Positions 1-64,000 of a stretch of 64,000 nt of DNA are shown here, piece after piece (positions within the stretch are counted from its first letter, which is position 1; every line of letters begins with the position of its first letter). A program made the position numbers and the translations under genes. Source of the stretch: an uncultured Chloroflexia bacterium. GTDB lineage: Bacteria > Chloroflexota > Anaerolineae > JAAYZQ01. Below the pieces are notes generated by a model. That model had not been told where the DNA came from. It saw only the letters and a list, made by a program, of their open reading frames with translations, and ran no database searches. The stretch lies in assembly GCA_963700285.1 (NCBI GenBank), contig CAVOXA010000010.1:128001-192000 (forward strand). Direction: 5' to 3'.

Positions 1-256
1 CCCCCAGGTAATTCCCCAGGCTGATCCCGGCTAGCACCACCCCAATGATGCTGGTCCAGGTATAGAGCGACACGCCAACGTAGGGCGCCACGATCCGGCC
101 AGCAACCAGCTCCAAGATCATGGTGCACCCGCTCGAGACAAAGACGATCAGGTATGGATGCCAAAGCCATGGGTGCAGCGGCGCTTGGGAGGTGGCTTCC
201 ATCGTGATGGCGGCTGGGACGTCCTCTTTGCCTGTAGAATGGGATCTCGGTTCCAC
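1..256 (-). CDS. Fused MFS/spermidine synthase-like membrane protein, 5' part only (runs off window edge)
   Basis: Manual minus-strand translation gives ...LIVFVSSGCTMILELVAGRIVAPYVGVSLYTWTSIIGVVLAGISLGNYLG, the typical N-terminus of this family. GTG at 256 follows AGGAGG; alternative ATG at 202. Confidence 0.8.
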   Translation of the reverse strand, partial: MEPRSHSTGKEDVPAAITMEATSQAPLHPWLWHPYLIVFVSSGCTMILELVAGRIVAPYVGVSLYTWTSIIGVVLAGISLGNYLG

Positions 257-443
257 GGAGCCTCCTGGCGTCAAGCCTTTCGCTGGACTTGTGATCTGTC
301 TCCTCGCACAAGTATGCCACAGAACTCCCAATCCTGCAACGGCGGCAGACTCGGACCACGAGTTGCTCCGCCCTGCATCTCCCGGCAACGCTCCCTGTTT
401 CGCCATGCGATGCCATCTGTGGTAGAATAATCCCCGGTACGAA

Positions 444-1304
444 ATGGATTGGGTAGAGGAGCGAATTTTGAATCGTAACCTATTGTGGATAGTCTTGATC
501 CTGGCAGCCTTGGTCCTGGCTGCCTGTGGAGGCGGGGCAGCGGGCAGCGAAGACGCTCCTGCCGCGAATCCCGCAGCCACTGTCGTGGAGGCAATGCAGC
601 AGATGGGCCAAAGCGCGGGAATGGGGCCGGGCAGCGGCATGATGGGCCGCCATCACATCGCAGTCGCGGAGCCCTATGCCGGACTCTCCAATCCCGTAGA
701 AAATGACGAGGCGTCACTGGACCGCGGCGCCGAGCAATATTCCACCCTGTGCGCCAGTTGCCACGGTGACGGCGGCATGGGCGACGGCCCGGCCGGGACG
801 AGCCTTGATCCGGCCCCGGCGCCGGTCGCCCACACCAGCCAGATGCTGGGCGACGACCTGCTGTTCTGGCGGATCAGTGAAGGAGGCGTGGGGGAGCCCT
901 TTAACTCTGCGATGCCGGCCTGGAAGGATTCCCTGGATGAGGAGGCCCGTTGGGACCTGATCAACTACATGCGAGCCCTGGGCCAGGGCCAGGTACAGCC
1001 CCGGCACGCGGCAGGCGGCGCTGCGTTTGACCCGGTGGTAGAACAGGCGGCTCGGACCGAAATGCTGGACCGAGGTGTGGAACAGGGTGTGATCAGCCCG
1101 GAGCAAGCCGAGGTCTTTGACCAGGTCCACAGCGCCATGGATGGCCTGACCGCCACGGGCGAAACGCAGCGCCTGGGCGGCATGGAACAGATGCGCGATG
1201 CACTGCTGGATGCCCTGGTCGAGGCGGGGACCATCACTCGCGAGCAGGCCGACGACTTTAACGAGATCCATGACCGGCTTGAAGAGGCTGGCTTGATGGA
1301 GTAG
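444..1304 (+). CDS. c-type cytochrome lipoprotein
   Basis: Lipobox LAAC after a hydrophobic stretch, heme motif CASCH, probable axial Met in SAMPAW, and a C-terminal duplicated helical module. Confidence 0.85.
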   Translation: MDWVEERILNRNLLWIVLILAALVLAACGGGAAGSEDAPAANPAATVVEAMQQMGQSAGMGPGSGMMGRHHIAVAEPYAGLSNPVENDEASLDRGAEQYSTLCASCHGDGGMGDGPAGTSLDPAPAPVAHTSQMLGDDLLFWRISEGGVGEPFNSAMPAWKDSLDEEARWDLINYMRALGQGQVQPRHAAGGAAFDPVVEQAARTEMLDRGVEQGVISPEQAEVFDQVHSAMDGLTATGETQRLGGMEQMRDALLDALVEAGTITREQADDFNEIHDRLEEAGLME

Positions 1305-1376
1305 GCGATGGTTGCCAGACTTTGACCTTGTCCGAGATAACAGAGGTCGCGCCCCAGGATAGGGTGCGGCCTCTGC

Positions 1377-2030
1377 TCATGTAGCCCCTCCCCCTTCTCC
1401 CTCGCAGCCCCAGGCGTGCAGCACCTCCAACTCGACCCAACCTGAGAGGGCGCCCAGCACCGTCTCCCTATCGATGCCCTCCACCCGCAGCGTAATGTTT
1501 ATCCTCCCGGGCTGTCCGGGGTCGTAGGCCACCACGGAACAGATGTTGCCCTGCACCCCGGCGATCCGCCCTGCTAACTCCGCTAGCTGGCCGGGGGTAT
1601 CGGCCACCTGGACGGTCAACCGCAGCGAGTCGCTGCCGCCGCCCAGCGCCGCCGCAAACTGTTCAAAGATGTCCGTCTCGGTGATGATGCCCACCAGTCG
1701 CTCTGCCTGTACCACGGGTAGGCTGCCGATCTTGTGGGCCACCATTCTCATCGCCGCCTCCTCCAGAGGGCAGTCGGGCGGCACGGTGATCACCTCACGG
1801 ACCATGACTTGGTCGACGCGGTGCTGGCGCTTGGCCACGCCAGGCGACCCAGCCTTGGACAGAAAGAGTTCCAGGTCATCGCGGCCCACGATCCCAGCCA
1901 GCCGTCCATCGTCATCCACCACCGGCAGATGCCGGAACCGGCCCGACCTGAGCAGCATTATCCCCGCCAGCGGGTCACTCCCTGGCCGCACGGTAACGGG
2001 GTCTCGGGTCATACAATCTCGCACCAACAT
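1377..2030 (-). CDS. CBS-pair + ACT domain protein (AcuB-like)
   Basis: Two CBS repeats (FRHLPVVD, IGSLPVV...GIITETD) followed by an ACT motif (DTPGQLAELAG). Confidence 0.85.
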   Translation of the reverse strand: MLVRDCMTRDPVTVRPGSDPLAGIMLLRSGRFRHLPVVDDDGRLAGIVGRDDLELFLSKAGSPGVAKRQHRVDQVMVREVITVPPDCPLEEAAMRMVAHKIGSLPVVQAERLVGIITETDIFEQFAAALGGGSDSLRLTVQVADTPGQLAELAGRIAGVQGNICSVVAYDPGQPGRINITLRVEGIDRETVLGALSGWVELEVLHAWGCEGEGGGAT

Positions 2031-2380
2031 CAGCCACTCCCTGTGCAGCGAGCAGTTCGCCTTCTATGAATTCCACCGCTAGTATAGCATAGCGTGCCGG
2101 CATAGGCAAGCATCTACCGCTCTATTTGGACCCTGATCACCAGATCTCCGCTCTCTCGGAGGCTGCCAGTACTCACACAGCTAGTGCAAGTTATCCTGAC
2201 AGCAGCAGAGCAATCAACGCAGACAAGATCAGCCCGCCAAGCATACTCTCCTGGCGGGCAGCTAGGTGATCCTCAATGACGCCAGGGCAACTCGGGCTCC
2301 AGCTACGGCCTCTAGCCCACAATCCAGGGCACCATGATTCCTGGGAATATCCAAGGGATGCTGTGCTATTCCTACCATCT

Positions 2381-2416
2381 CGAAAGGGGATGGCCCTGGA
2401 GGGCCATCCCCTTTCG
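2381..2416. terminator. Perfect 16-bp GC-rich hairpin, probable terminator of the upstream minus-strand gene
   Basis: CGAAAGGGGATGGCCC-TGGA-GGGCCATCCCCTTTCG. Confidence 0.65.
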
Positions 2417-2479
2417 TTATTTGCTGATCGTTCCGGAACTTGGCTCCGGCGGCCAGGGCAGCTTTGCTGTCTGTGCCTA

Positions 2480-2928
2480 AGGTTTGGTGTAGGGTAGGGG
2501 TATGGGTACGGCGGCAGCCAGTATATCGCACAAGGTCGTCCCTGTTTAGATCGGGGTCATATTCCCAGCCGGCCTTGGTGACATCGGTGACGCAGATCGT
2601 CATAGTCGCCTGCACCTTCAAAGATTCCGAATTCGGCGATGCCCTGGACGTTCGTTTCCGCTTCTAGGTCATCGACGTTCAACAAGTCCCATCGGGCAGT
2701 GTCCATCGGCGCTAACGATTGCGCCTTCGACCATGTCAAGATCGGCATCACGGATGTGGATGTACGCGATCATCATGTCCGGGCCACCAGAAGAGCGCCC
2801 GGTATAGGTCAGCCGGGCACGGTGGACCCACATCGAGTGTCACCCTCTTCGGCCAGTACGGGGATGGCACCCATGGAAGCCAGCAAACCGATAATGATCG
2901 CCAGATACAGCGCACGCTTGGTTTTCAT
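2480..2928 (-). CDS. Small secreted beta-rich protein, frameshifted (3' end approximate)
   Basis: AAGGAG RBS, signal peptide MKTKRALYLAIIIGLLASMGAIPVLA, then segments in shifting frames: MWVHRARLTYTG...IHIRDADLDMVEGAIV, ETNVQGIAEF, ICVTDVTKAGWEYDPDLN. Confidence 0.55.
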
Positions 2929-3198
2929 CGTTGAAAGTTCTCCTTTTCTGCAAAAGTGTAATGGGTGAGGAGCAATCATGGCACCTCAAAGCGACGTCAG
3001 CCTGACACCAGATCTAGAATCTCGAACACCAACTTGAAACCCCTCGGGGGGAGCGTTGCACCTCCTTTCCATATGCTCCAACCACGCTCGTCAAGGGCGT
3101 CACTTGGCTCTATGGTGCTCATACAACCTCGGGTAACAGAGCACCGGATAGACTCCAAAACTGCCTCTCGTACAACTAACGCAGAAGCAGCAAAAAGG

Positions 3199-5298
3199 TT
3201 ACGCTAGAAATCGCGTGACCTCAACCAATACCGAGTGGGTACGCGAGTTGCGGCTGGGCAGCGTGGGCTCCGTGCTGGTCAGGACATTGGCCGCACCAGC
3301 AGTGTCGGTACCGTCCGGTTCAAGCAAAGGCCACACACCTTCCAGAAGGCAGACCACGCCCGGCATGATGTCCTCGGTCACCCTGGCTCCGATACGCATC
3401 TTGCCCTGGGGGCTGGAAACGATGACCTTTGCGCCGTTCTCTATACCCCTTTCCGCTGCGTCATCGGGGTGCATCCACAGCGCCTGCTTCTCTTGCTCCC
3501 TGAACCAGGCGATATTATGATACTGGGAGTGGACGCGGTATTTCGGGTGCGGCGTAATCAGCCTCAATGGGTGGCTTTCAGTCGTTGGAAACGTCCTGAG
3601 CTTGGGGATCGGGGCATATCCCGTCTCAGCATAGGCCGCTGAGGCTATCTCCACCCGGCCCGATGGCGTACTCAGCGGATGCTCCTGTGGATCGGCGACA
3701 AAATCAGAGAGACCCACCCGCAACTGATCGGCGCCCAAATAGATGCCAGTACGCTTGAAGGCCTCATAGTCCGCCACTTCCGAGTCTGTGATAAAACCGC
3801 TGAGCCACTCCTCAGCGCTCTTGCCCTCAGAGAACCCGGCTAGAAAGCCCAGCCTCTCCGCTAACTCACAAAAGATGTCATAGTCGTTCTTGGCTTCGGG
3901 CATGGGTGGAACCGCTTGATTGGAAAACAGCAAATAGTTGCCGCTATCGGGAAAGACGATATCGTCTCTTTCCAAGAAGGTTGTGGTGGGCAGAACCAGA
4001 TCGCAATGACGCGCTGTCGGCGTAAGCACAAAATCATGGCAGACGGAAAAATCGACTTGGGTAAAGGCCCGCATGTTCTTTTTGATGTCGCTGCCCTGCA
4101 CGACAAAATTGCCGCCGACATTATAGATAGCCTTGATGTCGACAGGATAGCCGCCCCGTTTCCCTTCCAGGATGGCATCGGGCCAACAATACTGCGGCAC
4201 GGAGGCCTGGACCGGATTAGAGGGCCAGCCAATCTTTCCCGCGCGAGCAGATGGCTGCACATTCCAGAGGGGAGAACCCGACGAACCGCCCAGGATGCCC
4301 AGATTGCCTGTGGCAACCTGCATGGCTATCGCCATACGGCTTGCTTCCTCCCCACCGATGGTCCGTTGAATGGACCAACCTGGAATGAGGGCGGTCGGGC
4401 GGGTACGCCCATACCGGCGCGCGAACTGTACGATCATCTCGGTGGGTGTGCCACACACTCCCTCCGCCCATCGAGGCGTCCTGGCCTCTCCATCTGCATG
4501 GCCGAGAATGTACTGCTCAAGCTCATCAAACCCGGTACTGTACTTTCGCAGAAAGGCCCGGTCTACCAAGCCCTCTTCAAGCAGTACATACAGCACGGCC
4601 ATCATCAGGGCCGTGTCCGTCCCGGGAAGAACCGGGATCCATTGCGTACCCAGCGTCATTGCCGTCCTTGACCGGCGGGGATCGATGACGATCACCTCGA
4701 TCCCTCTCGATCTAGCCTCGCGGATGTGGGCCTCTGTGTCGCAGCCCATGCGGGTGTCGGCGATATTCGCGCCCCACAGGACAATCAGGTTGGAGAATTG
4801 CAGGGTAGCCGGGTCAATGCCTGCCGGCGCCCTCCCCAGAACATAGGGAACAGCAAAGCTGGCCGCGCCCGTACTATAGTTGCCGGTCGTCCAGGTAAAA
4901 CCACCAAACATTGCCAGAAACCGTTTTGTCAGGCCGCCGGTGTTGTGCAGCGCACCCCTGCAAGAACCACTCCCTCCCAGGTAGAGTATCGCCTCGTTGC
5001 CATACCTGGCCTTGATGCCGGACAGCCGCTCAGCCACATAGTCGAGAGCCTGTGGCCAGGAGATTTCCTGGAATTCGCCCGAACCCTTGGCCCCACTTCT
5101 GAGCAGCGGTCTCTTGATCCGATCGGGGGCGTATAGGGCCCTCTTCATCTGGCGTCCCTTTTCGCAGCCATACATCGTCGGTTTGGCCAAGGGGTTGTTG
5201 GTAATTCTCGCAACGCGGCCGTTCTTGATGTGGGCCAACAACGGGCACCCACCACCGCAGTCTAGGTTGCACGAAACCGGTAGCGTTCTTGTCGACAT
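3199..5298 (-). CDS. Molybdopterin oxidoreductase, DMSO reductase (DmsA/BisC-like) family catalytic subunit, copy 1
   Basis: N-terminal CNLDCGGGC...GCEKG Fe-S motif, YS Ser-ligand region (GNYSTG), PGTDTALM, C-terminal RVHSQY / MHPDDA molydop-binding domain; no Tat RRxFLK signal. Confidence 0.9.
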   Translation of the reverse strand: MSTRTLPVSCNLDCGGGCPLLAHIKNGRVARITNNPLAKPTMYGCEKGRQMKRALYAPDRIKRPLLRSGAKGSGEFQEISWPQALDYVAERLSGIKARYGNEAILYLGGSGSCRGALHNTGGLTKRFLAMFGGFTWTTGNYSTGAASFAVPYVLGRAPAGIDPATLQFSNLIVLWGANIADTRMGCDTEAHIREARSRGIEVIVIDPRRSRTAMTLGTQWIPVLPGTDTALMMAVLYVLLEEGLVDRAFLRKYSTGFDELEQYILGHADGEARTPRWAEGVCGTPTEMIVQFARRYGRTRPTALIPGWSIQRTIGGEEASRMAIAMQVATGNLGILGGSSGSPLWNVQPSARAGKIGWPSNPVQASVPQYCWPDAILEGKRGGYPVDIKAIYNVGGNFVVQGSDIKKNMRAFTQVDFSVCHDFVLTPTARHCDLVLPTTTFLERDDIVFPDSGNYLLFSNQAVPPMPEAKNDYDIFCELAERLGFLAGFSEGKSAEEWLSGFITDSEVADYEAFKRTGIYLGADQLRVGLSDFVADPQEHPLSTPSGRVEIASAAYAETGYAPIPKLRTFPTTESHPLRLITPHPKYRVHSQYHNIAWFREQEKQALWMHPDDAAERGIENGAKVIVSSPQGKMRIGARVTEDIMPGVVCLLEGVWPLLEPDGTDTAGAANVLTSTEPTLPSRNSRTHSVLVEVTRFLA

Positions 5299-5348
5299 AC
5301 ACGCATCCTTGGGAATAGTCAGCGAGGAACAAAGCCCTCGCCATTGTT

Positions 5349-7451
5349 TTAGAAACGCGCCTGCGTGACCTGAACCAGAACAGAGTGGGTACGCGAGCTG
5401 TAGCTGGGTAGCGTGGGCTCCGTACTGGTCAGGACATTGGGTGCCCCGGCCGTTTCGGTGCCATCCGGTTCAAAGGAGGGCCACACGCCCTCCAACAGAC
5501 AGACCACACCTGGCATGATGTCCTCGGTCACCCTGGCTTCAATGCGCATCCTGCCCTCAGGGCTGGAAACAATGACCTGCACGCCATTTTCTATGCCCCT
5601 TCTTGCTGCGTCGTCGGGGTGTATCCACAACGCCTGCTTCTCCTGCTCTCTAAACCAGGGGATGTTGTCATACTGGGAATGAACGCGATATCTCGGGTGT
5701 GGGGTGATCAGCCGCAGTGGGTGGCTGCCGGTCGTTCTGAACTCTCTAGGCTTGGGAAAGGAGGAATATCCGGTCTCAGCATAGTAGGCTGTCGAGGATA
5801 TCTCCACCAGGCCCGATGGCGTACTCAATGGCTGGCTCTGGGGATCGGCCACGAAATCAGAGAGCCCTACCCTGAACTGATCGGAGCCCTGATAGATGCC
5901 AGAACGCTTGAACTCCTCATAGTCAGGCACGTCCGAGTCCGCGACAAAACCCTCGAGCCATTCCTCAGTGCTGTTGCCTTCGGAAAAGTCGGATAGAAAG
6001 CCCAGTCTCTCTGCCAATTCACAAAAGATATCATAATCGTTCTTGGCTTCGGGCATGGGAGAAACTGCCTGATTGGAGAATAGCACATAGTTGCCGCCAT
6101 CGGCAAAGACGATGTCGTCCCTCTCCAAAAAGGTTGTAGTAGGCAGGACCAAGTCGCAATGGCGCGCTGTCGGCGTAAGGACAAAGTCATGGCAAACGGA
6201 AAACTCTACCTGGGCAAAAGCCCGCTTGTTCTTCTCGATATCGCTGCCCTGTATCAGCCAGTTGCCGCCGACGTTATAGATCGCCTTGATGTCAGCGGGG
6301 TAGCCGCCGCGCTGACCTTCGAGGACAACATCAGGCCAGCAGTATTGCGGCACGGTGCCCAGGACCGGATTAGAGGGAACCCCAATCCTACCCACGCGGG
6401 GGCCTGGCAGCTTGTTCCAGAGCGGGGATCCCGAAGACCCGCCCGGGCTGCCGAGGTTACCCGTGGCAACCTGCAGGGCAATGGCCATGCGGCTTGCTTC
6501 CTCCCCGCCGAGAGTTCGTTGAATGGACAATCCCGGGATGAGGGCGGTCGGGTGGGTACGGCCGTACTGCCGTGCGAATCGCACGATTGTGTCGGCGGGC
6601 GTGCCACAGATTGCCTCCGCCCATTGTGGTGTTCTGGCCTCCACGCCCGCATTGCCCAGAACGTGCTGCTCCAACTCGTCAAAGCCTAAGCTGTACTTTC
6701 TCAGAAAGGCCCGATCTACCAGGTCTTCTTTGAGCAACACGTACAGTACTGCCATCATCAGGACTGTGTCCATCCCAGGCAGGACAGGGATCCATTGGGT
6801 GCCCAACGTCTTTACTGTCCTCGACCGGCGGGGATCGATCACGATCACCTCGACCCCTCTGGACTTGGCCTCTCGGATGTGGGCCTCTGTGGCGCAGCCC
6901 ATGCGGGTATCGGCAATGTTCGCGCCCCACAGGACAATCAAGCTGGAAAAACGCAGGGTAGCCACGTCAATACCTGCCGGCGAACTCCCCAGGGCATATG
7001 GGACAGCAAAGCTGGCTGCCCCCATGCTGTAGCTACCTACGGTCTCGGTATGGCCGCCAAACATGTTCAGGAAGCGCAGGGTAAGCATCTTGGTATTGTG
7101 CAACGCGCCCCGGATGGAACCAGTTCCTCCCAGGCGGAGTAGCGCCTCGTTCCCGTACCTGGCTTTGATGCCGGACAGCCGCTCGGCTACATAGTCCAGG
7201 GCGTGGGGCCAGGAGATTTCCTGAAACTCGCCCGAACCCCTGGGCCCGGTTCTGAGCAGCGGTCTCTTGACCCGATCAGGGGCATACACGGCCCTGGCCA
7301 TCTGACGCCCCTTTTCACAGCCATGCATGGATGGCCCGGCCAGGGGGTTGTTCGTGATTCCCGTGATGTGGCCATCTTCGGTGTGGGCCAGCAACGGGCA
7401 CCCGCCGGTGCAGTCCAAGTTGCAGGTAACCGCTATCGTTCTTTTCGACAT
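5349..7451 (-). CDS. Molybdopterin oxidoreductase, DMSO reductase family catalytic subunit, copy 2 (tandem paralog)
   Basis: Same motifs as copy 1 (CNLDCTGGC, GSYSMG, RVHSQY) and colinear with it end to end. Confidence 0.9.
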   Translation of the reverse strand: MSKRTIAVTCNLDCTGGCPLLAHTEDGHITGITNNPLAGPSMHGCEKGRQMARAVYAPDRVKRPLLRTGPRGSGEFQEISWPHALDYVAERLSGIKARYGNEALLRLGGTGSIRGALHNTKMLTLRFLNMFGGHTETVGSYSMGAASFAVPYALGSSPAGIDVATLRFSSLIVLWGANIADTRMGCATEAHIREAKSRGVEVIVIDPRRSRTVKTLGTQWIPVLPGMDTVLMMAVLYVLLKEDLVDRAFLRKYSLGFDELEQHVLGNAGVEARTPQWAEAICGTPADTIVRFARQYGRTHPTALIPGLSIQRTLGGEEASRMAIALQVATGNLGSPGGSSGSPLWNKLPGPRVGRIGVPSNPVLGTVPQYCWPDVVLEGQRGGYPADIKAIYNVGGNWLIQGSDIEKNKRAFAQVEFSVCHDFVLTPTARHCDLVLPTTTFLERDDIVFADGGNYVLFSNQAVSPMPEAKNDYDIFCELAERLGFLSDFSEGNSTEEWLEGFVADSDVPDYEEFKRSGIYQGSDQFRVGLSDFVADPQSQPLSTPSGLVEISSTAYYAETGYSSFPKPREFRTTGSHPLRLITPHPRYRVHSQYDNIPWFREQEKQALWIHPDDAARRGIENGVQVIVSSPEGRMRIEARVTEDIMPGVVCLLEGVWPSFEPDGTETAGAPNVLTSTEPTLPSYSSRTHSVLVQVTQARF

Positions 7452-7452
7452 A

Positions 7453-9945
7453 TTACACATCCTCTAACAAGATCCCCCGCCCTCTCCGTCTGCGAATCAG
7501 GGAACTGGACAGAGCGATCGCGATGAGGAGGACCCCAGCAAGCATACTAACCGCCAGGCCGGTGCGGAAGGATGGCGGGCTGTATCTGAACTCGACGGTG
7601 TGTTTCCCCTGCCGCAGAGGGACAGCTCTGAACAAATAGTCAGCCTGGTAGATCCGGTCCTCTCGCCCATCTACAAACACCTGCCAGCCGGGATAGAAAG
7701 TGTCGGTTAGCACCAGGAACCCATCCGCCTGAAGCTCGGTCTCGATCACAACCTTGTGTGGCGAGTACAATGCAATGTTGGGTGAGGGTGGCCAATTGCG
7801 GCTGACGAGTGGCAAATAAACATCTCCCGTACTTGGGACCGACCCAGGGCTCTCTGCTTTTGCGGCGAGCCGATCACCCTGGTCCTGCACTGGGAGGGGT
7901 TCCTCCTCCAGAATGACACTACGGCCTGGATCAAAGCCCTCACTCAGCAAGCGGCTCAGTACCGCCTGCTCTAAGGGAATGACTTCCACCTCGTAGACGA
8001 CAAAGGCTCTGGGCAGGACCGATTTGTTCTCATAGACCTCATGACCCCCACCGGTGTAGGCGCTGGTATAGCCCGGGAGTTCGGTTCCCTTTTCCACGAG
8101 CGCATACTTGACCCCAGCCAGATTGCGCAGCGTCTCACTTTCGCCCAGGGCTTCGAGGAATACCTCGTATCGCCGCAGGGCCAATTGAGAGACATGGCCT
8201 TGAGCGCTATAGAGACCGTAGGCAGTGGCCATATCCTCCAGGAGGTACTCCACCATGTCCTCGCGGCCAAGAGAGAACACCCGGTATAGGCCCAGATTCT
8301 GTTGCAGGAAGCCTGTGGACCCGGTCTGCCGTGCATAGTACGAGCCCTCGCGCACCGGATTGATGGCAGTTCCTCCTGCCAGTAAAAGGTCTACCACAAT
8401 CAAACCAACCAGCAGGATCTGAAAGGCGGGCGCCTTGATCCGCCTCTTGTTCCAAAGGCAGATGAGCAGGAAACCTGCATTGCTAAAGAATACAAAAAGC
8501 AGTACAGGGTTCAGGGACGCCAGCGTCATACCCGGGTTGTCCGAGAGCTGAATCAGCGGGAGCCGGATGAGCCCGCGGACCAATATCAAGATCCGCCCCA
8601 GCCACTGTTCGGGAACCAACCCAGTCCCCAGGGTTTCGAGACGCTGGGCCACTTGTTGGCCAAAGGCCACTCCCGTCAGCAGCATCAGGGAAAAGGCCAG
8701 GTTCAGCCAGCCCAGTATTCGCCAAAAAGAGGAGAACCGGCTGGATTCCAGGCCAGCGCGGTCCCCTACCAGGGCATCATAGCCATAGCCGGCCAGGACA
8801 GACAGGGAAAAGGTAACGGTGAGCAACCATCGAGCCGGCACCCGAAAAAAGTTAAAGCCGGGCACATGGACCAACAAACCGTACAGGGGGGTGTAACGCC
8901 CCAGGGCAAGCAGGAGGGAAAACCCCGCCAGCAGGGCAAAGAAGGTCACGTTCCTGTCGTACTTCCGCTTGAGCCAGGCCCAGGGAACCAGCATCAGGGG
9001 CAAAATGCCGACGTAGCCGTGCAACTCTTCAAAGAGCCCTTCCCCTTTGAAACCGATAACCGGATTGCCATGGATGCCTGGGAAGAGAAAGGTCAGCGGG
9101 TGGTAGGGAGGAAGGGAGAACACGGTCATCATGCCATGGCTCAAACCTGTGGCCCGGAGCGAAAGCGCCTTCAGTTCCCAGGTTGGAGCAATCTGGACGG
9201 CGGCCAACAAGAGCCCGGCGGCAACGGCCAGGGCCATCAGAGACAGAAGGATGGCTGTCCCTTTTCTCTTGGCCAGGGGGGTGGTTTCGGCATCCCGCCA
9301 CAGACCATACAGCCAGAAGGCGCCATAGGCTCCCAGAGCGAGCAGGGTATAAAAGACAACCTGCGGATGGGACGCGAAAACCTGGAGGGCGATGGCCCCA
9401 CCGCAAAGGATGGCATACGACAGGCTCCTGGTCTCAAGCGTCTTGACAAAAAGAAAAAAGACCAAGGGCAGCCATACGCTGCCCGTCATGATGGGCAAAT
9501 TGGTCAGTTGGGCCATCATGTATCCGCTCAGAGAAAAGGCAAGCGCCATGATGAGGGCACCGACCCTGCTGATCCGCAGCCCGCGGGCCATCACATAGCT
9601 GGCGACACCCGCCACGACAAAATGGGCAACGACGAACCAGCTCAGAGAGAGATGCGGTGACAGAGGAAGAAGGAACAGCAGGTTCAGTGGATTGAGCGCG
9701 ATCACGTCTTGATCCGCCAGTTGGGGGAACCCAAACTCGATAAAAGGGTTCCATAGAGGCAACTGACCTACGCCCAGCAGACGCCCCTTCAAGACGCCCA
9801 GCGGGTAGTGGATCATGACCACGTCCCTGTAGTAGAGCGTCTTGTCCAGCAGGAACAATTCAAAGAAGGAGATGACCGGCAGAAAGAACAGCAGGAGCAG
9901 GACCAAGAGATCTTTGCGGTCGGGCAGCCTTTGTCGCCAATCCAT
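7453..9945 (-). CDS. YfhO-family polytopic membrane protein (GT-C glycosyltransferase-like)
   Basis: LPLWNP..FGFP, many TM segments, FFRVPARW, and C-terminal DTFYPGWQVFVDG...FRAVPL..GKHTVEFRY motifs. Confidence 0.85.
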   Translation of the reverse strand: MDWRQRLPDRKDLLVLLLLFFLPVISFFELFLLDKTLYYRDVVMIHYPLGVLKGRLLGVGQLPLWNPFIEFGFPQLADQDVIALNPLNLLFLLPLSPHLSLSWFVVAHFVVAGVASYVMARGLRISRVGALIMALAFSLSGYMMAQLTNLPIMTGSVWLPLVFFLFVKTLETRSLSYAILCGGAIALQVFASHPQVVFYTLLALGAYGAFWLYGLWRDAETTPLAKRKGTAILLSLMALAVAAGLLLAAVQIAPTWELKALSLRATGLSHGMMTVFSLPPYHPLTFLFPGIHGNPVIGFKGEGLFEELHGYVGILPLMLVPWAWLKRKYDRNVTFFALLAGFSLLLALGRYTPLYGLLVHVPGFNFFRVPARWLLTVTFSLSVLAGYGYDALVGDRAGLESSRFSSFWRILGWLNLAFSLMLLTGVAFGQQVAQRLETLGTGLVPEQWLGRILILVRGLIRLPLIQLSDNPGMTLASLNPVLLFVFFSNAGFLLICLWNKRRIKAPAFQILLVGLIVVDLLLAGGTAINPVREGSYYARQTGSTGFLQQNLGLYRVFSLGREDMVEYLLEDMATAYGLYSAQGHVSQLALRRYEVFLEALGESETLRNLAGVKYALVEKGTELPGYTSAYTGGGHEVYENKSVLPRAFVVYEVEVIPLEQAVLSRLLSEGFDPGRSVILEEEPLPVQDQGDRLAAKAESPGSVPSTGDVYLPLVSRNWPPSPNIALYSPHKVVIETELQADGFLVLTDTFYPGWQVFVDGREDRIYQADYLFRAVPLRQGKHTVEFRYSPPSFRTGLAVSMLAGVLLIAIALSSSLIRRRRGRGILLEDV

Positions 9946-9959
9946 GAGAAGGTATGCGT

Positions 9960-10376
9960 TCAGTTGCGCGAGAAGCGGATCTGCCGGAACTGCTCAAGAA
10001 TGCCTGGCCTGTCTTCTTCAGGCTCGTCCTTATCCCATACCCCGGAGGCCAGGATCCGGTCCAGGCGGCTTGTGGCTTCCTGCGCGGCATGGGCAAGCTC
10101 GGCACAACGAACCGGCGACAAGAGCAGAACCAGCGAGCCCATCTGAAGCTCGCAATCCTCATCCAACCGGCTGGTGACGCGCAGATCTTGATCGCAGAGG
10201 GAGATGGGGGGCAGCGCAGTCACGGCTTCCTCCAGTAGACTGGCCAGGCGCCTGAATTCGTCTCTGCCAAGGCGCACAGTAACGCGCCCCCAGGTCAGGT
10301 GGACAAGGCCATGGCGACAAGCCGTGATAAAGTGTTGGTCGTCGAGCTGAGTCAGCCGGACAAAATTGGGCGTCAT
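9960..10376 (-). CDS. Hypothetical protein
   Basis: Clean ORF directly upstream of the YfhO-like gene; GAGGGG RBS before ATG at 10376. Confidence 0.6.
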   Translation of the reverse strand: MTPNFVRLTQLDDQHFITACRHGLVHLTWGRVTVRLGRDEFRRLASLLEEAVTALPPISLCDQDLRVTSRLDEDCELQMGSLVLLLSPVRCAELAHAAQEATSRLDRILASGVWDKDEPEEDRPGILEQFRQIRFSRN

Positions 10377-10680
10377 CGATACCCCTCGCACCCTTTGATA
10401 AGCTCCCGTTGGTGATCCATTCTACCTCAAGTCGGCCCAAGTGGCAAACCTGTTCCTGGGTGACAGGCAACGGCGGTGGAGCGAGAGAGGCTGGAACCTT
10501 CGACACATGCTGTATGTCGCCTACACCCAACGTTGAGCGGGACCATAGACCCTTTGCCCACAGGAAACCCACGTCAAACTGATGACAGCGAGATTGTTTT
10601 CTGATACACTGGTAGCATCAAGCCACCGGCAATGGTCGATAGACCTGCTAGAATCTGACCAGAACAAAGGAGGATGCTCG

Positions 10681-10932
10681 ATGTCACTCGACGATTTCTA
10701 TCTTGCGGGGCGAACGATGAACCTGCATGTCGCGGGAGAGCTCAAAGATGCCGAGGCCAGTCGCCTGGCAAGCGTCGCAATGGCTGGGCGCGCGCCCCGC
10801 CGTCGCTTCTGCCGCGGCGTTCTGGCCTGGTTGGGCTATCGCCTGATCGCCTGGGGACAAGGCTTGGAGGACCACTACAGCAACGTACCCTCAACCCCTG
10901 TGTCTCACTCTGCCAATCACCTCTCGACCTGA
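10681..10932 (+). CDS. Small hypothetical protein
   Basis: AGGAGG RBS before ATG 10681; carries a 'LAWLGYRLIAWGQGL' amphipathic segment; lies directly upstream of the receiver gene. Confidence 0.55.
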   Translation: MSLDDFYLAGRTMNLHVAGELKDAEASRLASVAMAGRAPRRRFCRGVLAWLGYRLIAWGQGLEDHYSNVPSTPVSHSANHLST

Positions 10933-10962
10933 AGCGACGATCACCTGGAAGGAAAGGGGCCC

Positions 10963-11397
10963 ATGCAGCGGCGCATCCGAGTGCTGATTGCCGATGATCG
11001 TCCTCCCTCCCGAAATGGCCTGCGAGCGCTGATGGCGAGCTGGCCGGCCGTTGAAGCTGTATATGAGGCGGCCGACGGCCTTGAGGCCCTACAGCTCACG
11101 GAGGACCTTCAGCCCGACGTGGTGCTGATGGATGTCCGGATGCCCGTGATGGATGGCCTGGAGGCGATACGCTTGCTCAAAAGCAGGTGGCCGGACATCA
11201 AGGTCATCGCCCTGTCCATGAGTGATGGGTACCGCGCCGACGCTTTGACCGCGGGGGCGGATGGGTTTCTGACAAAAGGGTGCCCGACCAAGGACCTGCT
11301 GGATACAGTTTCCCGAATTGGGGAAACCAGTTGTGGCCCGAAGGGACGATCGTGCCTGCTCGTCCCTCGGTCCATTTGTATTGCCTGCCCCCCTTGA
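10963..11397 (+). CDS. Stand-alone response regulator receiver (NarL-like REC, no output domain)
   Basis: VLIADD, PDVVLMDVRMPVMDG, ALS and GFLTK motifs; ends shortly after the receiver domain. Confidence 0.85.
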   Translation: MQRRIRVLIADDRPPSRNGLRALMASWPAVEAVYEAADGLEALQLTEDLQPDVVLMDVRMPVMDGLEAIRLLKSRWPDIKVIALSMSDGYRADALTAGADGFLTKGCPTKDLLDTVSRIGETSCGPKGRSCLLVPRSICIACPP

Positions 11398-11423
11398 GCG
11401 GCGCCAGTCGCCCTGGCCCAACC

Positions 11424-14060
11424 CTACAGAGTCACCCCAAGATGGTCTGGCTCTAGCAAGAGATCGAGCAAGCGCAAGCAGTTGCTCTTTGTATCCTCCC
11501 CAACCTCGGCCACTGGCCCGACGCACGAAGGGCAGCCTCGCTGGCAGCGACAGGCACGGACCAAATCGCGGGCTGCCAGCAGCAGCGTCCCGTGAAGCTG
11601 GTACAGCGCCTCGCTAAAGCCCAACCCGCCCGGCGCATTGTCATAGATGGTGATGGTGGGCTGTTTGGTGTACGACGATTTGACCTCACTCACCACGCCA
11701 ATGTCCCGGGGGGCGCTCATCAGGTACAGCGGCGCCAGGTGGCGGACCAGATGGGACAAACCACTCAGCGTACCTCGCACCATGCGGTCCACCTCCACCC
11801 GGCGGTGGCAGGAACGGCAGAGGGTCACCAAATTCTCCAGCCGGTTGGCCTCCAGGTAGCGATCGTTCTGATCCCGCATGTAACCAAAAGTACGGAAGGG
11901 TTGGATATGGTGCACATCGTGGGCCCGGTTGGGGCGCTCTGCCGCCCCACAGTGACGGCAGACGTGACCATCCCGCGCCCGGGCCTGGTTTCGTTGTCGC
12001 TCCCAATTGGGCCCCCGATCGTCCCGCCCCATGTTGAGCAGCCCCTCCTGTTCCAGTTGGGCCGATAGCTCTGGCATGATGTTGAACCAATAGGCCGTCG
12101 TTTCCATCTCCTGTTCGGGAATGCTCTCGGGATGGATCTCACCCCAACCCAGGATCTCGTGGGTGTACAGCCGCACCTTCTTGTAGGACGTTGCCTTGGA
12201 CGTCAGCAGCACCTGACCGTGGGACTTGAGCGCTACTGTACCCGCCATCTGCTCGTTCACATCCATGACCTGTACATTGACCGACAGGCTGGCTTGGGTA
12301 TAGTATCCGGCCTCGACCGGTTCTACCTCGGCACGGCGTCCCTCCCAGTCCAGTTTTCTCACCTGGTAGGACTCGCCACCGTGGATATAGATCGCTCCCT
12401 CGTGGATCAGCAACGGCACGCTCTGCCGGTCGACCACACCAATCGCGCGACCATGCTCCCCACCGATGCCCCCTTCCTGCGAGGTGTCCACGACCACAAA
12501 GTTGTCCATCTCGGCCGCGCGCAGGCTTATGGCTTCGGCAGGATAGCTCTGGTCGGCCCAGTGCCATTGCCCCCCGCTGTGGCGCAAAAGCCCCTCCTCC
12601 TCCAGGAAAGCCAGTACCTCCTGGGTATGGGGAAAGCGACCAAAGGCCTCGTCCTGGGCAAAGGGCAACTCAAAGGCAGCGCAGCGCACGTGGTTGACGG
12701 CGATGGCCAAGTTGTCGGGATTGAGCAGCGCCTGCTCCGGCGACCGCCCGAAAAAATAGTCGGGGTGGGTAACAATGTACTGATCCAAGGGTGATCCGCC
12801 AGCTACCAGCACGGCAGCGGAGGTCTCGGAACGGCGGCCCGCCCGCCCCGCCTGCTGCCAGGTACTGGCGATGGTACCCGGGTAGCCGGTCATGAGGCAG
12901 GCGTCCAGGTGACCGATATTGATACCCAGTTCCAGGGCATTGGTGGCCACCACGCCCAACACCAGGCGCTCGCGCAGCCCCCGCTCAATCTCGCGCCGCT
13001 CCGACGGCAGGTAGCCGCCCCGGTAGCCCTGGACCTTCTTGGGGTCCAGCCCATCGCGAGCAGCCGAGTCCCGGAGGTAGGTGAGCAGCACCTCAGTAGT
13101 CAGACGGGCGCGGGCAAAAATGATGGTCTGGATCCCAGCCTCTAGAAATCGTTCGGCCAGGAGCCGGGTATCGCTCACCGCGCTGCGGCGGATGCCCAGT
13201 TCGCGGTCCACAATCGGCGGGTTGTAGAACAAAAAGTGCTTCCCACCCTGGGGCGAACCATCCTCCTCTTGACCCACCAGAACAAAGCGATCCTCGGTCA
13301 GGCGCTCCGCCAGCTCCAGGGGGTTGGCGATGGTTGCCGAGGCACAGATGATCTGGGGTGAGCTGCCGTAGAAAGCGCAGACGCGCTTGAGCCGGCGGAG
13401 GACATTGGCCACGTGGCTGCCGAAAACACCCCGGTAGGTGTGGATCTCGTCCAAGACTACGAACCGCAACCCCTGGAAAAAGCCCGCCCAGCGGGTGTGG
13501 TGAGGCAGAATGCCAGTGTGCAGCATGTCGGGATTGCTGATCACGATCCCGGCTGTTTTCCGGATGCGCGGCCGAGCTCCCTGGGGCGTGTCACCATCGT
13601 AGGTATGTACCTCAAGCCGGGCGCCGGGTTGCTGCCTGGCTGGCCCGCTGCTAGAGGGAGGCATCGCGGGAAGGCGCTCCAGCGCACCCTTCAATCCGCC
13701 CAGCTCGGCCAACTGATCCTGAGCCAGGGCCTTGGTGGGGAACAGGTAGAGCGCCCGCGCCGAAGTATCGGCCAGCAGTTTGTCCAGTACCGGCAGGTTG
13801 TAGCACAGCGTTTTGCCGCTGGCAGTGGGAGTGACAACAACCACGTTCTTGCCGCGCAATGCGGCCCCCACCGCCTTGGCCTGGTGGGTATACAGGTGCT
13901 CAATGCCGCACTGGCGGAGCGCCGTCACCAGGCGCGTATCGATCCCGGCCGGGAAATCAGCATAGCGCGCCCGACGGGGCGCCAGCCGCTGCCAACGGGT
14001 GATCCGCCGCGCCAACTGCGCATCGTGCTCGATCTGGTCGAGTACATCCTCTAGATTCAT
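11424..14060 (-). CDS. DEAD/DEAH helicase of the MrfA/Hrq1 (DUF1998) family with an inserted HNH domain
   Basis: TPTASGKT, PTKALAQDQ, DEIH, SATIAN, TNALELG, QQAGRAGR, C-terminal CRCQRGCPSC; insert CRHC...HDVHHIQP...NLVTLCRSCH. Confidence 0.9.
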   Translation of the reverse strand: MNLEDVLDQIEHDAQLARRITRWQRLAPRRARYADFPAGIDTRLVTALRQCGIEHLYTHQAKAVGAALRGKNVVVVTPTASGKTLCYNLPVLDKLLADTSARALYLFPTKALAQDQLAELGGLKGALERLPAMPPSSSGPARQQPGARLEVHTYDGDTPQGARPRIRKTAGIVISNPDMLHTGILPHHTRWAGFFQGLRFVVLDEIHTYRGVFGSHVANVLRRLKRVCAFYGSSPQIICASATIANPLELAERLTEDRFVLVGQEEDGSPQGGKHFLFYNPPIVDRELGIRRSAVSDTRLLAERFLEAGIQTIIFARARLTTEVLLTYLRDSAARDGLDPKKVQGYRGGYLPSERREIERGLRERLVLGVVATNALELGINIGHLDACLMTGYPGTIASTWQQAGRAGRRSETSAAVLVAGGSPLDQYIVTHPDYFFGRSPEQALLNPDNLAIAVNHVRCAAFELPFAQDEAFGRFPHTQEVLAFLEEEGLLRHSGGQWHWADQSYPAEAISLRAAEMDNFVVVDTSQEGGIGGEHGRAIGVVDRQSVPLLIHEGAIYIHGGESYQVRKLDWEGRRAEVEPVEAGYYTQASLSVNVQVMDVNEQMAGTVALKSHGQVLLTSKATSYKKVRLYTHEILGWGEIHPESIPEQEMETTAYWFNIMPELSAQLEQEGLLNMGRDDRGPNWERQRNQARARDGHVCRHCGAAERPNRAHDVHHIQPFRTFGYMRDQNDRYLEANRLENLVTLCRSCHRRVEVDRMVRGTLSGLSHLVRHLAPLYLMSAPRDIGVVSEVKSSYTKQPTITIYDNAPGGLGFSEALYQLHGTLLLAARDLVRACRCQRGCPSCVGPVAEVGEDTKSNCLRLLDLLLEPDHLGVTL

Positions 14061-14384
14061 CGAAGCCTCACCACCCCAAAAACCCTCGCCTGGAGTCTGG
14101 GGTGCCGTCAAAGATCTACGGGCGATCGATGCTGCACATCCCACCGAAAGCAGGATCTGCCAAGAGACCGGTGGTCCCGTCATCCTGGAAGGCGCTGATG
14201 TCTCGATTATAGCCCAAGGCGCAGCCCTGAGCAAAATCAGGCCGTCTCTCGATTTCCAAAAACCGGCCAACTGGGGTACAATATGGGCTGCTCGAGCCCA
14301 TTACACTGGCACCCCGGAACGGTCCAGGCGAGAACCTGTAGCCTGGATCAATCGACCAAGCAGCACAAAGGGAAAGGACAACTC

Positions 14385-14675
14385 ATGACTGACAAACTGC
14401 CATACGGAGAGGATGGCTACAAGATCATTGCCCGGGTGATCAAGCAGGAAGGGCACTGTGTCGCCGGACACCAGGTAGGCGACACCGTCGTCTTTGAGGG
14501 ACAGACGATACAGGGCCAGGTCTGCATCCACGCGCTTTACAGCTTCCTGCCCAAGGTGTTCGCCCTGCGCTATGGCGCCAACTTTCCCTGGGTGGACGAC
14601 CTGGACGTGGCGACCCACGCCTGTCCAGACGCCTTCAACCCTGTAGTCTTTGAGCTGGAAAGGGTGCGTGAGTGA
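14385..14675 (+). CDS. TIGR04076-family protein
   Basis: GHCVAGHQVGD...CIHAL...ACPD..NPVVFEL pattern; GGAAAGGA RBS. Confidence 0.75.
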   Translation: MTDKLPYGEDGYKIIARVIKQEGHCVAGHQVGDTVVFEGQTIQGQVCIHALYSFLPKVFALRYGANFPWVDDLDVATHACPDAFNPVVFELERVRE

Positions 14676-14965
14676 CAGCACTCTGCCTCAAGTGCGGCAG
14701 CCCCGCCGAGAACCGCTTTCGCCTGGTGATGGGCCGGGGCCGCATGGAGCGCCTGTGCCCCCCTTGCGCCGATACCCTCTCGGCGTTGGTGCGCGCGGCG
14801 GGCGACACCTGCCAGCTTTCCCTGGCCGATGAACGCTTTGTCACCTGGCTGGAGACCGATAGCTGGCAAGCACGGGATGGGCGCTCCATCGGGATTGAGG
14901 ATCTCCTGGTTGGCTGGCACGGGGCCGAGTGCCCCTGCTGCGCCACTTTTGCCGAGGAAGAATAG
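14672..14965 (+). CDS. Small Cys-rich hypothetical protein (putative Zn-binding)
   Basis: CLKC, CPPC and CPCC motifs; its GTG start overlaps the upstream stop (GTGA). Confidence 0.55.
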   Translation: MTALCLKCGSPAENRFRLVMGRGRMERLCPPCADTLSALVRAAGDTCQLSLADERFVTWLETDSWQARDGRSIGIEDLLVGWHGAECPCCATFAEEE

Positions 14966-15088
14966 CCACCATCCTCCCGCGGGTTGTGACCCGGTGTGTT
15001 CTGATCGATCGTGGTGGCTGGCTGCCCCGGTCTCAATTGCCAGGTAGTACAAACCCGCGGGAGGATAAGTCGAGGAGGAGCGTGATCT

Positions 15089-15943
15089 ATGGCTCGAAAC
15101 TTACGGATCGCATTGGCCCAAGTCGCCGTCGCGCCTGAGCGCGACGACAATGTGGTCAGGGCATTGCGCATGATGGCCGACGCAGCATCGGCCGGGGCGC
15201 AGCTCATTGTCTTCCCCGAGATGAGCGTCGACCCCTTTTTCCCCCAGTACCGCGCCCAACAGCGCTTCTTTGATTGGGGCGTGCCGGTGCCGGGCCCGTT
15301 CACCGGCCGGTTCCAGGAGCAAGCGGCCAAACTCGGCCTGGCGACCGTGATCAACCTTTTTGAGCGAGCGGCGCCGGGGCGCTACTATGACTGCTCGCCC
15401 GTTTTTGACGCCGATGGCAACTATGTGGGCAAGCAGCGCATGAGTCACATCCTGGAGGGGCCCGGCTACAACGAGCGCTATTACTACTGGCCGGGCAACA
15501 GCGGCTACCCGGTTTTCGACGTGGGGTCGGCCAGCACGGGGCCGCTGCGCCTTGGCGTGGCCATCTGTTACGACCGGCACTTTCCCGAGGGCATGCGGGC
15601 CCTGTGCCTGGGCGGCGCCGAACTCATCGTCGTGCCCACCGCCACGGCCAGCCTGGAGGCCGAGTACCGTGCCGTATGGGAGATTGAGATGCAGGCGGCG
15701 GCCGTTGCCAACGGGCTGTTCATCGCCGTGGCCAATCGCGCCGGCGTCGACGACACGCTGAGTTTCTTTGGCGGGAGTTTCGCCGTCGACCCCTTTGGCC
15801 GGGTTCTGGCCCGCGCGCCCGAGAACGACGTGTCCCTGCTTCTGGTGGACCTGGATCTCGACCTCGTCGAGCAGGCCCGCCGCGACATGCCCTTCCTGCG
15901 AGACCGCCGCCCAGAGACCTATGGTCCTCTCATTGAGCATTAG
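15089..15943 (+). CDS. Carbon-nitrogen hydrolase (nitrilase superfamily)
   Basis: IALAQ, VFPEM, AICYDRHFPE and NRAG...FFGGSFAVDPFG motifs. Confidence 0.9.
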   Translation: MARNLRIALAQVAVAPERDDNVVRALRMMADAASAGAQLIVFPEMSVDPFFPQYRAQQRFFDWGVPVPGPFTGRFQEQAAKLGLATVINLFERAAPGRYYDCSPVFDADGNYVGKQRMSHILEGPGYNERYYYWPGNSGYPVFDVGSASTGPLRLGVAICYDRHFPEGMRALCLGGAELIVVPTATASLEAEYRAVWEIEMQAAAVANGLFIAVANRAGVDDTLSFFGGSFAVDPFGRVLARAPENDVSLLLVDLDLDLVEQARRDMPFLRDRRPETYGPLIEH

Positions 15944-16037
15944 GATGAGCCAAACCGATTGACGAAAGACCGATGGAACCCTGCAGCCTGTCCTTCTTCC
16001 TTGGTCCTTCATCTCAAGATCACAAGGAGCAAACACA

Positions 16038-16523
16038 ATGTCAGAAAAGACCCTTCAAGCCCGCACCGGCCTCTATTTTGAGGAATTCGAGGTAGGCCAA
16101 TCAATCATCAGCCCCGGGCGGACCATCACCGAGGCGGACGTGGTCGGCTTTGCCGCCATGAGCGGCGACTGGAACGCCATGCATACCGACGCCGAGTACG
16201 CCGCCGACCACCCCTTCGGCCAGCGGGTGGCCCACGGGCTGCTCGTGCTGTCCGTCGCCAGCGGCCTGGCCATGCGCCTGGGCATCCTGGAAGAGACGGC
16301 CCTCGCCTTTCGCGAGATCGACTCCTGGAAGTTCAGCCTGCCCGTATTCTTTGGCGACACCGTCCGCGTGCGAGCAACCGTCACCGAAACCAAAAAGATG
16401 CGCCGCATCGGTGGCGGGCTGGTGACCCTAAAGGTAGAGATTCTGAATCAGGAAGACAAGATCGTCCAGCGGGGTTCCTGGGGGGTATTGGTCATAGGCC
16501 GCGAGGCTTTGGCATCAGACTGA
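16038..16523 (+). CDS. MaoC-family hot-dog dehydratase
   Basis: FAAMSGDWNAMHTD hydratase motif, RVAHGLL, PVFFGDT. Confidence 0.9.
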   Translation: MSEKTLQARTGLYFEEFEVGQSIISPGRTITEADVVGFAAMSGDWNAMHTDAEYAADHPFGQRVAHGLLVLSVASGLAMRLGILEETALAFREIDSWKFSLPVFFGDTVRVRATVTETKKMRRIGGGLVTLKVEILNQEDKIVQRGSWGVLVIGREALASD

Positions 16524-16595
16524 TTACGGCAAGTCCATTTCTGTCAGAATGGACTCAATCTCATCCAAGAACTCGGACAGACGTTCATGAGGCAT
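16524..16595 (-). pseudogene. 23-aa remnant of a probable toxin-antitoxin partner gene
   Basis: MPHERLSEFLDEIESILTEMDLP* overlaps the 3' end of the upstream gene and reads like an isolated C-terminal helix. The family link is inference. Confidence 0.3.
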
Positions 16596-16896
16596 TTCTG
16601 AGATGCTCAAGACGTTCGACCTCCTCCGCCATGTCCTCAATGCCAGTCACGGACATTTCCCAGTCAAAGTAGTCTTGTTCCATCTCGAAGGCTGGTTCAG
16701 AGCCCAGGATCCTCTGTTGGAAAGTCACAAAGTCCTGGTTATGCTTGGCCTCAAACTGGCGTGACATTGTTCGATACTTGATCAGATTCTTGCGCGCTCG
16801 TTCGAGCAAAAGCTCTGCCAATGCTTCTTCCGGATCCAAGTCAGGAAACAAGCGCTGGACGCTGACTTGCAGTGTTACAGAATCAATACTCATCAT
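16585..16896 (-). CDS. Hypothetical protein, antitoxin-like
   Basis: FEAKH...F..F...EQDYFDWE pattern recalled from small TA-associated proteins; locally lower GC. Confidence 0.5.
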   Translation of the reverse strand: MMSIDSVTLQVSVQRLFPDLDPEEALAELLLERARKNLIKYRTMSRQFEAKHNQDFVTFQQRILGSEPAFEMEQDYFDWEMSVTGIEDMAEEVERLEHLRNAS

Positions 16897-17056
16897 GAAC
16901 TCCACTGACAGTATGTCTGGGCACCATACAGACACCAGGCGCGGACTCGAAAGCCAAGCATATTATGCGCTGGAAAGCAGTTGCTGTCAATCGTCCGGGG
17001 TAGTCCAAAAACACTTATACCCAGGCTCGTATGGACTCTGGCTCCTCTGCCAGGCA

Positions 17057-17965
17057 TCACATGCCGTCAATCAGTCCGAGTACTTTGCGCGCCCGGGCGA
17101 CGACCGGGGCATCGATCATCTGTCCATCCAGGGCGATGACTCCCTCTCCCCTGGTCTCGGCCGCTTCAAAGGCCTCCAGCACGCGCCGGGCATGGGCAAC
17201 CTCCTCCTCGCTGGGAGCAAAGGCCTGGTGCACCGGCTCGATCTGGGCGGGGTGGATGAGCAGCTTGCCGCTGTAGCCCAGTTGCCGCGCCTGGCGGGCC
17301 TCAGCCAGCAGGCCCTCCGGGTCGGTGAGGTCCGTATAGACGGTATCGATGGCCGCGGCGCCTGCAGCCCGGGCAGCAAGCACCAGGTGAGCCCAGGCGT
17401 AGGCGATCTCGGCGCCATCTCTGGTACGCACGGCCCCCAGGTCCCAGGCCAGGTCTTCCCCACCCAGGCACAGAGCCCGCACCCGGCGGCCGCCATGCTC
17501 CGCCCCGGCCACAGCCATCCCGTAGGCATTGAGCACCCCCAACGCGGTTTCGACCATCAGCAGGATCCCCACCGCCCCAACCGGCAGGCCACGCGCCTGC
17601 TCCAACGCGGCCAGCATCGAGCCCAGCAGGTCCACGTCGGCGGGCGTGTCCGCCTTGGGCAGGCAGACAGCGTCTACCCCCAGGGCAAAGGCTCCCTCCA
17701 GATCGGCCTCGACCAGCCCCGTGGAGAGCGCATTGACCCGCAGGATCACCCGCGGGCCGTAGGGTCCAGATTCCAGGGCCCGCCGCACCATGGCTCGCGC
17801 CGCCGCCTTCTCGCCAGGGGGTACCGCATCCTCCAGGTCAAGGATGACGGCATCGGCCGGCAGCGTCCGCGCCTTCTCCAACATGCGGGGTTTGTTGCCT
17901 GGTACAAATAGGACGCTGCGCAGCGGCTTTGACAGATTCACGATTGGAAAATCTCTCGATCCCAC
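17057..17965 (-). CDS. CitE-family CoA-ester lyase (HpcH/HpaI superfamily)
   Basis: RSVLFVPG, LDLEDAV, ETALG, GGEDL, GKLLIHPAQ, GQMIDAP motifs. Confidence 0.9.
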   Translation of the reverse strand: MGSRDFPIVNLSKPLRSVLFVPGNKPRMLEKARTLPADAVILDLEDAVPPGEKAAARAMVRRALESGPYGPRVILRVNALSTGLVEADLEGAFALGVDAVCLPKADTPADVDLLGSMLAALEQARGLPVGAVGILLMVETALGVLNAYGMAVAGAEHGGRRVRALCLGGEDLAWDLGAVRTRDGAEIAYAWAHLVLAARAAGAAAIDTVYTDLTDPEGLLAEARQARQLGYSGKLLIHPAQIEPVHQAFAPSEEEVAHARRVLEAFEAAETRGEGVIALDGQMIDAPVVARARKVLGLIDGM

Positions 17966-17981
17966 CGAATGGCCTTATCCT

Positions 17982-20308
<2,327 letters not shown>

Positions 20309-20405
20309 CCTAGTACTGGACCTCCTCGTCGGTCGTTTGCGCGCCGCCTGGGCGCACCGCGCGCGGCGGAAGGGGAGTATCTTGGCCTGGTTTTGGCCAG
20401 TAAGT

Positions 20406-20639
20406 TCAGTCTCGGGCAGCGCTCGGATCGACCAGCCATCCTGCGGCCTCGTGGTAGAGCAGCTCAAAGCGCTGGCCTGTCTCCGTCCGGACGCAAAAGG
20501 CCGGGCCATCCGGCGTCCGCCAGCGGCTCTCGATACGAGTCACCGGATAGCGCTGCCCCTGCCACAGCACGGCCCTCGGTTCCTGGGCATAGGTATGGCC
20601 GGAATAGCATTCGACCCGAGCGGCTTCCTGGTCAGCCAC
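20406..20639 (-). CDS. Small hypothetical protein
   Basis: VECYSGHTYAQEPRAVLWQG...WRTPDG..F...FEL ORF filling the operon gap. Confidence 0.55.
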   Translation of the reverse strand: MADQEAARVECYSGHTYAQEPRAVLWQGQRYPVTRIESRWRTPDGPAFCVRTETGQRFELLYHEAAGWLVDPSAARD

Positions 20640-21640
20640 GGCCCTGGGCAAAGTCCAGCCGGGCCGAATCGCCCACGTTCAGCACCCGGTAGCGGCCTCG
20701 CACCACGGCATCTTTGCCGATCAGGGAACGATCCAGCATCGTGTCGTCGATATAGGCTCCCTCGTCGATGATCGAGTCGCGGACGATGGAGCGCAGGACC
20801 ACGGCTGTTCTCGGCAATCGTGACGTAGGGGCCAACGATCGAATGCTCCACCCGGGCTGAGGGGGCAATATACACCGGCGGGATGATCACCGAGTCCGGT
20901 GACGCAACCTCGCCGCCATTGTCCCGGCCGTGCTCCAGGAGATAGCGGTTGGTCTTGAGCACATCCTGGGGCGTGCCGCAGTCCTCCCACACCGACACCT
21001 CTCGCACGCCAAAGCTCGCGCCCTGCTCGATCATTACCGTGAAAGCATCGGCCAGGTAGAATTCGCCCTTGGTCTGCATGTCGCGCTCCATCAGCTCTTC
21101 GATGGCCCGCAGTCAGCCAGGCTCCATCGCGGATATAATAGACGCCGACAATGGCCAGTCGGTTCTCAAAGGTATCGGGCTTTTCCACCAGGCCTGACAC
21201 CAGCCCGTCATCCCCGAGCACAGTCACCCCAAAACGGCGGGGATCCTCCACCTCCTTGACGTAGAGCATGCCATCCAGCCCTGAAGTCTCCAACCCGCTC
21301 AGATCCGCCTCAAAGATGTGTCCACAAAGATGATCAGCACGGGCCCGTCCAGGTACTCTCGGGCCAGCCAGATGGCATGGGCTTGGCCCAGGAGTTCTTT
21401 CTGTTCCACGTAGCGGGCCGGATAGGGATAATCGCTGGCCTCATAGTACTCCTGGATCTGCTCGCCGAGCCAGCCGACGATAAAGATCAGCTCGTCGACC
21501 TCTACGTCCAGGTCAGCCAGCTTGTCCAGGATGTGGCCCAGCACCGGCTTGCCGGCCACGTTGACCAGCGGCTTGGGTTTGGACCAGGTGTGGGGCCGCA
21601 TCCGCTTGCCGAACCCCGCCAGGGGAATGATGACTTTCAT
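20632..21640 (-). CDS. Sugar-phosphate nucleotidyltransferase with left-handed beta-helix tail, frameshifted
   Basis: IPLAGFGKRMRPHT..KPKPL, VEKP, WEDCG, and hexapeptide-like IIPPVYI/SIVGPYV. Confidence 0.88.
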
Positions 21641-21671
21641 GTTTTCCTGTATCTCCTGTGATGATTGCCAA

Positions 21672-23139
<1,468 letters not shown>

Positions 23140-23143
<4 letters not shown>

Positions 23144-23437
23144 CCGTCCGCCTCCAGCACCACCGGCACCCGGAAGCAGTCCTCCTCCACGCTCGGGGCG
23201 TTGGCCAGCACGTCGGCCAGCGGCAGCGAGGGCTGCGACCTCGTCATCGCGCATGACGTTTTCCAGGGGCAGAACGGTGGCCGTGGGGGGAATGGCCGCG
23301 GTATCCAGTTGCTGCAGGCGCTCGGCATAGGCCAGGATAGAGGACAGCTGCTCGCGAAACAGTTCTTTCTCCTGGTCGCTCAAAGCCAACTGGGCCAGTT
23401 GGGCCACGTGTTCCACTGCTTCAGAGCTCAGTTTCAC
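23140..23437 (-). CDS. gatC: Asp/Glu-tRNA amidotransferase subunit C, frameshifted
   Basis: VEHVAQLAQL...LSSILAY...PPTA...MRDDEV, then LANAP....FRVPVVLE in another frame. Confidence 0.9.
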
Positions 23438-23680
23438 GGCAGAGATCGCCTCCCCGAGGATCTAGGGCTTTTTGGACAAAGCCTGGCGCCGCTATTATAG
23501 CACCTATTCAGGCAAACAGAAAACAGCCGCTGGCCCAGGGCAGGCAACTCGCACTGGGTACTGGCAGACAAGGCGTAACAGACGGTTGGGGCGCCGCACG
23601 GCGTCGACGAGGATGCACCAGAGGGTCCGAATGCCGGTACTTGTGGGGTTTCCACGTGGGTTTCGACCGAGTACTGGGGA

Positions 23681-24139
23681 TCAGGTACTTACCACCAAGA
23701 CCGCACCTGCTGCCTCCGGGTCAAAGGTGACCGACCATCTCGTGTACTCGTCATAGCGCGCGCCCTGCAGATCGGCCCCATTCAGATCGGCATGGTACAA
23801 GTTGGCCCCCACGAGGTGGGCATCGCCCAAGTCGGCCTCGCTCAGGTCGGCCTGGCTCAGGTTGGCCTCAGCCAGATTCGCCCCCCTTAAAGTAGCCCCT
23901 TTCAGGCAGGCATTGGACAGTTCGGCCTCCTCCAGCGTGGCCGCTGACAGATCCACCCCTGACAGATCCCCGCCTGCCACGTTGGTCTTGGTCAGGTCCG
24001 CCCCGCTCAGATCCGCGCCACTCAGGTCAGCCCTGTACAGCCCCAGATCTGACAGGTCGCGCTCCTGCAGATCCAGCCGTTCTCCCCGCTCCCGGGCCCG
24101 CTTGGCCAGTTCCAGAACATCCGCTACCAGTAGTTTCAC
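23681..24139 (-). CDS. Pentapeptide repeat protein
   Basis: Tandem A(D/N)LxG/E repeats; AGGAGG RBS upstream. Confidence 0.85.
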   Translation of the reverse strand: MKLLVADVLELAKRARERGERLDLQERDLSDLGLYRADLSGADLSGADLTKTNVAGGDLSGVDLSAATLEEAELSNACLKGATLRGANLAEANLSQADLSEADLGDAHLVGANLYHADLNGADLQGARYDEYTRWSVTFDPEAAGAVLVVST

Positions 24140-24472
24140 CGTGGCTTATACCTCCTGTTGCTCGGCCTCCCGCAGGTTGGCGAACCGGCCGGTACCACCC
24201 AATCGACGCAAAAAAACTACGAGCAGCGACACTCACGCCCTCGTGTCCTCAGCCTTCGCGCCCAGCGACCAGCTTCCACCGCCAGCGTCTAAAGAGCCTG
24301 GCCCATCCTGCGGAAGGCGCCCACGGTCAAGTCCACGGCAATGGCGTTGGCCGGGGCAAGGTCAGGGCTCAGGGACATGGCGCCCACAATCAAACTGAGG
24401 ATGCTCGCTTCTCAGGGGTACGAACCGGTGCTCCGTGTCACCTGCCTGATGCGCCGCCAAAATACGCCGATT

Positions 24473-24516
24473 AGCCGTCTGGGCTTGCCGAGTCCGCAAG
24501 CCCAGACGGCGTCAAT
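24473..24516. terminator. Hairpin downstream of the SHOCT gene
   Basis: GCCGTCTGGGCTTGC-loop-GCAAGCCCAGACGGC. Confidence 0.55.
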
Positions 24517-24587
24517 GGCGCTGGATTGTGATCCACGGTGAGCAGGCTATGACTTGCTCTGGCTTCGTGCAGCCAAGAGATCCGCTG

Positions 24588-25049
24588 CTATCCCTCAAGC
24601 TCCTGCTTCTTGGCCAGATACTCCTCGGGGGTGATGATCCCCTTGTCCCGCTGATCCTCGAGCTTTACCAGCTCTGCCTCGGTCTCCGAAGCGGACAGTT
24701 GGCTGGCCTCGGATGGGTGGACGCCAGTGGAGGCCCGCATAGCGGCCTCGGCGCCTGCCGGGTAACCCGGTACCTCTTTGCGCTTGTTGACAATCTGGCC
24801 CCACTTCATGATGTCAAGCACGACGCCCAGGAAAACCCACATCCAGTCCCAGCCGGCCACCCCGAGCCCGGGACTCCAGGCCAGGACGTACATGATCGTC
24901 GTGTAGGGCAAAAAGATGAGACCGAGCAGCGGCACGATGAACGTGTCAAAGGCGGCGTTCACCCGATCGCCAACGATCCACATGAAAGCCAATACCAGCC
25001 GCGGCGCGAACGCCGCACCCATCGCCAAGAGACAACCACAACCTAGCAT
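24588..25049 (-). CDS. Small membrane protein with C-terminal SHOCT domain
   Basis: PRL...PLLGLIFLPYTT hydrophobic core; ELVKLEDQRDKGIITPEEYLAKKQEL; GGAGGAGG RBS. Confidence 0.8.
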   Translation of the reverse strand: MLGCGCLLAMGAAFAPRLVLAFMWIVGDRVNAAFDTFIVPLLGLIFLPYTTIMYVLAWSPGLGVAGWDWMWVFLGVVLDIMKWGQIVNKRKEVPGYPAGAEAAMRASTGVHPSEASQLSASETEAELVKLEDQRDKGIITPEEYLAKKQELEG

Positions 25050-25300
25050 AATGAAACCTCCTCCTTGATTATTTGTCAGTTGTTGGAGTTGCAGCGCCAA
25101 CAGCTGAGATCACCACCGCAGTCTGATTACCCTGCGTGTCAGGCAATTTCTATTCCATCAGGGGTACAATGATTCTCATCTGACTCTCGTCGTGCTCAAC
25201 TGACCGGATACACTGGGCCTGGGCGGCCCCAAGGTCGAGCAGACCAAATGGTATGGGGGATTATAGCATATGAGCGGCAGGTACACAAGCCATCCAGGTG

Positions 25301-25421
25301 GAGATTGCTTTCCTGTCGCTGCGCTCAGGACAGGCTCTCGCTACACTCGTCGCAATGACACAGTGGCGGTATCATTCCGGATAGAGTAGCGACCTGTGCC
25401 ATGGAACTCTCGCAATGACAG
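25301..25421. repeat. Degenerate REP-like palindromic elements (GAGATTGC...CGCAATGAC type)
   Basis: GAGATTGCTT...TCGCAATGACA with an internal CCTGTC/GACAGG stem, and a second TCGCAATGACA ending near 25420. Confidence 0.5.
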
Positions 25422-25489
25422 ATCTGACTGGCAGTGCATGTCAAGGGAGAATGCGACAGCCCTGGCAGCTCATGGAGCTCGCCTGCTCG

Positions 25490-26707
25490 CTAACCTGATC
25501 TGACGAGTACTACGGCAACCGCCGTCACCACGATCAGCAGCGCGGCCGGTACCATGCGCCGGTAGATACCGCCCCAGGTGGCCCGAAAGTAGACCCGGGT
25601 CAGCGCCAAGCAGAGGTGAACGGGGGACAGCAGCAGGCCCACGTAGCCGCCGGCGTAGGCCAGCAGGCCACAACCGCTGGCCACCACGTCGGGTCCGCAC
25701 AGGGGCAGGACAATGGGAAAGCCGATGGCAAAGGCGGGCAGGGCCAGCCCCGTCAGCAACCCGGCCACCAGGGGAACCGTGAAGACGATTACGTAGACAG
25801 GGATGCCCAGTTCGGCAAAGCCCGCCGAGACCGCCTCCACCGCGCCGCTGCTCTCCAGGACGCGGCGAAAGACCATCGTCCCCACGATGATGGGCACCGT
25901 GCCCAGGGGCATGGCCCGCGCCAGGTCCCACAGCACGCGCGGCCCCAGGCGGTAGGCGGCGATCAGGGCAGCAATGGTCAGCACCAGCGACAGGATCAGG
26001 TCCAGGCCCAGCACAATGGACAGCCCCAACACCATGACAATGGGCCAGATGCTCTTGGCCAACAACAGGAGCGACTCCCTGCGATCGGTTCCTCCCTCAT
26101 CGGCTGCGGCCTTGGCCCGACTGATCCCGACCAGGCCAAACAGGATGCCGCCGGCCAACGTGGCCAGAAAAAGGGGCCACTGGGTCATGGTCAAGGTCTG
26201 GGGCGAGGCCCCCATCAGGCCGGCGGCCAGGACCAGCGAGGGATAGAGCGGGAAGATGGTCTCCAGGGAGTGGCGGAACCAGTAGTTGACAAAGGTTTTC
26301 CGCTCCTGGCTGAGGTTCAGGCCCTGGCTGGCTTCTTCCACCATCGGCGCGGAAAACATTGCCCCGCCTATCATCGGCAGTAAGCCGATGAGCATGGGCA
26401 AGATAGCCAGCAGCCAGCGCCGGTCCACAAAGAGGTCGCTGAGGGAGCGGATGAGTCCCTCCATTTGCAGCGTGCGGCCCAGGATCAGACCCAGGTAGGT
26501 GATCAGCAGCACGATGGCCACCAGGCGCAAGGTGAGGGGATCCACAGCCGCCCCCAGGGCATCCAGGGCCAGGTCGCTGAGAGGGCGCCCAAAGAGCAGG
26601 CCGGTCGCCAGCGAAGCCAGGAAGAGGACCAGGCCAACGTTCCAGCCGAACCGGAGCAAAAAGATGATGATGGCCAGAATGCCCACGAGCTTGACCAAGT
26701 CAAGCAT
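25490..26707 (-). CDS. DUF401-family membrane protein (putative transporter)
   Basis: IGLLPMIGGAMFSAPMV, NYWFRH...PLYP, LLSPVHLCL motifs; many TM helices. Confidence 0.85.
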   Translation of the reverse strand: MLDLVKLVGILAIIIFLLRFGWNVGLVLFLASLATGLLFGRPLSDLALDALGAAVDPLTLRLVAIVLLITYLGLILGRTLQMEGLIRSLSDLFVDRRWLLAILPMLIGLLPMIGGAMFSAPMVEEASQGLNLSQERKTFVNYWFRHSLETIFPLYPSLVLAAGLMGASPQTLTMTQWPLFLATLAGGILFGLVGISRAKAAADEGGTDRRESLLLLAKSIWPIVMVLGLSIVLGLDLILSLVLTIAALIAAYRLGPRVLWDLARAMPLGTVPIIVGTMVFRRVLESSGAVEAVSAGFAELGIPVYVIVFTVPLVAGLLTGLALPAFAIGFPIVLPLCGPDVVASGCGLLAYAGGYVGLLLSPVHLCLALTRVYFRATWGGIYRRMVPAALLIVVTAVAVVLVRSG

Positions 26708-27296
26708 GTGGCTGGTCGCCCATCTCGGCTATCACTCGTTCCAGATCCTGGATGGCCTCAGCCAGTTCATCGGCCAGCGGGTGCTGGCCCAACCGCTCTC
26801 GAACCAGGGCGCCAACGCTCAGGTAGTACCAGAGGGAAGGCCCTGGCCCGCGCGAGAAATGGCTCCAGAGCGAGGGTCCGTATAGACCCAGATCCCGGGC
26901 CAGGGATCTGGCGCTGTGCAGGGCATCTGCGGCCTTGACGGCCACCGCGTCAGGGCTGGCCGCACGGACCTGGGCCAGCACCTCCCGCTTTCGATCCTCC
27001 CAGGGGCGCTCCACACCAGCCTCCAGCTTTCGCTCGGTGACAGCGGCGACGAGCTCGGCGACGCTGGGGCCAAAAACAGCCTCAATGCGGGCCAGGGAAA
27101 TGTCCTGATCCTCGACGACATCATGCAGTAGCCCGGCGACAACCACCTCCTCTGCAAAACCATGGCGCAGCAGAATGGTGGACACGTGTACCGGGTGCAC
27201 GATATAGGGTACGTCCCCCGCCTTGCGATCTTGATGGCGATGGGCCTGGGCCGCCAGGGTCAGGGCAGCTTCGTAGCGTTGTGAAAAAGCCTTCAT
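26700..27296 (-). CDS. Stand-alone RelA/SpoT-type HD domain protein (small alarmone hydrolase-like)
   Basis: AHRHQDRKAGDVPYIVHP, GLLHDVVED, VTE, VKAAD motifs. Confidence 0.85.
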   Translation of the reverse strand: MKAFSQRYEAALTLAAQAHRHQDRKAGDVPYIVHPVHVSTILLRHGFAEEVVVAGLLHDVVEDQDISLARIEAVFGPSVAELVAAVTERKLEAGVERPWEDRKREVLAQVRAASPDAVAVKAADALHSARSLARDLGLYGPSLWSHFSRGPGPSLWYYLSVGALVRERLGQHPLADELAEAIQDLERVIAEMGDQPHA

Positions 27297-27544
27297 ATCG
27301 ACTCCGGCCAATGGGCAATTGAACCGGCCTGTGATGGAGCTGGCCTGCGCGCCCGTCCCGCGAGTGGGGATTATAGCACCAGCCTGGCAGATCCACAAAC
27401 AGCCACGCGCCCCAGATTGGACAGATCTAGCCTGTCATGGTTTCGTTGAAGAGGATCGGCATGATCCAACTCGTGGGCAAGGGGCCATCCGAAAAGGGAG
27501 CGGAACATGAAGACGATCCAGCGGGCCTGGGATTGGTGGGCCGT

Positions 27545-27796
27545 TCAAACCTCGAACGCCTTTTCCCCAGCCTCCACGGAAAAGGGCAACCAGGTCTCTA
27601 CCGGCGCCAGGGGGCAAACCCACTGCTCGTTGTAGGCGCAGGAGGGGTGCGACTTGAATAGATCGTTCCTCGCCGCCCGGAATGCTTCCCAGGCGCTCGC
27701 CTGCCCGGCTGGCGGCGCCTTCCGCACGGAAGCGTACATCTCGGCTACGGTCCGGCGCCAATGCGCCAGGGCAAGGGGATCGCCCGGTGTCGTCAT
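27545..27796 (-). pseudogene. DUF1684-family gene with an in-frame internal deletion
   Basis: N-terminal WRR..AEMYA...WEAFRAARNDLFKSHP is fused directly to C-terminal PSCAYNEQWVCPLAP....L...VEAGEK; only 83 aa. Confidence 0.65.
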
Positions 27797-29097
27797 GATT
27801 CCAGTACCTTTCTGAGGCCCCACTGGGCCCGGCCACGAAGGCCCCACCACACGACCATCGTCTCGACCATGAATCCGAATAACAAGGCCGCTACACCCCG
27901 CGTCGCACCATAGACTCCCAGGAGCGGCAGGAGGAGCAGTGCGACCAACACGGCCACGACGCGAGCGGGTGCGCTGGGCGCCATGGCCTGGGTACGGCGC
28001 TCGAACAGCCCGATGCCATGCAGGTAGGCGCGGGCCATCACCACCAGGGGGAAGAAGGTAAAGACCACCAGCGGCATCGCCGCGGCTGCCGCCAATCTGG
28101 CATCGACGCCGAGCAGCGTGCTCAGGATAAAATCCCGGACGGGTGTCCAGAATAGCAGAATCATGACGCCAAAGGACAGCAGCCCGCACCCGAGCGCAAA
28201 GCGGCGGATGTGTGCCAGACTGTTTTCCCTGTCCTGGAATGCAGCCGGCAGGTTCCGGATCTCATTCAGCCAGCCGTAGGGCAGGAGGCCCAGGGCATAG
28301 GTGATGGTCAACACAGCCAGCGCCTCGGTCCCGCCCGGTTCTCTGGCCACAAAGAGGTTGATGAGCGGCCGGCTCAAGCCCTGGATGGCCATGATCAGAG
28401 CCAGGGGCCAGAAAAAGCGGATGATGTAGGAAAACGAAAGGTCAGACCCTGGCTCCCGCAGCAAGTGATCTGCATTACGCCAGTTTCCCCAAATGACAAC
28501 AGCCAGCTCGGCGAGCGCGCCGGCATAGATAACCAAAATGGGCAAGCGGATTGGATCGGTCTGTACAAAGGCGGTTGGCAGCAGGGCGAACACAGCCAGC
28601 GTACTGGCACCCATGCTGACAAGCATGGCCAGGCTGACCACACCGGTCCGGCGGATGCGGAGCAGCAATCCTGAATGGTACCAGGCCAACCCCCTGAGCA
28701 AGGGGAGGGGAATCAGCCAGAGGATCACCGTCCGAGCTGCAGCGCCCAGGCTCCGGCTGACACCGTGCAGGTCCTCGATCACCCAATTCCCCAACGGTGT
28801 CAGCACCAGGCTGGCCAGGATGGCCCCCAGCAGCAGCCCGAAGAGCAGGACAAACCAATGTACCCGTTTGAAGGCCTGCCGGCCGTCGACCAGCACCAGG
28901 CCCAGTTGCCTGGTCTGCAGCATGGTCGTCGTCAAAAAGCTCACCAGGAACCAGGCCAGGCCAAAACTGGCCAGGGTCTCTGTCGCTCTTGGCAAACGGG
29001 CCATGCCGCCGTTCAGTACCTGCGTGCCCAACTCCTGCACCACTGTCATCAGGACCAGGGGCAGGAGAAAACGAATGAGTTCGATATATATCATCAT
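27793..29097 (-). CDS. ANKH (progressive ankylosis)-family membrane transporter homolog
   Basis: Colinear motif matches to recalled human ANKH: [71 protein letters not shown]. Confidence 0.85.
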   Translation of the reverse strand: [434 protein letters not shown]

Positions 29098-29124
29098 GCC
29101 GCCAGTGCGCGCATTGTAGCACAC

Positions 29125-29454
29125 TCACAACTGTTCGACAAAGCGAGAACCTGCGACATCCACTGACGCGCTCTCTGATGAGATTTGGATCGGGATCGTC
29201 GGTACACTCGGATGGGCGGAGAGAAAGGGGACCAGTACTGACTCGGGCTGCTGCCCGGTTTGGTTCCGGTCGTCCGTCATGACGCCAAAGCTCAGCAGAA
29301 AATCCAACATCTCTTGCAGGTCGAGGAACATGGCGCTCTTGCCGCTCTGCACATGGTCAATCTGGCCACGCCAACGCGGTCCGGCGACGGACCATTCCCA
29401 CCAGAAGCGCACGACAAAGGTACTGGCCGGTACGACAGAAAGGGGCGCTTCCAT
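29125..29454 (-). CDS. Small conserved hypothetical protein
   Basis: TFVVRFW.E......WRGQIDHVQSGK...F.DL.EMLDFL pattern; lies downstream of the secreted-protein gene. Confidence 0.6.
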   Translation of the reverse strand: MEAPLSVVPASTFVVRFWWEWSVAGPRWRGQIDHVQSGKSAMFLDLQEMLDFLLSFGVMTDDRNQTGQQPESVLVPFLSAHPSVPTIPIQISSESASVDVAGSRFVEQL

Positions 29455-29539
29455 GTCGAGCCAGATCCAGCCCTTTCACGGGTAGAGGGTCGGGAACGTG
29501 GTTCCCGACCCTGTCATCCTTCTACACGAGGCTGTGCTG

Positions 29540-30229
29540 TCACGGAGCCTGGGTAGAAACCTGCCGTAGCAAGATGGTTAGGGCCAGCACACACAAACCA
29601 GCCAGCCCAATCCAAAGCGGCAGCAGCCCCTCCAGCGCGGTCCCGCCTGTCTCTGGCACCGTGGGCGGCGCCGCTGCGACCTCAAAGTTCACGACAAGCT
29701 CGTACGTTCCGGCAGGCGTGACATGAAAGCCGTCGTCGATTTGCTCGCTGACGTCCAGCAGGCTGCGCAGCGTATGCGCGCCAGCCGTTGGGCCGACGAG
29801 TACGACGTCCCAACTGCGGAGCTTGGTGATCACCTCTTCGTCCGTACCGTGACCGGGCAGGCCCGTTTGAGGCAGATCACCATCGTAGGTACCGAATGCC
29901 TCCAGATCCACCAACTGACCGTCGAGATACAGGCTCCAGGTCATTGCCTCCCAGTTTGAGTCACGGAGATCCTCGTCGGCCGAAAACCAGCCGTGCCCGA
30001 TGGCCAGCTCCGGAAGGGGTGGGACGCTGCACTCCGTCGTCGTGACTCCAGGGTTGACAAAGGCAGGAGAGCAGAAAGCCCAGATCGGCGGGCCATCCGA
30101 GCCACCAGCCCTCAAGACCATCCCGCCGATGCTGTCACCGGGCTGAAAGTCCTCCTGGGCCTGGAGCGTTCCGGGCATGACGAGGAATGCGAACACAAGC
30201 ACAATTGTTGCCATCAGACCTGTTTTCAT
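29540..30229 (-). CDS. Secreted surface protein with LPXTG-like (VPETG) C-terminal anchor
   Basis: Signal peptide ending LQA; VPETGG followed by a hydrophobic helix and Arg; AGGAGG RBS. Confidence 0.75.
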   Translation of the reverse strand: MKTGLMATIVLVFAFLVMPGTLQAQEDFQPGDSIGGMVLRAGGSDGPPIWAFCSPAFVNPGVTTTECSVPPLPELAIGHGWFSADEDLRDSNWEAMTWSLYLDGQLVDLEAFGTYDGDLPQTGLPGHGTDEEVITKLRSWDVVLVGPTAGAHTLRSLLDVSEQIDDGFHVTPAGTYELVVNFEVAAAPPTVPETGGTALEGLLPLWIGLAGLCVLALTILLRQVSTQAP

Positions 30230-30364
30230 TTTGACCTCCTGATTCTGCAGAATGGCGGTCTGTTGTTCATCCAGTGAAAACGGCAGCGATCTGGAACTAC
30301 CAGGTTCCTGTGACCGCCACGAATGCGCCCTGCCTCTATTGGCTGGATCTTGTTCTCAATAGGT

Positions 30365-30407
30365 AGCATACCACGAGGCAGTCAAGAAAGCATCAAATTT
30401 CCATCAA
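30365..30407 (-). promoter_or_regulatory. SARP-type binding site: three heptamer direct repeats at 11-bp period, 8 bp upstream of a -10 box
   Basis: Minus strand: TTGATGG-aaat-TTGATGC-tttc-TTGACTG-cctcgtgg-TATGCT. Confidence 0.7.
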
Positions 30408-30487
30408 AAAGCCCCACCTTCCTCAGAAAGGTGGGGGCTTGCTGCCTCCAACGAGCAGGTAGGAGGCAACACAGGTAGGGCCGCACG

Positions 30488-33400
30488 CTAATGCGGTTCG
30501 ATGACGACATCCTTCCAGGGCGGCGTAGCCATGGTCGATATTGAATACCTGCTCACCCACGGTTTGACCAGGCGGTGGATCGACACGTAGGTGAGGGGCA
30601 AGATCCTCACCTCCTCTATCAGATTCTTTTCCGCTTGCCCATAGAGCCTCATTCTCTCCGGTTGGTCCGTGACCCGCCTAGCCGCTTCTATCAGCCTCTC
30701 GCAGCTTCTGTCCCCCCACCCAATGCACCAAGGAATCGTACTCGTCCTCAAAAAACTGTCGGGATCGGGGTAATCGGCGAGCCACCCCGCGGCGAGCATT
30801 TGTGGCGGGTCGCCGAGCATCCAGCCCCACCAGGTCTCCCCTTCTACGACTTGCCAGGAGAGCTCTACGCCCAGGAGCTCCTTCCATCGCGCCTGCAGGT
30901 ACTGGAGATGGGGAAGAAGGCCGGGCAATCCCATGGCCTCAACAGCGGGGAAGCCACGACCTCCAGGAAAGCCAGCCTCAGCCAAGAGGTCACCCGCCCG
31001 GTCGGGACGGTACGGCAGACCGATCCCAAACGAGTGGCCTGGCATTCCCGGCGGCACGAATCCACCCGTGGCGGGCAGATCGTAACCCCTCAGGATCACG
31101 TCGGCCAGGGTCTCCTTTTCTGTGGCCAGGGCGAAGGCTCGGCGCACCCGCACGTCATCGAAAGGCGGTCGCCTCACGTCAAAGCCGACATAGCTCGTGC
31201 TGAGCCTTGGTACCCGGACATATTCCCTGGGATGGGCCCGGCGTGCGGCGTCCATCTCCGCTGGAGAAAGACGGGCAAGGTTCAGGATGTCCAGTTGGTC
31301 AGCCTCATACCTCTCCAGTGCGGCAGACGTCTCCATCTCGAGCAACAGGGTCAGTTCCACCCGCTGTACATTGCCCCCAAAGCGGCCATGATATGCTGGA
31401 TGCCGCGAGAGGATGATCCTCTCGCCTGGATGCCAGGACTCCAGTCGGAAGGGTCCATTGGTGACAGTATTCCCCTCCTCGGTCCAGGCTTTGCCCAGCC
31501 TCTCCACGACATGCCGGGGTACAGGCAGGGTGACAGGGTTGGCCAACAGGTAGAGAAAGTAGCCCGTTGGCCCCTCCAACTCTACTTCCAGGGTGCTGTT
31601 ATCGAGAGCCCGTACCCCCACCCGATCTGGATCGGAAGCCTCACCGCGATGGAAGGGTTGGGCTCCTTTCACGTCATAAAGCAGGTTGGCCACCGTCGAC
31701 CCGGTGGCCGGGTCCAAGGCGCGCTTCCAGGCGTATTCAAAATCGCGCGCGGTCACCGGGACGCCATCGCTCCATCGCACGTCGTCCCGGAGATTGAAGA
31801 TGTATCTACAGCCCCCGTCAAGGACTTTCCAGGTCCGGGCCACATCAGGCAAGACGTCCATCTCTGGGCTCAGCGTCACCAGCCCGCTAAAGAGTTGCTG
31901 GACCAGCTCAATGGAGCCCTGCGCATCGGCAAATGCCGGATCCAGGCGCGTCGCCGCGTCTGTCCAATGCGTCCTAAGGGCATGGGGCGCTGGGGTGAGC
32001 GGGATGACCCGCGCCATCGACGCCGCCCGCTGCCACAGGGCAAAACCTTCTTCGTAGACCTCACGCGCTTTGCGAAAATCAAAGGCATTGTGATGGGTAA
32101 GGCCCAAACTCATCAACGTCCGAGCAGCCCGTCCATCGTCCTCCTGTTCCTGGAGCAGTACCAGCGCCCGCCGGTAGTAGTCGATGGCTTCCCGGTGGGC
32201 GTACAGCCCTCGCGCCCGGTCCCCTGCCTGCAGCAGGTAGGCGACCGCCTTCTGCGCCAGTGCCCGGTCCAACTCCCGACCTTGCTCAAAGTGGTAGGCC
32301 AGCTCGCCGGCCAACGCCTCCGTCTGAGTAGTGCCGTAGAGGCGCTCCATTGCCGCGCCGGCCCGTCCGTGGGCGTGCTGCCGGCGCCGACGCGGAATCC
32401 CAGCATAGACGACCTCCTGGATCTTGTGGTGGGTGAAGGCATAGTCCCGCGTCATGGCGCCCCTGCCCTCATCGAGCAGTCGCCGCCGCAGCAGAACGTC
32501 CAATGCCTCCAGAGTCGCCTCCGTACCCCGCCCCCAAACTTCATTGAGCAGGTCGAAATCCAACTCACGACCCAAGATCGCTGCGAGGCACAACACCTCA
32601 CGCGCACCGTCATCCAGGCTATCGACCCGGGCCTCGATGGCTTCACTGAGGCTGGTGGGCAGCGGCAGTGCTTCCTCGCTGACCTGGGCAAAGTTGCCTC
32701 TCCAACGCCCTTTCTCTAGACGGACAAAGCCTGCCTCAAAGAGGGTTTTGACAATCTCCATCAGAAAGAATGGGTTGCCCTCCGTCTCTCGGAACAGTCG
32801 CCTGGCCAGAGGAACGACGGCTTCACCCGCTCCCGACATCTCAACTACCATCGTCTCTACAGCCTCGAGCGCCAGCCGGGGCAGGCGTAACAACAGGGTC
32901 CGCCCTTCCTGACTCAGCCTTCTCTGGAGAGCGTGCAGCGGATGTCGCCGTCCCACCGCTTCCGGGCGCAGAGTGACGACCAGCACGATCTTCTGGTCTG
33001 CAAGCTGGCGGGCCAGGTAGTGAAGCAGTTGTAGCGTAGACTCGCTGGCCCAATGCAGATCCTCGACGACCAGGAGAAGCGCCTGGGGCGAAGCCAAGTG
33101 GCTGAGAAGACCGGTCACACCCTCAAAGAGATATGCCTGTTCATGGGTAGAGTCTGCCGTATCTGGTACCTCCAAGCGGGTAGTTTGCTCCAGTATCTCG
33201 GGTACCAGGCGCGCCACCCCGGCGACGATCCGTGGCGCCAAACCTGCCAGTTCCGCTGGCGTTAGGTTGGGCAGAAGCGTATGCAGCGCCTCAGAGATGG
33301 GCTGGTAGGGCAGCAGGCGTTCGAATTCGTAGCAACGTCCCCACAACACTCGGCCGCCCCGCCAGCGCAGTTGCTGGGCTAGCTCTTCGGTCAGACGGGT

Positions 33401-34321
33401 CTTGCCCACGCCTGCTTCGCCACAGATGAACACCAGGCTTCCTCGCCCAGATTCAGCCCGTTGCCAGCAGGACTGCAGAAGCTCAGTCTCGCATTCCCTG
33501 CCTACCAGCCTGCTGGGCGCGATGGCATCGAGGGGGTTGCGACCATAAGGTGGGGGGTGGATGCCCCTTCCCCCCACACCCGAGGCTGCCCCTGTAGAGC
33601 GCCCCAAGACGGTACGTCCCTCAAGGATGGCGCGGTAGAGATCGATGGTCTCGACCATCGGTTTCGTACCCAACTCTGCCTGTACCACCTCAAAGCACCG
33701 GTGGTACTGCTCCAGCGCTGCGTTTCGCTGCCCCAACCAGTAATAGACACGCATGGCCAGACGGTGCGCGTCTTCCCGCAGGGGGTCACGCTGCAGCAGC
33801 CGCAGGGCTGTGGACAGCGCTCCACCTTGCTCACCGCTCGCCTCTTGAGAGACCATCAACCGCGCCAGCGCATCGGCATACAGGTACTCGAGGCGGTAGC
33901 GCTCATTGAGGATCCAGTCGTCGTACAGGCCATCCAGAAAATCGCTGCGGTAGAGCGTCACGCCCGACGCGAGGCGATGGGTATCGTTGTAAGCGATCTG
34001 TGACTCGAATTCGGCCACGTCGAGCCAGAGGTTGACTTGAGGATCAAACTGGACGGTGTGAGAATCGCCCAGGATGGCCTCCTCGTCAGGAAGGCAGCGG
34101 CGAATGTGCCATAGGGAATTGGCCAGGGAGTGGCGAGCTTTATGCTCCGGACGGTCTCCCCAGAAAAAGCCTGCCAGCCGCGCGCGTGGCTGGGGCTGGT
34201 GGCGATGGCAGACCAGGTAGGCTAGCAGGGATCGGGACTTGAGCGTGGGCGGCTTGGGCAATGGCTGGTCGCCATAGCGGATGTCCAGCGTGCCCAGGAA
34301 GTAGAATTGCAGCACAGGCAT
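30488..34321 (-). CDS. SARP wHTH/BTAD + STAND ATPase + TPR + OppA-like (SBP_bac_5) fusion regulator
   Basis: LLAYL...FWGD, LYRSDFLDG, DPLREDAHR (BTAD); GEAGVGKT, VEDLHWA, EGNPFF (NTPase); LDPA, LFSGL, RWSDGVPVTARDF, NGPFRL, PPFDDVRVRRA (SBP5). Confidence 0.88.
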   Translation of the reverse strand: MPVLQFYFLGTLDIRYGDQPLPKPPTLKSRSLLAYLVCHRHQPQPRARLAGFFWGDRPEHKARHSLANSLWHIRRCLPDEEAILGDSHTVQFDPQVNLWLDVAEFESQIAYNDTHRLASGVTLYRSDFLDGLYDDWILNERYRLEYLYADALARLMVSQEASGEQGGALSTALRLLQRDPLREDAHRLAMRVYYWLGQRNAALEQYHRCFEVVQAELGTKPMVETIDLYRAILEGRTVLGRSTGAASGVGGRGIHPPPYGRNPLDAIAPSRLVGRECETELLQSCWQRAESGRGSLVFICGEAGVGKTRLTEELAQQLRWRGGRVLWGRCYEFERLLPYQPISEALHTLLPNLTPAELAGLAPRIVAGVARLVPEILEQTTRLEVPDTADSTHEQAYLFEGVTGLLSHLASPQALLLVVEDLHWASESTLQLLHYLARQLADQKIVLVVTLRPEAVGRRHPLHALQRRLSQEGRTLLLRLPRLALEAVETMVVEMSGAGEAVVPLARRLFRETEGNPFFLMEIVKTLFEAGFVRLEKGRWRGNFAQVSEEALPLPTSLSEAIEARVDSLDDGAREVLCLAAILGRELDFDLLNEVWGRGTEATLEALDVLLRRRLLDEGRGAMTRDYAFTHHKIQEVVYAGIPRRRRQHAHGRAGAAMERLYGTTQTEALAGELAYHFEQGRELDRALAQKAVAYLLQAGDRARGLYAHREAIDYYRRALVLLQEQEDDGRAARTLMSLGLTHHNAFDFRKAREVYEEGFALWQRAASMARVIPLTPAPHALRTHWTDAATRLDPAFADAQGSIELVQQLFSGLVTLSPEMDVLPDVARTWKVLDGGCRYIFNLRDDVRWSDGVPVTARDFEYAWKRALDPATGSTVANLLYDVKGAQPFHRGEASDPDRVGVRALDNSTLEVELEGPTGYFLYLLANPVTLPVPRHVVERLGKAWTEEGNTVTNGPFRLESWHPGERIILSRHPAYHGRFGGNVQRVELTLLLEMETSAALERYEADQLDILNLARLSPAEMDAARRAHPREYVRVPRLSTSYVGFDVRRPPFDDVRVRRAFALATEKETLADVILRGYDLPATGGFVPPGMPGHSFGIGLPYRPDRAGDLLAEAGFPGGRGFPAVEAMGLPGLLPHLQYLQARWKELLGVELSWQVVEGETWWGWMLGDPPQMLAAGWLADYPDPDSFLRTSTIPWCIGWGDRSCERLIEAARRVTDQPERMRLYGQAEKNLIEEVRILPLTYVSIHRLVKPWVSRYSISTMATPPWKDVVIEPH

Positions 34322-34562
34322 TGAAACCACCCCGCACGACGCAAATTCCGGCCATGGGCTAGCTTGAAGGGAATCATTGACAGGCCGCTTTGGTATTATA
34401 ACGGAGAATGCGCGACGGGTCAATGAGCGGCCACCACCCACCACCTCGTCGGCCCCGGACGTTCGCTCAGCGTCTCATACATCAACGGTCCGGCGTCACT
34501 GAAACAGGCTGGGACCAGGACAATGGGCCCGCCTACTCTCGAGTGCCTTTGCGAACCCCTTC

Positions 34563-35591
34563 TCACCATCGCCCTTTGCGAGCAACCACCTTGCGCACAG
34601 CCTCGGCGATGTGCGGCGCCGTCAGACCATATTTGTCTATGACCTCCAAATAGGGCCCCGACTCGGCAAAGGTATCGCGGACCCCAATACGCTCCATCGG
34701 GATCGGCAGGTTTTCTACCAGGACTTCGGCCACCGCACTGCCCAACCCACCAAAGATGACATTGTTCTCGGCGGTGACGATGGCGCCCGTCTCACGAGCC
34801 GCCTGAAGGATGGTGCCCTCATCCAGCGGCTTCAGCGTGTGGCAGTCGATGACACGCACACTCAGCCCCTCGCCAGCCAGACGCTCGGCAGCAACCAAGG
34901 CATGGGCCACCAGATCGCGCAGGGCGACGATGGTGACGTCTGTACCATCCCGGATCACCACCGCTTTGCCGATCTCGTAGGGATAATCTTCCGTATACAG
35001 CACCGGAACCGGATCGCGGGTGAAGCTGATATAGACCGGCCCCTCCCAATCCACCATGGCCCAGATGGCCATCTTGGTCGTGACCGAGTCCGAGGGCACG
35101 ATGACGGTCGAGTTGGCGATGGATCGCAGGATGGACAGATCCTCCTGCCCCTGGTGAGTCACACCATCGGGCCCGGGCGTGATCCCACCGTGGCTGGCGG
35201 CGATCTTGACATTCAGGCGCGGATAGTGAATGCTGTTGCGAATCTGGTCCAGGGCCCGCAGGCTGGCGAAAACGGCGTAGGTTGAAACAAAGGGAATCAG
35301 GCCGGTTGTGGCCATCCCCGCAGCCGCGGCCATCATGTTCTGCTCGGCCACACCAAAATTGAACCATCTTTCCGGGTACTTTGCACCAAAGCGCCAGGTC
35401 TTGATCGATTTAGCCACGTCGGCGTCGAGCAGAACCACATCCTTGTTCTGTTCCCCGACTTCCAGGATGACCTCGGCGTAGGCATAGCGGGTCGGCTGCC
35501 TCTCCACGCCTGCAAAGGGATCGTCCAAAGGCAGTCTCTCGACAATCTCCGGGCGGACATGGTGGTAAGGCGATGCAGTAGCGTCCATCAT
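34563..35591 (-). CDS. Transketolase, C-terminal subunit
   Basis: FGVAEQNM, DQIR, GPDGVTHQ, TLKPLD, GGLGSAVAE. Confidence 0.9.
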   Translation of the reverse strand: MMDATASPYHHVRPEIVERLPLDDPFAGVERQPTRYAYAEVILEVGEQNKDVVLLDADVAKSIKTWRFGAKYPERWFNFGVAEQNMMAAAAGMATTGLIPFVSTYAVFASLRALDQIRNSIHYPRLNVKIAASHGGITPGPDGVTHQGQEDLSILRSIANSTVIVPSDSVTTKMAIWAMVDWEGPVYISFTRDPVPVLYTEDYPYEIGKAVVIRDGTDVTIVALRDLVAHALVAAERLAGEGLSVRVIDCHTLKPLDEGTILQAARETGAIVTAENNVIFGGLGSAVAEVLVENLPIPMERIGVRDTFAESGPYLEVIDKYGLTAPHIAEAVRKVVARKGRW

Positions 35592-36430
35592 TCTGTCCCT
35601 CCCCGAATCTCTTGCAGTGCCTGTACAGCTTCTTCGTCACAGGGCGCTGCGCCATGCCACTTGGGCTGGTTCTCCATGAAGGATACGCCCTTGCCCTTGA
35701 CCGTATGGGCGATGATGGCTGTGGGGATACCCTTGATCGTCTTGGCCTTCTCCAGGGCCTCCACCACTTGGGACATATCGTGTCCGTCGATCTCGATCAC
35801 GTTCCAGCTAAATGCCCTCCACTTGTCTGGCAGGGGGTCTACGGGCATCACATCATCGACAAAAGTGTCATTCTGCAGCCCGTTCTTGTCGACGATAACG
35901 GTCAGATTATCCAGCTTCCACTTGGCGCCGGACATGGCGGCCTCCCAGATCGCCCCCTCCTGCGATTCACCGTCGCCAACCATGACCCAGACGTGGTAGC
36001 CCTTTTTACGCAGCTTGCCGCTCAGCGCCATGCCGATGCCGGCCGAAAAGCCCTGGCCCAGCGAGCCCACCGTCATGTCCACCCCCGGCGTCTTGCGCAT
36101 GTCGGCATGCCCCTGCAGAATGCTGTTCAGCTTGCGCAAGGTCTTGAGATGCGCCTTGTCATAGAAGCCCCGCTCGGCCAGCGCAGCATACCATACCGGG
36201 CAAGCGTGACCCTTGGACAGGATAAAGCGGTCCCGATCCGGCCAGTCCGGGTTCCCGGGATCGACGTTCATCAGCCGAAAATAAAGAGCAGTGACAATGT
36301 CCGCGGCCGACAGCGAGCCGCCCGGATGTCCGGCATTTGCCTCGTGGATCATGTTGATGATGTCACAGCGGATCGTGGCGGCCATCGTCTCTAGTTCTTC
36401 AACCGACATGGGAATCTGCTCATTGACCAT
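35588..36430 (-). CDS. Transketolase, N-terminal (TPP-binding) subunit
   Basis: GHPGGSLS, DRFILSKGH, GSLGQG, GDGE..EG..WEA, KGKG. Confidence 0.92.
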   Translation of the reverse strand: MVNEQIPMSVEELETMAATIRCDIINMIHEANAGHPGGSLSAADIVTALYFRLMNVDPGNPDWPDRDRFILSKGHACPVWYAALAERGFYDKAHLKTLRKLNSILQGHADMRKTPGVDMTVGSLGQGFSAGIGMALSGKLRKKGYHVWVMVGDGESQEGAIWEAAMSGAKWKLDNLTVIVDKNGLQNDTFVDDVMPVDPLPDKWRAFSWNVIEIDGHDMSQVVEALEKAKTIKGIPTAIIAHTVKGKGVSFMENQPKWHGAAPCDEEAVQALQEIRGGTE

Positions 36431-36597
36431 AAGCGCTCCTACCAAACCTCCGTTGTGGCTTGCAGGTTAGGAAAAGGAAAGGACGACACAGGTGATACGC
36501 ATATTGCCCGCAGGCGCAGATCTTTTTGCACAACCACATACGGATATAGCACAGGATAGGGAGACTGTCAAGGTCTCAATCGTGAGATCGTGTCCTG

Positions 36598-36626
36598 TTG
36601 TCAACTACCGGTTTTTGCAGTATAAT
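36598..36626 (+). promoter_or_regulatory. Sigma70-type promoter
   Basis: TTGTCA-17 bp-TATAAT upstream of the TspO-like gene. Confidence 0.6.
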
Positions 36627-36689
36627 GGTAGCAATCAAGACCCCTGCCTTATCGCTGAGGCGGCCGCATAGAGAAAGGAGACTTTGCAG

Positions 36690-37493
36690 ATGAAAGACAT
36701 TCTACGACAGGTACTCGTTCTACTATCCACCATTGGCGTCCTTGTGACCAACGGTCTGGCCAGTACCCTGCCCCTCAACAACCAGACCACGGGCCAGATC
36801 TCGGACCGTTTCGACGTTTATTTCGTGCCGGCGGGATACGTTTTCGCCATCTGGGGCCTGATCTACCTGGCTCTCATCGCCTATTCGCTCTACCAATTGC
36901 TGCCCTCCCAGCGGGAGAATCCGAGGCAGCGCAGCACGGGCTGGCTCTACGTTCTGAGCTGCATCGCCAACATCACCTGGCTTTTTCTCTGGCACTATGA
37001 ATACTTTGCCCTCACATTGGTGGCCATGGTAGCGCTGTTGCTGCTGCTCATCGCCATCTACCTGCGCCTGGGCACCGGCCGCACGCGCGTTCCAACCACC
37101 GAAACCTGGCTCCTTCGCGTACCCTTTAGCATCTACTTGGGCTGGATCACGGTGGCAACCATCGCCAACGCGACATCCCTGCTGGACTATTTGGGTTGGA
37201 ACGGTTGGCTCCTGAGCCCGGAGGCATGGGCAGCCATCATGCTGGTCGCGGCAGCGCTCATCGCTTCAGCAGTCAGCCTCACCCGGGGCGATATTGCCTA
37301 CGTCCTGGTGATCGTCTGGGCCTATGTCGGCATTGCTATCAAGCACAGCGGCACCCCGCTCGTAGTCATCCTGGCCGGGTTCCTGGCTGGCTTTGTATTG
37401 GCGACGCTGCTGCTGGGTGTGCCCCTGGCTGGGGGGAGGCAAGCGCCCCAACCCTCGGGCGCTGAGGGGCAAGACACCCGAGACCGCTGGTAA
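36690..37493 (+). CDS. TspO/MBR-related tryptophan-rich membrane protein
   Basis: FVPAGYVFAIWGLIY, NITWLFLWH, FSIYLGWITVATIAN motifs. Confidence 0.8.
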   Translation: MKDILRQVLVLLSTIGVLVTNGLASTLPLNNQTTGQISDRFDVYFVPAGYVFAIWGLIYLALIAYSLYQLLPSQRENPRQRSTGWLYVLSCIANITWLFLWHYEYFALTLVAMVALLLLLIAIYLRLGTGRTRVPTTETWLLRVPFSIYLGWITVATIANATSLLDYLGWNGWLLSPEAWAAIMLVAAALIASAVSLTRGDIAYVLVIVWAYVGIAIKHSGTPLVVILAGFLAGFVLATLLLGVPLAGGRQAPQPSGAEGQDTRDRW

Positions 37494-37505
37494 GCCGGGC
37501 CGCAT

Positions 37506-38816
37506 ATGGGCAAGGGCCTTCGCTGGTCACTGTTGCTCCTGGCCGGACTCTTGCTTCTGGGCCTATTCTGGTTTGGTTACAGTGCAGATCCCCAGATAAC
37601 TGCCCTGCGCAACATTGCCAGCTACAAGGTCGTCAAAGCAATCGGCGGGCCGTGGGACCGCACCGGAAAACCGGCCGGCGCCATCGCCGGCCGGGTCCGC
37701 GATGCAGGCGGTGAGCCGGTTCCTGGCGCCGTGGTGCTTGTCTCCTCGCCGCTGGGCCGCAGCTATTCGGCCGATACTGGCCCGGATGGCCAGTACCGTA
37801 TCGACGGTGTATCGCCGGGCCGCTACGTACCGGTCGCTGGCAAACGCGGTTATGACGATGCACTCAACCAGACCTGCCTGGCCGGACTCTGCTACAAGCA
37901 CGGCGTGACCGTCCAGCCAGGCAAAGCCACCGATGGCTACGATCTTGTTTTGGCCCCCGCGCACCCGCCGGAGATTCGTGTGGACAGTTCGCTGGTCGTC
38001 AGTCCCACAACAACCATAACCGTACAAGCTCCCATCCCCAGTTCAGCGCAGCGGACCCGCTTTAGCTTCGAACGAGCTGGCTTGTGGGTGAACGACTGCT
38101 ACCTCTATGAACCATTGGAGGAGGGCGGATCATTCCCGGTCATGTTGCTGGTCTTACCGGGGCCTGTGCTCAGTTGGGAGATCATCCCTGTTCCCTTTGC
38201 CGCCGAGGGATTCAGTGTCCTGGCCTGCTATCCGCTGCGCGGCATCGACCTCGATGAGGATGCGGCCGACCTGCTGACGGCCGTGGAATACCTGCGCCAG
38301 GGGCAGCTGCCTTCTCGCGCCGATCCGGAGCGCCTGGCCCTGGTCGCCGCCAGCTTTACTTCGCTGCACGCCTATCGCCTGCTGGGCTTGACGGATCAGG
38401 TAGACGTAGCCTTGGTGCTCGGCGGCATGGCCGATGGTTTCGCCTTCCACCACGATCTGGAGACGGGTGCGGCCCAGACCCGTCCACCTTTCGGTCAACT
38501 GCACATGGCTCTGGGCCTTCCAGACCGCTCGCCGGAACAGTACTTCAAGTACAGCATTGCCTATCATCTGGAGGGCCTGCCGCCCGCCTGCTTGCTCCAC
38601 GGCACGGCCGATGAACTGGTGCCCCTCTCCCAGAGCGTGCAGTTTGCTGAGGAGCTGGAGCACTGGGGGCTGCCCCACGAACTCTACACCTACGAGGGCC
38701 TATCGCACTACTTTGTGCAAGTTGCTGACGATGCCACTACACTGCAGATGTTCCAGGACGCGCTGGATTGCCTGCGCGGATTCTTGCCCGGGGAGGCGGA
38801 TCAATCAGGACCGTGA
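37506..38816 (+). CDS. Membrane-anchored carboxypeptidase-regulatory-like domain + alpha/beta hydrolase
   Basis: N-terminal TM, GRVRDAGGEPVPGAVV...GQYRI...PGRY, then AASFT, HGTADELVP and GLSHYF. Confidence 0.75.
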   Translation: MGKGLRWSLLLLAGLLLLGLFWFGYSADPQITALRNIASYKVVKAIGGPWDRTGKPAGAIAGRVRDAGGEPVPGAVVLVSSPLGRSYSADTGPDGQYRIDGVSPGRYVPVAGKRGYDDALNQTCLAGLCYKHGVTVQPGKATDGYDLVLAPAHPPEIRVDSSLVVSPTTTITVQAPIPSSAQRTRFSFERAGLWVNDCYLYEPLEEGGSFPVMLLVLPGPVLSWEIIPVPFAAEGFSVLACYPLRGIDLDEDAADLLTAVEYLRQGQLPSRADPERLALVAASFTSLHAYRLLGLTDQVDVALVLGGMADGFAFHHDLETGAAQTRPPFGQLHMALGLPDRSPEQYFKYSIAYHLEGLPPACLLHGTADELVPLSQSVQFAEELEHWGLPHELYTYEGLSHYFVQVADDATTLQMFQDALDCLRGFLPGEADQSGP

Positions 38817-38910
38817 CATACGGAGTCTGTTGGTTGCCCCCAATTGCACCAATCTTCCTAGCCCATCCCGAAATCTTTAGGTCTCTAGATTGTTGCCGTC
38901 GATCGCAACC

Positions 38911-41235
38911 CTACAGGCCCAGCGCCCTATGGCACGCAGTCTCGCCTTTGCCCGGCTGCAAGTCATGGCCCAGCAAAACCCGCTCAAGCGTGAGAGGAAG
39001 CTGGTGATGGCGGATGCCGGTCGCGTGAAATACCGCGTTGGCCAGGGCTGGAGCCGTCCCAACAAGAACTGGCTCGGCCAAGTTCTTGGCTCCATATGGC
39101 CCCTCCGGAAAATTGGTCTCGATGAACGTTGCCTCGATCTCTGGCACGTCTAACGCCGTCGGGATCAGGTAGGTGTCATAGTTCAGTGACTGGGGATAGC
39201 CGTCTTGGTAGTTCATCTCCTCCAGCAAACCATAGCCCATTCCCTGGGCGATACCTCCGTACATCTGACCATAGGCACCCTGAGGATAGATAATCGTGCC
39301 GCCGTCGTGGGCTGCCCAGACTTTGGACACCGTAACCTGTCCGATAGGCAGATCAACTTCAACTTCGACCACATGCGCTCCAAAAGTATAGCAGTAGTAA
39401 GGGGTACCGGTGCCGGTCTCTTCATGCCACTCGATGTGAGGCATGCTCCATTTGCCCTGCACTGACAAGGTCAGCCCCATCTGACGCGCCCTGTCCACGA
39501 CTTGCTCAAAGGGCAGTTCATCTTCGTCAGGATTGACGTACAGCTCGCCATGGCGAGTCACTTGAGCTGGAGTACAATCGAGGGCATCAGCGGCGGCATA
39601 GCGCAACAGCCTGTCCAACTTTTCGGCTGCAACCCGAGCAGCGTTGCCGCCCAACATGGAAGCTCGCGAGGCAACTGTGGGTCCTGATTCGATGGCCGTA
39701 TCGGTGTCTGGCCTCAGAACGCGGATGCGAGCCGGTTCCACACCCAGAGTTTCGGCCGCGATCAAGGCAAAGACAGTACGACTACCTTGACCATAGTCGG
39801 TCAAGCCCGAGGTCAAGGTGACGCGGCAATCGTCCCCAATTCGCAGCGTTGTGTTGGCATAATCTGCACCTTCACCGCCCAAACTGCTGCCATGCATGTA
39901 GCAAGCGACTCCAATGCCCTTTCGCACCTCGCCTCTCAACAATGGAAACTCCCTGCGCTTGCGTTTCCAGTCAGACTTGTCCCGCACCCACTCGAGGCAT
40001 TCGGCCAGCTTGACCTCATGGTCGACGACGTTGCCCGACATAAAGCGGTCGCCTTGCCGGACACAGTTTTGCAGTCGAAAATCAATGGGATCGCGGTCCA
40101 ATCTGTGGGCCAGGTCATCCATAGCCTGTTCCACCGCGGCGGCGGCATCTGTGTTGCCAAACCCACGAAAAGCGCCACAGAAGCCGTTGTTGGTATAGAC
40201 CGTGGTTGTATCGACGTGAACCGCCTGGTACCGGTAAGCACCAGCGGCATGCAAAGATGCCCTGAGCATGGCCAATGTTGTCATAGAGCTGTAGCAGCCA
40301 CTGTCGGCCAGCATGTCGACTTTTGCTGCCTGCAAGTTGCCATCTTGATCGGCGCCGATGCGAAACTGGATCGACATCGGCTCGCGCTTGTACGAGGCCA
40401 TCATCGATTCCTCTCGACCCAGCACCAGCCTGACCGGTCGCCCTGACTTGAGAGCCAGCGCCGCTACCTGCCCCGATGTTTGGTAGCCAACATCATCCTT
40501 CCCGCCAAAAGAGCCGCCAACCTGGGGCGTGATGATGCGCACTTTTTCAGAAGGCAGTCCCAACACAGTGCACATATGCGTGTGGTTGATAAAGGGGCTC
40601 TGCCCATTATACCGTATGGTGACACTGCCATCAGGATGGGGAATGGCCAACGCTGCCTCAGGTTCCAGGTATGCGTGCTCTTGACGGCCGGTACGGAAAG
40701 TTTCTTCGTACAGCACAGGGCTTTGCTCCAGTATGGGTTCCGGATCCCCATAGCGGACGATATGCTTCGCGCAAAAGTTGCCCTGTTCAGAAACAGGAAC
40801 GAGCGGGACCTGGGGCGCGTCCGGTGCCAGGGCCTGTTCCGGATCAAAGACGCCGGGCAGCTCTTCCAGCTCCAACTCGATGGCATCGACCCCGGCCCGG
40901 GCCGCGGCCGCCGTCTCCGCGGCGACTGCGGCAATCGCATTGCCCACATAGAGCACCTTCTGGTAGGCCAGTACATACTGGTCCTTGATGGGCCAGCCCC
41001 ACAGACTGTGCTCCACAAAGTCGTCCGAGGTAATGACAGCTACCACGCCTGGCACTTGCAGGGCTGGTTCGACATCCAAACGCACGATTTTGGCATGAGG
41101 CACCGGGCTGCGCAGCACCTTTGTATGGAGCATGTCGGGCAGCTGAATATCACCCACATACCGGATTGTGCCCATCATCTTTTCCAGACCATCGACACCA
41201 TCAGCGGGCCGGCCTACGTACTTGAGCGTCGTCAT
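38911..41235 (-). CDS. Xanthine dehydrogenase-family molybdenum-binding subunit
   Basis: RSPVPHA, EHAYLEPE, VGGSFGGK, GAFRGFG, GQG, ASR, GAKNLAE. Confidence 0.92.
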   Translation of the reverse strand: MTTLKYVGRPADGVDGLEKMMGTIRYVGDIQLPDMLHTKVLRSPVPHAKIVRLDVEPALQVPGVVAVITSDDFVEHSLWGWPIKDQYVLAYQKVLYVGNAIAAVAAETAAAARAGVDAIELELEELPGVFDPEQALAPDAPQVPLVPVSEQGNFCAKHIVRYGDPEPILEQSPVLYEETFRTGRQEHAYLEPEAALAIPHPDGSVTIRYNGQSPFINHTHMCTVLGLPSEKVRIITPQVGGSFGGKDDVGYQTSGQVAALALKSGRPVRLVLGREESMMASYKREPMSIQFRIGADQDGNLQAAKVDMLADSGCYSSMTTLAMLRASLHAAGAYRYQAVHVDTTTVYTNNGFCGAFRGFGNTDAAAAVEQAMDDLAHRLDRDPIDFRLQNCVRQGDRFMSGNVVDHEVKLAECLEWVRDKSDWKRKRREFPLLRGEVRKGIGVACYMHGSSLGGEGADYANTTLRIGDDCRVTLTSGLTDYGQGSRTVFALIAAETLGVEPARIRVLRPDTDTAIESGPTVASRASMLGGNAARVAAEKLDRLLRYAAADALDCTPAQVTRHGELYVNPDEDELPFEQVVDRARQMGLTLSVQGKWSMPHIEWHEETGTGTPYYCYTFGAHVVEVEVDLPIGQVTVSKVWAAHDGGTIIYPQGAYGQMYGGIAQGMGYGLLEEMNYQDGYPQSLNYDTYLIPTALDVPEIEATFIETNFPEGPYGAKNLAEPVLVGTAPALANAVFHATGIRHHQLPLTLERVLLGHDLQPGKGETACHRALGL

Positions 41236-41717
41236 ACTTCCCTCCTGCCACCGGCCCGCCGCCGGGCTGCGGTTGTCTCCACGGCGTCGACAATCTGTTG
41301 ATAGCCAGTGCACCGGCACAGGGTGCCAGAAATCCCATCCCGTATCTCCTCACGGGTGGGATGCTTGTTCTGCGCCAAAAACGCCTCGGCGGCCATAATC
41401 ATGCCCGGCGTACAATAGCCGCACTGCACAGCACCGAATTCCTGAAAGGCCAGTTGTAGGTCATTCGGTCCACCATCGGCGCCACGAATCCCCTCGATGG
41501 TCGTCACGGCTCGGTCGCCGACCTGGGGCGCCAGAAGCTGGCACGAGTTTACGACTTGGCCGTCCAGTAGCACCGCGCAGGCACCACATTCGCCCACCTC
41601 ACAGCCTGGTTTGGGGCCGGTCAGGCCCAAGTATTCTCTCAGGAGTTGAAGCAAGCTGATACTGGCTGGCGCCTCCACTTCCACCGGGTTGCCGTTCAAC
41701 GTGAAACTTATCTTCAT
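41232..41717 (-). CDS. XDH-family 2Fe-2S subunit
   Basis: GCEVGECGAC, QCGYCTPG, CRCTGY. Confidence 0.93.
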   Translation of the reverse strand: MKISFTLNGNPVEVEAPASISLLQLLREYLGLTGPKPGCEVGECGACAVLLDGQVVNSCQLLAPQVGDRAVTTIEGIRGADGGPNDLQLAFQEFGAVQCGYCTPGMIMAAEAFLAQNKHPTREEIRDGISGTLCRCTGYQQIVDAVETTAARRRAGGRREV

Positions 41718-42568
41718 GCTTGCAGTACCTCATTCAATGCGCGCACGGTGAGCGCCGCGATGGCCCGTTCCTTGTATGGCGCCGACCAGCGCCCTCCTGA
41801 TTCTGCCATGAATAGCTCAGCCATGCGCTGCCCCGCCGCCTGTATCCGTTGTGCGGAAGGTCGTTGGCCCCAGAGCATCTCTTCGACGGCGGTTGCTCGC
41901 TGGAACCGGGCAAAGGCTGCTCCGGGCACCAGCCGAATCAGGACAACCTGGTTTTTGTTATCCAGCATGCCCATGGCCGCTACCGAAAGCCGGGCGATCG
42001 ACATTGCCCGGCGGCGGCCGATGCGCTGAAAGGCCGATCGGCTCCCTGCCGGCGCTACATCGAAAACGAACGCTTCGACCAAGCTGTCGCTGGAAAGCCC
42101 AGTTCGGTTCACACCGGTGACTAGATCGGCCACGGGAACCAGGTTCTCACCTGAACCGCTGACCACGACAGCACTGGCGCCCATGCAGACCAACGCTGGC
42201 AGCGTGTCGGCGCAGGCCGCTGCATTGACGACGTTTCCGCCTACGGTGGCAATGTTGCGGATCTGGGGGCTGCCGATTTGGCGACAAGCCTGGACCAGGA
42301 GAGGCGCCCTTTCCTGCAATCCTGGGTGGGCTGCGACCTCGGCGTGGGTTACCGCTGCGCCGATACGCACCTCGCCATCAACTTGGATGGCCCGAAGCTC
42401 CGGAACGTGTCCCACGTCCACCACTCTGTCACAGGAGCTCTCGCCGCTACGGAATTGGTTGACCAAGTCGGTGCCTCCAGCCAGAATGCGGCTTCTCAGG
42501 CCGGGCTCGCCGAGATAATCCACGGCCTCACGCAGGCTATGCGCACGTACGTACTCGAAATCTCCCAT
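41714..42568 (-). CDS. XDH-family FAD-binding subunit
   Basis: LAGGTDL, IGSPQIRNIATVGGN. Confidence 0.92.
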   Translation of the reverse strand: MGDFEYVRAHSLREAVDYLGEPGLRSRILAGGTDLVNQFRSGESSCDRVVDVGHVPELRAIQVDGEVRIGAAVTHAEVAAHPGLQERAPLLVQACRQIGSPQIRNIATVGGNVVNAAACADTLPALVCMGASAVVVSGSGENLVPVADLVTGVNRTGLSSDSLVEAFVFDVAPAGSRSAFQRIGRRRAMSIARLSVAAMGMLDNKNQVVLIRLVPGAAFARFQRATAVEEMLWGQRPSAQRIQAAGQRMAELFMAESGGRWSAPYKERAIAALTVRALNEVLQA

Positions 42569-42630
42569 ACTTTGATCTCCCTATTAACCGGAAGGCTGCA
42601 CAAGTGGCGGCTCACGGTCGATGAATAACA

Positions 42631-42658
42631 CCTCAGACTGGTTGCCTCCAGTCTGAGG
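42631..42658. terminator. Intergenic hairpin between the AKR and XDH genes
   Basis: CCTCAGACTGG-TTGCCT-CCAGTCTGAGG. Confidence 0.5.
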
Positions 42659-42737
42659 CCAAACAGGGTCAGCGCGAGATCGGTGACTCCAAGCCCGCAA
42701 CTACAATACCCAGTTTAGGTGGATTTGTCTCCCACTG

Positions 42738-43712
42738 CTACTCCCAACAGTTATGAGGCCAGGCGTGACCGGCAAGTCGCTCAACGACCTCAGGCGGCAA
42801 ACTGCCCTTGTCTGATGCCTGGGTATTGGCCTTGACGTGCTCGATCCGCCGCATCCCAGCAAGAACTGACGATACAGCCGGATCGCTCAAGCAGAAGCGT
42901 AGTGCCCCTTCGGCCAGTGTTTCAACGTCGTCACCGACCAGCCAGTCGAGTGCCTCGGCATGCTCAATTGCCTGCGCCAGTCGATCGCCGCCAAAGTAGT
43001 TGTTCCGCCAGTCATCCTCGGGAAAGGTCGTATCCAGGGTGAGTTTGCCCGTTAACGCACCCTCGTCCAGCGGGCAGCGGACAACAATGCCAACATCATG
43101 CTTCTGAGCCAGAGGGAAGAGCAGATCCTGGGGCTCTTGCTGGTAGATATTGTAGACGACCTGGCACACGTCGATCAGGCCAGTCTCGATGGCCTTTTGC
43201 GGGATATGGGAGTCCTCCAAGGGAAAGACCAGTGAAAGGCCAAAGCTGCGGACTTTGCCTTGTTCTTGCAACTGAACGGCGGCCTCTTTCCATTCGTCAC
43301 AATCGGCCCACTCGTCCATCCATACATGGAGCATCTGTACATCCAATTGCTCCCGGCCCAGGTTCTTGAGGCTTTGCTCGCTGTTTTCGATAATCCACGC
43401 TTTGGTGTATGCATCGGCAAAAGAATCGCCTGACTTGGGTCCGAAATTGTAGTTCATCGGGCGGACCTTGGTTGCCACGTATACCTCTTCAGGCCGACCC
43501 TTTAGTACCTGCCCAATCAACCGTTCGCTGTGACCATTGCCATAACCCATCGCCGTGTCGATGAAATTCACGCCCAAATCCAGGGCCAGATTCATTGAGT
43601 TGAGGGCGTCCTCGTCGGTGCTGCCTTTCCACCAATCGAGGCCAATGCCCCATGCTCCGTAGCCGATCTCGGAGACCTCAAATCCTGCTTTACCTAGCTT
43701 GCGATAGCGCAT
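42738..43712 (-). CDS. Aldo/keto reductase
   Basis: VSEIGYG, FIDTAMGYG, ATK, SLKNL...D...LH. Confidence 0.9.
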   Translation of the reverse strand: MRYRKLGKAGFEVSEIGYGAWGIGLDWWKGSTDEDALNSMNLALDLGVNFIDTAMGYGNGHSERLIGQVLKGRPEEVYVATKVRPMNYNFGPKSGDSFADAYTKAWIIENSEQSLKNLGREQLDVQMLHVWMDEWADCDEWKEAAVQLQEQGKVRSFGLSLVFPLEDSHIPQKAIETGLIDVCQVVYNIYQQEPQDLLFPLAQKHDVGIVVRCPLDEGALTGKLTLDTTFPEDDWRNNYFGGDRLAQAIEHAEALDWLVGDDVETLAEGALRFCLSDPAVSSVLAGMRRIEHVKANTQASDKGSLPPEVVERLAGHAWPHNCWE

Positions 43713-43762
43713 ATGTTCCTCCCTTGTCGTTTGTGGCTTGCCGGGCAAGCCCCCAGGTTTTT

Positions 43763-44629
43763 CTAGCTTAGCAGCTCGTGCAGGTGGTAGGAGTGTTTGC
43801 CAAAGGACCCACCAAAGTTCATGGCTCCGATCTGTACGACGCCTGGGACCTGAGCAGCTGCATTGATTGCTACTTTCATGGCACGCTGCATCAGGACTGG
43901 CGTGGAACCGAACATCAACAGGTTGAGGATCGACTCAACCCCATCGGGGACTTGGCTGTCTTCGATCCTGTCCCGCAGCGCGGGCACATAGTCCAGCTCG
44001 CGAAAGACCTGCTCCAAACCATAGCCCATGGGCGCTACCCCGTCCACGGCAGCGATGGCATCCTTGGCAGCCTTGACCGCCAGTACAGAAGACGCCTCAG
44101 ATTTGGCAAAGCACACGATATGCCCATCTGTGCCACGGGTCGAAAGGTGGACCGACTTTTCATAGGTGAATTCGCCGGTCATCGTCGGGACGACGCTCAG
44201 ACGGCGCTCACCCAGATCTCGTTCCGTGTCATAGCCTTGCCACCGCTCCGAGGTGAGGGCATACAGGTCCACTTTCTCGGTCGCCTCCGCATCCTCTACC
44301 ATGAAATCATAGATGGCCAGGGTCGGTATGAGGGTGCCCAGTACAATGCGCAGAGAAAGCTCCTCGCTAAAGGCCTGCCGGGCCTCGGGCGTCATCGTAC
44401 AGGAAACAATCACCCCCGGCCGGCCGTCGGGTGTTTCCGCGGGATGCGCCATCCGCTCTATTCCGGCATTGATCCGTGATCCCAGTTCACTCGAACCAGC
44501 GGCACCGACGAACTGGTGCGCGCCGCCCAAGGCCACGTCTTCAGAGATTGCCGTCAGGACGAGCCGGACCACTTCCAAGTCCCACGCCTCCGCAAAAGTG
44601 TCCTGAATGAGAACGTCGTTAATCTTCAT
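43763..44629 (-). CDS. Divergent formylmethanofuran:tetrahydromethanopterin formyltransferase (Ftr)-family protein
   Basis: INDVLIQDTFAEAW, AGIER...ETPDGRPGV and C-terminal PGVVQIGAMNFGG..GKHSYHLHELL match recalled Ftr signatures. Confidence 0.8.
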   Translation of the reverse strand: MKINDVLIQDTFAEAWDLEVVRLVLTAISEDVALGGAHQFVGAAGSSELGSRINAGIERMAHPAETPDGRPGVIVSCTMTPEARQAFSEELSLRIVLGTLIPTLAIYDFMVEDAEATEKVDLYALTSERWQGYDTERDLGERRLSVVPTMTGEFTYEKSVHLSTRGTDGHIVCFAKSEASSVLAVKAAKDAIAAVDGVAPMGYGLEQVFRELDYVPALRDRIEDSQVPDGVESILNLLMFGSTPVLMQRAMKVAINAAAQVPGVVQIGAMNFGGSFGKHSYHLHELLS

Positions 44630-44653
44630 AGTCTCTCATTCTCCAGTGGGCGG

Positions 44654-45709
44654 CTACAGATCTTCATTGACCACCATGACTTTGAGCCCTATTCTCTCGT
44701 TGGCAAAGCCAAAAGCCTTTTGAATATCATCCAATGAGTAGTGGTGGGAGATAATGGTATCCAGCCGGACATTGCCCGATTGCATCAGCGCCACCGCCTT
44801 TTCATAGTCGGCACGAGTTGAATCATGCGTACCAACAAACCGAAGCTCCTTATAGTGAATCACATCCAGATTCAAGGTGACGGGGTCGCTGAGTGTTGCT
44901 GCAAAATACAGGACCTGGCCCTGCTTGGCCGACATTTGGAACGCCTCTTCCAGCACGGTAGGATCGAGACCCGCCGCACTCACCACGACGTCAGCACCAA
45001 ACCCCCCGGTAATCTCTTTCACTTTGTCTATCAGGTCCGTGTCTACCTCATGCGGTTTGTCTGCGTGAAGAATGTGGTTTGCCCCAAGGTCTCCGGCAAC
45101 ACTGAGCCTCTTTGGTTTCAAGTCGATGGCAATGACCTGCATGCCGCGGCTCTTTAGGAGCTGCACGTGGATGAGACCAATAGGACCGGAGCCAATGACA
45201 ACACCAAAGCCGCCCATAGGAATATCGATTAGCTTGTTGTTGCCATTGATGCAGCAAGCCAACGGTTCTGCAAAGGCCGCCTCGATGATGTCCACGTTAT
45301 CGGGCACCGGAACCAAGTTCTTGTAAGGATAGACTGCGTATTGCCCAAAGCCGCCGGCAATATAGCCGGCATCCACGCACAGGTTCTCGTGCCCGCGGCG
45401 GCAGTAACGGCAATAGCCACAGGGCAACCTGCCATCAGGCACCACCCTGGCTCCAACACCCAAACTGGGTTTGTCAGGCACCTCGTCCCCAATTGCATGG
45501 ATGGTCCCCGAAAGCTCGTGTCCCATCTGAAAAGGGAACTTGATCTTCCAGCCCGAGGGCTTTCTACCATTGTAGAGATTGAGATCCGTTCCGCAAATGC
45601 CACAGGCAGCAACCTTGACCACCACCTCATCGCTTCCTGGCTGAGGAATCTCGCTTTCCTTGAACACAAACTGGCCGTTCTCCTGAATCAACGCGTTTTT
45701 CGTCTTCAT
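44654..45709 (-). CDS. Zn-dependent polyol/alcohol dehydrogenase (MDR family)
   Basis: CGICGTD, GHE, CGYCRYCRRGHENLC, EPLAC, GSGPIG. Confidence 0.9.
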   Translation of the reverse strand: MKTKNALIQENGQFVFKESEIPQPGSDEVVVKVAACGICGTDLNLYNGRKPSGWKIKFPFQMGHELSGTIHAIGDEVPDKPSLGVGARVVPDGRLPCGYCRYCRRGHENLCVDAGYIAGGFGQYAVYPYKNLVPVPDNVDIIEAAFAEPLACCINGNNKLIDIPMGGFGVVIGSGPIGLIHVQLLKSRGMQVIAIDLKPKRLSVAGDLGANHILHADKPHEVDTDLIDKVKEITGGFGADVVVSAAGLDPTVLEEAFQMSAKQGQVLYFAATLSDPVTLNLDVIHYKELRFVGTHDSTRADYEKAVALMQSGNVRLDTIISHHYSLDDIQKAFGFANERIGLKVMVVNEDL

Positions 45710-45748
45710 TGGTCCATCATCTCCTTTGGTTTTGCCCGAGCGCTCGCA

Positions 45749-47149
45749 TCACGACAAAGAATAGTAGGGTGATACTTCCAACCCAGCGTCGGCAAACCGT
45801 TTGATTGCGTACGCCTCAGCCTCTGAAACAATCTCTTCCTCATCAAAGCGAAGCAGCTTGCGTTCGTGCACGAGCACCTGGCCGTCAACGATCACGGTCT
45901 CTACGTCGCTGGATGCACTGGCACAGTAGACAAGGTTGTTCACAATGTTGTTGATCGGCCGCATGTGGGTAGCGGTCAGATCCACCAGTATGACGTCGGC
46001 CTTTTTTCCAGTCTCCAACGAGCCGATCTCGTTCTCCATTCCCAGGGCCCGAGCCCCGCCCATGGTAGCCATTTCCAACACCTGATAGGCACTGAGAGCA
46101 GCAGCGTCCATTACGCTTACCTTTTGCAGGAAAGCCGCCGTGCGCATTGCCTCGAACATGTCCATGTTGTCGTTGACAGCACAGCTATCGGTTCCCAAAG
46201 AGACCACCACGCCGGCATCCAACATCTTGGTGATAGGCGCTACCCCGTCAGCGACCTTCATGTTGCATTCAGGATTGTGGGCCACCGATGTGCCCGTGTC
46301 CTTCAACAACTGGATATCATCATCTGACAGCCAGATGCAGTGAGCGCCCAATACGTCCGGTCCCAGCAGCCCGATATCGAACAGGTAGCGAGTCGGAGTT
46401 GTTCCACAGAGGTTGTGGATGTTTTCCCACTCAAATTTGGTCTCGGCGACATGGATGTGAATGCCTACCTCATTCTGAGTGGCCAGGGCGCGTACCTTTT
46501 GCATCAACTCGCCGCCACAGGAATTGGGGCAGGCCAATCCGTAGCGAAAGGTAACCAGGCCATCCTTCTGGTGCTGGCAGTGCTGGATCAACTGGTCCGC
46601 AAGGTCCAGGGCGATATGTTCGGGGAGCAGCATGCCTTCTTTGCTCCATTGATCCACATCGGTCAAGGTCAGCGTTTGTACCACACGCAAGCCCATTTCC
46701 TCAAAGACATCGATCGTCTCTGGAGGTGTAGCCCACTCCATGTTCAGCAGACAGGTGATACCTGACCGCAGCGCGTCAACACAGCCCAGCCGAGAGGACT
46801 GGATCTGCAAACCAAAGTCACCGGCGAGATAGCCCTGGACAGCCATCACGATGCGCGGACTCGACACATTCTCAATCCAGTCTACCAGCTCGAGATCGTC
46901 CGGCGTTCCCTTTAGAAAATTCTGTAGAAAGTGGTGGTGCGTATCGATGAGCCCAGGTAGAACAGCGCGATGGTGAGCATCGATGACTTGGCCGGCAGAG
47001 TACTGGGCAACCAAGGTCTCTGTCGCGCCGATGTCCACGATCCTGCCATTCTTGATGGCCACCGCGCCATCGTAGAGAATGGTACGGTCCCTATCCATGG
47101 TAATGACCACGCCGTCGCGGATGAGCAGGTCGACCTTCATTGGGTTCAT
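45749..47149 (-). CDS. Metal-dependent amidohydrolase (MtaD/AtzA-like deaminase family)
   Basis: PGLIDTHHH, HIHVAE, AHC, HNPECNMK, LGTD, GSLETGKKAD. Confidence 0.88.
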   Translation of the reverse strand: MNPMKVDLLIRDGVVITMDRDRTILYDGAVAIKNGRIVDIGATETLVAQYSAGQVIDAHHRAVLPGLIDTHHHFLQNFLKGTPDDLELVDWIENVSSPRIVMAVQGYLAGDFGLQIQSSRLGCVDALRSGITCLLNMEWATPPETIDVFEEMGLRVVQTLTLTDVDQWSKEGMLLPEHIALDLADQLIQHCQHQKDGLVTFRYGLACPNSCGGELMQKVRALATQNEVGIHIHVAETKFEWENIHNLCGTTPTRYLFDIGLLGPDVLGAHCIWLSDDDIQLLKDTGTSVAHNPECNMKVADGVAPITKMLDAGVVVSLGTDSCAVNDNMDMFEAMRTAAFLQKVSVMDAAALSAYQVLEMATMGGARALGMENEIGSLETGKKADVILVDLTATHMRPINNIVNNLVYCASASSDVETVIVDGQVLVHERKLLRFDEEEIVSEAEAYAIKRFADAGLEVSPYYSLS

Positions 47150-47160
47150 CTCACTGCTCC

Positions 47161-48312
47161 TCAGTCGAGCGCCTCGTTAACGATCTGGGACAGAGACTTG
47201 GCCTTGATTTTCATACGTTTCGAGCGGCTCATTTGGCGGAATCGAACGTAACAATTTGGGCACGAGGTGATAATCTGTTTGGCCCCAGTCTCGATGGCCT
47301 GCTCCAACCGGTCGACAACGGCCTCATTGGCCAGACCCTGGCAGGTAAAGTACACGCCGCCACCGGCTCCACAACATTGGGCGTGATTACGGTTGGCAGG
47401 CATCTCGACCAAGTCAAGCCCTGGGATTGCATTGAGCAGATCTCGTGGCTCGTCGTACATGTCGAGGTGGCGACCCAGCACGCAGGGATCGTGCCAGGTG
47501 ACCAGTTCGGGCATCTCCGACAGCCTGCCCTCCACCAGGGGTCGCAGAAACTCGCTGATGTGCTGCACGTCGAACCCTGTCTCCAAGTCCATTTCGTCCG
47601 GCAGCAGGAATTTGAAGCTCTTGAAGCAAGCCGGGCAGGTTGTCAACAAAACCTCCGGGCTCTGGACCTGAATACGTTCCAACGTGATGGCGGCGACCTC
47701 TTTGGCGGCGTCGATCTGCCCCAGTTCGTACAATGGAAAGCCGCAGCAGGTGTCATCCTCAAACATGGCAAAGTCCAGGCCGAGCTTTTCCAGAATTTCA
47801 ACCACCGCTACGACGGTCTCTTCTGACATGCGGTTTGTGGTACACCCGGGGTAAAAGAGCACCGATACCTTTTCTTTCTTGGCTTTTGGGGCAGAGTCCT
47901 CATCGTCCCACTTGGGACCATATGGGTTCAGATGCTGCTTGGTCAGAGACACCACTCGCTTGTGGGCTGGCAGCGCGTGTCCCTTTTCGGCCAGGTCTAC
48001 CCGCCAAGCGTGGAATATCTCATTCAAGGGCAATCCAACAGGGCAGTGTGCTTCACAGCTTCCGCACAAGGTGCAAGCATAGGCATGGTCGAGGAAGGAT
48101 TCCGTAATCTCGATCTCGTCCTCGAGGGTCGCACGCGCCATTCGAACCCGCCCCCTGGCAAACTGCGTCTCCCAGCCGGGTGAGAAGGGATAGGTGGGGC
48201 AAACGTGCTCCACGCCCTCCCAGCCCCACACGCGACAGAAACCGCACCGTGAACAATCGTACAGATGACGCTTTTGCTCCTCCAACATGAACTCGCTCCT
48301 ACTAGAGACCAA
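47161..48312 (-). CDS. Fe-S oxidoreductase with two CCG domains (GlcF/HdrD-like)
   Basis: CSRCGFC, CTLCGSCEAHCP, CCG twice, HDPCVLGR. Confidence 0.88.
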   Translation of the reverse strand: MVSSRSEFMLEEQKRHLYDCSRCGFCRVWGWEGVEHVCPTYPFSPGWETQFARGRVRMARATLEDEIEITESFLDHAYACTLCGSCEAHCPVGLPLNEIFHAWRVDLAEKGHALPAHKRVVSLTKQHLNPYGPKWDDEDSAPKAKKEKVSVLFYPGCTTNRMSEETVVAVVEILEKLGLDFAMFEDDTCCGFPLYELGQIDAAKEVAAITLERIQVQSPEVLLTTCPACFKSFKFLLPDEMDLETGFDVQHISEFLRPLVEGRLSEMPELVTWHDPCVLGRHLDMYDEPRDLLNAIPGLDLVEMPANRNHAQCCGAGGGVYFTCQGLANEAVVDRLEQAIETGAKQIITSCPNCYVRFRQMSRSKRMKIKAKSLSQIVNEALD

Positions 48313-49642
48313 CGACGTCTGGGTTCATAATATGATTGGGGTCAACCATCTGCTTGATCGCCTTAAGCAACCGCCAATAGCCAGTTGCGCCCAGATGTTT
48401 CTGCAAATGAGGTCCCCACTGCCGCCCCTTGGAATAGGGCGCTCCGCCCATCTCCAAGCCCTTGTCCATCATCTCCTCCATTGCACCCTGGATCTTCACA
48501 TATTCTTCTTTGTCGTCGGGGTGATGGAACATCAAGCTCACGTGCTCTGCTCCTGTGGGCTCGGGGAACATCTGCTGGGCATACAACCGGATGCCGCGCC
48601 GGTCCATGATCTCTCGCATCACAAGAGTCGCCTCTGCCAGCTGGCCAAATGGTAGGAAATAGTTCACCGCGCCGGCAATGCCGTCTTTGAATTCTTCGCC
48701 CGTGTTGAACCATCGATAGTCCCAGAATTTCTGAGGTGCTTCCGGGCCTTCGTAGCGAACGCTTGAATAGGCAGACACCAACTTTCGAATTCTCTTCACA
48801 CGGTGTACTACCTCTGGCTCATCCCCTTCAACGTTGACGTCAAAGAAAAACATTTCGGGCTTGATCACCGGAACCGATATGTAGCAGACCAGGTTGTGAT
48901 GGGCGATCTCACGAAAGATGTTGATGCCATCGCCCAAGTCTGTTCCAACATAGCGCTCCAAATAGATCTTTTCGGGCCAGGGGTAAATTCGCAAGGTGAT
49001 CTCGGTGACGATGCCCATGGCCCCCTCTGCCCCGATGAACAGCCCCGCCAGATCGGGACCCAACGCATAACGGAAGAAACTGCTGGCTGCCGGGTTTGCC
49101 GCTGTCCCAGTTTCGACAACCTCGCCCGTGGGTAGAACAGCCTTGAGCCCGAGTACCTGCTGGCCCTGGGTCACATACTTGACATTCCCCCAGCCAACAC
49201 CGGGGCGCGAAATGTGAGCGCCTACAGTACCGGCCATGGCACCCGATGGCGCAATGCCAATCTTCCAGCCTCGCTCCTCGAGTATGGTCATTAGCCGTAC
49301 AAAGGTGACTCCGCATTCGACCGTAACGGTTCCGGCATCGTCGTTGATGTCCAGTATCTTGTCCAGCCGCAGCGTCTCCAGGATGATGCCACCCTCCGAC
49401 TGGCAGCCACCCTCCTGGGCAGATCCCCCACCCCGGGGCGAAACCGGAACGTTAAACTCGTTGGCCAATCTCAGGATTGCGGCGATTTCAACCAAGGTTC
49501 CCGGTTTGACCACGATGGCGGGCCACCGAGGCGCCTCAGCTCCGAAATCCTGGGTATACGACAGGAGGATGAAAGGCTCGTCTGACACATATTCTGGGCC
49601 CACAATCTCGGCCAGCCTGGCTATGATCTGTTTCTTGTCCAT
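48302..49642 (-). CDS. FAD-linked oxidase (GlcD / D-lactate dehydrogenase family)
   Basis: PRGGGS, GLFIGAEGAMGIVTE, K..VDPNHIMNP; the usual C-terminal HG..H motif is not evident. Confidence 0.85.
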   Translation of the reverse strand: MDKKQIIARLAEIVGPEYVSDEPFILLSYTQDFGAEAPRWPAIVVKPGTLVEIAAILRLANEFNVPVSPRGGGSAQEGGCQSEGGIILETLRLDKILDINDDAGTVTVECGVTFVRLMTILEERGWKIGIAPSGAMAGTVGAHISRPGVGWGNVKYVTQGQQVLGLKAVLPTGEVVETGTAANPAASSFFRYALGPDLAGLFIGAEGAMGIVTEITLRIYPWPEKIYLERYVGTDLGDGINIFREIAHHNLVCYISVPVIKPEMFFFDVNVEGDEPEVVHRVKRIRKLVSAYSSVRYEGPEAPQKFWDYRWFNTGEEFKDGIAGAVNYFLPFGQLAEATLVMREIMDRRGIRLYAQQMFPEPTGAEHVSLMFHHPDDKEEYVKIQGAMEEMMDKGLEMGGAPYSKGRQWGPHLQKHLGATGYWRLLKAIKQMVDPNHIMNPDVVGL

Positions 49643-49751
49643 ACTCCATCCTATCGCGATCCTCGAGTTTTCCTGACAGGACCCACTCTCTGCCGGAAAA
49701 GCAGCCCGGCCCATTGCCTGTCAAGCCTTGCGGCCATCGTCATGCGTAGGG

Positions 49752-50507
49752 CTACTGATCTCCGAACAGAACTTGGTGTATCTGGCGCACCGTCAATTCT
49801 GGATCCTCGGACTGCCAGACCCGGCGCCCAATAGCTACGCCTGCCGCTCCAGCTTCCACAATCTCGCGCACCATCTGCAGAGGGTCTTCAGCGCCTCTCT
49901 CATTCTTGGGGCCGCCAGCGACCACAATTGGTACAGGCGACGATCGAACAACGTGCTTGAAGGTCTCGATCTCGCCGCAATAGTTGGTCTTGACAATGTC
50001 CGCGCCCATTTCGTAGCCTATGCGCGCTGCGTGTGCCACCTGGGTAGGATCATAGGCAGCATCCATGGACGGCATCATTTCTGCAAGCACAGGGATTCCG
50101 TAGCGGTTCGATTGCTCGGTAAGCTGTCCCAGAAACCGCATGGTCTCAACCTCGTGACCTCGTCCAAAAAAGATCGAAACGGCGACTGCATCCGCATCGA
50201 GCCGGAGGGCCGTCTCCACCGTAGCCACGGGAGTCTCTTGCATGGCTTCTGGGGCCAGCCCAAGACTGATACTGACTCTGAGCACGATGGCGACCTCTGT
50301 TCCCATGATGGGCTGTACGGTACGGGTAATCCCCGGGCTCACCAGTAGAGCATTTGCGCCACCGGCCAACACCTGCTCGACGATGCCCTGGGGGCAGTCT
50401 ATCCCCTTGACAGGACCCAACCATGGGCCGTGATCTAGGGGGACCATCAAACAGCGCCCAAAAGGCCCTGTGAATATCCTTCTCAGTCTTCTACTCTTTC
50501 CTGTCAT
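49752..50507 (-). CDS. Class I aldolase (DhnA/LsrF/ADH synthase family)
   Basis: PLDHG, GADIVKTNY Schiff-base Lys, AGG, GRRVWQ. Confidence 0.88.
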   Translation of the reverse strand: MTGKSRRLRRIFTGPFGRCLMVPLDHGPWLGPVKGIDCPQGIVEQVLAGGANALLVSPGITRTVQPIMGTEVAIVLRVSISLGLAPEAMQETPVATVETALRLDADAVAVSIFFGRGHEVETMRFLGQLTEQSNRYGIPVLAEMMPSMDAAYDPTQVAHAARIGYEMGADIVKTNYCGEIETFKHVVRSSPVPIVVAGGPKNERGAEDPLQMVREIVEAGAAGVAIGRRVWQSEDPELTVRQIHQVLFGDQ

Positions 50508-50564
50508 GTTTACTCCTCCATAGTCAGCATCATTGACCAACGCCACAAGCTCAGATCTGCGTCT

Positions 50565-52058
50565 TCAGGACACCATGTCGGTTTCCTCCAAGGCGAATTG
50601 TGCGAATGCCCTGTAATGCTGATATCCGCCTTCATAGACAGGGCCGAACTCGCTGCGGCAGTGGATTATAGCAGGTTCATCGAATGTCTGCAACAGGCTC
50701 ACTTCCAGTCTCTCGCGCCCCAGGTGCGCTTGGCACAGAGCATACAGCACTCGCGTTACGGTTTCTTTGCCGGCATAGATCAGGACATCGCGTTGGCAGA
50801 CATCGGCCACAATCTGGGGCCAACCCTGGGTGGCCGAGCCACCACCGGCAAGAGCAATTTGGTCGATTGGTACACCCAGTTCCTGGTAGAGATCCAGGAG
50901 GTGGCGTAGGCTGTAGGCCACGCCCTCCATGACGGCTCGCCCCAGGTGGCGCTGGTCGTGCGCTAACCGCAACCCGTAGAACCCGCCCCGTATCTCATCG
51001 CTCCAATAAGGGCTGCGTTCACCGGCCAGATAGGGAATGAAACATACTCCATCCGCGCCAGGCTCGATCTCAAGGGCATCCGCTACCCACTCTTCAAACG
51101 ACTTGGACTGTTCTTTGCCTCTGGCAAGGTTTTCGTAGGCCCAGACCAGGCAGCTGCCAGAGCTAGACGACACGCCGCCAAGCATCGGATATGGTCCGAA
51201 GGGATATATGTACAGCCTTTGGGCTGGATCCCGGACCTGATCCTGTTCAGCCAGCGGTGCGAAAACCATGGAAGAACTGCCCATCGAGCAGGTCACGCGC
51301 CCCGGTCTGGGTGGCGCTGCCCCAAATAAGGCGGCAACATCCCCCATACCTACCACAACCCGGATGGCCGGGCTCAGCCCCAACATCTCGGCTACCGCAG
51401 GCAGGATTGATCCGCCGCCGGCATCTGAGGCGCGAATTGGCGGCAGCACGCCGGGGTCCAGGCCTACGATCTGGAGCCGCTCAGCCGCCCACGCTCTCGT
51501 CTCCCAGTCCAATAGTACCGCCCCACCAGGCTCTGTCAAGTCTGTGCACAGCTCGCCCGTCATCCGGAAGCGGAGGTAGTCCTTAGGCCATAGGATCGTC
51601 CGCGTCTTGGCCAGCACCTCAGGCATGTGGCGACGGAGCCACAACAGCTTGGGAAGTGTATAGGTACTGTTGAGTTGAAAAGGCGGCAACTGGAGCGTGG
51701 CCATCAGCTCCTCCGTCTCGCTGGCTGCCCGCCGGTCTAGCCAGAGGATGGTCGGAGGGAGTACCTTTGCCTGGTCGTCCAGCAGCACGGCCGTATGCAT
51801 TTGACCTGTGAAGGACACAGCCTCAGTCTGGTCCAGCGCAAAACCCTGCCCGGTCAGGTCTGCCAGGGCATCTCGCAGAGCCTGCCACCAGTCCTCGGGA
51901 TCCTGCTCAGCCCAGCCCGGATTCGGCGTTTGATAGGAGTACCGTTGAGAGCTAGTCCCCTTGACTCGGCCATCAGGCGAATAGAGCACAGCCTTCAGCG
52001 AAGAGGTACCCACATCAATCGCCAGGATTGTATTCTCGGGCTTTTCGGTTCGTGCCAT
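50565..52058 (-). CDS. FGGY carbohydrate kinase (xylulokinase-like)
   Basis: DVGTSSLK, EQDP, GQMH, LWLDRR, PYLAGERSP, MEGV. Confidence 0.9.
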   Translation of the reverse strand: MARTEKPENTILAIDVGTSSLKAVLYSPDGRVKGTSSQRYSYQTPNPGWAEQDPEDWWQALRDALADLTGQGFALDQTEAVSFTGQMHTAVLLDDQAKVLPPTILWLDRRAASETEELMATLQLPPFQLNSTYTLPKLLWLRRHMPEVLAKTRTILWPKDYLRFRMTGELCTDLTEPGGAVLLDWETRAWAAERLQIVGLDPGVLPPIRASDAGGGSILPAVAEMLGLSPAIRVVVGMGDVAALFGAAPPRPGRVTCSMGSSSMVFAPLAEQDQVRDPAQRLYIYPFGPYPMLGGVSSSSGSCLVWAYENLARGKEQSKSFEEWVADALEIEPGADGVCFIPYLAGERSPYWSDEIRGGFYGLRLAHDQRHLGRAVMEGVAYSLRHLLDLYQELGVPIDQIALAGGGSATQGWPQIVADVCQRDVLIYAGKETVTRVLYALCQAHLGRERLEVSLLQTFDEPAIIHCRSEFGPVYEGGYQHYRAFAQFALEETDMVS

Positions 52059-52083
52059 GGCGCACATCCAGTCAATGCAGTTT

Positions 52084-53532
52084 CTAAAGCAAGTCTTGTT
52101 TCTGGTAGTATGAGCGCGCGTCGGCCAGAATGCGTTCAATGTCGTCTTCTTGAGCTGACGTCAGAGGCTCTGGCTCATAGGTAGACAGAATCTCATCCAA
52201 TCGTTCTTGAGCATAATCGAGGGCTGTCTTTTTTCCCTGGGCAACCCAGTCCGGATAGGTCAAGCGGTCTGCGGCTTTGGGCATGAATTGACCAAGCTTC
52301 CACCAGGCTCGCGTGTGAGCCGTGTTGAGAAAGTGTCCGGGTATGGGTCCAACCTCGTTGATGACATCCACCGCTATGGTCTCGTCGGTGATAGTCTCGC
52401 CAGAGATGAGGTGGCCAATCATGCCAGCGATATCGTCATCCAGGATGGCCTGGATGGGATGAGCCGATATCTCGGCCGAAACGGAAAAATGGAGCAACAG
52501 GTGGTTCGCGCCCGACAGGGCAGAGATCAACCCGGCCAGGGCCTTCTCGTAACCAGCCTGGTAGTCAATGGTCTTGGCGGCCACATAGGAGGGCGAACCG
52601 TTGCCACAGGGCACGCCATAGTGGCGCCACATCTGGTTAAAGATAGCGTTGCTGATCGAGCCACCTATGCCCCCAAATGCGGGCGAACCTGTCGCCATGT
52701 TCATCGGTACGGAGAAATGGCCGACCAGCATCCGTTGGCCGGGGTTGAGCAGTTGAGCAATGACCACCATAGCCAGGTGCTCGGCGTTGCTGACCACTAT
52801 CGAGCCCGGAACTGTCGCCGGGCCAGTTCCGCCCATGATGCAGCCATCAACGGTCACGACGGGAAAACCTGCTTCGATCATACGCCGCGCGGTTGTGACG
52901 GCGTCTCCATCCCAGGAAAGAGGGGCAGACGAAGTTACGACTCCCGAAATCTCCACACCCAGGGCTTGGGCCATCTGGATATTGAACACCTCACTGCCTT
53001 TGGAGTAGCAAGTTGTCTGGTGTTTGGTCGAATGTCGCATCTTGAGGGCCACGCCTTCGGGTATGGCCATCACAGGCGAAACGTCCTCAAATCCGAAATA
53101 AGGATAGCAGCCCAAGCAACTCACGCCGGGCAGGAAATCAAGGACCTTGATGGCGTCTGCATACTCTGCCCGTGTAGGTGGTCTCGGTTCAAAGGTATCC
53201 AGCTCGATGGTGTGCATGCCCGAGCCGTGACTAAAATGCAACGCGTTGCCGCCGAACTCAAGATTGTGCCGTTCGTCCCTTGCTTTTGCCGAGAAGGTAC
53301 TGGGCACTTTGTCCAGGCACTCCTCGACCAGTCCGGCTGGAAACCGGACCCGCATCTCGTCCCGGGCAGCAGGGCAGCCATGGCCTTCCAGAAAACTCAG
53401 TGCCCATTCACTCTCGATACGCACACCAGTTTCCCCGAGGACCCTCAATGTGGCAGAATGAATCTCGGCCACCTCCTCCTCAGTGAGTAACTCCAGGGGG
53501 CGGATGTCGAGACAATATCCCGGTTTGTGCAT
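52084..53532 (-). CDS. MttB-superfamily corrinoid methyltransferase, non-pyrrolysine, copy 1
   Basis: IHSATLRVL...G, GGTGPATVPG, AAKTIDYQAGYEK, VGPIPGHFL; intact ORF with no amber codon. Confidence 0.88.
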   Translation of the reverse strand: MHKPGYCLDIRPLELLTEEEVAEIHSATLRVLGETGVRIESEWALSFLEGHGCPAARDEMRVRFPAGLVEECLDKVPSTFSAKARDERHNLEFGGNALHFSHGSGMHTIELDTFEPRPPTRAEYADAIKVLDFLPGVSCLGCYPYFGFEDVSPVMAIPEGVALKMRHSTKHQTTCYSKGSEVFNIQMAQALGVEISGVVTSSAPLSWDGDAVTTARRMIEAGFPVVTVDGCIMGGTGPATVPGSIVVSNAEHLAMVVIAQLLNPGQRMLVGHFSVPMNMATGSPAFGGIGGSISNAIFNQMWRHYGVPCGNGSPSYVAAKTIDYQAGYEKALAGLISALSGANHLLLHFSVSAEISAHPIQAILDDDIAGMIGHLISGETITDETIAVDVINEVGPIPGHFLNTAHTRAWWKLGQFMPKAADRLTYPDWVAQGKKTALDYAQERLDEILSTYEPEPLTSAQEDDIERILADARSYYQKQDLL

Positions 53533-53559
53533 CAGCTCCTCCCCAGCCCCATCAGTTCC

Positions 53560-54186
53560 CTAGCCAGCCCTGACGGCCCCTGGCGCAGTGGCGTCATAGC
53601 CGTCGGCGCCGATCAGATCAGCGAACTCTTGGGTGACGCCGCCGCCGCCGACCATTACCCTGACTTGGTCCCGGAGACCAGACTCCTGCATCTGCTCGAT
53701 CACCCGTCTCTGCTCCGACATTGTGGTGGTCATCAGGGCAGACATGGCCAGAATGTCCGCATCATATTCTTCGATGGCCGCCATGAACTCGTCCCCGGTT
53801 ACATTGATGCCCAGATCATGCACGCGAAAGCCCTCCGCGGTCAGCAGGGTTGAGACCATGGCCTTGCCAATATTGTGCAAATCGCCAAAGACGGTGCCGA
53901 TGACCACAGTACCAAGGCTTACCCGCTCAGCTCCCTGCCTGGTGATCTCGGACTCGATGATGGGCGTTGCCGCCAACATGGCCTCTGAAGAGCCAACCAG
54001 ATCCGGCAGCCACAGTTCGCCTTTGCCAAACCCGTTGCCAACCTCGCGGATGGCCTCGGTGAGGATATCCAAGGCTTGAAGAGGATCAATTCCCTCGTCG
54101 ACTGCTCTTTGAGCCCAATCTGCGGCCCCTGCAGCGTCATATTCCAACACTGCCTGCTTCAGACCTCCAAGTATTACGTTCGACAT
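53560..54186 (-). CDS. Corrinoid (B12-binding) protein, copy 1 (3' end may be frameshifted)
   Basis: LWLPDL, GDLHNIGK (DxHxxG), SALMTTT, VGGG. Confidence 0.9.
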   Translation of the reverse strand: MSNVILGGLKQAVLEYDAAGAADWAQRAVDEGIDPLQALDILTEAIREVGNGFGKGELWLPDLVGSSEAMLAATPIIESEITRQGAERVSLGTVVIGTVFGDLHNIGKAMVSTLLTAEGFRVHDLGINVTGDEFMAAIEEYDADILAMSALMTTTMSEQRRVIEQMQESGLRDQVRVMVGGGGVTQEFADLIGADGYDATAPGAVRAG

Positions 54187-54336
54187 GATCTGCTCCTCAC
54201 CCACCTCAAACTGAACATAGCCACCACCCACTTGCGGTTCCCCTTCCGATTGCCGCCTTGAACGATCAGCTCGTACCAGTAAAAGAGAACCACAAGCAGA
54301 TGGCAGTTGCCTCAACTCATTGGACTATCGACCATC

Positions 54337-55724
54337 TCACTTGAGTGGCATGCCCAGCTTTATGACTTGTTCCTTCACCCGATCGTAGATTCGCTGCCAC
54401 TCGTCGGTGGGCGTCAGCGTCTCTACGTCGTAGCACTCGGCAAAGCTCTGGCCCTTGGGAGCCTGACCCAGTTGCGCCTCGTACAGGGGCAGCAGCTTGT
54501 TGGCGATATCGTTGGCCTGGGCCCGGCTCATGCCGGCACAATTTTTGAATACCTCACCCGCGAACTTGATTTCGAGGGGCGACAGGTAGTTCGTATACTT
54601 GCCACCCGCCGACCGCGTTCCGGTACACGAGGTCGCTCCCGAGACAGCCAGGTTCATCATGCCCACCGCCGACTCGTAGAGTAGCATTTCGGTCGCCGGC
54701 CCGGCAGTCTGGTTGAGGACCGAATTGACGCAAAGATGACTGTTGCGGCTGAGGGCCTGGAAAACCACGCCCAGCGCCCACTGAGCATCGCGTCCCGTGT
54801 TGCCCATGTACCTCATGTCATAGGGGAAAGAGGCGCCATTGATGGCCTGATAGGCAGTGTAGAGCAATATGGTGCAGGCGATGCAAGAGACCGTGGCCCC
54901 TTCGGGTCCGCCGGCATAACCACCAATCATCGACCACGACCCGCCATAGACCATCCCATCGCAGTTGTAGGCCTGGGCTAGCTTGTGTAGGTTCTCGTAG
55001 GAGGTCTTGATCTCGACTGGGGACAGGACCAGGACAATGTCCCTCTCTGGTTTGTAGCCACCGGGGATGCCATAGCCGCCTAGAACGCCATAGTGGGTGG
55101 GGGATGTTCCCGTGCAATACAAGCCCATGCCCTCGCGCCCGGTCCGGCGCAGAGCTTCATGGGTGGCCTCGGCCTGCTACTTGCCAACCAGCATCTCGTA
55201 GGGTGACCCAGCACGGATGGTACTGCCCCACAGGGTTTCCACCGAAGGGCCCTCGATGCAGTCAACCTCAGGGATCCGGGCAATGCCCTCCAGAACCGGC
55301 AGGAACAGATCCTCAGTCATGGCAATGCTAAGAGGACAGACCCAGATAGTCTCTGTCGGATCCTCAACACCGCGGTATTTGAACACAGCCGCTTGTTCGC
55401 CCTCGCCAAGGGTGAACTGTGAGGGCGCTGCTTCCAACGCCGCATCGATTTCCTCGCGGCTGAAGGTGATTCGCCGCTGCGTATCGGTGCACAGCATTCC
55501 AACCTCGACAGCCGTGTCCATGCCGGCCTGAAAAAAACGATCCGCCAGATCGTCGTCCTGATTGACGGGGTTCGCTGGATCACATGTCTTGACCAAGTCG
55601 TACTTTTTCAGGTTTTGGCTATGGTCTGGGGGATGACTCGGGTATCCCACTCAAACGCCTCGCACACCGGTCCCGTGTGCGCCCTGTCCAATACTTGCAT
55701 TAGCCTATCGCGATCAAGAGCCAT
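54337..55724 (-). CDS. MtmB-family (monomethylamine-type) corrinoid methyltransferase, with a 5' frameshift and an in-frame TAG at 55177-55179
   Basis: DRAHTGP...WD, LCTDTQRRI, SPYE, GREGMG, IGGYAGG, AGPATEM, PKGQSFAECYDVETLTPT match recalled MtmB; AAGGAGG RBS. Confidence 0.85.
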
Positions 55725-55749
55725 TGCTCATCCTCCTTACTTCTGTATG

Positions 55750-56465
55750 TGTCAGAGGCGTGTCGAACCCAGGAGCTGCTCAGGCAACGATCGTCTCGCT
55801 GGCTGGCAGCCTTACCCGACTCGATCAGTTGCTTGCAGAGTCCCGCGGCCTGCGCCGCATTCTCGGCCCATCCATCGGCACCAATCTCGGCTGGCAAATT
55901 CGGGAGTGACCGGGCCGCCACCCACGATGATATAGTACTTTTCTCTCTGCCCCATCTCTGAGAGGAGGTCGATCACCTCTTTTTGATAGGGCAGCGATGC
56001 TGTCATCAGGCTGGAAAGGGCCAAGATATCCGCCCGCTGCTCTTTGGCTGCCTTGATGAATTCCAGCGGAGAGACATTGACCCCCAGGTCGGTCACTTCG
56101 AATCCGCCGACGGTCAGCATCGTGGCGACCAGGTTCTTGCCGATGTCGTGCAGGTCGCCTGACACCGTGCCGAGCACGACGCGACCGCCGGACTCTTTGC
56201 TCGCCCGTGGCCTGGAGGTGGGGCTGCAGTATGGCCATGCAGCGCTTCATCTTTTCGCCCGCGATCATCAGATCGGGCAAAAAGATCTCAAAGGCTGCGA
56301 ATTGGGCACCAATCTCATCCATGGCTTCAGTCGCGACGTCAATGGCTGCCATGACGTCTGCCCCTTCAGCGACCAGGCGTTCTGTAATCTCTTCGACCTC
56401 TTCGTAGCTGCTTCATCTGACAGCAATGCCTCGCGCAATACCAACACATCCTCTTGTTTGCTCAT
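55750..56465 (-). CDS. Corrinoid protein, copy 2, frameshifted (3' end approximate)
   Basis: EIFLPDLM, GDLHDIGKNLV, SSLMT, VGGGP, IGADGWAENA across frames. Confidence 0.85.
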
Positions 56466-56529
56466 CTTCCTCCCTCAACTAGGATTGTGATTTCACTTGC
56501 AACGACATGAGCGCCGCTAGCGTCTTAGT

Positions 56530-57953
56530 TCAGCTTGGCTGCTTTCTGCAGCCTGCACAATCCGCCTCAGTTCCCGCTCCTGCTCCTCTGGCAGCGGTGG
56601 CACCTGGTAGGTCTGCAGCAGATCGCGGGCACGCGTCTCGAGCGCGGTCCGCCATATCCCTGGACCCGCTGGCAGCCCACGCGTCATAGCCCTGCCGGTC
56701 GGCCAGGCGCGGCAGGAATTGCTCCTGGCGCCAAAGACTCAAGGTGTGCATACTGTCCAGGTAGTTGCCTGCATGACCAATCTCTCTGATGACATCCAGG
56801 GCCAGGGTCTCTTCCGTCACCGGGATGCCTTCCAGAATACGCCCGACCATGCCATTGATCTCGTTGTCGATCACCAATTGAACCGGAGACCACATCTTTT
56901 CGGTCTCCAGGGCACCACCATTGGAGATCAGGTTCGAACCGGCCTCGGCCAGCATCACTACAGTCATAGCCTTTTCCAGAGCAGACTGCTCATCCAGACA
57001 CTTGGAGTCGGTGATTGGAAACTCGGGGTGAGAAGGAATCCCATAGCGCCTGCCAATCTGGGCCAGGGCTGCGCCCAAAAGGCCGATTTCGACTGTACCT
57101 ATGCACAATCCGGCGTCCCGCACGTCCATCAAGTGGGGATAGCTGGCCAAGGTGACAGGCGCACCGGGCTGAAACAGTTGCAGCAGGACCACCGCAGCCA
57201 GATGCTCGGCGTTTTGCAGCACCAGGGTGCCGGCCAGAGTCACCGGGCTGTTGGCCCCAAGGGTGGGACCGGGCAAGGATGCAGACGGGGTGACCGGCTC
57301 GGACATAGGCCAGGCCGCCCTCGATCTGATCCTCGGGATAGGTCAGCGGTGAGATCGAGTTGATCTGGCCGTAGACCTGCTGATTGGTGACCTCGGCCAT
57401 CTCGATCACCCAAGGAACACATCCACCAAAGACACCGCCTGCCGTGACCTTTTGCGTGTTGCGCATCTGCTCGGCTGTGACCCATCTCGATCATAATCGG
57501 CAGAGGCAAGTTTGAGATGGTGGTTGTCGGCACAATGGCCAGGTGGATCTCGTCCATTGCGTCTACCAACCGCACCAGGGGACCAACATCCTCAAAGGTA
57601 GCCTCTCGCCGGACGTTTGATTCGAGATCCAAAAGATGCAAGCCAGGATGTGACTGGAAATACAGCCGATCTCCACCGACCTCCAGATCATAGTCGCGAT
57701 TTCTGGCTCGGATGGTGAATTGGGAGGGACACTGCTCAATGCATTCTTGGACCAGGGGTTCAGGAAAGTACACCCGACCGCTGGCGCTGTCAACCTGGCA
57801 GCCACCTCGCTCGAGAATGCCGAGCGCTTGGTCGCTGGCAAAGACGACACCCACCTGGCTCAGGATCTGCATCGTGCCATCGTGAACCAAATCCAAGTCT
57901 GCGTTAGGCAGTGGGCCTTTAGGGTCTCGAAAGACATGGCTTGCCAGCGGCAT
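56530..57953 (-). CDS. MttB-superfamily corrinoid methyltransferase, non-pyrrolysine, copy 2, frameshifted
   Basis: VHDGTMQIL..VGV, SISPL, GANSPVTLAG, TDSKCLDEQSALEK. Confidence 0.85.
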
Positions 57954-57995
57954 GGGGCTTTCCTATCAAACTCAATCTCAATCGGCGGCGAGTAA

Positions 57996-58048
57996 ATGAT
58001 ATAATATCTAGTCAAAGACATCATATCATATCTCAGCCGCTTTGTCAA
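57996..58048 (-). promoter_or_regulatory. Sigma70 promoter of the methyltransferase operon, overlapped by a palindromic operator
   Basis: Minus strand TTGACA (58048-58043), 17 bp, TATGAT (58025-58020); imperfect palindrome ATGATATAATATCT-N6-AGACATCATATCAT at 57996-58029. Confidence 0.75.
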
Positions 58049-58538
58049 GCCCCATGAAGTAACCGTCACAGATTGGGGACAACTTGCCAAGTTGGGTCAG
58101 CGGGCCTTGCCGCCCTCGTCCCGCTTGGCTCAGTGTTTTGGTCCAATCGAAACAGATGGAATAGATTTGTTATTTCCAGAAATCAGTTGATTTGCAATCC
58201 GCTGAGAGCTGCTCTGCTGGGTCTCCAGTTCCGTGATGGTAGGCAGGGTCCATTATGGGCAGGGGCCAGCCCTGTTCTTCGGCCTTTTGCAGAGGCTCAA
58301 GCTCCTTTCAGGCGTATTTTCCCCTTTGCTCATGTCCCCAACGTGAGACGCCTACCCATGAAGTGTCCATTCTGGTGCAAACACTGTCGTCCAACTGAAC
58401 CCGTACCAAACCCTTTCTCGGCACGGTTCTGCCCCAATGGGTCCTAATTCGCTGCCTACCCGGGATCATGTGCAGCCAAACTGGGTCCTCTTGGGTTTAG
58501 TCTTAGACGCTGCAAGCGCCCTGCTGTCAAGGGGGTAC

Positions 58539-58589
58539 TTGACAACGCCCTGAAACTATGATATAATCTTTCCTAGCTCTTGTTATATC
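58539..58589 (+). promoter_or_regulatory. Consensus sigma70 promoter of the GntR-ABC operon with a second operator copy
   Basis: TTGACA (58539-58544), 17 bp, TATAAT (58562-58567); GATATAA-N16-TTATATC at 58560-58589. Confidence 0.8.
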
Positions 58590-58642
58590 CATTTCGGTGT
58601 CAAAGCTCAGACGCCTGGTACTTGTATGGTGAGGTCGTGACG

Positions 58643-59413
58643 ATGGTATCCGACATTCTGGATCGCGCTCTAGACAATCGCACAGCCGGCATCCCACTCT
58701 ATCGCCACATTGAGGAGGATCTCCTCGGCCAGATTACACAAGGAGACCTCCAGTCAGGCGAGATGATCCCCGCTGAACGAGAACTGTGCGAGCACTATGG
58801 CGTGAGCCGCATCACCGTTCGACGCGCGATTGGCGAGTTAGAGACTCGGGGCTACGTCCAACGATACCAGGGCAAGGGTACGTTCGTAAGCCGCACCCGG
58901 ATTCGGCGTGAGATGGGACACCTCCTGAGCTTCTCTGAGGAAATGCGATCCCAGGGTCACGCCCCCGGATCCAAGCTACTCAATCTCCAGCATTGTCCAG
59001 CCGACAAGTCCATCGCCTCTGCCCTCCAGTTGGACAAGGGAGAACCGGTCTGGATTGTCGAACGATTGAGGCTTGCCGACGATGAGGTCATCTCACTAAG
59101 CATTTCCTACCTACATCTGCCTCGGGATGTCTATTTGACCCCACTCGAACTCGGCGGGCACAGCTCGTTGTGGTCGTTGCTTGCCAACAAGGGGGTACAC
59201 ATCACCGAAGGCAACGCCTCAGTTCGAGCGACTGTGGCCGATAGCCATTATGCGCAACTGTTGGGCATAGAGGAAGGCGACCCTCTATTGGTACGCGAAG
59301 GCGTAAACTACTCAAGTAGAAAGCAGCCGATTCCTGTGGAAGCCTTTGAGATCGTCAGTCGCGCGGATCGCTACCAGTATTCGTTGCACTTGATCCACCA
59401 GACGGTCGAGTGA
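58643..59413 (+). CDS. GntR-family (HutC/UTRA) transcriptional regulator
   Basis: IPLY..I, IPAERELCEHYGVSRITVRRA, QGKGTFV, SFSEEM, RLRLAD. Confidence 0.92.
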   Translation: MVSDILDRALDNRTAGIPLYRHIEEDLLGQITQGDLQSGEMIPAERELCEHYGVSRITVRRAIGELETRGYVQRYQGKGTFVSRTRIRREMGHLLSFSEEMRSQGHAPGSKLLNLQHCPADKSIASALQLDKGEPVWIVERLRLADDEVISLSISYLHLPRDVYLTPLELGGHSSLWSLLANKGVHITEGNASVRATVADSHYAQLLGIEEGDPLLVREGVNYSSRKQPIPVEAFEIVSRADRYQYSLHLIHQTVE

Positions 59414-59579
59414 GATTTGATGTACTTTGACCACAGGGAACAGCAATGTCTGGCACGCCTGACCCTGAGCCAGGCGATGCTTGTACATGAAAGGAGGCGC
59501 GAGTACTCAAAAAGTGTAGGACTACCGTCACGTTTCTGTCGTTCAGCAGAGAAGTTAGATTTTTCAAGGAGGATAAGTA

Positions 59580-61029
59580 ATGACGGCTAAGAAAAGCTTG
59601 TTCCTGATCATGGTTCTGGTGTTACTCTTGGCTGCATGTGGCCCAACACCCGAGCCCCAGACGGTCGTGCAGACCGTAGAGGTCGAAAAGACGGTTATCG
59701 AGACAGTTGTGGAAACCGTCGAAGTTGAGGTCGAAAAGACGGTTGTCGAGACGGTTGTGGAAACCGTCGAGGTCGAAGTCGAGGTTCCCGTCATCGAGAC
59801 TGTCGTCGTAGAGGTCGAGGGCAAGGCTCCCGAGCAGATCTCCTTTGCCGGTCACCAGTACTTCAACCTGTCCTTCGGCGCAGCCCCTGCTCCCTTGGAG
59901 GACATGAAGGCCAGGGCCACAGGAAGCCTACCCTGGTATGGACATCCAGTTGATCATGCAGCCTCTGGATGCCAACAAGTGGCACGACAATCTCACCACC
60001 TATTTCATCGCTGAAGATCAGACGGTGGACATCTTGTACACCGCAGGCTACTGGATAGCCGAGTTTGGTGCCGCCGACTGGCTGGTGGACCTCAAGGAGG
60101 TGGTGGATCCGGAGCTTTTGGCCAAGTACGATCCCGCCTACCTTGATGTATTCACCTACGACGGCAAGCTGCTGGGCATCGGCCCCTCGTGGGGCGGCAT
60201 CGGCGGTCTGTACTATCGCTCCGATCTGTTGGATGAGTATGGCATCGAACCGCCCGAGACCTACGATGACATCATCGCTGCCTGCGACACGATTCAGGCG
60301 GACCAGCCCGAGCTGGGTTGCTGGGACTGGCCGGCGATGAGGAACGTTGTCCTGGTCAACCGCTGGTCCGAGTATCTTTATGGCTTTGGCGGCACATACC
60401 TGAACGAGGACGGAACCTGCGCCATGAATTCGCCAGAGGCTGTTGCGGCCCTCGAGTTCATGACCATGCTCTTTGAAGAGGGCTATAGCCCGGAGGAAGC
60501 ACTGTCATGGAAGGAAGAGGACGCCAACGTGCGCTTCGCGAGTGGCGAGACCATCTTTTTCAGCGGGCGGCAGGACCTTCTCTTCTGGATCAACAACCCT
60601 GATAGTTCCAAGGTGGTGGATATGTGGGGCTTTATCCCGAACCCGGCCCAGCCTGGTGGCAAGCACTCTGGCTATACCGAGTTCTGGGCATTCTCCATCA
60701 GCAAGTTCAGCGACAATCCTGAGGAGGCCCTGGGCGTCCTGGAGGAATGGGGAAGCTTTGACACCATGAAGAACTTTAACCTGGCTTGGGGACCGATCCA
60801 GGGTCACGGCGATGTATACACCGATCCCGACGTTCTTGAGGCCAACCCGTACCTGCCTCTCGTCGAAGAGATCGCCTTGACCGCTCTGGCGCCTATGCCC
60901 AGCGAGAACTTTGGTGAGGTGTCTGATATCCTGCAGGCCGAGATCCATTCGGCTCTCTCAGGCCTGAGCACACCCCAAGAAGCACTTGACAATGCCTGCG
61001 CTGCCATCGACGCCATAAGCATGCCCTAG
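59580..61029 (+). CDS. Carbohydrate-type ABC transporter substrate-binding lipoprotein, frameshifted near 59920
   Basis: Lipobox LAAC, V/E/T linker, LYYRSDLL...PPETYDD, FASG, AISK-like SISKFS. Confidence 0.85.
59679..59774 (+). repeat. 48-bp tandem repeat (2 copies) encoding EVEKTV(I/V)ETVVETVEV
   Basis: GAGGTCGAAAAGACGGTT(A/G)TCGAGAC(A/G)GTTGTGGAAACCGTCGA repeated. Confidence 0.8.
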
Positions 61030-61065
61030 TCTCACCACGACCGCATGATGGCGGTACCTACCTAT

Positions 61066-61112
61066 GGGTGCCGCGCCGCCAACCTGTCGGTTTCCTGAGC
61101 GGCGCGGCACCC
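61066..61112 (+). terminator. GC-rich stem-loop after the SBP gene (partial terminator or mRNA stabiliser)
   Basis: GGGTGCCGCGCCGC ... GCGGCGCGGCACCC. Confidence 0.6.
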
Positions 61113-61177
61113 TCTAGGTTCGCAGATAGCGATCACTGCAGCCGAGAGCTGCAAGACTCACATGAGGTGACCTGTCG

Positions 61178-62074
61178 ATGAAGATCAGGCTGCGAGAGCC
61201 AGCTCTAGCTGCTACTATTTATTCTACCAGCCTTTGTATTTGTGGCACTCTTTCTTTATTATCCCCTTCTTCAAACTGCTTTTATAGCTTTTTCAAACTG
61301 CACCGGACCGTAGACTGGCTGAATGACACCTTTGTCGGGCTGCAGAACTATGCTGCCGTATTCAGGAGCGAGGCATTTCGATCTTCGTTTCTGTTTACTC
61401 TATACTTTACAGTCATGACGGTTGCCCTTGAGCTTTGCCTGGGATTGGGCATGGCCATCGCGACCTTTTCAGTCCACCCCAGGCTTCGCGGTATCTTGAG
61501 GGCAGTGATGGTGGTACCATGGGCCATCCCCCCCATCGTTTCGGCAATGCTGTGGAAATGGCTGTTCCATGCCGATGCCGGTGTATTTGCCTATCTTTTG
61601 ACCAGCAGTGGTCTGGTCGAGAACCTCCCTCCTTTTCTCACCGACCCGACCTTGGCCATTCACAGCATCATCATCGCCTCGGTGTGGAAGAACGCATCCA
61701 TCATGGGCATTCTCCTGCTGGGGGGTTTGGCATCCATCCCAAAGGATGTCTACGATGCCGCCAAGGTGGATGGAGCCCGGACCTGGTTTCGCTTCCGGCG
61801 GGTGACCTTGCCCATGCTTCTGCCAACCATCTTGGTCACCGTCCTGTTTCGGACTCTGCTGGCGCTGCGCATGTTCGAGCTTTCCTATGGAATGACTGGC
61901 GGCGGACCTGGCACGACGACAGATACACTTAGTACCTTTGCCTACAAGTACTACTTTACCTACTCCAGGTTTGGTGTAGGGTCTTCGTATGCCATGGTCA
62001 TATTTGCCATCGTTCTTGCCGTGGCCATCATCTATGTGAGTAGGGTACGGGGAAACCTGAGGTTCAAGGAATGA
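61178..62074 (+). CDS. Carbohydrate ABC permease (MalF-like); 5' part probably frameshifted
   Basis: FVGLQNY, PWAIP, EAA loop YDAAKVDGA, TGGGPG. Confidence 0.88.
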   Translation: MKIRLREPALAATIYSTSLCICGTLSLLSPSSNCFYSFFKLHRTVDWLNDTFVGLQNYAAVFRSEAFRSSFLFTLYFTVMTVALELCLGLGMAIATFSVHPRLRGILRAVMVVPWAIPPIVSAMLWKWLFHADAGVFAYLLTSSGLVENLPPFLTDPTLAIHSIIIASVWKNASIMGILLLGGLASIPKDVYDAAKVDGARTWFRFRRVTLPMLLPTILVTVLFRTLLALRMFELSYGMTGGGPGTTTDTLSTFAYKYYFTYSRFGVGSSYAMVIFAIVLAVAIIYVSRVRGNLRFKE

Positions 62075-63002
62075 GCACAGCCAATCGATATCAACGCCGA
62101 CGGCTATTCGGCCGGGTGTGGGAGCTCGTGGTCACCATTCGCTGTTGTTGCCTTTTGCCTGGGGCCCCTGTTCTGGGTGCTGTCAACTTCTCTGAAACCG
62201 ATGGGGGCCGAATACCTGATTCCGCCGGAACTCTGGCCATCCAAGCCAACTCTGCAATCCTACGAGGTCATTCTGGGAATATCCCAACCCGGTCAGAGCG
62301 GACGATTCAGAGCAAAGCTCCATAACGGGCGCGGAGGAGGTAGGGGTGGCATCAACCCTTGGCTTTCTCACTCCCATTCGAAACAGCCTGATTGTCGCAT
62401 CCACAGTCGCCATCTGCGCTCTGCTGGTTTCAGCATTGGCAGCCTATGCCATTGCGCGCTTGCGCTTCCGGTGGAAGATCCAATCCCTGATGCTTCTGTG
62501 GGTTGGCGGGTTGCTGCCAGCGGTCATGGTCATCGCACCTACCTTTGTCCTCATGAGATCTCTCGGTTTGCTCAAGACCCTGCCAGCGATGATCCTGCCC
62601 AACATTGCCTACAATATCCCGCTGGCCACCTGGTTGCTGGCCGTCTATTTCTCCACGCTGCCATGGGAGCTGGAGGATGCGGCCAAAGTTGATGGCTACA
62701 AACCCTTCCAGATCTTTTGGAAGGTGATCCTGCCACTTTCGGCACCAGGGCTGTTCTCGGCGGGCGTCTTTGCCTTTCTCGGCTCGTGGGGTGAGTTTAT
62801 GCTGGCCAGCGTCGTGAGTATGGGCATCGCCGAGGTACAGACGGTGCCGGTGGCGATTCTGAATCTGTCTTTCGAGTATCGCTACCAGTGGACCTGGATC
62901 TCAGCGGCGATCATCGTGTCGGTGGGCCTGATGGTTTTTGTTGCACTCATCTTCCAGCGCTGGGTAATTCAAGGTTTGACAGCGGGTTCGGTCAAGTATT
63001 GA
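62071..63002 (+). CDS. Carbohydrate ABC permease (MalG-like), frameshifted
   Basis: TSLKP, NSLIVA, AAYAIARL, LEDAAKVDG, GLTAGSVK. Confidence 0.85.
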
Positions 63003-63124
63003 GGCCCTGTGGAGAGCGCACAATTCCCAGTCTGATAGCGCAGGGGAAAGGCTCAATGGCGCCGTACAACCCGTGTTGAAAGGGCACCGGCCGGTGTCAA
63101 GCAACAAGATGAAAGGGATTCTTT

Positions 63125-64000
63125 ATGGCTGAAGTCCGCGTTGAGTATATGTGCAAGCTGTTCGGTCAAGTCAAGGCACTAGACGAGGTTAGCTGCACAT
63201 TTGAGGATGGCCAACTCACAGTGCTGGTTGGGCCGTCCGGCTGCGGCAAAACGACCCTGCTCCGCTCAATCGCGGGGCTGGAGGAGCCCTCAAGCGGCTC
63301 GATCTACATCGGTGAAGAGAACGTCGACGGCGCTCCCGCCTGGGAGCGCGATCTGGCCATGGTGTTTCAGAGCTACGCGCTCTATCCTCATATGTCCGTC
63401 TATAAGAACATCGCTTTCCCGTTGCAGGCTACAAAGACCCCCAAGGATGAGATCAAGTACTCGCGTACACAACACAGCCAGAATCCTTCAGATCGAGAAG
63501 CTGCTTGAGAGAAAGCCACGGGAGCTGTCAGGTGGGCAGATGCAAAGGGTTGCCCTCGGGCGGGCAATCGTTCGTGAACCTGCCGTTTTTCTGATGGACG
63601 AACCCCTCTCCAACCTGGATGCCAAACTGCGGGTGATCATGAGGGCCGAACTCAGGCACTTGCAGCAGCAGCTCGGCGTCACCACCATCTATGTCACCCA
63701 CGACCAGGCGGAGGCCATGACTCTGGCCGACAAACTGATTGTGATGAACGATGGCTGCATACAGCAGGTCGGAAAACCCGAAGACGTCTATCGCTACCCG
63801 CAGAACAAGTTCGTGGCCGGCTTTATTGGCAGCCCCCCAATGAACTTTATCGACTGCCGATTGGACACGGCCCAAAATGCCTTGATCAGTGACCTCATGG
63901 AACGCAAGCTTGATCCCAATGTGGTCCAAGCTGCGACCACACAGGGCTCCAACGAACGGATCCTCGGAGTGAGGCCCGAGGACCTGACTGCAGAGCCAAC
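63125..64000 (+). CDS. Carbohydrate ABC ATP-binding subunit (MalK-like); frameshift near 63465, runs off window
   Basis: [21 protein letters not shown], then [23 protein letters not shown] in the shifted frame. Confidence 0.9.

Follow-up and report, generated by a model that had tools for sequence, protein, structure and literature searches.

An intact ANKH-family gene of an uncultured Chloroflexia bacterium is an ordinary member of a bacterial clade related to eukaryotic ANKH

We analysed a stretch of 64,000 nucleotides from an uncultured Chloroflexia bacterium, called the window below. The following features were recognized at and around a gene of the ANKH family in it.

25490..26707, minus strand: gene for a DUF401 / TIGR00529-like membrane protein, overlapping the end of the HD gene
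26700..27296, minus strand: gene for a stand-alone HD_4 (RelA/SpoT-type HD) domain, downstream of and co-oriented with the ANKH gene and common to the related loci L017 and L025 only
27545..27796, minus strand: remnant of a DUF1684 gene, its start overlapping the ANKH stop (ATGA), local to close kin
27793..29097, minus strand: ANKH-family (PF07260) gene for a predicted 12-helix MATE/MOP-fold transporter of 434 aa (P0001), recognized from its ORF, the Pfam match, a predicted model and the alignment to a sturgeon protein
29113..29141, minus strand: sigma70-type promoter-like site (TTGTCG, 17 nt, TACAAT with TG, i.e. an extended -10), found by a scan, both boxes being present in L025

The ANKH frame runs uninterrupted from an ATG at 29097 to a TGA at 27793, with another ATG 3 nt after the first one. 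P0001 matches PF07260 with 196.5 bits (cut-off 22) over positions 10-344 of the 344 in the profile, and this is its sole Pfam family at E<=0.01. No match to MatE (PF01554) was found in Pfam at this threshold, nor to the MurJ and Polysacc_synt families in Pfam and NCBIfam, and NCBIfam gives no match for P0001. The GC content of the gene is 61.8% and that of the genome 61.0%; the genome holds this one strong PF07260 copy besides a weak and distant paralog (22 bits). Of the named loci, L025 (uncultured Chloroflexia), which is 90% identical, and L017 (uncultured Anaerolineae) come closest. The L025 copy has an insertion of one base, which may be an assembly error. In metatranscriptomes, 3 runs from 3 studies give short contigs that are 99-100% identical to the gene at depth 2-4; as these are contigs only, with no silent-stretch control and with shares of at most 0.13, we do not count them as evidence of expression.

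The AF2 model of P0001 and the fold searches predict a 12-helix MATE/MOP fold with high confidence, and a half-versus-half profile match indicates that the two halves of the protein are homologous. The helix numbers used below (TM1 to TM12) are our reading of the DSSP string of the model.

The preliminary description of this DNA had placed an extended -10 at about 29113-29121, and TGCTACAAT is found exactly at 29121-29113 on the minus strand. The -35 box TTGTCG lies at 29141-29136, the spacer to the -10 is 17 nt, and this putative site ends 15 nt before the ANKH ATG. The match on its own is at the level of chance, since a scan of 25000-30600 found one promoter-like site while 1.2 are expected in shuffled sequences. 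The congener L025 keeps both boxes in a blastn comparison, in which the alignment reaches to about 54 nt before the ATG and the gene farther upstream is a different one.

The neighbours of the gene were compared across 80 of the 123 homologous loci confirmed in a GTDB scan. The order ANKH-DUF1684-HD_4-DUF401 is found elsewhere in L017 and L025 only; the downstream genes of the window occur beyond these two in 0 of the 80 loci, which rules out a conserved operon, and there is no general neighbour across the 80 loci (34 groups at 70% identity). The DUF1684 remnant encodes 83 aa, against 212 aa in L025, owing to an in-frame internal deletion of 387 nt. Its junction lies near 27644 between short similar C-rich motifs, and a DNA contig of run X1 (27593-27898, 1 mismatch) spans it; this run may be the source sample. 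The HD_4 gene product probably is small alarmone hydrolase-like, judging from its resemblance to the N-terminal HD domain of RelA/SpoT. The DUF1684 remnant, HD_4 and DUF401 neighbours give no clue to the substrate of P0001. At 30488-34444 (minus strand) lies a gene for a 1318-aa fusion of a BTAD activator domain, an AAA ATPase, TPR and a family-5 solute-binding domain, followed by genes for two smaller proteins, one of 229 aa that is predicted to be secreted and one of 109 aa without Pfam match. At about 18000-23500 (minus strand), several housekeeping genes, judging by their translations those for uracil phosphoribosyltransferase, an aminotransferase, a sugar nucleotidyltransferase and GatA/GatC, are split over frames. 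This suggests indel errors of the assembly, by which the ANKH gene is unaffected.

At the other loci, TPP-dependent enzymes are encoded within 6 kb of the ANKH-like gene in 31 of the 80 cases, or 6 of the 34 groups, and the three that were classified represent three subfamilies. The subfamilies are of the PRK06154 type downstream (Latescibacterota), of the PRK08266 type upstream (Chloroflexota) and PRK08322-like in divergent orientation; the loci are the L028-L081 group (e.g. L031:6001-10135), L022, L023, L027, L033 and L046, and L070 and L072. We rejected a specific link to these enzymes: it occurs in three lineages but is non-orthologous, the excess is weak, and the window lacks it.

Vertebrate comparisons were made with sturgeon ANKHB (P0273, XP_033914531.1) and hagfish ANKH. 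P0001 shares 166 of 436 aligned positions (38%, E 1e-89) with sturgeon ANKHB, residues 4-416 of the former being aligned with residues 10-444 of the latter. We take the sturgeon protein as a fair proxy for human ANKH because the variant sites sit at the human numbers: it carries P5, M48, L244, C331, S375, F377 and G389 in the numbering used in the part of PMC13356900 consulted. The preliminary description had stated that the bacterial protein resembles ANKH along its whole length, and the full-length Pfam match and this alignment bear it out, with the sturgeon protein as the vertebrate partner. The six bacterial motifs it had quoted are all present in the translation, and sturgeon ANKHB has slightly different counterparts of them.

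The same description had called the homolog unusually close to ANKH, and this is not supported. We calculated the column identity to sturgeon ANKHB for the 158 rows of the bacterial clade of P0001 (a few of them duplicates), and found values of 26.4-38.4% with a median of 34.7. P0001, with 37.0%, ranks 16th among these rows, and it ranks 144th of 398 in a BLAST search from sturgeon ANKH, a list that includes animals. Invertebrates (10 rows) reach 34-44%, protist-type homologs (19 rows) 23-33% and the members of three outer bacterial clades (30 rows) 17-26%. As measured by these identities, the closeness to vertebrate ANKH is real, yet it is a property of the whole clade rather than of P0001. 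The possibility had also been raised that equally close bacterial homologs prove common and already characterised; they are indeed common, but we found no paper that characterises them.

When 1.84 billion representatives were searched with a profile, 292 proteins matched at E<=1e-30 and 1226 at E<=1e-10. The best 150 of the 292 were examined, with 30 named by cluster look-up. The eukaryotes among these 150 include the sturgeon and other fishes, hagfish, Sycon, Lingula, Saccoglossus, Hydractinia and Sanderia, and the protist-type members include the choanoflagellates Monosiga and Hartaetosiga, the chlorarachniophyte Norrisiella and eukprot/MMETSP transcripts. A search of 90% clusters gave 431 matches among 7999 scored candidates, the best 120 of which are 55-100% identical to P0001 and all tagged PF07260. 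Some bacterial members carry the name 'progressive ankylosis protein', and the first matches in the ESM Atlas are bacterial clusters automatically named ANKH-domain proteins, with Chloroflexota as the commonest source. Overall, there are hundreds of bacterial homologs, 26-38% identical to sturgeon ANKH, that are already tagged with PF07260 in databases. P0001 is real and intact and adds a member to a bacterial clade that is known but unstudied, and its gene is an ordinary member of a family already catalogued.

The members are distributed patchily. Of 201 pattern matches in the GTDB scan, 123 were confirmed, and the 80 loci examined come from Anaerolineae/Caldilineaceae/Chloroflexia, Latescibacterota, Gemmatimonadota, Opitutales, Handelsmanbacteria and other bacteria. 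Among 301 genomes from the class of the host, 14 match PF07260 (E<=1e-10); for its phylum the count is 2 of 251 and for Latescibacterota, the phylum of L031, 41 of 121 (both at E<=1e-25), and for control genomes it is 0 of 14. Among 41 close relatives of the host, nine match, three of them strongly. This patchiness is compatible with lateral spread or repeated loss. No longer or fused form (761-2170 aa) appeared among 7998 scored candidates, which is weak evidence, and no viral contig was confirmed among 83 pattern matches with alignment A1 or 3 with P0176. Weak matches above the PF07260 cut-off (about 22-80 bits) are also given by many more distant MOP-like families of bacteria, including L002 (G000:C13:12694-16209) and the clades B, C and D described below.

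We built trees with FastTree (140 rows) and quick trees with IQ-TREE under LG+C20+F+G4 (53 and 33 rows), with distant ANKH-like bacterial clades rather than characterised MATEs as outgroups; the supports are SH-type values only, and the set contains long branches. The bacterial clade is monophyletic with supports of 96, 98 and 97 in the 140-, 53- and 33-row trees, and it forms one group with all eukaryote-type rows with supports of 99, 96 and 95. The bacterial clades B (the P0161 group), C (the P0186 group, with one named Planctomycetes) and D lie outside this group. The preliminary description had left open that the protein might score better against ordinary MATE families; its PF07260 match, the absence of a MatE match and the grouping with eukaryotic ANKH identify it as a genuine member of the ANKH family. 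Within the group, a core clade (91 in FastTree, 98 and 95) unites the animals and choanoflagellates with several protists and excludes the bacterial clade. Three lineages with long branches (P0142, P0159+P0176 and P0175+P0180) either share a polytomy with the bacterial clade or branch off immediately outside it (85, 84 and <80). P0159 and P0176 are presumed to be eukaryotic, and the eukaryotic origin of P0175 and P0180 rests on the eukprot relative P0321 and the tree, because a metagenome scan for the contig of P0180 gave 0 confirmed among 206. P0184, a 945-aa protein without Pfam match in which two distant ANKH-like MOP transporter domains are fused in tandem, falls among the distant bacterial rows of the 140-row tree and was left out of the two smaller ones.

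AU tests on the 33 rows rejected a grouping of animals with the bacterial clade (p=0.002), which rules out a direct transfer from bacterium to animal, and disfavoured clade B as the sister of eukaryotes (p=0.03). A single clade of all eukaryote-type rows was not rejected (p=0.21), and animals plus choanoflagellates as one clade was borderline but not rejected (p=0.054). The suggestion that the protein bears specifically on how animal ANKH arose is therefore not supported, homologs being present in choanoflagellates, a chlorarachniophyte and other protists. The trees and AU tests together therefore suggest that animal ANKH comes from a eukaryotic lineage older than animals, with the bacterial clade as a sister or a derivative. 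In the trees, no other bacterial group sampled lies closer to eukaryotic ANKH than the clade of P0001. A zebrafish paper remarks, in the portion consulted, that invertebrate Ankh is absent in Ensembl (PMC11417794); this remark fails in the collections searched here.

We speculate that bacteria acquired an early ANKH gene from eukaryotes, which was then passed on laterally among Latescibacterota, Gemmatimonadota and Anaerolineae. Its products would be compact prokaryotic ANKHs that remain functional, continue to export organic anions and keep an ancestral Thr at the site of the chondrocalcinosis variant M48T. This seems unlikely; in its favour, the clade stays among eukaryotic lineages in the unconstrained trees, the distribution is patchy, and none of the protist homologs sampled comes as close to vertebrate ANKH as the clade does. 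If true, the clade would be a surrogate on which the structure and mechanism of the human transporter could be studied directly.

Four residues of the C-lobe are invariant, i.e. R255, R384, R407 and E440 of sturgeon ANKHB, which correspond to R243, R356, R379 and E412 of P0001. The distant clades B-D, about 20% identical to ANKH, keep the same Arg/Arg/Arg/Glu set, so the arginines may be structural and not substrate-specific. E440 is the position of the stop in the ank mouse according to an excerpt of PMC1794507. P0001 is identical at four of the five loss-of-function sites (L244, C331, F377 and G389), a count with p=0.07 at a background of 38%; the fifth, S375, is T in P0001 and S in 87 of the 158 clade rows. 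The animal basic residues R36, K60, R204 and R252 (the last one in vertebrates) are replaced by G30, S53, E197 and G240, and the acidic E31 and D168 by T25 and S161. Most bacterial clade rows likewise have the four basic residues and D168 replaced. Two marks of an animal-type ANKH, the basic set with D168 and membership of one clade with the animals, are both absent from P0001. At residue 41, which corresponds to vertebrate 48, the Thr of the chondrocalcinosis variant M48T is usual in bacterial members and many non-vertebrate homologs, and Met48 is fixed in 5 of 5 vertebrates sampled. The sections consulted of a review say that M48T raises activity (PMC13356900), while those of another paper say that it causes no rise in extracellular PPi (PMC1794507). 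These reports conflict, and we therefore make no functional claim from this Thr.

Drawing on the observed family, conserved residues and phylogenetic grouping and on the predicted fold, we lean towards the reading that P0001, an intact member of the bacterial clade linked to eukaryotic ANKH, is a 12-helix MATE/MOP transporter that probably moves a small organic anion outward by ion-coupled alternating access, and that the clade and eukaryotic ANKH had a common ancestor predating animals; we hold this to be somewhat better than an even chance. R243 (TM7) and R356 (TM10) may form a cationic site in the C-lobe, and R379 (TM11) and E412 (TM12) a salt bridge, as the conservation and the model suggest. 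The acidic E22 (TM1) or E197 (TM6) in the N-lobe could couple transport to H+ or Na+, and the anion would leave the cell by alternating access, with the direction of export borrowed from the family. Since four animal basic residues are missing, the substrate likely has a lower charge than ATP; a carboxylate, sulfonate or phosphate-bearing by-product of catabolism would fit. P0001 is thus likely an organic-anion transporter, though not necessarily one for ATP.

Mammalian ANKH mediates the release of ATP and citrate, as stated in the part of PMC7371198 consulted, and P0001 could be its functional equivalent, releasing citrate and/or nucleoside triphosphates. Its end-to-end identity to vertebrate ANKH exceeds that of all 19 protist-type homologs, four loss-of-function sites are identical with a T for the S at the fifth, and the position of the ank-mouse stop (PMC1794507, same excerpt) is the invariant E412. 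However, the four animal basic positions are uncharged or acidic in P0001, the agreement at the loss-of-function sites has p=0.07 against the background, and the gene context shows no evident need for ATP export, so we consider this equivalence improbable.

The frequent catabolic neighbours elsewhere are compatible with the export of a by-product and also with the uptake of a substrate. P0001 might accordingly be a carrier that takes up, by ion symport or exchange, a small anionic nutrient for such enzymes; in relatives, genes for an amidohydrolase, aminotransferases, aldolases and glycosidases lie near the ANKH-like gene in the same orientation, as do those for TPP-dependent enzymes. By chance, a TPP enzyme would be expected in about 0.7 of the 34 groups (a post hoc estimate from about 11 such genes in 7 Mb). 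These enzymes belong to different subfamilies, a single set of close relatives accounts for 24 of the 31 loci, and the window has no such catabolic neighbour. To our knowledge, moreover, the characterised MOP members are all exporters or flippases, and we regard uptake as quite improbable. A flippase of the MOP type (MurJ/Wzx/RFT1-like), the arginines of which would bind the pyrophosphate of a lipid-linked sugar, appears very improbable to us. MurJ and WzxE do have the same fold, the distant relative P0238 weakly matches Polysacc_synt, and the Monosiga homolog is automatically named 'Protein RFT1 homolog' in UniRef; P0001 itself matches neither flippase family.

ANKH, a membrane protein by which animals control the mineralisation of their tissues, is far older than vertebrates, and mutations in it lead to chondrocalcinosis and craniometaphyseal dysplasia. 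A 2026 review says, in the sections consulted, that the structure-function relations of ANKH variants are still poorly defined (PMC13356900). No paper on bacterial ANKH, and none with PF07260 as a term, was found in a literature search that covered mostly open papers and their main texts, and the ANKH papers searched by term do not mention bacteria or prokaryotes. No ANKH structure was found in the PDB up to April 2026, sequence searches with P0001 and alignment A1 giving 0 matches. The idea that this protein may serve as a structural model, put forward in the preliminary description, stands because its clade is the closest bacterial group sampled and no ANKH structure was found in the PDB. 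At 434 aa, with no tail, P0001 would be a practical target for crystallography, cryo-EM and liposome work, and any of hundreds of clade members would be an equally good surrogate. It is a useful structural surrogate, but neither a unique one nor the source of animal ANKH.

Among known systems, vertebrate ANKH/ANK (SLC62A1; TCDB 2.A.66.9), which is classed as having a MATE fold in the part of PMC9333335 consulted, is 38% identical to P0001 over the whole membrane domain and belongs to the same Pfam family. P0001 differs from it in lacking the N-terminal P5 segment and the acidic C-terminal tail, and in having Thr in place of M48. The ANKH-like proteins of invertebrates and protists (Sycon, Lingula, Saccoglossus, Hydractinia, Monosiga, Hartaetosiga, Norrisiella and protist records) are joined with the bacterial clade in a supported group in each of the three trees, but animals, choanoflagellates and some protists make up their own clade (SH-aLRT 95-98; FastTree 91), outside of which the bacterial clade falls. 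The MATEs, especially the citrate exporter HvAACT1 (PDB 9L7L) and the DinF type, show 11-13% structural identity to P0001, which has no PF01554; other basic residues lie on TM10 and TM11 in P0001 and on TM2 and TM12 in HvAACT1. The MurJ/Wzx flippases have the MOP fold in common with P0001, whereas the structural score of MurJ is lower, there is no family match, and no glycan-cluster context was seen around P0001.

Follow-up and report, generated by a model that had tools for sequence, protein, structure and literature searches.

The window, a stretch of 64,000 nucleotides from an uncultured Chloroflexia bacterium, carries a cluster of about 25 genes that is kept together in anaerobes of several phyla and that likely encodes an undescribed oxygen-free pathway. 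The reading favored here, if only tentatively, is the uptake and complete breakdown of a guanine-type nucleoside that carries an N-methyl group. The substrate may possibly be the imidazole-ring-opened (formamidopyrimidine) form of 7-methylguanosine.

Gene layout and the shared operator

All genes named in a preliminary description of this DNA were found at their place and on their strand, each with a Pfam match above the cut-off (Table 1). According to Pfam, the minus-strand run consists of MttB, corrinoid, MtmB, corrinoid, MttB, FGGY kinase, DeoC/DhnA aldolase, FAD_binding_4, CCG/Fe-S, amidohydrolase, Zn-ADH, FTR, AKR and the XDH M/S/L trimer, with 15 intergenic gaps of -4 to 169 nt. The plus strand encodes GntR-UTRA, SBP_bac_1, two permeases and an ATPase. 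Beyond position 64000 this unit continues with genes for a sulfatase, for another amidohydrolase (64% to the one in the window) and for a UroD/MtaA-like protein.

Table 1. Features of the cluster in the window
Feature	Position	Strand	Basis or remark
XDH-family molybdoenzyme large subunit	38911..41235	-	Pfam MoCoBD; under every NCBIfam cut-off
XDH-family 2Fe-2S subunit	41232..41717	-	Pfam
XDH-family FAD subunit	41714..42568	-	Pfam
12-pair hairpin in akr/xdhM gap, possible terminator or processing site	42630..42659	-	consensus match only
Aldo-keto reductase, core gene	42738..43712	-	Pfam; in 21/24 GTDB genomes
Ftr-fold protein, cluster marker	43763..44629	-	catalytic Glu replaced by Asn236; clade-specific Asp168/His170/Glu206/Gln207
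Zn-dependent medium-chain (polyol-type) dehydrogenase, core gene	44654..45709	-	Pfam, NCBIfam; gene order
Amidohydrolase subtype III	45749..47140	-	guanine-deaminase-class Gln73/Glu233/His267/Asp318 (PMC12828455, PMC13054789)
GlcF-like Fe-S/CCG subunit	47161..48288	-	Pfam
GlcD-like FAD dehydrogenase (VAO/PCMH fold)	48302..49642	-	replaced by native amine dehydrogenase in other genomes
Class I DhnA-type aldolase	49752..50507	-	Schiff-base Lys retained
FGGY kinase	50565..52058	-	xylulokinase closest (343 bits, cut-off 380)
MttB2, pyrrolysine-free MttB	52084..53532	-	lacks MtgB betaine-binding Arg
Corrinoid protein 2	53560..54189	-	Pfam, NCBIfam
MtmB-like methyltransferase, pyrrolysine-free	54337..55718	-	Tyr at Pyl position; frame change near 5' end
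Corrinoid protein 1	55812..56463	-	Pfam; frame changes in present assembly
MttB1, pyrrolysine-free MttB	56530..57953	-	Pfam; frame changes, two being 1-nt indels absent from near-identical contigs
Sigma-70-type promoter TTGACA-17-TATGAT	57997..58048	-	overlaps inverted-repeat operator 57997-58028
Sigma-70-type promoter TTGACA-17-TATAAT	58539..58590	+	overlaps operator 58559-58590
GntR/HutC-type regulator with UTRA domain	58643..59413	+	Pfam, NCBIfam
CUT1 solute-binding lipoprotein	59580..61029	+	1-nt indel at 59919; solved relatives MalE3, trehalose/maltose BP, SmoF
Two ABC permeases	61178..63002	+	Pfam; frame change in second
MalK-type ATPase, extends off window	63125..64000	+	Pfam; 1-nt indel at 63457

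The divergent arrangement with an operator common to both promoters, also part of that description, is indeed present. The pattern TGATATRA-N16-TYATATCA occurs at 57997 and 58559 and overlaps both divergent promoters, which score 11/12 and 12/12 as sigma-70 promoters. Its shuffle mean of 0.02 is not an independent value, because the pattern was built from these same two sites. Independent support comes from genome G015, where the gap between mttB1 and gntR contains two operator copies with one mismatch each, and from the rarity of the pattern, with a single other site (two mismatches) in the 7 Mb genome. The akr/xdhM hairpin is one match in a terminator scan that was near chance overall (19 found, 13.8 +/- 3.6 expected).

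The genes mttB1, corrinoid 1, mtmB, SBP, permease 2 and ATPase are frame-broken compared to their intact G015 orthologues. At the four positions compared (57274, 57481, 59919 and 63457), the extra base is absent from near-identical sediment-metagenome contigs, and these frame changes therefore look like assembly errors. The in-frame TAG in mtmB (55177-55179) does not lie at the pyrrolysine position. The seven covering orthologues have sense codons of the W/L/L/M/Y/Y/Y type at this site (eight rows compared, two of them duplicates of the same genomes).

Distribution of the cluster

A search with the Ftr-like marker yielded 24 loci in GTDB and 37 in metagenomes that share this core. They come from Anaerolineae, Spirochaetes and Clostridia and from one MAG labelled Thermotogae. 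In 51 of the 61 loci the Zn-ADH gene is the immediate upstream neighbour of ftr (7 are at a contig edge, 3 have another gene). Among the 24 GTDB genomes, the fetched region contains adh in 23, amh in 22, akr in 21, the kinase in 19, the aldolase in 18 and some B12 methyltransferase in 20. The idea of a single conserved, co-regulated and undescribed anaerobic cluster is supported, and the notion that its genes do not co-occur elsewhere is clearly contradicted by this core.

Within a sample of 401 genomes from the class, the Ftr-like gene is rare: it occurs in seven, which are related (five genera, four families). Exactly these seven also have an MtmB-like orthologue (at least 69%), while two more of the 401 have a sister-clade MtmB without the orthologue. 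An SsnA-like gene is present in 45, among them all seven carriers of the Ftr-like gene (hypergeometric 1e-7, or about 2e-4 when only the four families are counted).

A chance patchwork, in which sugar, betaine and purine modules are adjacent without being related, would be conceivable in a genome rich in MttB paralogues. G000 contains about 33 MttB-like loci besides numerous paralogues of XDH and kinase genes, and MttB1, MttB2, XDH and the importer differ between genomes. Core synteny is nevertheless maintained across phyla despite a shuffled gene order, the Ftr-like and MtmB-like genes are identically rare (7/401), both units have a common operator and genes are swapped like for like. A patchwork is therefore largely refuted and very improbable.

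As in the preliminary description, nucleoside hydrolases and phosphorylases are missing from the cluster: five queries from G000 found none in 86 loci (1.12 Mb).

Active sites and exchangeable genes

The picture of pyrrolysine-free methyltransferases that differ from the simple betaine type is supported. In MttB2, the position of R312, the betaine-binding Arg of MtgB (PMC13080624), is occupied by G, S or A in 17/17 sequences and never by Arg. MtgB/MtcB/MtpB/MthB (PMC13080624) and MtqB (PMC13044021), as far as these accounts extend, share with the present enzymes the MttB/MtmB folds without pyrrolysine, cognate corrinoid proteins and MtgA/MetH-type or UroD-type partners. MttB2, however, lacks Y97 and F356 as well as R312 (PMC13080624). 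The only non-Pyl MtmB activity reported in the MtqB account is on tetramethylammonium and choline (PMC13044021), which speaks against the favored reading. The present MtmB-like clade is associated with purine genes and not with simple quaternary amines. Two of the five fetched sister-clade loci lie beside xanthine permeases, one of them also beside adenine deaminase and NCS1 importers, and three beside BMP-type binding proteins. A methylated substrate remains supported. Its supposed multiple methylation is weak, because only the MtmB-like enzyme follows the cluster: MttB2 is lacking in Formimonas, whose genome is complete, and in two MAGs, and 2/24 GTDB genomes showed an MttB1.

The amidohydrolase retains Gln73/Glu233/His267/Asp318 in 34/34 sequences. 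This set corresponds to the machinery of the GuaD class (PMC12828455) and to Q74/E243/H275/D326 of the N2,N2-dimethylguanine hydrolase (PMC13054789). Judging from these residues, the heterocycle is probably of the guanine/pterin type; pterins, isocytosine and triazines would be compatible with the Gln motif as well. Both NdmH and the GuaD-class deaminases, as presented in these sources, have the Gln after strand 1 and the Glu/His/Asp catalytic set in common with the present enzyme (PMC13054789, PMC12828455). The latter nonetheless forms a separate subfamily with GLAC-P/E-NS after strand 4, is nearer to MTA deaminases in whole-protein matches and is embedded in a sugar-cleaving, B12-dependent cluster.

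As MTA/SAH deaminases rank top in whole-protein searches, a 5'-substituted adenosine (methylthioadenosine, S-adenosylmethionine products or arsenosugar precursors) was also considered. In a redox-variant DHAP shunt, AKR, dehydrogenase, kinase and aldolase would yield DHAP and a substituted acetaldehyde, and in G000 a sulfatase adjoins the cluster. That sulfatase, however, lies outside the conserved core, and the amidohydrolase has Gln where the MTA deaminase 4F0R has Met, Ile for the Glu of IWPTE and Ala-Cys for His-Ala. With no role for the amine dehydrogenase described below, this is the least probable of the readings.

The preliminary description had proposed heterocycle oxidation. A heterocycle is supported, but instead of just being oxidised the ring probably undergoes reductive opening. 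In no more than 8/24 GTDB genomes does the fetched region include SsnA-like, PreA-like, dihydropyrimidinase or carbamoyltransferase genes. In Formimonas, a run about 35 kb from the core encodes a BMP importer, corrinoid, MtmB-like, YgeY, carbamoyltransferase, SsnA-like, XDH and PreA-like proteins. Among the homologues, three score under the family cut-offs (SsnA-like 273 vs 444 bits, PreA-like 167 vs 335, carbamoyltransferase 215 vs 453 for YgeW). The reductive purine (2,8-dioxopurine) pathway likewise has genes of the XDH-family, SsnA-like, dihydropyrimidine-dehydrogenase-like, hydantoinase, carbamoyltransferase and YgeY kinds, which here are linked to or co-distributed with the cluster and mostly fall under those cut-offs. 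Unlike the present cluster, it begins with free urate and involves neither a methyltransferase nor a sugar block nor an Ftr-like protein. Furthermore, AOR-family genes often stand in for XDH here, at the place of the large subunit. The XDH trimer is replaceable.

The Ftr-like protein cannot be regarded as a canonical formyltransferase. It keeps the fold of Ftr/FhcD (1FTR, 1M5H, 1M5S, 6S6Y; PMC6926001), with a TM of 0.90 at about 32% identity. Compared with the enzymes covered in that source, the conserved catalytic Glu is replaced by Asn, an 11-residue loop is deleted, a new invariant Asp/His/Glu/Gln set has appeared and MCH was not found in 4/5 cluster genomes tested.

The retained fold would also suit a pterin cofactor or glycoside (methanopterin fragments, folate-like or glycosylated pterins). 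Here, the Ftr-like protein would retain a pterin site, the amidohydrolase would be a pterin deaminase, the dehydrogenase would cut C9-N10, and kinase and aldolase would trim the ribitol. The Gln motif is compatible with 2-amino-4-oxo-pteridines, two Clostridia-type genomes have an ECF importer in place of the ABC importer, and GH4 alpha-glycosidases occur in two loci. The methyls of methanopterin are C-linked, however, which leaves the obligate MtmB-like enzyme without an obvious role. The core also has no phosphodiesterase or aromatic-ring genes, xanthine and adenine genes accompany the MtmB sister clades, and the missing MCH counts against pterins too. Such a substrate is decidedly unlikely.

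The GlcD-like/GlcF-like pair is present as described, and its role can be refined. glcD occurs in 15/24 and an amine dehydrogenase in 4/24 GTDB genomes, never together, and in three loci the amine dehydrogenase occupies the slot of glcD. As its substitute has native amine dehydrogenases as best solved relatives (6IAQ, E 1e-79), the pair probably oxidises a C-N bond. Native amine dehydrogenases act on small alkylamines and are not known to act on amino-pyrimidines.

This usual chemistry would be preserved if the N-methylated substrate were instead an amino-polyol attached to a guanine-like or isocytosine-like ring. The sugar amine would be freed by the amidohydrolase and then deaminated by the amine dehydrogenase or GlcD/GlcF. 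The resulting aldose would be passed to central metabolism by AKR, Zn-dehydrogenase and kinase, so that the aldolase becomes optional. In its limiting case the compound is a ring-free N-methylated aminopolyol, for example a methylated aminopentanetetrol lipid head group. The sugar-type SBP and the SIS, PfkB and GH4 genes interleaved in one genome speak for an amino-polyol, as does alkylamine release as described for the GuaD class (PMC12828455, PMC13054789). No abundant natural compound of such build could be named, though, and the ring-free case accounts for neither the deaminase motif nor the Ftr-like protein nor the 7/7 SsnA link. This alternative is considered unlikely.

The importer varies as well. 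The closest solved relatives of the window SBP bind disaccharides and sulfoquinovose, not nucleosides, while other genomes have a BMP-type ABC or ECF importer instead of CUT1. The BMP of a spirochaete locus is nearest to BMP/PnrA-family lipoproteins, and the riboflavin binder 4IIL is last of 14. This weakest match speaks against ribityl-chain trimming of riboflavin, F420 or a lumazine to formylmethyl and carboxymethyl derivatives, and so does the search for riboswitches, which gave none in 12 sources. The comparable fin neighbourhood of Clostridium scindens (bioRxiv 10.64898/2026.02.13.705874) likewise acts on a heterocycle-polyol substrate with a kinase, class I aldolase, alcohol/aldehyde dehydrogenases and C-N cleavage. 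Its RibF-type kinase and glycine-reductase subunits were not seen in the present loci, which have another kinase family and a flavo- or amine dehydrogenase; its description in this source includes no deaminase, Ftr-like protein or B12 methyltransferases. Flavins moreover have neither N-methyl nor a 2-amino group for a GuaD-class enzyme, which makes ribityl trimming quite improbable.

Proposed route for a methylated guanosine

The original supposition that the substrate combines methyl groups, a sugar and a heterocycle is supported by the cluster. What was observed directly is the content and order of the genes, the operator, the conservation and co-distribution and the residues of the active sites; from these, six steps are inferred for an N-methylated guanosine. 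(1) The substrate would be taken up by the CUT1 importer (BMP-type ABC or ECF elsewhere), with the UTRA regulator as sensor. (2) The amidohydrolase would exchange the 2-amino or 2-alkylamino group for oxygen. (3) Since the cluster has no hydrolase or phosphorylase, sugar release is assigned to the invariant block of amidohydrolase, Zn-dehydrogenase, Ftr-like protein, AKR and kinase, which would free or linearise the sugar. The Ftr-like protein may target an N5-formyl-aminopyrimidinone, which would resemble the pyrimidine half of 5-formyl-tetrahydropterin, via its new His/Asp/Glu site. AKR and dehydrogenase would convert the aldose chain via the polyol to a ketose, to be phosphorylated by the FGGY kinase and cleaved by the aldolase to DHAP and a short aldehyde. 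The aldolase keeps its Schiff-base Lys, with Glu-Met-Met-Pro in place of the Met-Met-Tyr-Pro-Arg of MJ0400. Two spirochaete MAGs, which may be incomplete, yielded no orthologue of it (best 35-36%), and DHAP release is therefore not obligatory.

(4) The remaining C-N bond would be oxidised by GlcD/GlcF or the amine dehydrogenase. (5) The MtmB-like enzyme would transfer the N-methyl to a corrinoid protein and on to folate, with MttB2 and MttB1 as optional extras. (6) The XDH trimer or AOR-family enzymes would set the oxidation level of the ring and possibly oxidise the aldehyde too, and SsnA-, PreA-, dihydropyrimidinase- and YgeY-like enzymes would open the ring, comparable to the 2,8-dioxopurine pathway.

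G000 encodes a hydrolase and phosphorylases elsewhere that could cut ordinary methylguanosines, and ribose requires no special kinase or aldolase. The sugar block therefore fits only a ring-opened or otherwise unusual form. Judged from the genes, the substrate would most likely be a methylguanosine derived from RNA turnover.

Gene order, regulation and distribution

The preliminary description had read from the sequence a minus-strand run of methyltransferase, sugar, redox and heterocycle genes that diverges from gntR and an ABC importer. All of the genes it listed were recovered in the order given, each with Pfam support. The minus-strand run spans about 19 kb, with intergenic gaps of -4 to 169 nt. 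The proposed shared operator could likewise be confirmed: TGATATRA-N16-TYATATCA overlaps both of the outward-facing, near-perfect sigma-70 promoters. Two copies lie at the equivalent place in G015 (a relative with intact orthologues) and only one further site, with 2 mismatches, was found elsewhere in the host genome, G000, whose contig C10 holds the window at 128001-192000. Six genes are frame-broken in the window assembly, all of them intact in G015. Four of these breaks are probably assembly errors, since each is a single extra base that is absent from near-identical sediment contigs.

Beyond the window edge the plus-strand unit runs on through genes for a sulfatase, another amidohydrolase and a UroD/MtaA-like protein. 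Pieces of the gene for the solute-binding protein (SBP) occur in contigs of two sediment metatranscriptomes (4 of the 16 listed runs were compared), which are contigs only, without a silent control, and are not counted as expression. A split transketolase gene near the cluster was excluded; it was seen in no related locus.

With the Ftr-like protein as marker, 24 GTDB and 37 metagenome loci were retrieved. The protein is single-copy in G000 and its clade is isolated (two clusters at the 50% level score 460-480 bits, and the following one drops to 295). Among the hosts in these records are Anaerolineae and Caldilineaceae, two Spirochaetes, one MAG of the Clostridia and one labelled Thermotogae; Ca. 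Formimonas warabiya (hereafter Formimonas) is represented by its complete genome. The loci closest to that of the window carry Anaerolineae labels. The cluster is conserved: the block of kinase, aldolase, GlcD/GlcF, amidohydrolase, Zn-dehydrogenase, Ftr-like protein and aldo-keto reductase (AKR) recurs with shuffled flanks, and the Zn-dehydrogenase gene lies immediately upstream of ftr in 51 of the 61 loci. When counted in the fetched regions only (1.7 to 81 kb each) and at identity thresholds chosen by us, the 24 GTDB genomes contain the Zn-dehydrogenase in 23 cases, the amidohydrolase in 22, the AKR in 21, the kinase in 19, the aldolase in 18, MttB2 in 16, the MtmB-like protein in 10, any B12 methyltransferase in 20, XDH or AOR in 13 and ring-opening genes in 8.

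The cluster is rare (7/401 genomes of the class) and absent from the same-genus genome G001. The MtmB-like orthologue is confined to the same 7 genomes. An SsnA-like enzyme is found in 45/401, all 7 cluster genomes among them; the nominal P of 1e-7 for this co-occurrence overstates it, because the 7 genomes cover just 5 genera and 4 families (per family: about 2e-4). MtmB-like genes (40-73%) share a contig with ftr in 5/5 genomes tested, MttB2 orthologues were found in 2/5 (none in Formimonas and two MAGs), and no aldolase orthologue was found in two spirochaete MAGs.

The importer type varies among genomes (CUT1 ABC, BMP-type ABC or ECF). For the Formimonas membrane protein the ESM Atlas indicated an ECF S component (QueT only at 0.89), and it held no information on the SBP ligand. 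No riboswitch clue to the substrate was found in 12 sources; the same scan gave one marginal PYLIS_3 match (38.9 vs 38 bits) within the stop-free mttB1 of G015. Two Anaerolineales MAGs carry an additional protein between gntR and the kinase, whose N-terminus we take, by eye, to have a NodB/deacetylase-like fold.

Features with coordinates, in the window and in related loci
Feature	Location	Strand	Details
BTAD/AAA-type regulator	window 30488-34444	-	1318 aa, joined to a C-terminal oligopeptide-binding (SBP family 5-like) domain; by eye
Split transketolase	window 34563-36445	-	N and C halves, 2.5 kb downstream of the XDH genes
TAG of mtmB	window 55177		20 codons before the Pyl202 position; not conserved
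MtmB-like pair	G000 C15:55800-59200 (L006)		corrinoid protein and two tandem pyrrolysine-free MtmB-like genes (34% to the window's), then class III aminotransferase, malic-enzyme-like protein, amidohydrolase
Paralogous catabolic locus	G000 C10:1338001-1372000 (L004, L005)		enolase-family enzyme, MttB, CUT1 ABC, two FGGY kinases, two DhnA aldolases, amidohydrolase, 5'-nucleotidase, HAD hydrolase, UbiD decarboxylase, SDRs, AOR (51% to cluster-linked AOR)
Second G000 locus	G000 C1:534000-542600 (L002, L003)		amidohydrolase, GlcD/GlcF-like pair, SsnA-like and PreA-like genes; adjoins fmt and an XRE-cupin regulator; fragmentary XDH (75-78% identity to that of the window, with truncated middle and large subunits)
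Sister-clade MtmB loci of Formimonas	G063 C1:1858001-1878000 and 1540001-1560000 (L114, L115)		xanthine permeases, NCS1 importers, adenine deaminase or XDH genes
AOR-family pairs at the place of XDH	L016, L021, L027, L034, L040, L077, L079, L080, L096		beside SsnA-like, PreA-like or hydantoinase genes
470-aa protein	L030:2289-3698; L031:2456-3865		no Pfam/NCBIfam match
Methenyl-H4MPT cyclohydrolase genes	G065 C28 and C73		two genes over cut-off, Sediminispirochaeta MAG

Putative enzymes for the ring and its methyl groups

The amidohydrolase contains Gln73 (after strand 1), Glu233, His267 and Asp318 in 34/34 sequences. The same Gln/Glu/His/Asp set is found in the GuaD-class (1,6-addition) deaminases, where, according to the available parts of two sources, it defines the attack on the 2-amino-4-oxo-pyrimidine core (PMC12828455; PMC13054789). 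The protein reaches 164 against the guanine deaminase NCBIfam (cut-off 375), and a putative GuaD-class action on guanine-type substrates is suggested by these residues. MTA deaminase differs in having Met at the site of Gln73. At the three diagnostic positions of the MTA/SAH deaminase MtaD (Met after HxH, a ribose-binding Glu and His after strand 4), the amidohydrolase has Gln, Ile and Ala-Cys, so that the MtaD set is lacking.

In the MtmB-like protein, Tyr stands at the pyrrolysine position of 1L2Q and no amber codon is found at the Pyl202 position. EmtA and AbeA may also belong to the MtmB family, which the accessible part of PMC11912376 does not state, and they are not used as evidence here. 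No match over cut-off was obtained for pylS or pylB in G000 (7.05 Mb, 89% complete) or for PylS in 5 further cluster genomes. At a relaxed threshold, ARAGORN made 412 calls, the bulk of which must be noise; the two tRNA-Pyl candidates among them are not used as evidence either. A reading of the upstream TAG of mtmB as pyrrolysine was rejected given the Tyr at the Pyl position, the lack of conservation of the TAG, and PylS and PylB not being found. In the literature examined, the only demonstrated substrates of non-Pyl MtmB proteins are tetramethylammonium and choline, as far as the available part of the source goes (PMC13044021). All five sister-clade MtmB loci examined have importers of purine type, amidohydrolases or XDH genes nearby. 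At those of Formimonas, whose genome has at least three such non-Pyl modules, a xanthine permease and an adenine deaminase score over cut-off.

MttB2 has the MttB fold without pyrrolysine (PF06253, 482 aa, no internal stop). At the columns of MtgB R312, Y97 and F356, the carboxylate contact and the two cation-pi residues, it shows G/S/A, S/A and L/I/M/V, respectively, in 17/17 sequences. Near MtgB H348 an invariant His is offset by one column in the pairwise alignment. Every characterised acidic quaternary amine demethylase conserves R312, according to the accessible part of the source (PMC13080624). Overall, the MttB-like loci of G000 number about 33 and its corrinoid proteins at least 13, pointing to a broad scavenger of methylated compounds.

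The large XDH subunit and its 4 cluster homologues retain Gln, Arg and Glu motifs, which we take to be those of purine hydroxylases. In other loci AOR-family genes occupy the position of the XDH trimer, and these pairs may be tungsten-dependent enzymes that hydroxylate or reduce purines. Several loci run on into SsnA-like, PreA-like and dihydropyrimidinase genes. The run of Formimonas (BMP importer, corrinoid, MtmB-like, YgeY, carbamoyltransferase, SsnA-like, XDH, PreA-like) is separated from the core by about 35 kb that contains unrelated genes. It parallels the 2,8-dioxopurine pathway as given in the available part of a preprint (bioRxiv 10.1101/2025.04.24.650524), with several homologues below family cut-offs: YgeY and dihydropyrimidinase score over, and SsnA-like, PreA-like and carbamoyltransferase under. 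The second G000 locus looks like a rearranged remnant with the ring-opening half. The formyltransferase beside it was identified as the housekeeping Fmt (268 vs 201 bits) and dropped as a candidate.

The Ftr-like protein and the sugar block

The Ftr-like protein adopts the Ftr fold (model pLDDT 92.9, Foldseek E 5e-31, TM 0.91). At the position of the canonical conserved Glu it has Asn in 37/38 and Thr in 1/38 sequences, with Glu in 3/3 canonical Ftr rows. The oxyanion-stabilising Glu tested is Glu246 of 1M5H by our own count, presumably equivalent to Glu252 of FhcD. The latter is named as the oxyanion-stabilising residue in the part of the source available (PMC6926001). One loop is deleted, and Asp168, His170, Glu206 and Gln207 are new invariant residues. 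Methenyl-H4MPT cyclohydrolase was not found in 4 of the 5 cluster genomes searched and is present in 1. The two cyclohydrolase genes of the Sediminispirochaeta MAG are either unusual for a spirochaete or contamination.

The aldolase retains the Schiff-base Lys, the DH motif and the GG and GR phosphate site in 26/26 sequences and matches NF005556 (248 vs 241 bits). The Tyr of MJ0400 is replaced by Glu-Met and no Arg follows. From these features a ketose-1-phosphate aldolase would be expected. For the FGGY kinase, xylulokinase is the closest family; the set of AKR, Zn-dehydrogenase and xylulokinase is reminiscent of the oxidoreductive route for pentoses. The GlcD-like protein scores 127 vs 568 bits against TIGR00387 and is devoid of HxGDGxxH and GEHG, the metal-binding His/Glu motifs of GlcD and the D-2-hydroxyacid dehydrogenases. 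Its best fold matches are D-lactate dehydrogenases, from a model with a pLDDT of only 63. In the fetched regions of 4/24 genomes the GlcD/GlcF slot is occupied by a native amine dehydrogenase (vs GlcD in 15/24), and the two never occur together. The second GlcD/GlcF pairs of G000 contig C1 and Formimonas are not orthologous to one another.

The preliminary description had seen no nucleoside hydrolase or phosphorylase, and this extends to the 86 cluster loci searched with 5 single-sequence queries; both kinds of gene are present elsewhere in G000. The paralogous catabolic locus on contig C10 may degrade a C-linked heterocycle-sugar.

Candidate substrate and proposed pathway

The substrate would need to have a ring of guanine type, an N-methyl group and a sugar resistant to ordinary nucleosidases, and it is tentatively placed in the N-methylated guanosine class, an assignment that is quite possible but short of probable. 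Methylguanosines satisfy the first two demands (ring and N-methyl); ring-opened 7-methylguanosine fits all three. This compound is an N5-formyl, N5-methyl aminopyrimidinone bearing a ribosylamine. We take it to resemble the pyrimidine half of the formyl-pterin substrate of Ftr. Other compounds were set aside as fitting poorly: caffeine-type bases on their own lack a sugar, in 2'-O-methyl nucleosides the aldol cut would be blocked by the O-methyl group, and queuosine has no methyl; mycosporines and methylated inositols were likewise dropped.

We infer all of the step assignments in the proposed pathway, with the sugar block as the weakest link. A fuller reading, on balance rather unlikely, is that the cluster encodes the first anaerobic route for an RNA nucleoside in methylated or ring-opened form (e.g. 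7-methylguanosine), needing no glycosidase or phosphorylase. Jointly, in this reading, the pyrrolysine-free MtmB would act as an oxygen-independent purine N-demethylase, an Ftr-derived enzyme would be repurposed to formamidopyrimidine chemistry, the sugar would be trimmed by redox and aldol steps, and tungsten AOR-family enzymes would replace xanthine dehydrogenase. Within the N-methylated guanosine class, the ribose might alternatively be oxidised first, after which the Ftr-like protein would eliminate the base.

The literature searched, with most subscription journals outside its coverage, holds no description of this gene set, in keeping with the preliminary description, and no anaerobic route for methylated nucleosides was found in it. 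All of the parts come from known families, and the logic is like that of the reductive purine pathway, corrinoid demethylation and the fin genes; for the last, the likeness refers to the accessible part of the preprint (bioRxiv 10.64898/2026.02.13.705874). The cluster has a fair chance of being a nucleoside pathway of a new kind.

The turnover of tRNA and rRNA delivers modified nucleosides to sediments, soils and reactors, and the cluster is a complete, regulated candidate pathway; one of its hosts, Ca. Formimonas warabiya, comes from an enrichment culture and has been sequenced. If the N-methylated guanosine reading is true, functions would be given to three orphan branches: the purine-linked pyrrolysine-free MtmB, the non-formyltransferase Ftr and the AOR-family proteins in purine operons. 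The methyl groups of RNA would then be an added one-carbon source for acetogens and downstream methanogens.

Follow-up and report, generated by a model that had tools for sequence, protein, structure and literature searches.

The presence of the formyltransferase Ftr is taken as a sign of methanopterin-linked C1 metabolism. In the 64,000-nucleotide stretch of DNA analysed here (the window), which comes from an uncultured Chloroflexia bacterium, a gene for an Ftr-like protein lies at 43763..44629 on the minus strand. The preliminary description of the window regarded it as an orphan, divergent Ftr-like gene inside a catabolic operon. The question is what such a protein would do in that place, and whether it still handles formyl groups.

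The gene begins with ATG and encodes 288 amino acids with no stop inside the open reading frame (its translation is called P0001 below). As proposed in the preliminary description, P0001 was searched with the Pfam models, and both FTR (PF01913, 86.7 bits against a gathering cut-off of 27) and FTR_C (PF02741, 72.2 bits against 25) matched. However, the scores fell below the cut-offs of the NCBIfam models NF002554/PRK02114 (178.5 bits, cut-off 297) and TIGR03119 (158 bits, cut-off 292.6). Three relatives scored 171-176 and 142-144 bits with these two models, and four canonical copies scored 412-462 and 391-454 bits, respectively. Furthermore, P0001 aligned over its full length with four solved Ftr/FhcD sequences, including 1FTR. 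An AlphaFold2 model built from a 40-row alignment had a mean pLDDT of 91.9, and its best four Foldseek matches were Ftr/FhcD structures (TMq 0.84-0.88, E 5.6e-30 to 8.5e-25). In this predicted model, the two-lobe Ftr fold spans the whole chain, with a Foldseek TM of 0.87 to 1FTR. The matches of the protein in the ESM Atlas were Ftr clusters only.

Two of the Ftr terminal signatures named before are present, DTFAEA at residues 10-15 and ETPDGRPG at residues 65-72. The third, the C-terminal motif, reads NFGGSFGKHSYHL, in which four residues, and not three, separate G from HL. In addition, the alignment confirmed that SSELGSRINAG (residues 46-56, positions 44462-44494) stands opposite TSVIMCPAEAG of 1FTR, where TSVIxCxxEAG had been expected. 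Over codons 9-100, the gene and four relatives were 83-89% alike at codon positions 1 and 2 and 32-41% alike at position 3, as expected for a gene under purifying selection. Meanwhile, short-read contigs from two DNA runs covered parts of the gene, including the SSELGSRINAG segment, with zero differences. A sequencing artefact or a pseudogene is ruled out by the conservation of the family, the codon-position pattern, and the identical read contigs, and the gene is intact and real. Two 151-nt contigs of a sediment metatranscriptome also matched it exactly, and they were not counted as expression since DNA carry-over is possible.

To which proteins is P0001 related? A word-indexed search returned 1810 proteins, and the best 120 of the 1810 were 64-89% identical to P0001 over the full length. 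Thus, the clade holds at least 121 proteins, counting P0001 and the 120 among the matches listed. In a 50% library, two full-length representatives scored 518 and 460 bits and the next one 240; this gap indicates that the clade is compact and single. The trees (supports are SH-aLRT or FastTree values) were built without fragments, same-locus duplicates, and three rows with frameshifted ends; they carry no root, and labelled Ftr2 or EhaS sequences are not among their rows. The clade split off from the bacterial canonical rows with an SH-aLRT of 100, and it was monophyletic with the same support when the 50%-library representatives were included. In the best tree, it joined six paralogues that carry a D-G motif at 168-169 (SH-aLRT 98.5), with P0124 and P0123 nearer. 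Forcing the clade together with 18 canonical-motif rows was 16.6 log units worse in these unrooted trees but was not rejected (p-AU = 0.185), and a rougher first run had favoured that grouping. With scores below the NCBIfam Ftr cut-offs and a place outside the canonical-motif sequences in the best tree (p-AU of 0.185 for the grouping), the protein is divergent, as first described.

In the genomes sampled, the host's own class had clade members in 6 of 301 genomes and its own phylum in 2 of 401; the phyla of G001, G002, and G003 had them in 6 of 401, 1 of 184, and 1 of 301 genomes, respectively, with the centre genomes included in each count. The hosts are Anaerolineae, other Chloroflexota, Clostridia, Ca. 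Formimonas warabiya DCMF, Spirochaetota, and one member of the Thermotogae. In the class sample of 301 genomes, canonical-type ftr occurred in 17 genomes and an FTR match in 23, of which 6 hold a clade copy only. Many clade relatives are labelled Ftr by automated sources, and such labels mislead because of these 6 among the 23 genomes. Viral contigs searched with canonical Ftr gave no match, nor did phages searched with P0133. A metagenome scan with P0123 found six loci at 32-38% identity, one fragment being 52% identical, and no close context for P0123. Published divergent Ftr paralogues that we found are archaeal, namely Ftr2 (bioRxiv 2021.09.25.461819) and EhaS (PMC3087415). In the literature searched, which was mostly outside subscription journals, we found no description of the clade or its operon.

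To see which residues the clade has changed, we compared P0001 and 120 relatives with 20 canonical bacterial Ftr/FhcD sequences (16 from genome loci and four annotated fhcD from plasmids). The residue N236 (43922-43924) aligns with Glu245 of M. kandleri Ftr and Glu252 of FhcD, and this position is Asn in 121/121 clade proteins and Glu in 20/20 canonical ones. PMC6926001 names this Glu as stabilising the tetrahedral oxyanion. In addition, the canonical GGN has become DGH, with G166 and N168 of the canonical proteins replaced by D and H in 121/121 clade proteins: D168 (44126-44128) stands against Gly, and H170 (44120-44122) against Asn, in 20/20. W16 replaces a canonical F, and W130 and M270 both replace G, again in 121/121 against 20/20. 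E206 (44012-44014) and E90 are also invariant in the clade, so that the invariant set is W16, N54, E90, W130, D168, H170, E206, N236, and M270. The equivalent of Ser54 of Ftr is retained. The canonical PFPGGIVASGSK loop (SGSK) is absent, and a shorter, serine-free PMGYGLEQVFRE is in its place.

The 19 substrate contacts given in Fig. S8C of PMC6926001 were then used as a test set. Among them, Q95, T99, L124, F126, F127, N168, and E245 are replaced in the clade, and I56, M57/G, M98, F279, and perhaps L219 are kept or conservatively changed; the F200-S209 loop of canonical Ftr could not be aligned. All six invariant-type polar contacts of this set (Q95, T99, N168, S207, S209, and E245) are replaced. 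The active site is thus not intact by comparison with the canonical proteins. Because the published contact set is mostly replaced, pterin binding cannot be read from the residues. Likewise, since the residues binding pterin and formamide are mostly gone, any retention of formyl chemistry has to be argued from ancestry and context, not from the active site. In the AlphaFold2 model, the C-terminal lobe has D168, H170, N236, and M270 on its strands, and the strand order suggests that these residues face one cleft. Judged from the aligned sequences, the decisive change, which the preliminary description did not mention, is the replacement of Glu245 by Asn236 with the loss of the SGSK loop and the new invariant D168, H170, and E206. 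The clade therefore lacks the canonical Ftr residues and keeps the fold, and it appears to have gained a candidate catalytic set of its own.

Does the host have the cofactors of a canonical Ftr? The host genome (G000; 7.05 Mb, 89.26% complete, 6.53% contaminated) contains no FTR match other than the 43763..44629 gene. Profile searches of this 89.26% complete genome gave no match for Mch, MptG, and MfnB, and none above the cut-off for FwdA/FhcA (22 weak partial matches, the best at 43.9 bits); each methanopterin-pathway model matched the archaeal controls. In tblastn searches, 12 probes from the methanopterin/methanofuran cluster of G001 recovered only the Ftr-like gene and generic RimK-type ligases, and Mtd-like, FhcA, FhcC, and three Mch probes had no match. 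In sum, Mch, Mtd, FhcABC, MptG, and MfnB/D/F all went unmatched in G000, which at 89% completeness does not prove their absence. The earlier statement that no fwd/fhc, mch, or mtd genes are nearby holds locally and across these searches, and the suggested check of the host for a full H4MPT C1 module found none. Meanwhile, G000 encodes Fhs and homologues of folate methyltransferases.

The same genes were then sought in 25 clade host genomes. Mch, MptG, and FhcA occurred together in five, Mch alone in three, and none of the three in 17. Four clade hosts of 95-98% completeness are without Mch; a fifth has two copies and no canonical ftr. These 17 hosts indicate that the clade does not need the methanopterin module. 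The word orphan fits in that the gene has no C1 context at the locus or in G000; it does not fit in that the family counts at least 121 proteins and that 5 of the 25 hosts have the module elsewhere. However, the module is more frequent in the clade hosts (5/25) than canonical-type ftr is in the class sample (17/301), these being different taxa and samples that are not independent.

Compared with known systems, P0001 is most like Ftr itself (EC 2.3.1.101; 1FTR, 2FHJ, 2FHK, 1M5S, and 1M5H), with the two-lobe fold at TMq 0.87-0.88, 31-33% identity, and the DTFAEA, ETPDGRPG, and GN(F/Y)GG-type motifs common to both. However, the clade operon has no methanopterin or methanofuran genes. FhcD (6S6Y) has the same fold (TMq 0.84, 25% identity), and an amidohydrolase is encoded nearby in both cases. 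However, no FhcA, FhcB, or FhcC was found in G000, the clade has no equivalent of Glu252, and FhcA is binuclear whereas the amidohydrolase of the clade operon is of the mononuclear guanine-deaminase type. Archaeal Ftr2 and EhaS resemble the clade in being uncharacterised, divergent Ftr paralogues alongside canonical Ftr, according to bioRxiv 2021.09.25.461819 and PMC3087415. Their hosts are methane-cycling archaea and Archaeoglobales, whereas the clade is bacterial and stands in a catabolic context. Hosts and context alone would set the clade apart from Ftr2. The protein is almost certainly not a methanofuran:methanopterin formyltransferase.

What surrounds the gene is a long run of minus-strand genes. 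Directly upstream of it is a Zn-dependent alcohol/polyol dehydrogenase (44654..45709), followed by an amidohydrolase with the guanine-deaminase-type Gln after strand 1 (45749..47149), a GlcF-like Fe-S/CCG subunit (47161..48312), a GlcD-like FAD oxidoreductase (48302..49714), a DhnA-type class I aldolase with MJ0400 as its nearest solved relative (49752..50546), and an FGGY kinase nearest to xylulokinase among solved relatives (50565..52139). Further upstream are an MttB-family methyltransferase with no in-frame stop (52084..53532) and a corrinoid protein identified by family match (53560..54315). An MtmB-like methyltransferase (54337..55724) is in pieces, with an in-frame TAG and a frame change, and a pyrrolysine reading of this TAG found no support. 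By family matches, a second corrinoid protein and a second MttB-family gene, each split by frame changes, occupy 55812..57953. In front of the run's first gene, a sigma-70-like promoter match (TTGACA-17-TG-TATGAT, 58020..58048, minus strand) agrees with the consensus at 11 of 12 positions and is a consensus match only. Directly downstream of the Ftr-like gene is an aldo-keto reductase (42738..43712), then a 12-bp hairpin (42630-42659) and, also on the minus strand, the three subunits of a molybdenum hydroxylase of the xanthine/aldehyde dehydrogenase family (38911..42568). On the plus strand, a GntR-UTRA regulator and a carbohydrate-type ABC importer are divergently transcribed (58580..64000), and the ABC binding protein (59580-61029) is related to those at other clade loci.

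To learn which of these genes travel with the Ftr-like gene, we counted orthologues at 30 clade loci by tblastn with orthologue probes; several of the loci are short or cut off by contig edges, and some are closely related to one another. Among 31 loci examined, L116 was dropped, being a broken canonical-type copy in an fhc/mch cluster. The aldo-keto reductase and the amidohydrolase each occur in 26 of the 30 loci, the FGGY kinase in 25, the DhnA-type aldolase in 23, the GlcF-like subunit in 21, and the GlcD-like subunit in 19. MttB was found in 17 loci and the MtmB-like gene in 11. Less frequent are the GntR-UTRA regulator (15), a second Zn-dehydrogenase (11), a URO-D-like gene (8), a folate methyltransferase (7), and the FAD subunit of the molybdenum hydroxylase (5); a tungsten AOR occurs in 7 loci other than those five. 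The orthologues are mostly 42-76% identical to the proteins of the window.

MttB (17 loci) and the URO-D-like protein (8 loci) are mutually exclusive, and one of three methyltransferase-type families is present in 26 of the 30 loci; among the four loci where none was seen, three are short or at contig edges. A DAP_DH-family (amine dehydrogenase-like) gene replaces GlcD/F in three loci, and a hydantoinase occurs in three. The importers differ by locus: some loci have an ABC importer of the sugar type, others one of the Bmp type (as at L018 and L021), and others an ECF system (as at L031) whose unnamed S-component matched clusters without names in the ESM Atlas, with QueT as a weak lead at 0.89. 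Mch, Mtd, FhcA, and FhcC were found in none of the 30 loci, and the same probes matched the control L116. One conserved catabolic operon is kept across several phyla of anaerobic bacteria, which supports the catabolic setting noted at first.

The neighbours give clues to the substrate. In aligned operon orthologues, the amidohydrolase has invariant H71, H73, Q76, H233, E236, H270, and D321, which is the pattern of the guanine-deaminase cluster (Gln after strand 1 with HxH, HxxE, His, and Asp). PMC12828455 describes this Gln as unique to guanine-deaminase-cluster enzymes that act on guanine-type 6-pi rings. According to PMC13054789, N2,N2-dimethylguanine hydrolases have the same Q/E/H/D set, and cluster enzymes can release alkylamines. 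GuaD, NdmH, AtzB, and 8-oxoguanine deaminase share the Gln after strand 1 and the Glu/His/Asp catalytic set with the operon enzyme. It scored 164 bits with the guanine deaminase model (cut-off 375) and 262 bits with that of 8-oxoguanine deaminase (cut-off 532), stayed below every curated cut-off, and scored about equally with MTA/SAH deaminases. Furthermore, the aldo-keto reductase is nearest to IolS and the Zn-dehydrogenase nearest to polyol dehydrogenases. In sequence terms, the kinase, aldolase, reductase, and dehydrogenase suggest that a sugar or polyol is dismantled with no nucleoside phosphorylase. From these neighbours and the methyltransferases, we infer a substrate in which a methylated ring of the guanine type is linked to a sugar.

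Several other candidate substrates were ranked lower. Riboflavin or lumazine would suit the kinase, aldolase, and AOR, but these compounds have no N-methyl or 2-amino group. Methylthioadenosine does not fit an amidohydrolase with Gln in place of a Met-type motif. Apiose-type branched sugars and N-methyl aminoalditols leave the guanine-type amidohydrolase unexplained, and for methanopterin there is no Mch, phosphoesterase, or N-methyl group.

A second line of evidence comes from the D-G paralogues that join the clade in the best tree. Weaker FTR-type matches of this group were found in 23 further genomes of the phylum of G002, and those copies that were compared share 58-60% identity with P0133 and 30-32% with P0001. 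Mch is directly downstream of the paralogue in all 11 genomes looked at, and MptG was not found in any of the five genomes with a Mch-linked paralogue that were tested. These paralogues retain the Glu lost by the clade, and a KVGG loop. At one such locus (L128), the order is LacI, DhnA aldolase, phosphoesterase, binding protein, Zn-dehydrogenase, permeases, and the Ftr paralogue, followed by Mch, an amidohydrolase with HTHLYQ, GlcD, GlcF, an ADP-ribosylglycohydrolase, and a PfkB kinase. This operon type, of which we likewise found no published description, resembles that of the clade in the aldolase, Zn-dehydrogenase, Gln-type amidohydrolase, GlcD/F, ABC importer, and D168-G motif. However, it has Mch, the PfkB kinase, and the ADP-ribosylglycohydrolase, and the four stretches compared had no MttB, FGGY, or aldo-keto reductase match. 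Mch converts a cyclic amidinium into an N-formyl group and back. Its adjacency plausibly ties the lineage to N-formyl chemistry on a ring other than methanopterin, the formyl group being left by ring opening. An N7-methylated purine is a cationic amidinium and opens in water to an N-methylformamide with no enzyme. A substrate of this kind, opening by itself, would explain why the clade operon has a demethylase and no Mch.

Based on the above, we tentatively propose that the Ftr-like protein may be a hydrolytic N-deformylase in the anaerobic breakdown of an imported N-methylated guanine-type glycoside, and we hold this with somewhat less than even confidence. Formyl removal of some kind, as read from the sequences, has about an even chance. 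Against the proposal stand the two loci without the amidohydrolase (L015 and L016), the four without a methyltransferase, the amidohydrolase scores below the curated cut-offs, the Glu kept by the Mch-linked paralogues, the methanopterin module in 5 of 25 hosts, and the p-AU of 0.185 for a grouping with canonical Ftr. The compound would be taken up by an ABC importer of the sugar or nucleoside type or by an ECF importer. Its N-methyl group would be removed by MttB, or by a URO-D-family methyltransferase where MttB was not seen, and would pass to the corrinoid and then to folate. The amidohydrolase could deaminate the 2-amino-4-oxo-pyrimidine ring, and the Ftr-like protein would hydrolyse the N5-formamide that remains after the imidazole ring has opened, with His170/Asp168 or Glu206 activating water; the formate released could be reused by Fhs. 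Meanwhile, the reductase, Zn-dehydrogenase, kinase, and aldolase would convert the N-linked sugar to a ketose phosphate and then cleave this, and the aldehyde would be oxidised by AOR or the molybdenum hydroxylase. The remaining C-N or C-O bond may be oxidised by GlcD/F or the amine dehydrogenase; this listing of the steps implies no order.

Ring-opened 7-methylguanosine is the best single candidate; no other compound is known to us that unites this ring type with a methyl, a sugar, and a formyl group. Against it, 7-methylguanosine itself is a substrate of nucleoside phosphorylase, so that only the ring-opened form would need such a route. That exactly this compound is the substrate is doubtful on the present sequence evidence. 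In a wider reading, which we regard as a long shot, anaerobes of at least three to four phyla would have in common a route for salvaging ring-opened nucleosides of N-methylguanine, for example the formamidopyrimidine from 7-methylguanosine of RNA; the Ftr fold would have become a His/Asp/Glu N-deformylase, MttB or URO-D would feed methyl groups to folate, and Mch of the sister operon would open the unmethylated ring.

Could the protein act on the sugar side, with no formyl group involved? It would then isomerise an N-glycosylamine in an Amadori-type reaction, or cleave the Zn-dehydrogenase product in a retro-Claisen reaction. This explanation survives best among the alternatives, and we see it as possible, though not probable. 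The Zn-dehydrogenase is the most constant neighbour (28 of 30 loci), the known substrate contacts are replaced, and no sugar isomerase family is among the annotated neighbours. Furthermore, in two loci (L015 and L016) a deacetylase-like gene, a GH4 glycosidase, and a PfkB kinase take the place of the amidohydrolase, and there the Ftr-like gene stays with the kinase, reductase, and aldolase. However, formyl transfer is the only measured chemistry of the Ftr fold, and the related paralogue group is fixed beside Mch. The aldo-keto reductase and the Zn-dehydrogenase can also already replace an isomerase; in the xylose reductase/xylitol dehydrogenase route, a reductase and a dehydrogenase stand in for the isomerase in this way.

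A transferase with another carrier, which would pass a formyl or formimino group from a ring-opened intermediate to tetrahydrofolate, would keep the ancestral type of reaction, and folate methyltransferase genes in 7 of 30 loci together with Fhs in G000 would suit it. However, the oxyanion Glu is lost, and no FolD, cyclodeaminase, or 5-formyl-folate ligase is among the annotated neighbours. Donor and acceptor would also both be pterin-like, in a site that appears to be built for one pterin and one furfurylamine. We therefore consider this transfer unlikely. It is also quite improbable that the protein is a non-catalytic ligand-binding or scaffold subunit, a role proposed for the Ftr-like EhaS (the "second Ftr") of Methanothermobacter. 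The loss of the catalytic Glu agrees with that view, and PMC3087415 offers a precedent, an Ftr-like subunit co-transcribed with an unrelated complex; however, new acid/base residues invariant in 121/121 proteins are more typical of a catalytic site, and the family (best 120 of 1810) keeps 64-89% identity. Finally, an ordinary Ftr using methanofuran and methanopterin, made or scavenged, is extremely unlikely: the automated Ftr names of many relatives and the module in 5 of 25 hosts would favour it, but the scores are below the curated cut-offs, Glu245 and the SGSK loop are gone, 17 of 25 hosts show none of Mch, MptG, and FhcA (four hosts that are 95-98% complete being without Mch), all five module genomes have a separate canonical ftr, and C1-module genes occur in 0/30 loci.

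If the N-deformylase reading is true, the Ftr fold would gain its first new reaction. A substrate class would also be assigned to one conserved branch of the MttB family, most of which is unassigned, and a route would be described by which sediment anaerobes recycle modified nucleobase-sugar compounds. In this respect, Ca. Formimonas warabiya DCMF has a complete genome with both an intact operon (L031) and a canonical copy, which makes a side-by-side comparison of the two proteins practical.

The methanopterin-related genes differed among the host genomes of the Ftr-like clade. The genome of Ca. Formimonas warabiya DCMF contained a full fhcBADC-mch cluster with mptG, mfnB, mfnD and mfnF-like genes (locus L034, G001:C1:862000-880000), and a second mch gene stood on its own elsewhere. 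The Ftr-like operon was present in addition to both. Meanwhile, two other genomes with the Ftr-like operon also carried Mch homologues. In locus L099 (8095-15899), the homologue was located beside a Bmp ABC importer, a cytidine deaminase and UbiD. In locus L100 (727-14444), its neighbours were a 2-oxoacid dehydrogenase E1/E2 set, lipoate ligase, RibD-like reductase, amidohydrolase, ECF importer, Mo-hydroxylase and AOR. Neither MptG nor FhcA was found in the genomes of L099 and L100.

Mch was also found in a parallel catabolic operon (locus L128, 543-17805), together with a Glu-retaining Ftr paralogue, a Gln-type amidohydrolase, GlcD/F, ADP-ribosylglycohydrolase and a PfkB kinase. This type of operon was common in the phylum of genome G002. 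In addition, genome G519 had two Ftr homologues close together, one of which was strongly divergent and near mch; an Ftr homologue of this genome was at 6225-7169 of locus L104 (minus strand). Furthermore, the 50% library held several further divergent Ftr lineages, some of them without the Glu.

The gene content of the Ftr-like operon itself varied. For instance, loci L015 and L016 (2298-14512) had a variant without the amidohydrolase, which carried a GH4 glycosidase, a PfkB kinase, a URO-D-like gene and a polysaccharide-deacetylase-like gene (weak Pfam match). Locus L031 included an ECF S-component of 204 aa (11047-11661) with no Pfam family above threshold, and the same component was found in L095-L098 and L023 (65-78% identity among loci). 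The ligand of this S-component would likely name the substrate of the pathway.

In the window, several genes had broken reading frames. The MtmB-like gene (54337-55724, minus strand) had an in-frame TAG and a frame change close to its start, and the TAG aligned with Tyr in the intact relative of locus L019. Since no PylS was found in the host genome, this codon more likely reflects an error or a nonsense mutation than pyrrolysine. Furthermore, a second corrinoid gene and a second MttB gene (55812-57953, minus strand), as well as the binding protein, permease and ATPase genes (59580-64000, plus strand), were each split over two frames. Since many of these breaks lie close together, the reading frames suggest that the splits may be assembly indel errors.

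Transketolase was encoded by separate N- and C-terminal genes (34563-36445, minus strand), with two opposite-strand genes between them and the Ftr-like operon. This split transketolase was not seen in other clade loci. In addition, the window contained a 1318-aa ORF (30488-34444, minus strand), which by eye we take to be a transcriptional-activator/ATPase/TPR region joined to a peptide-binding-protein-like domain.
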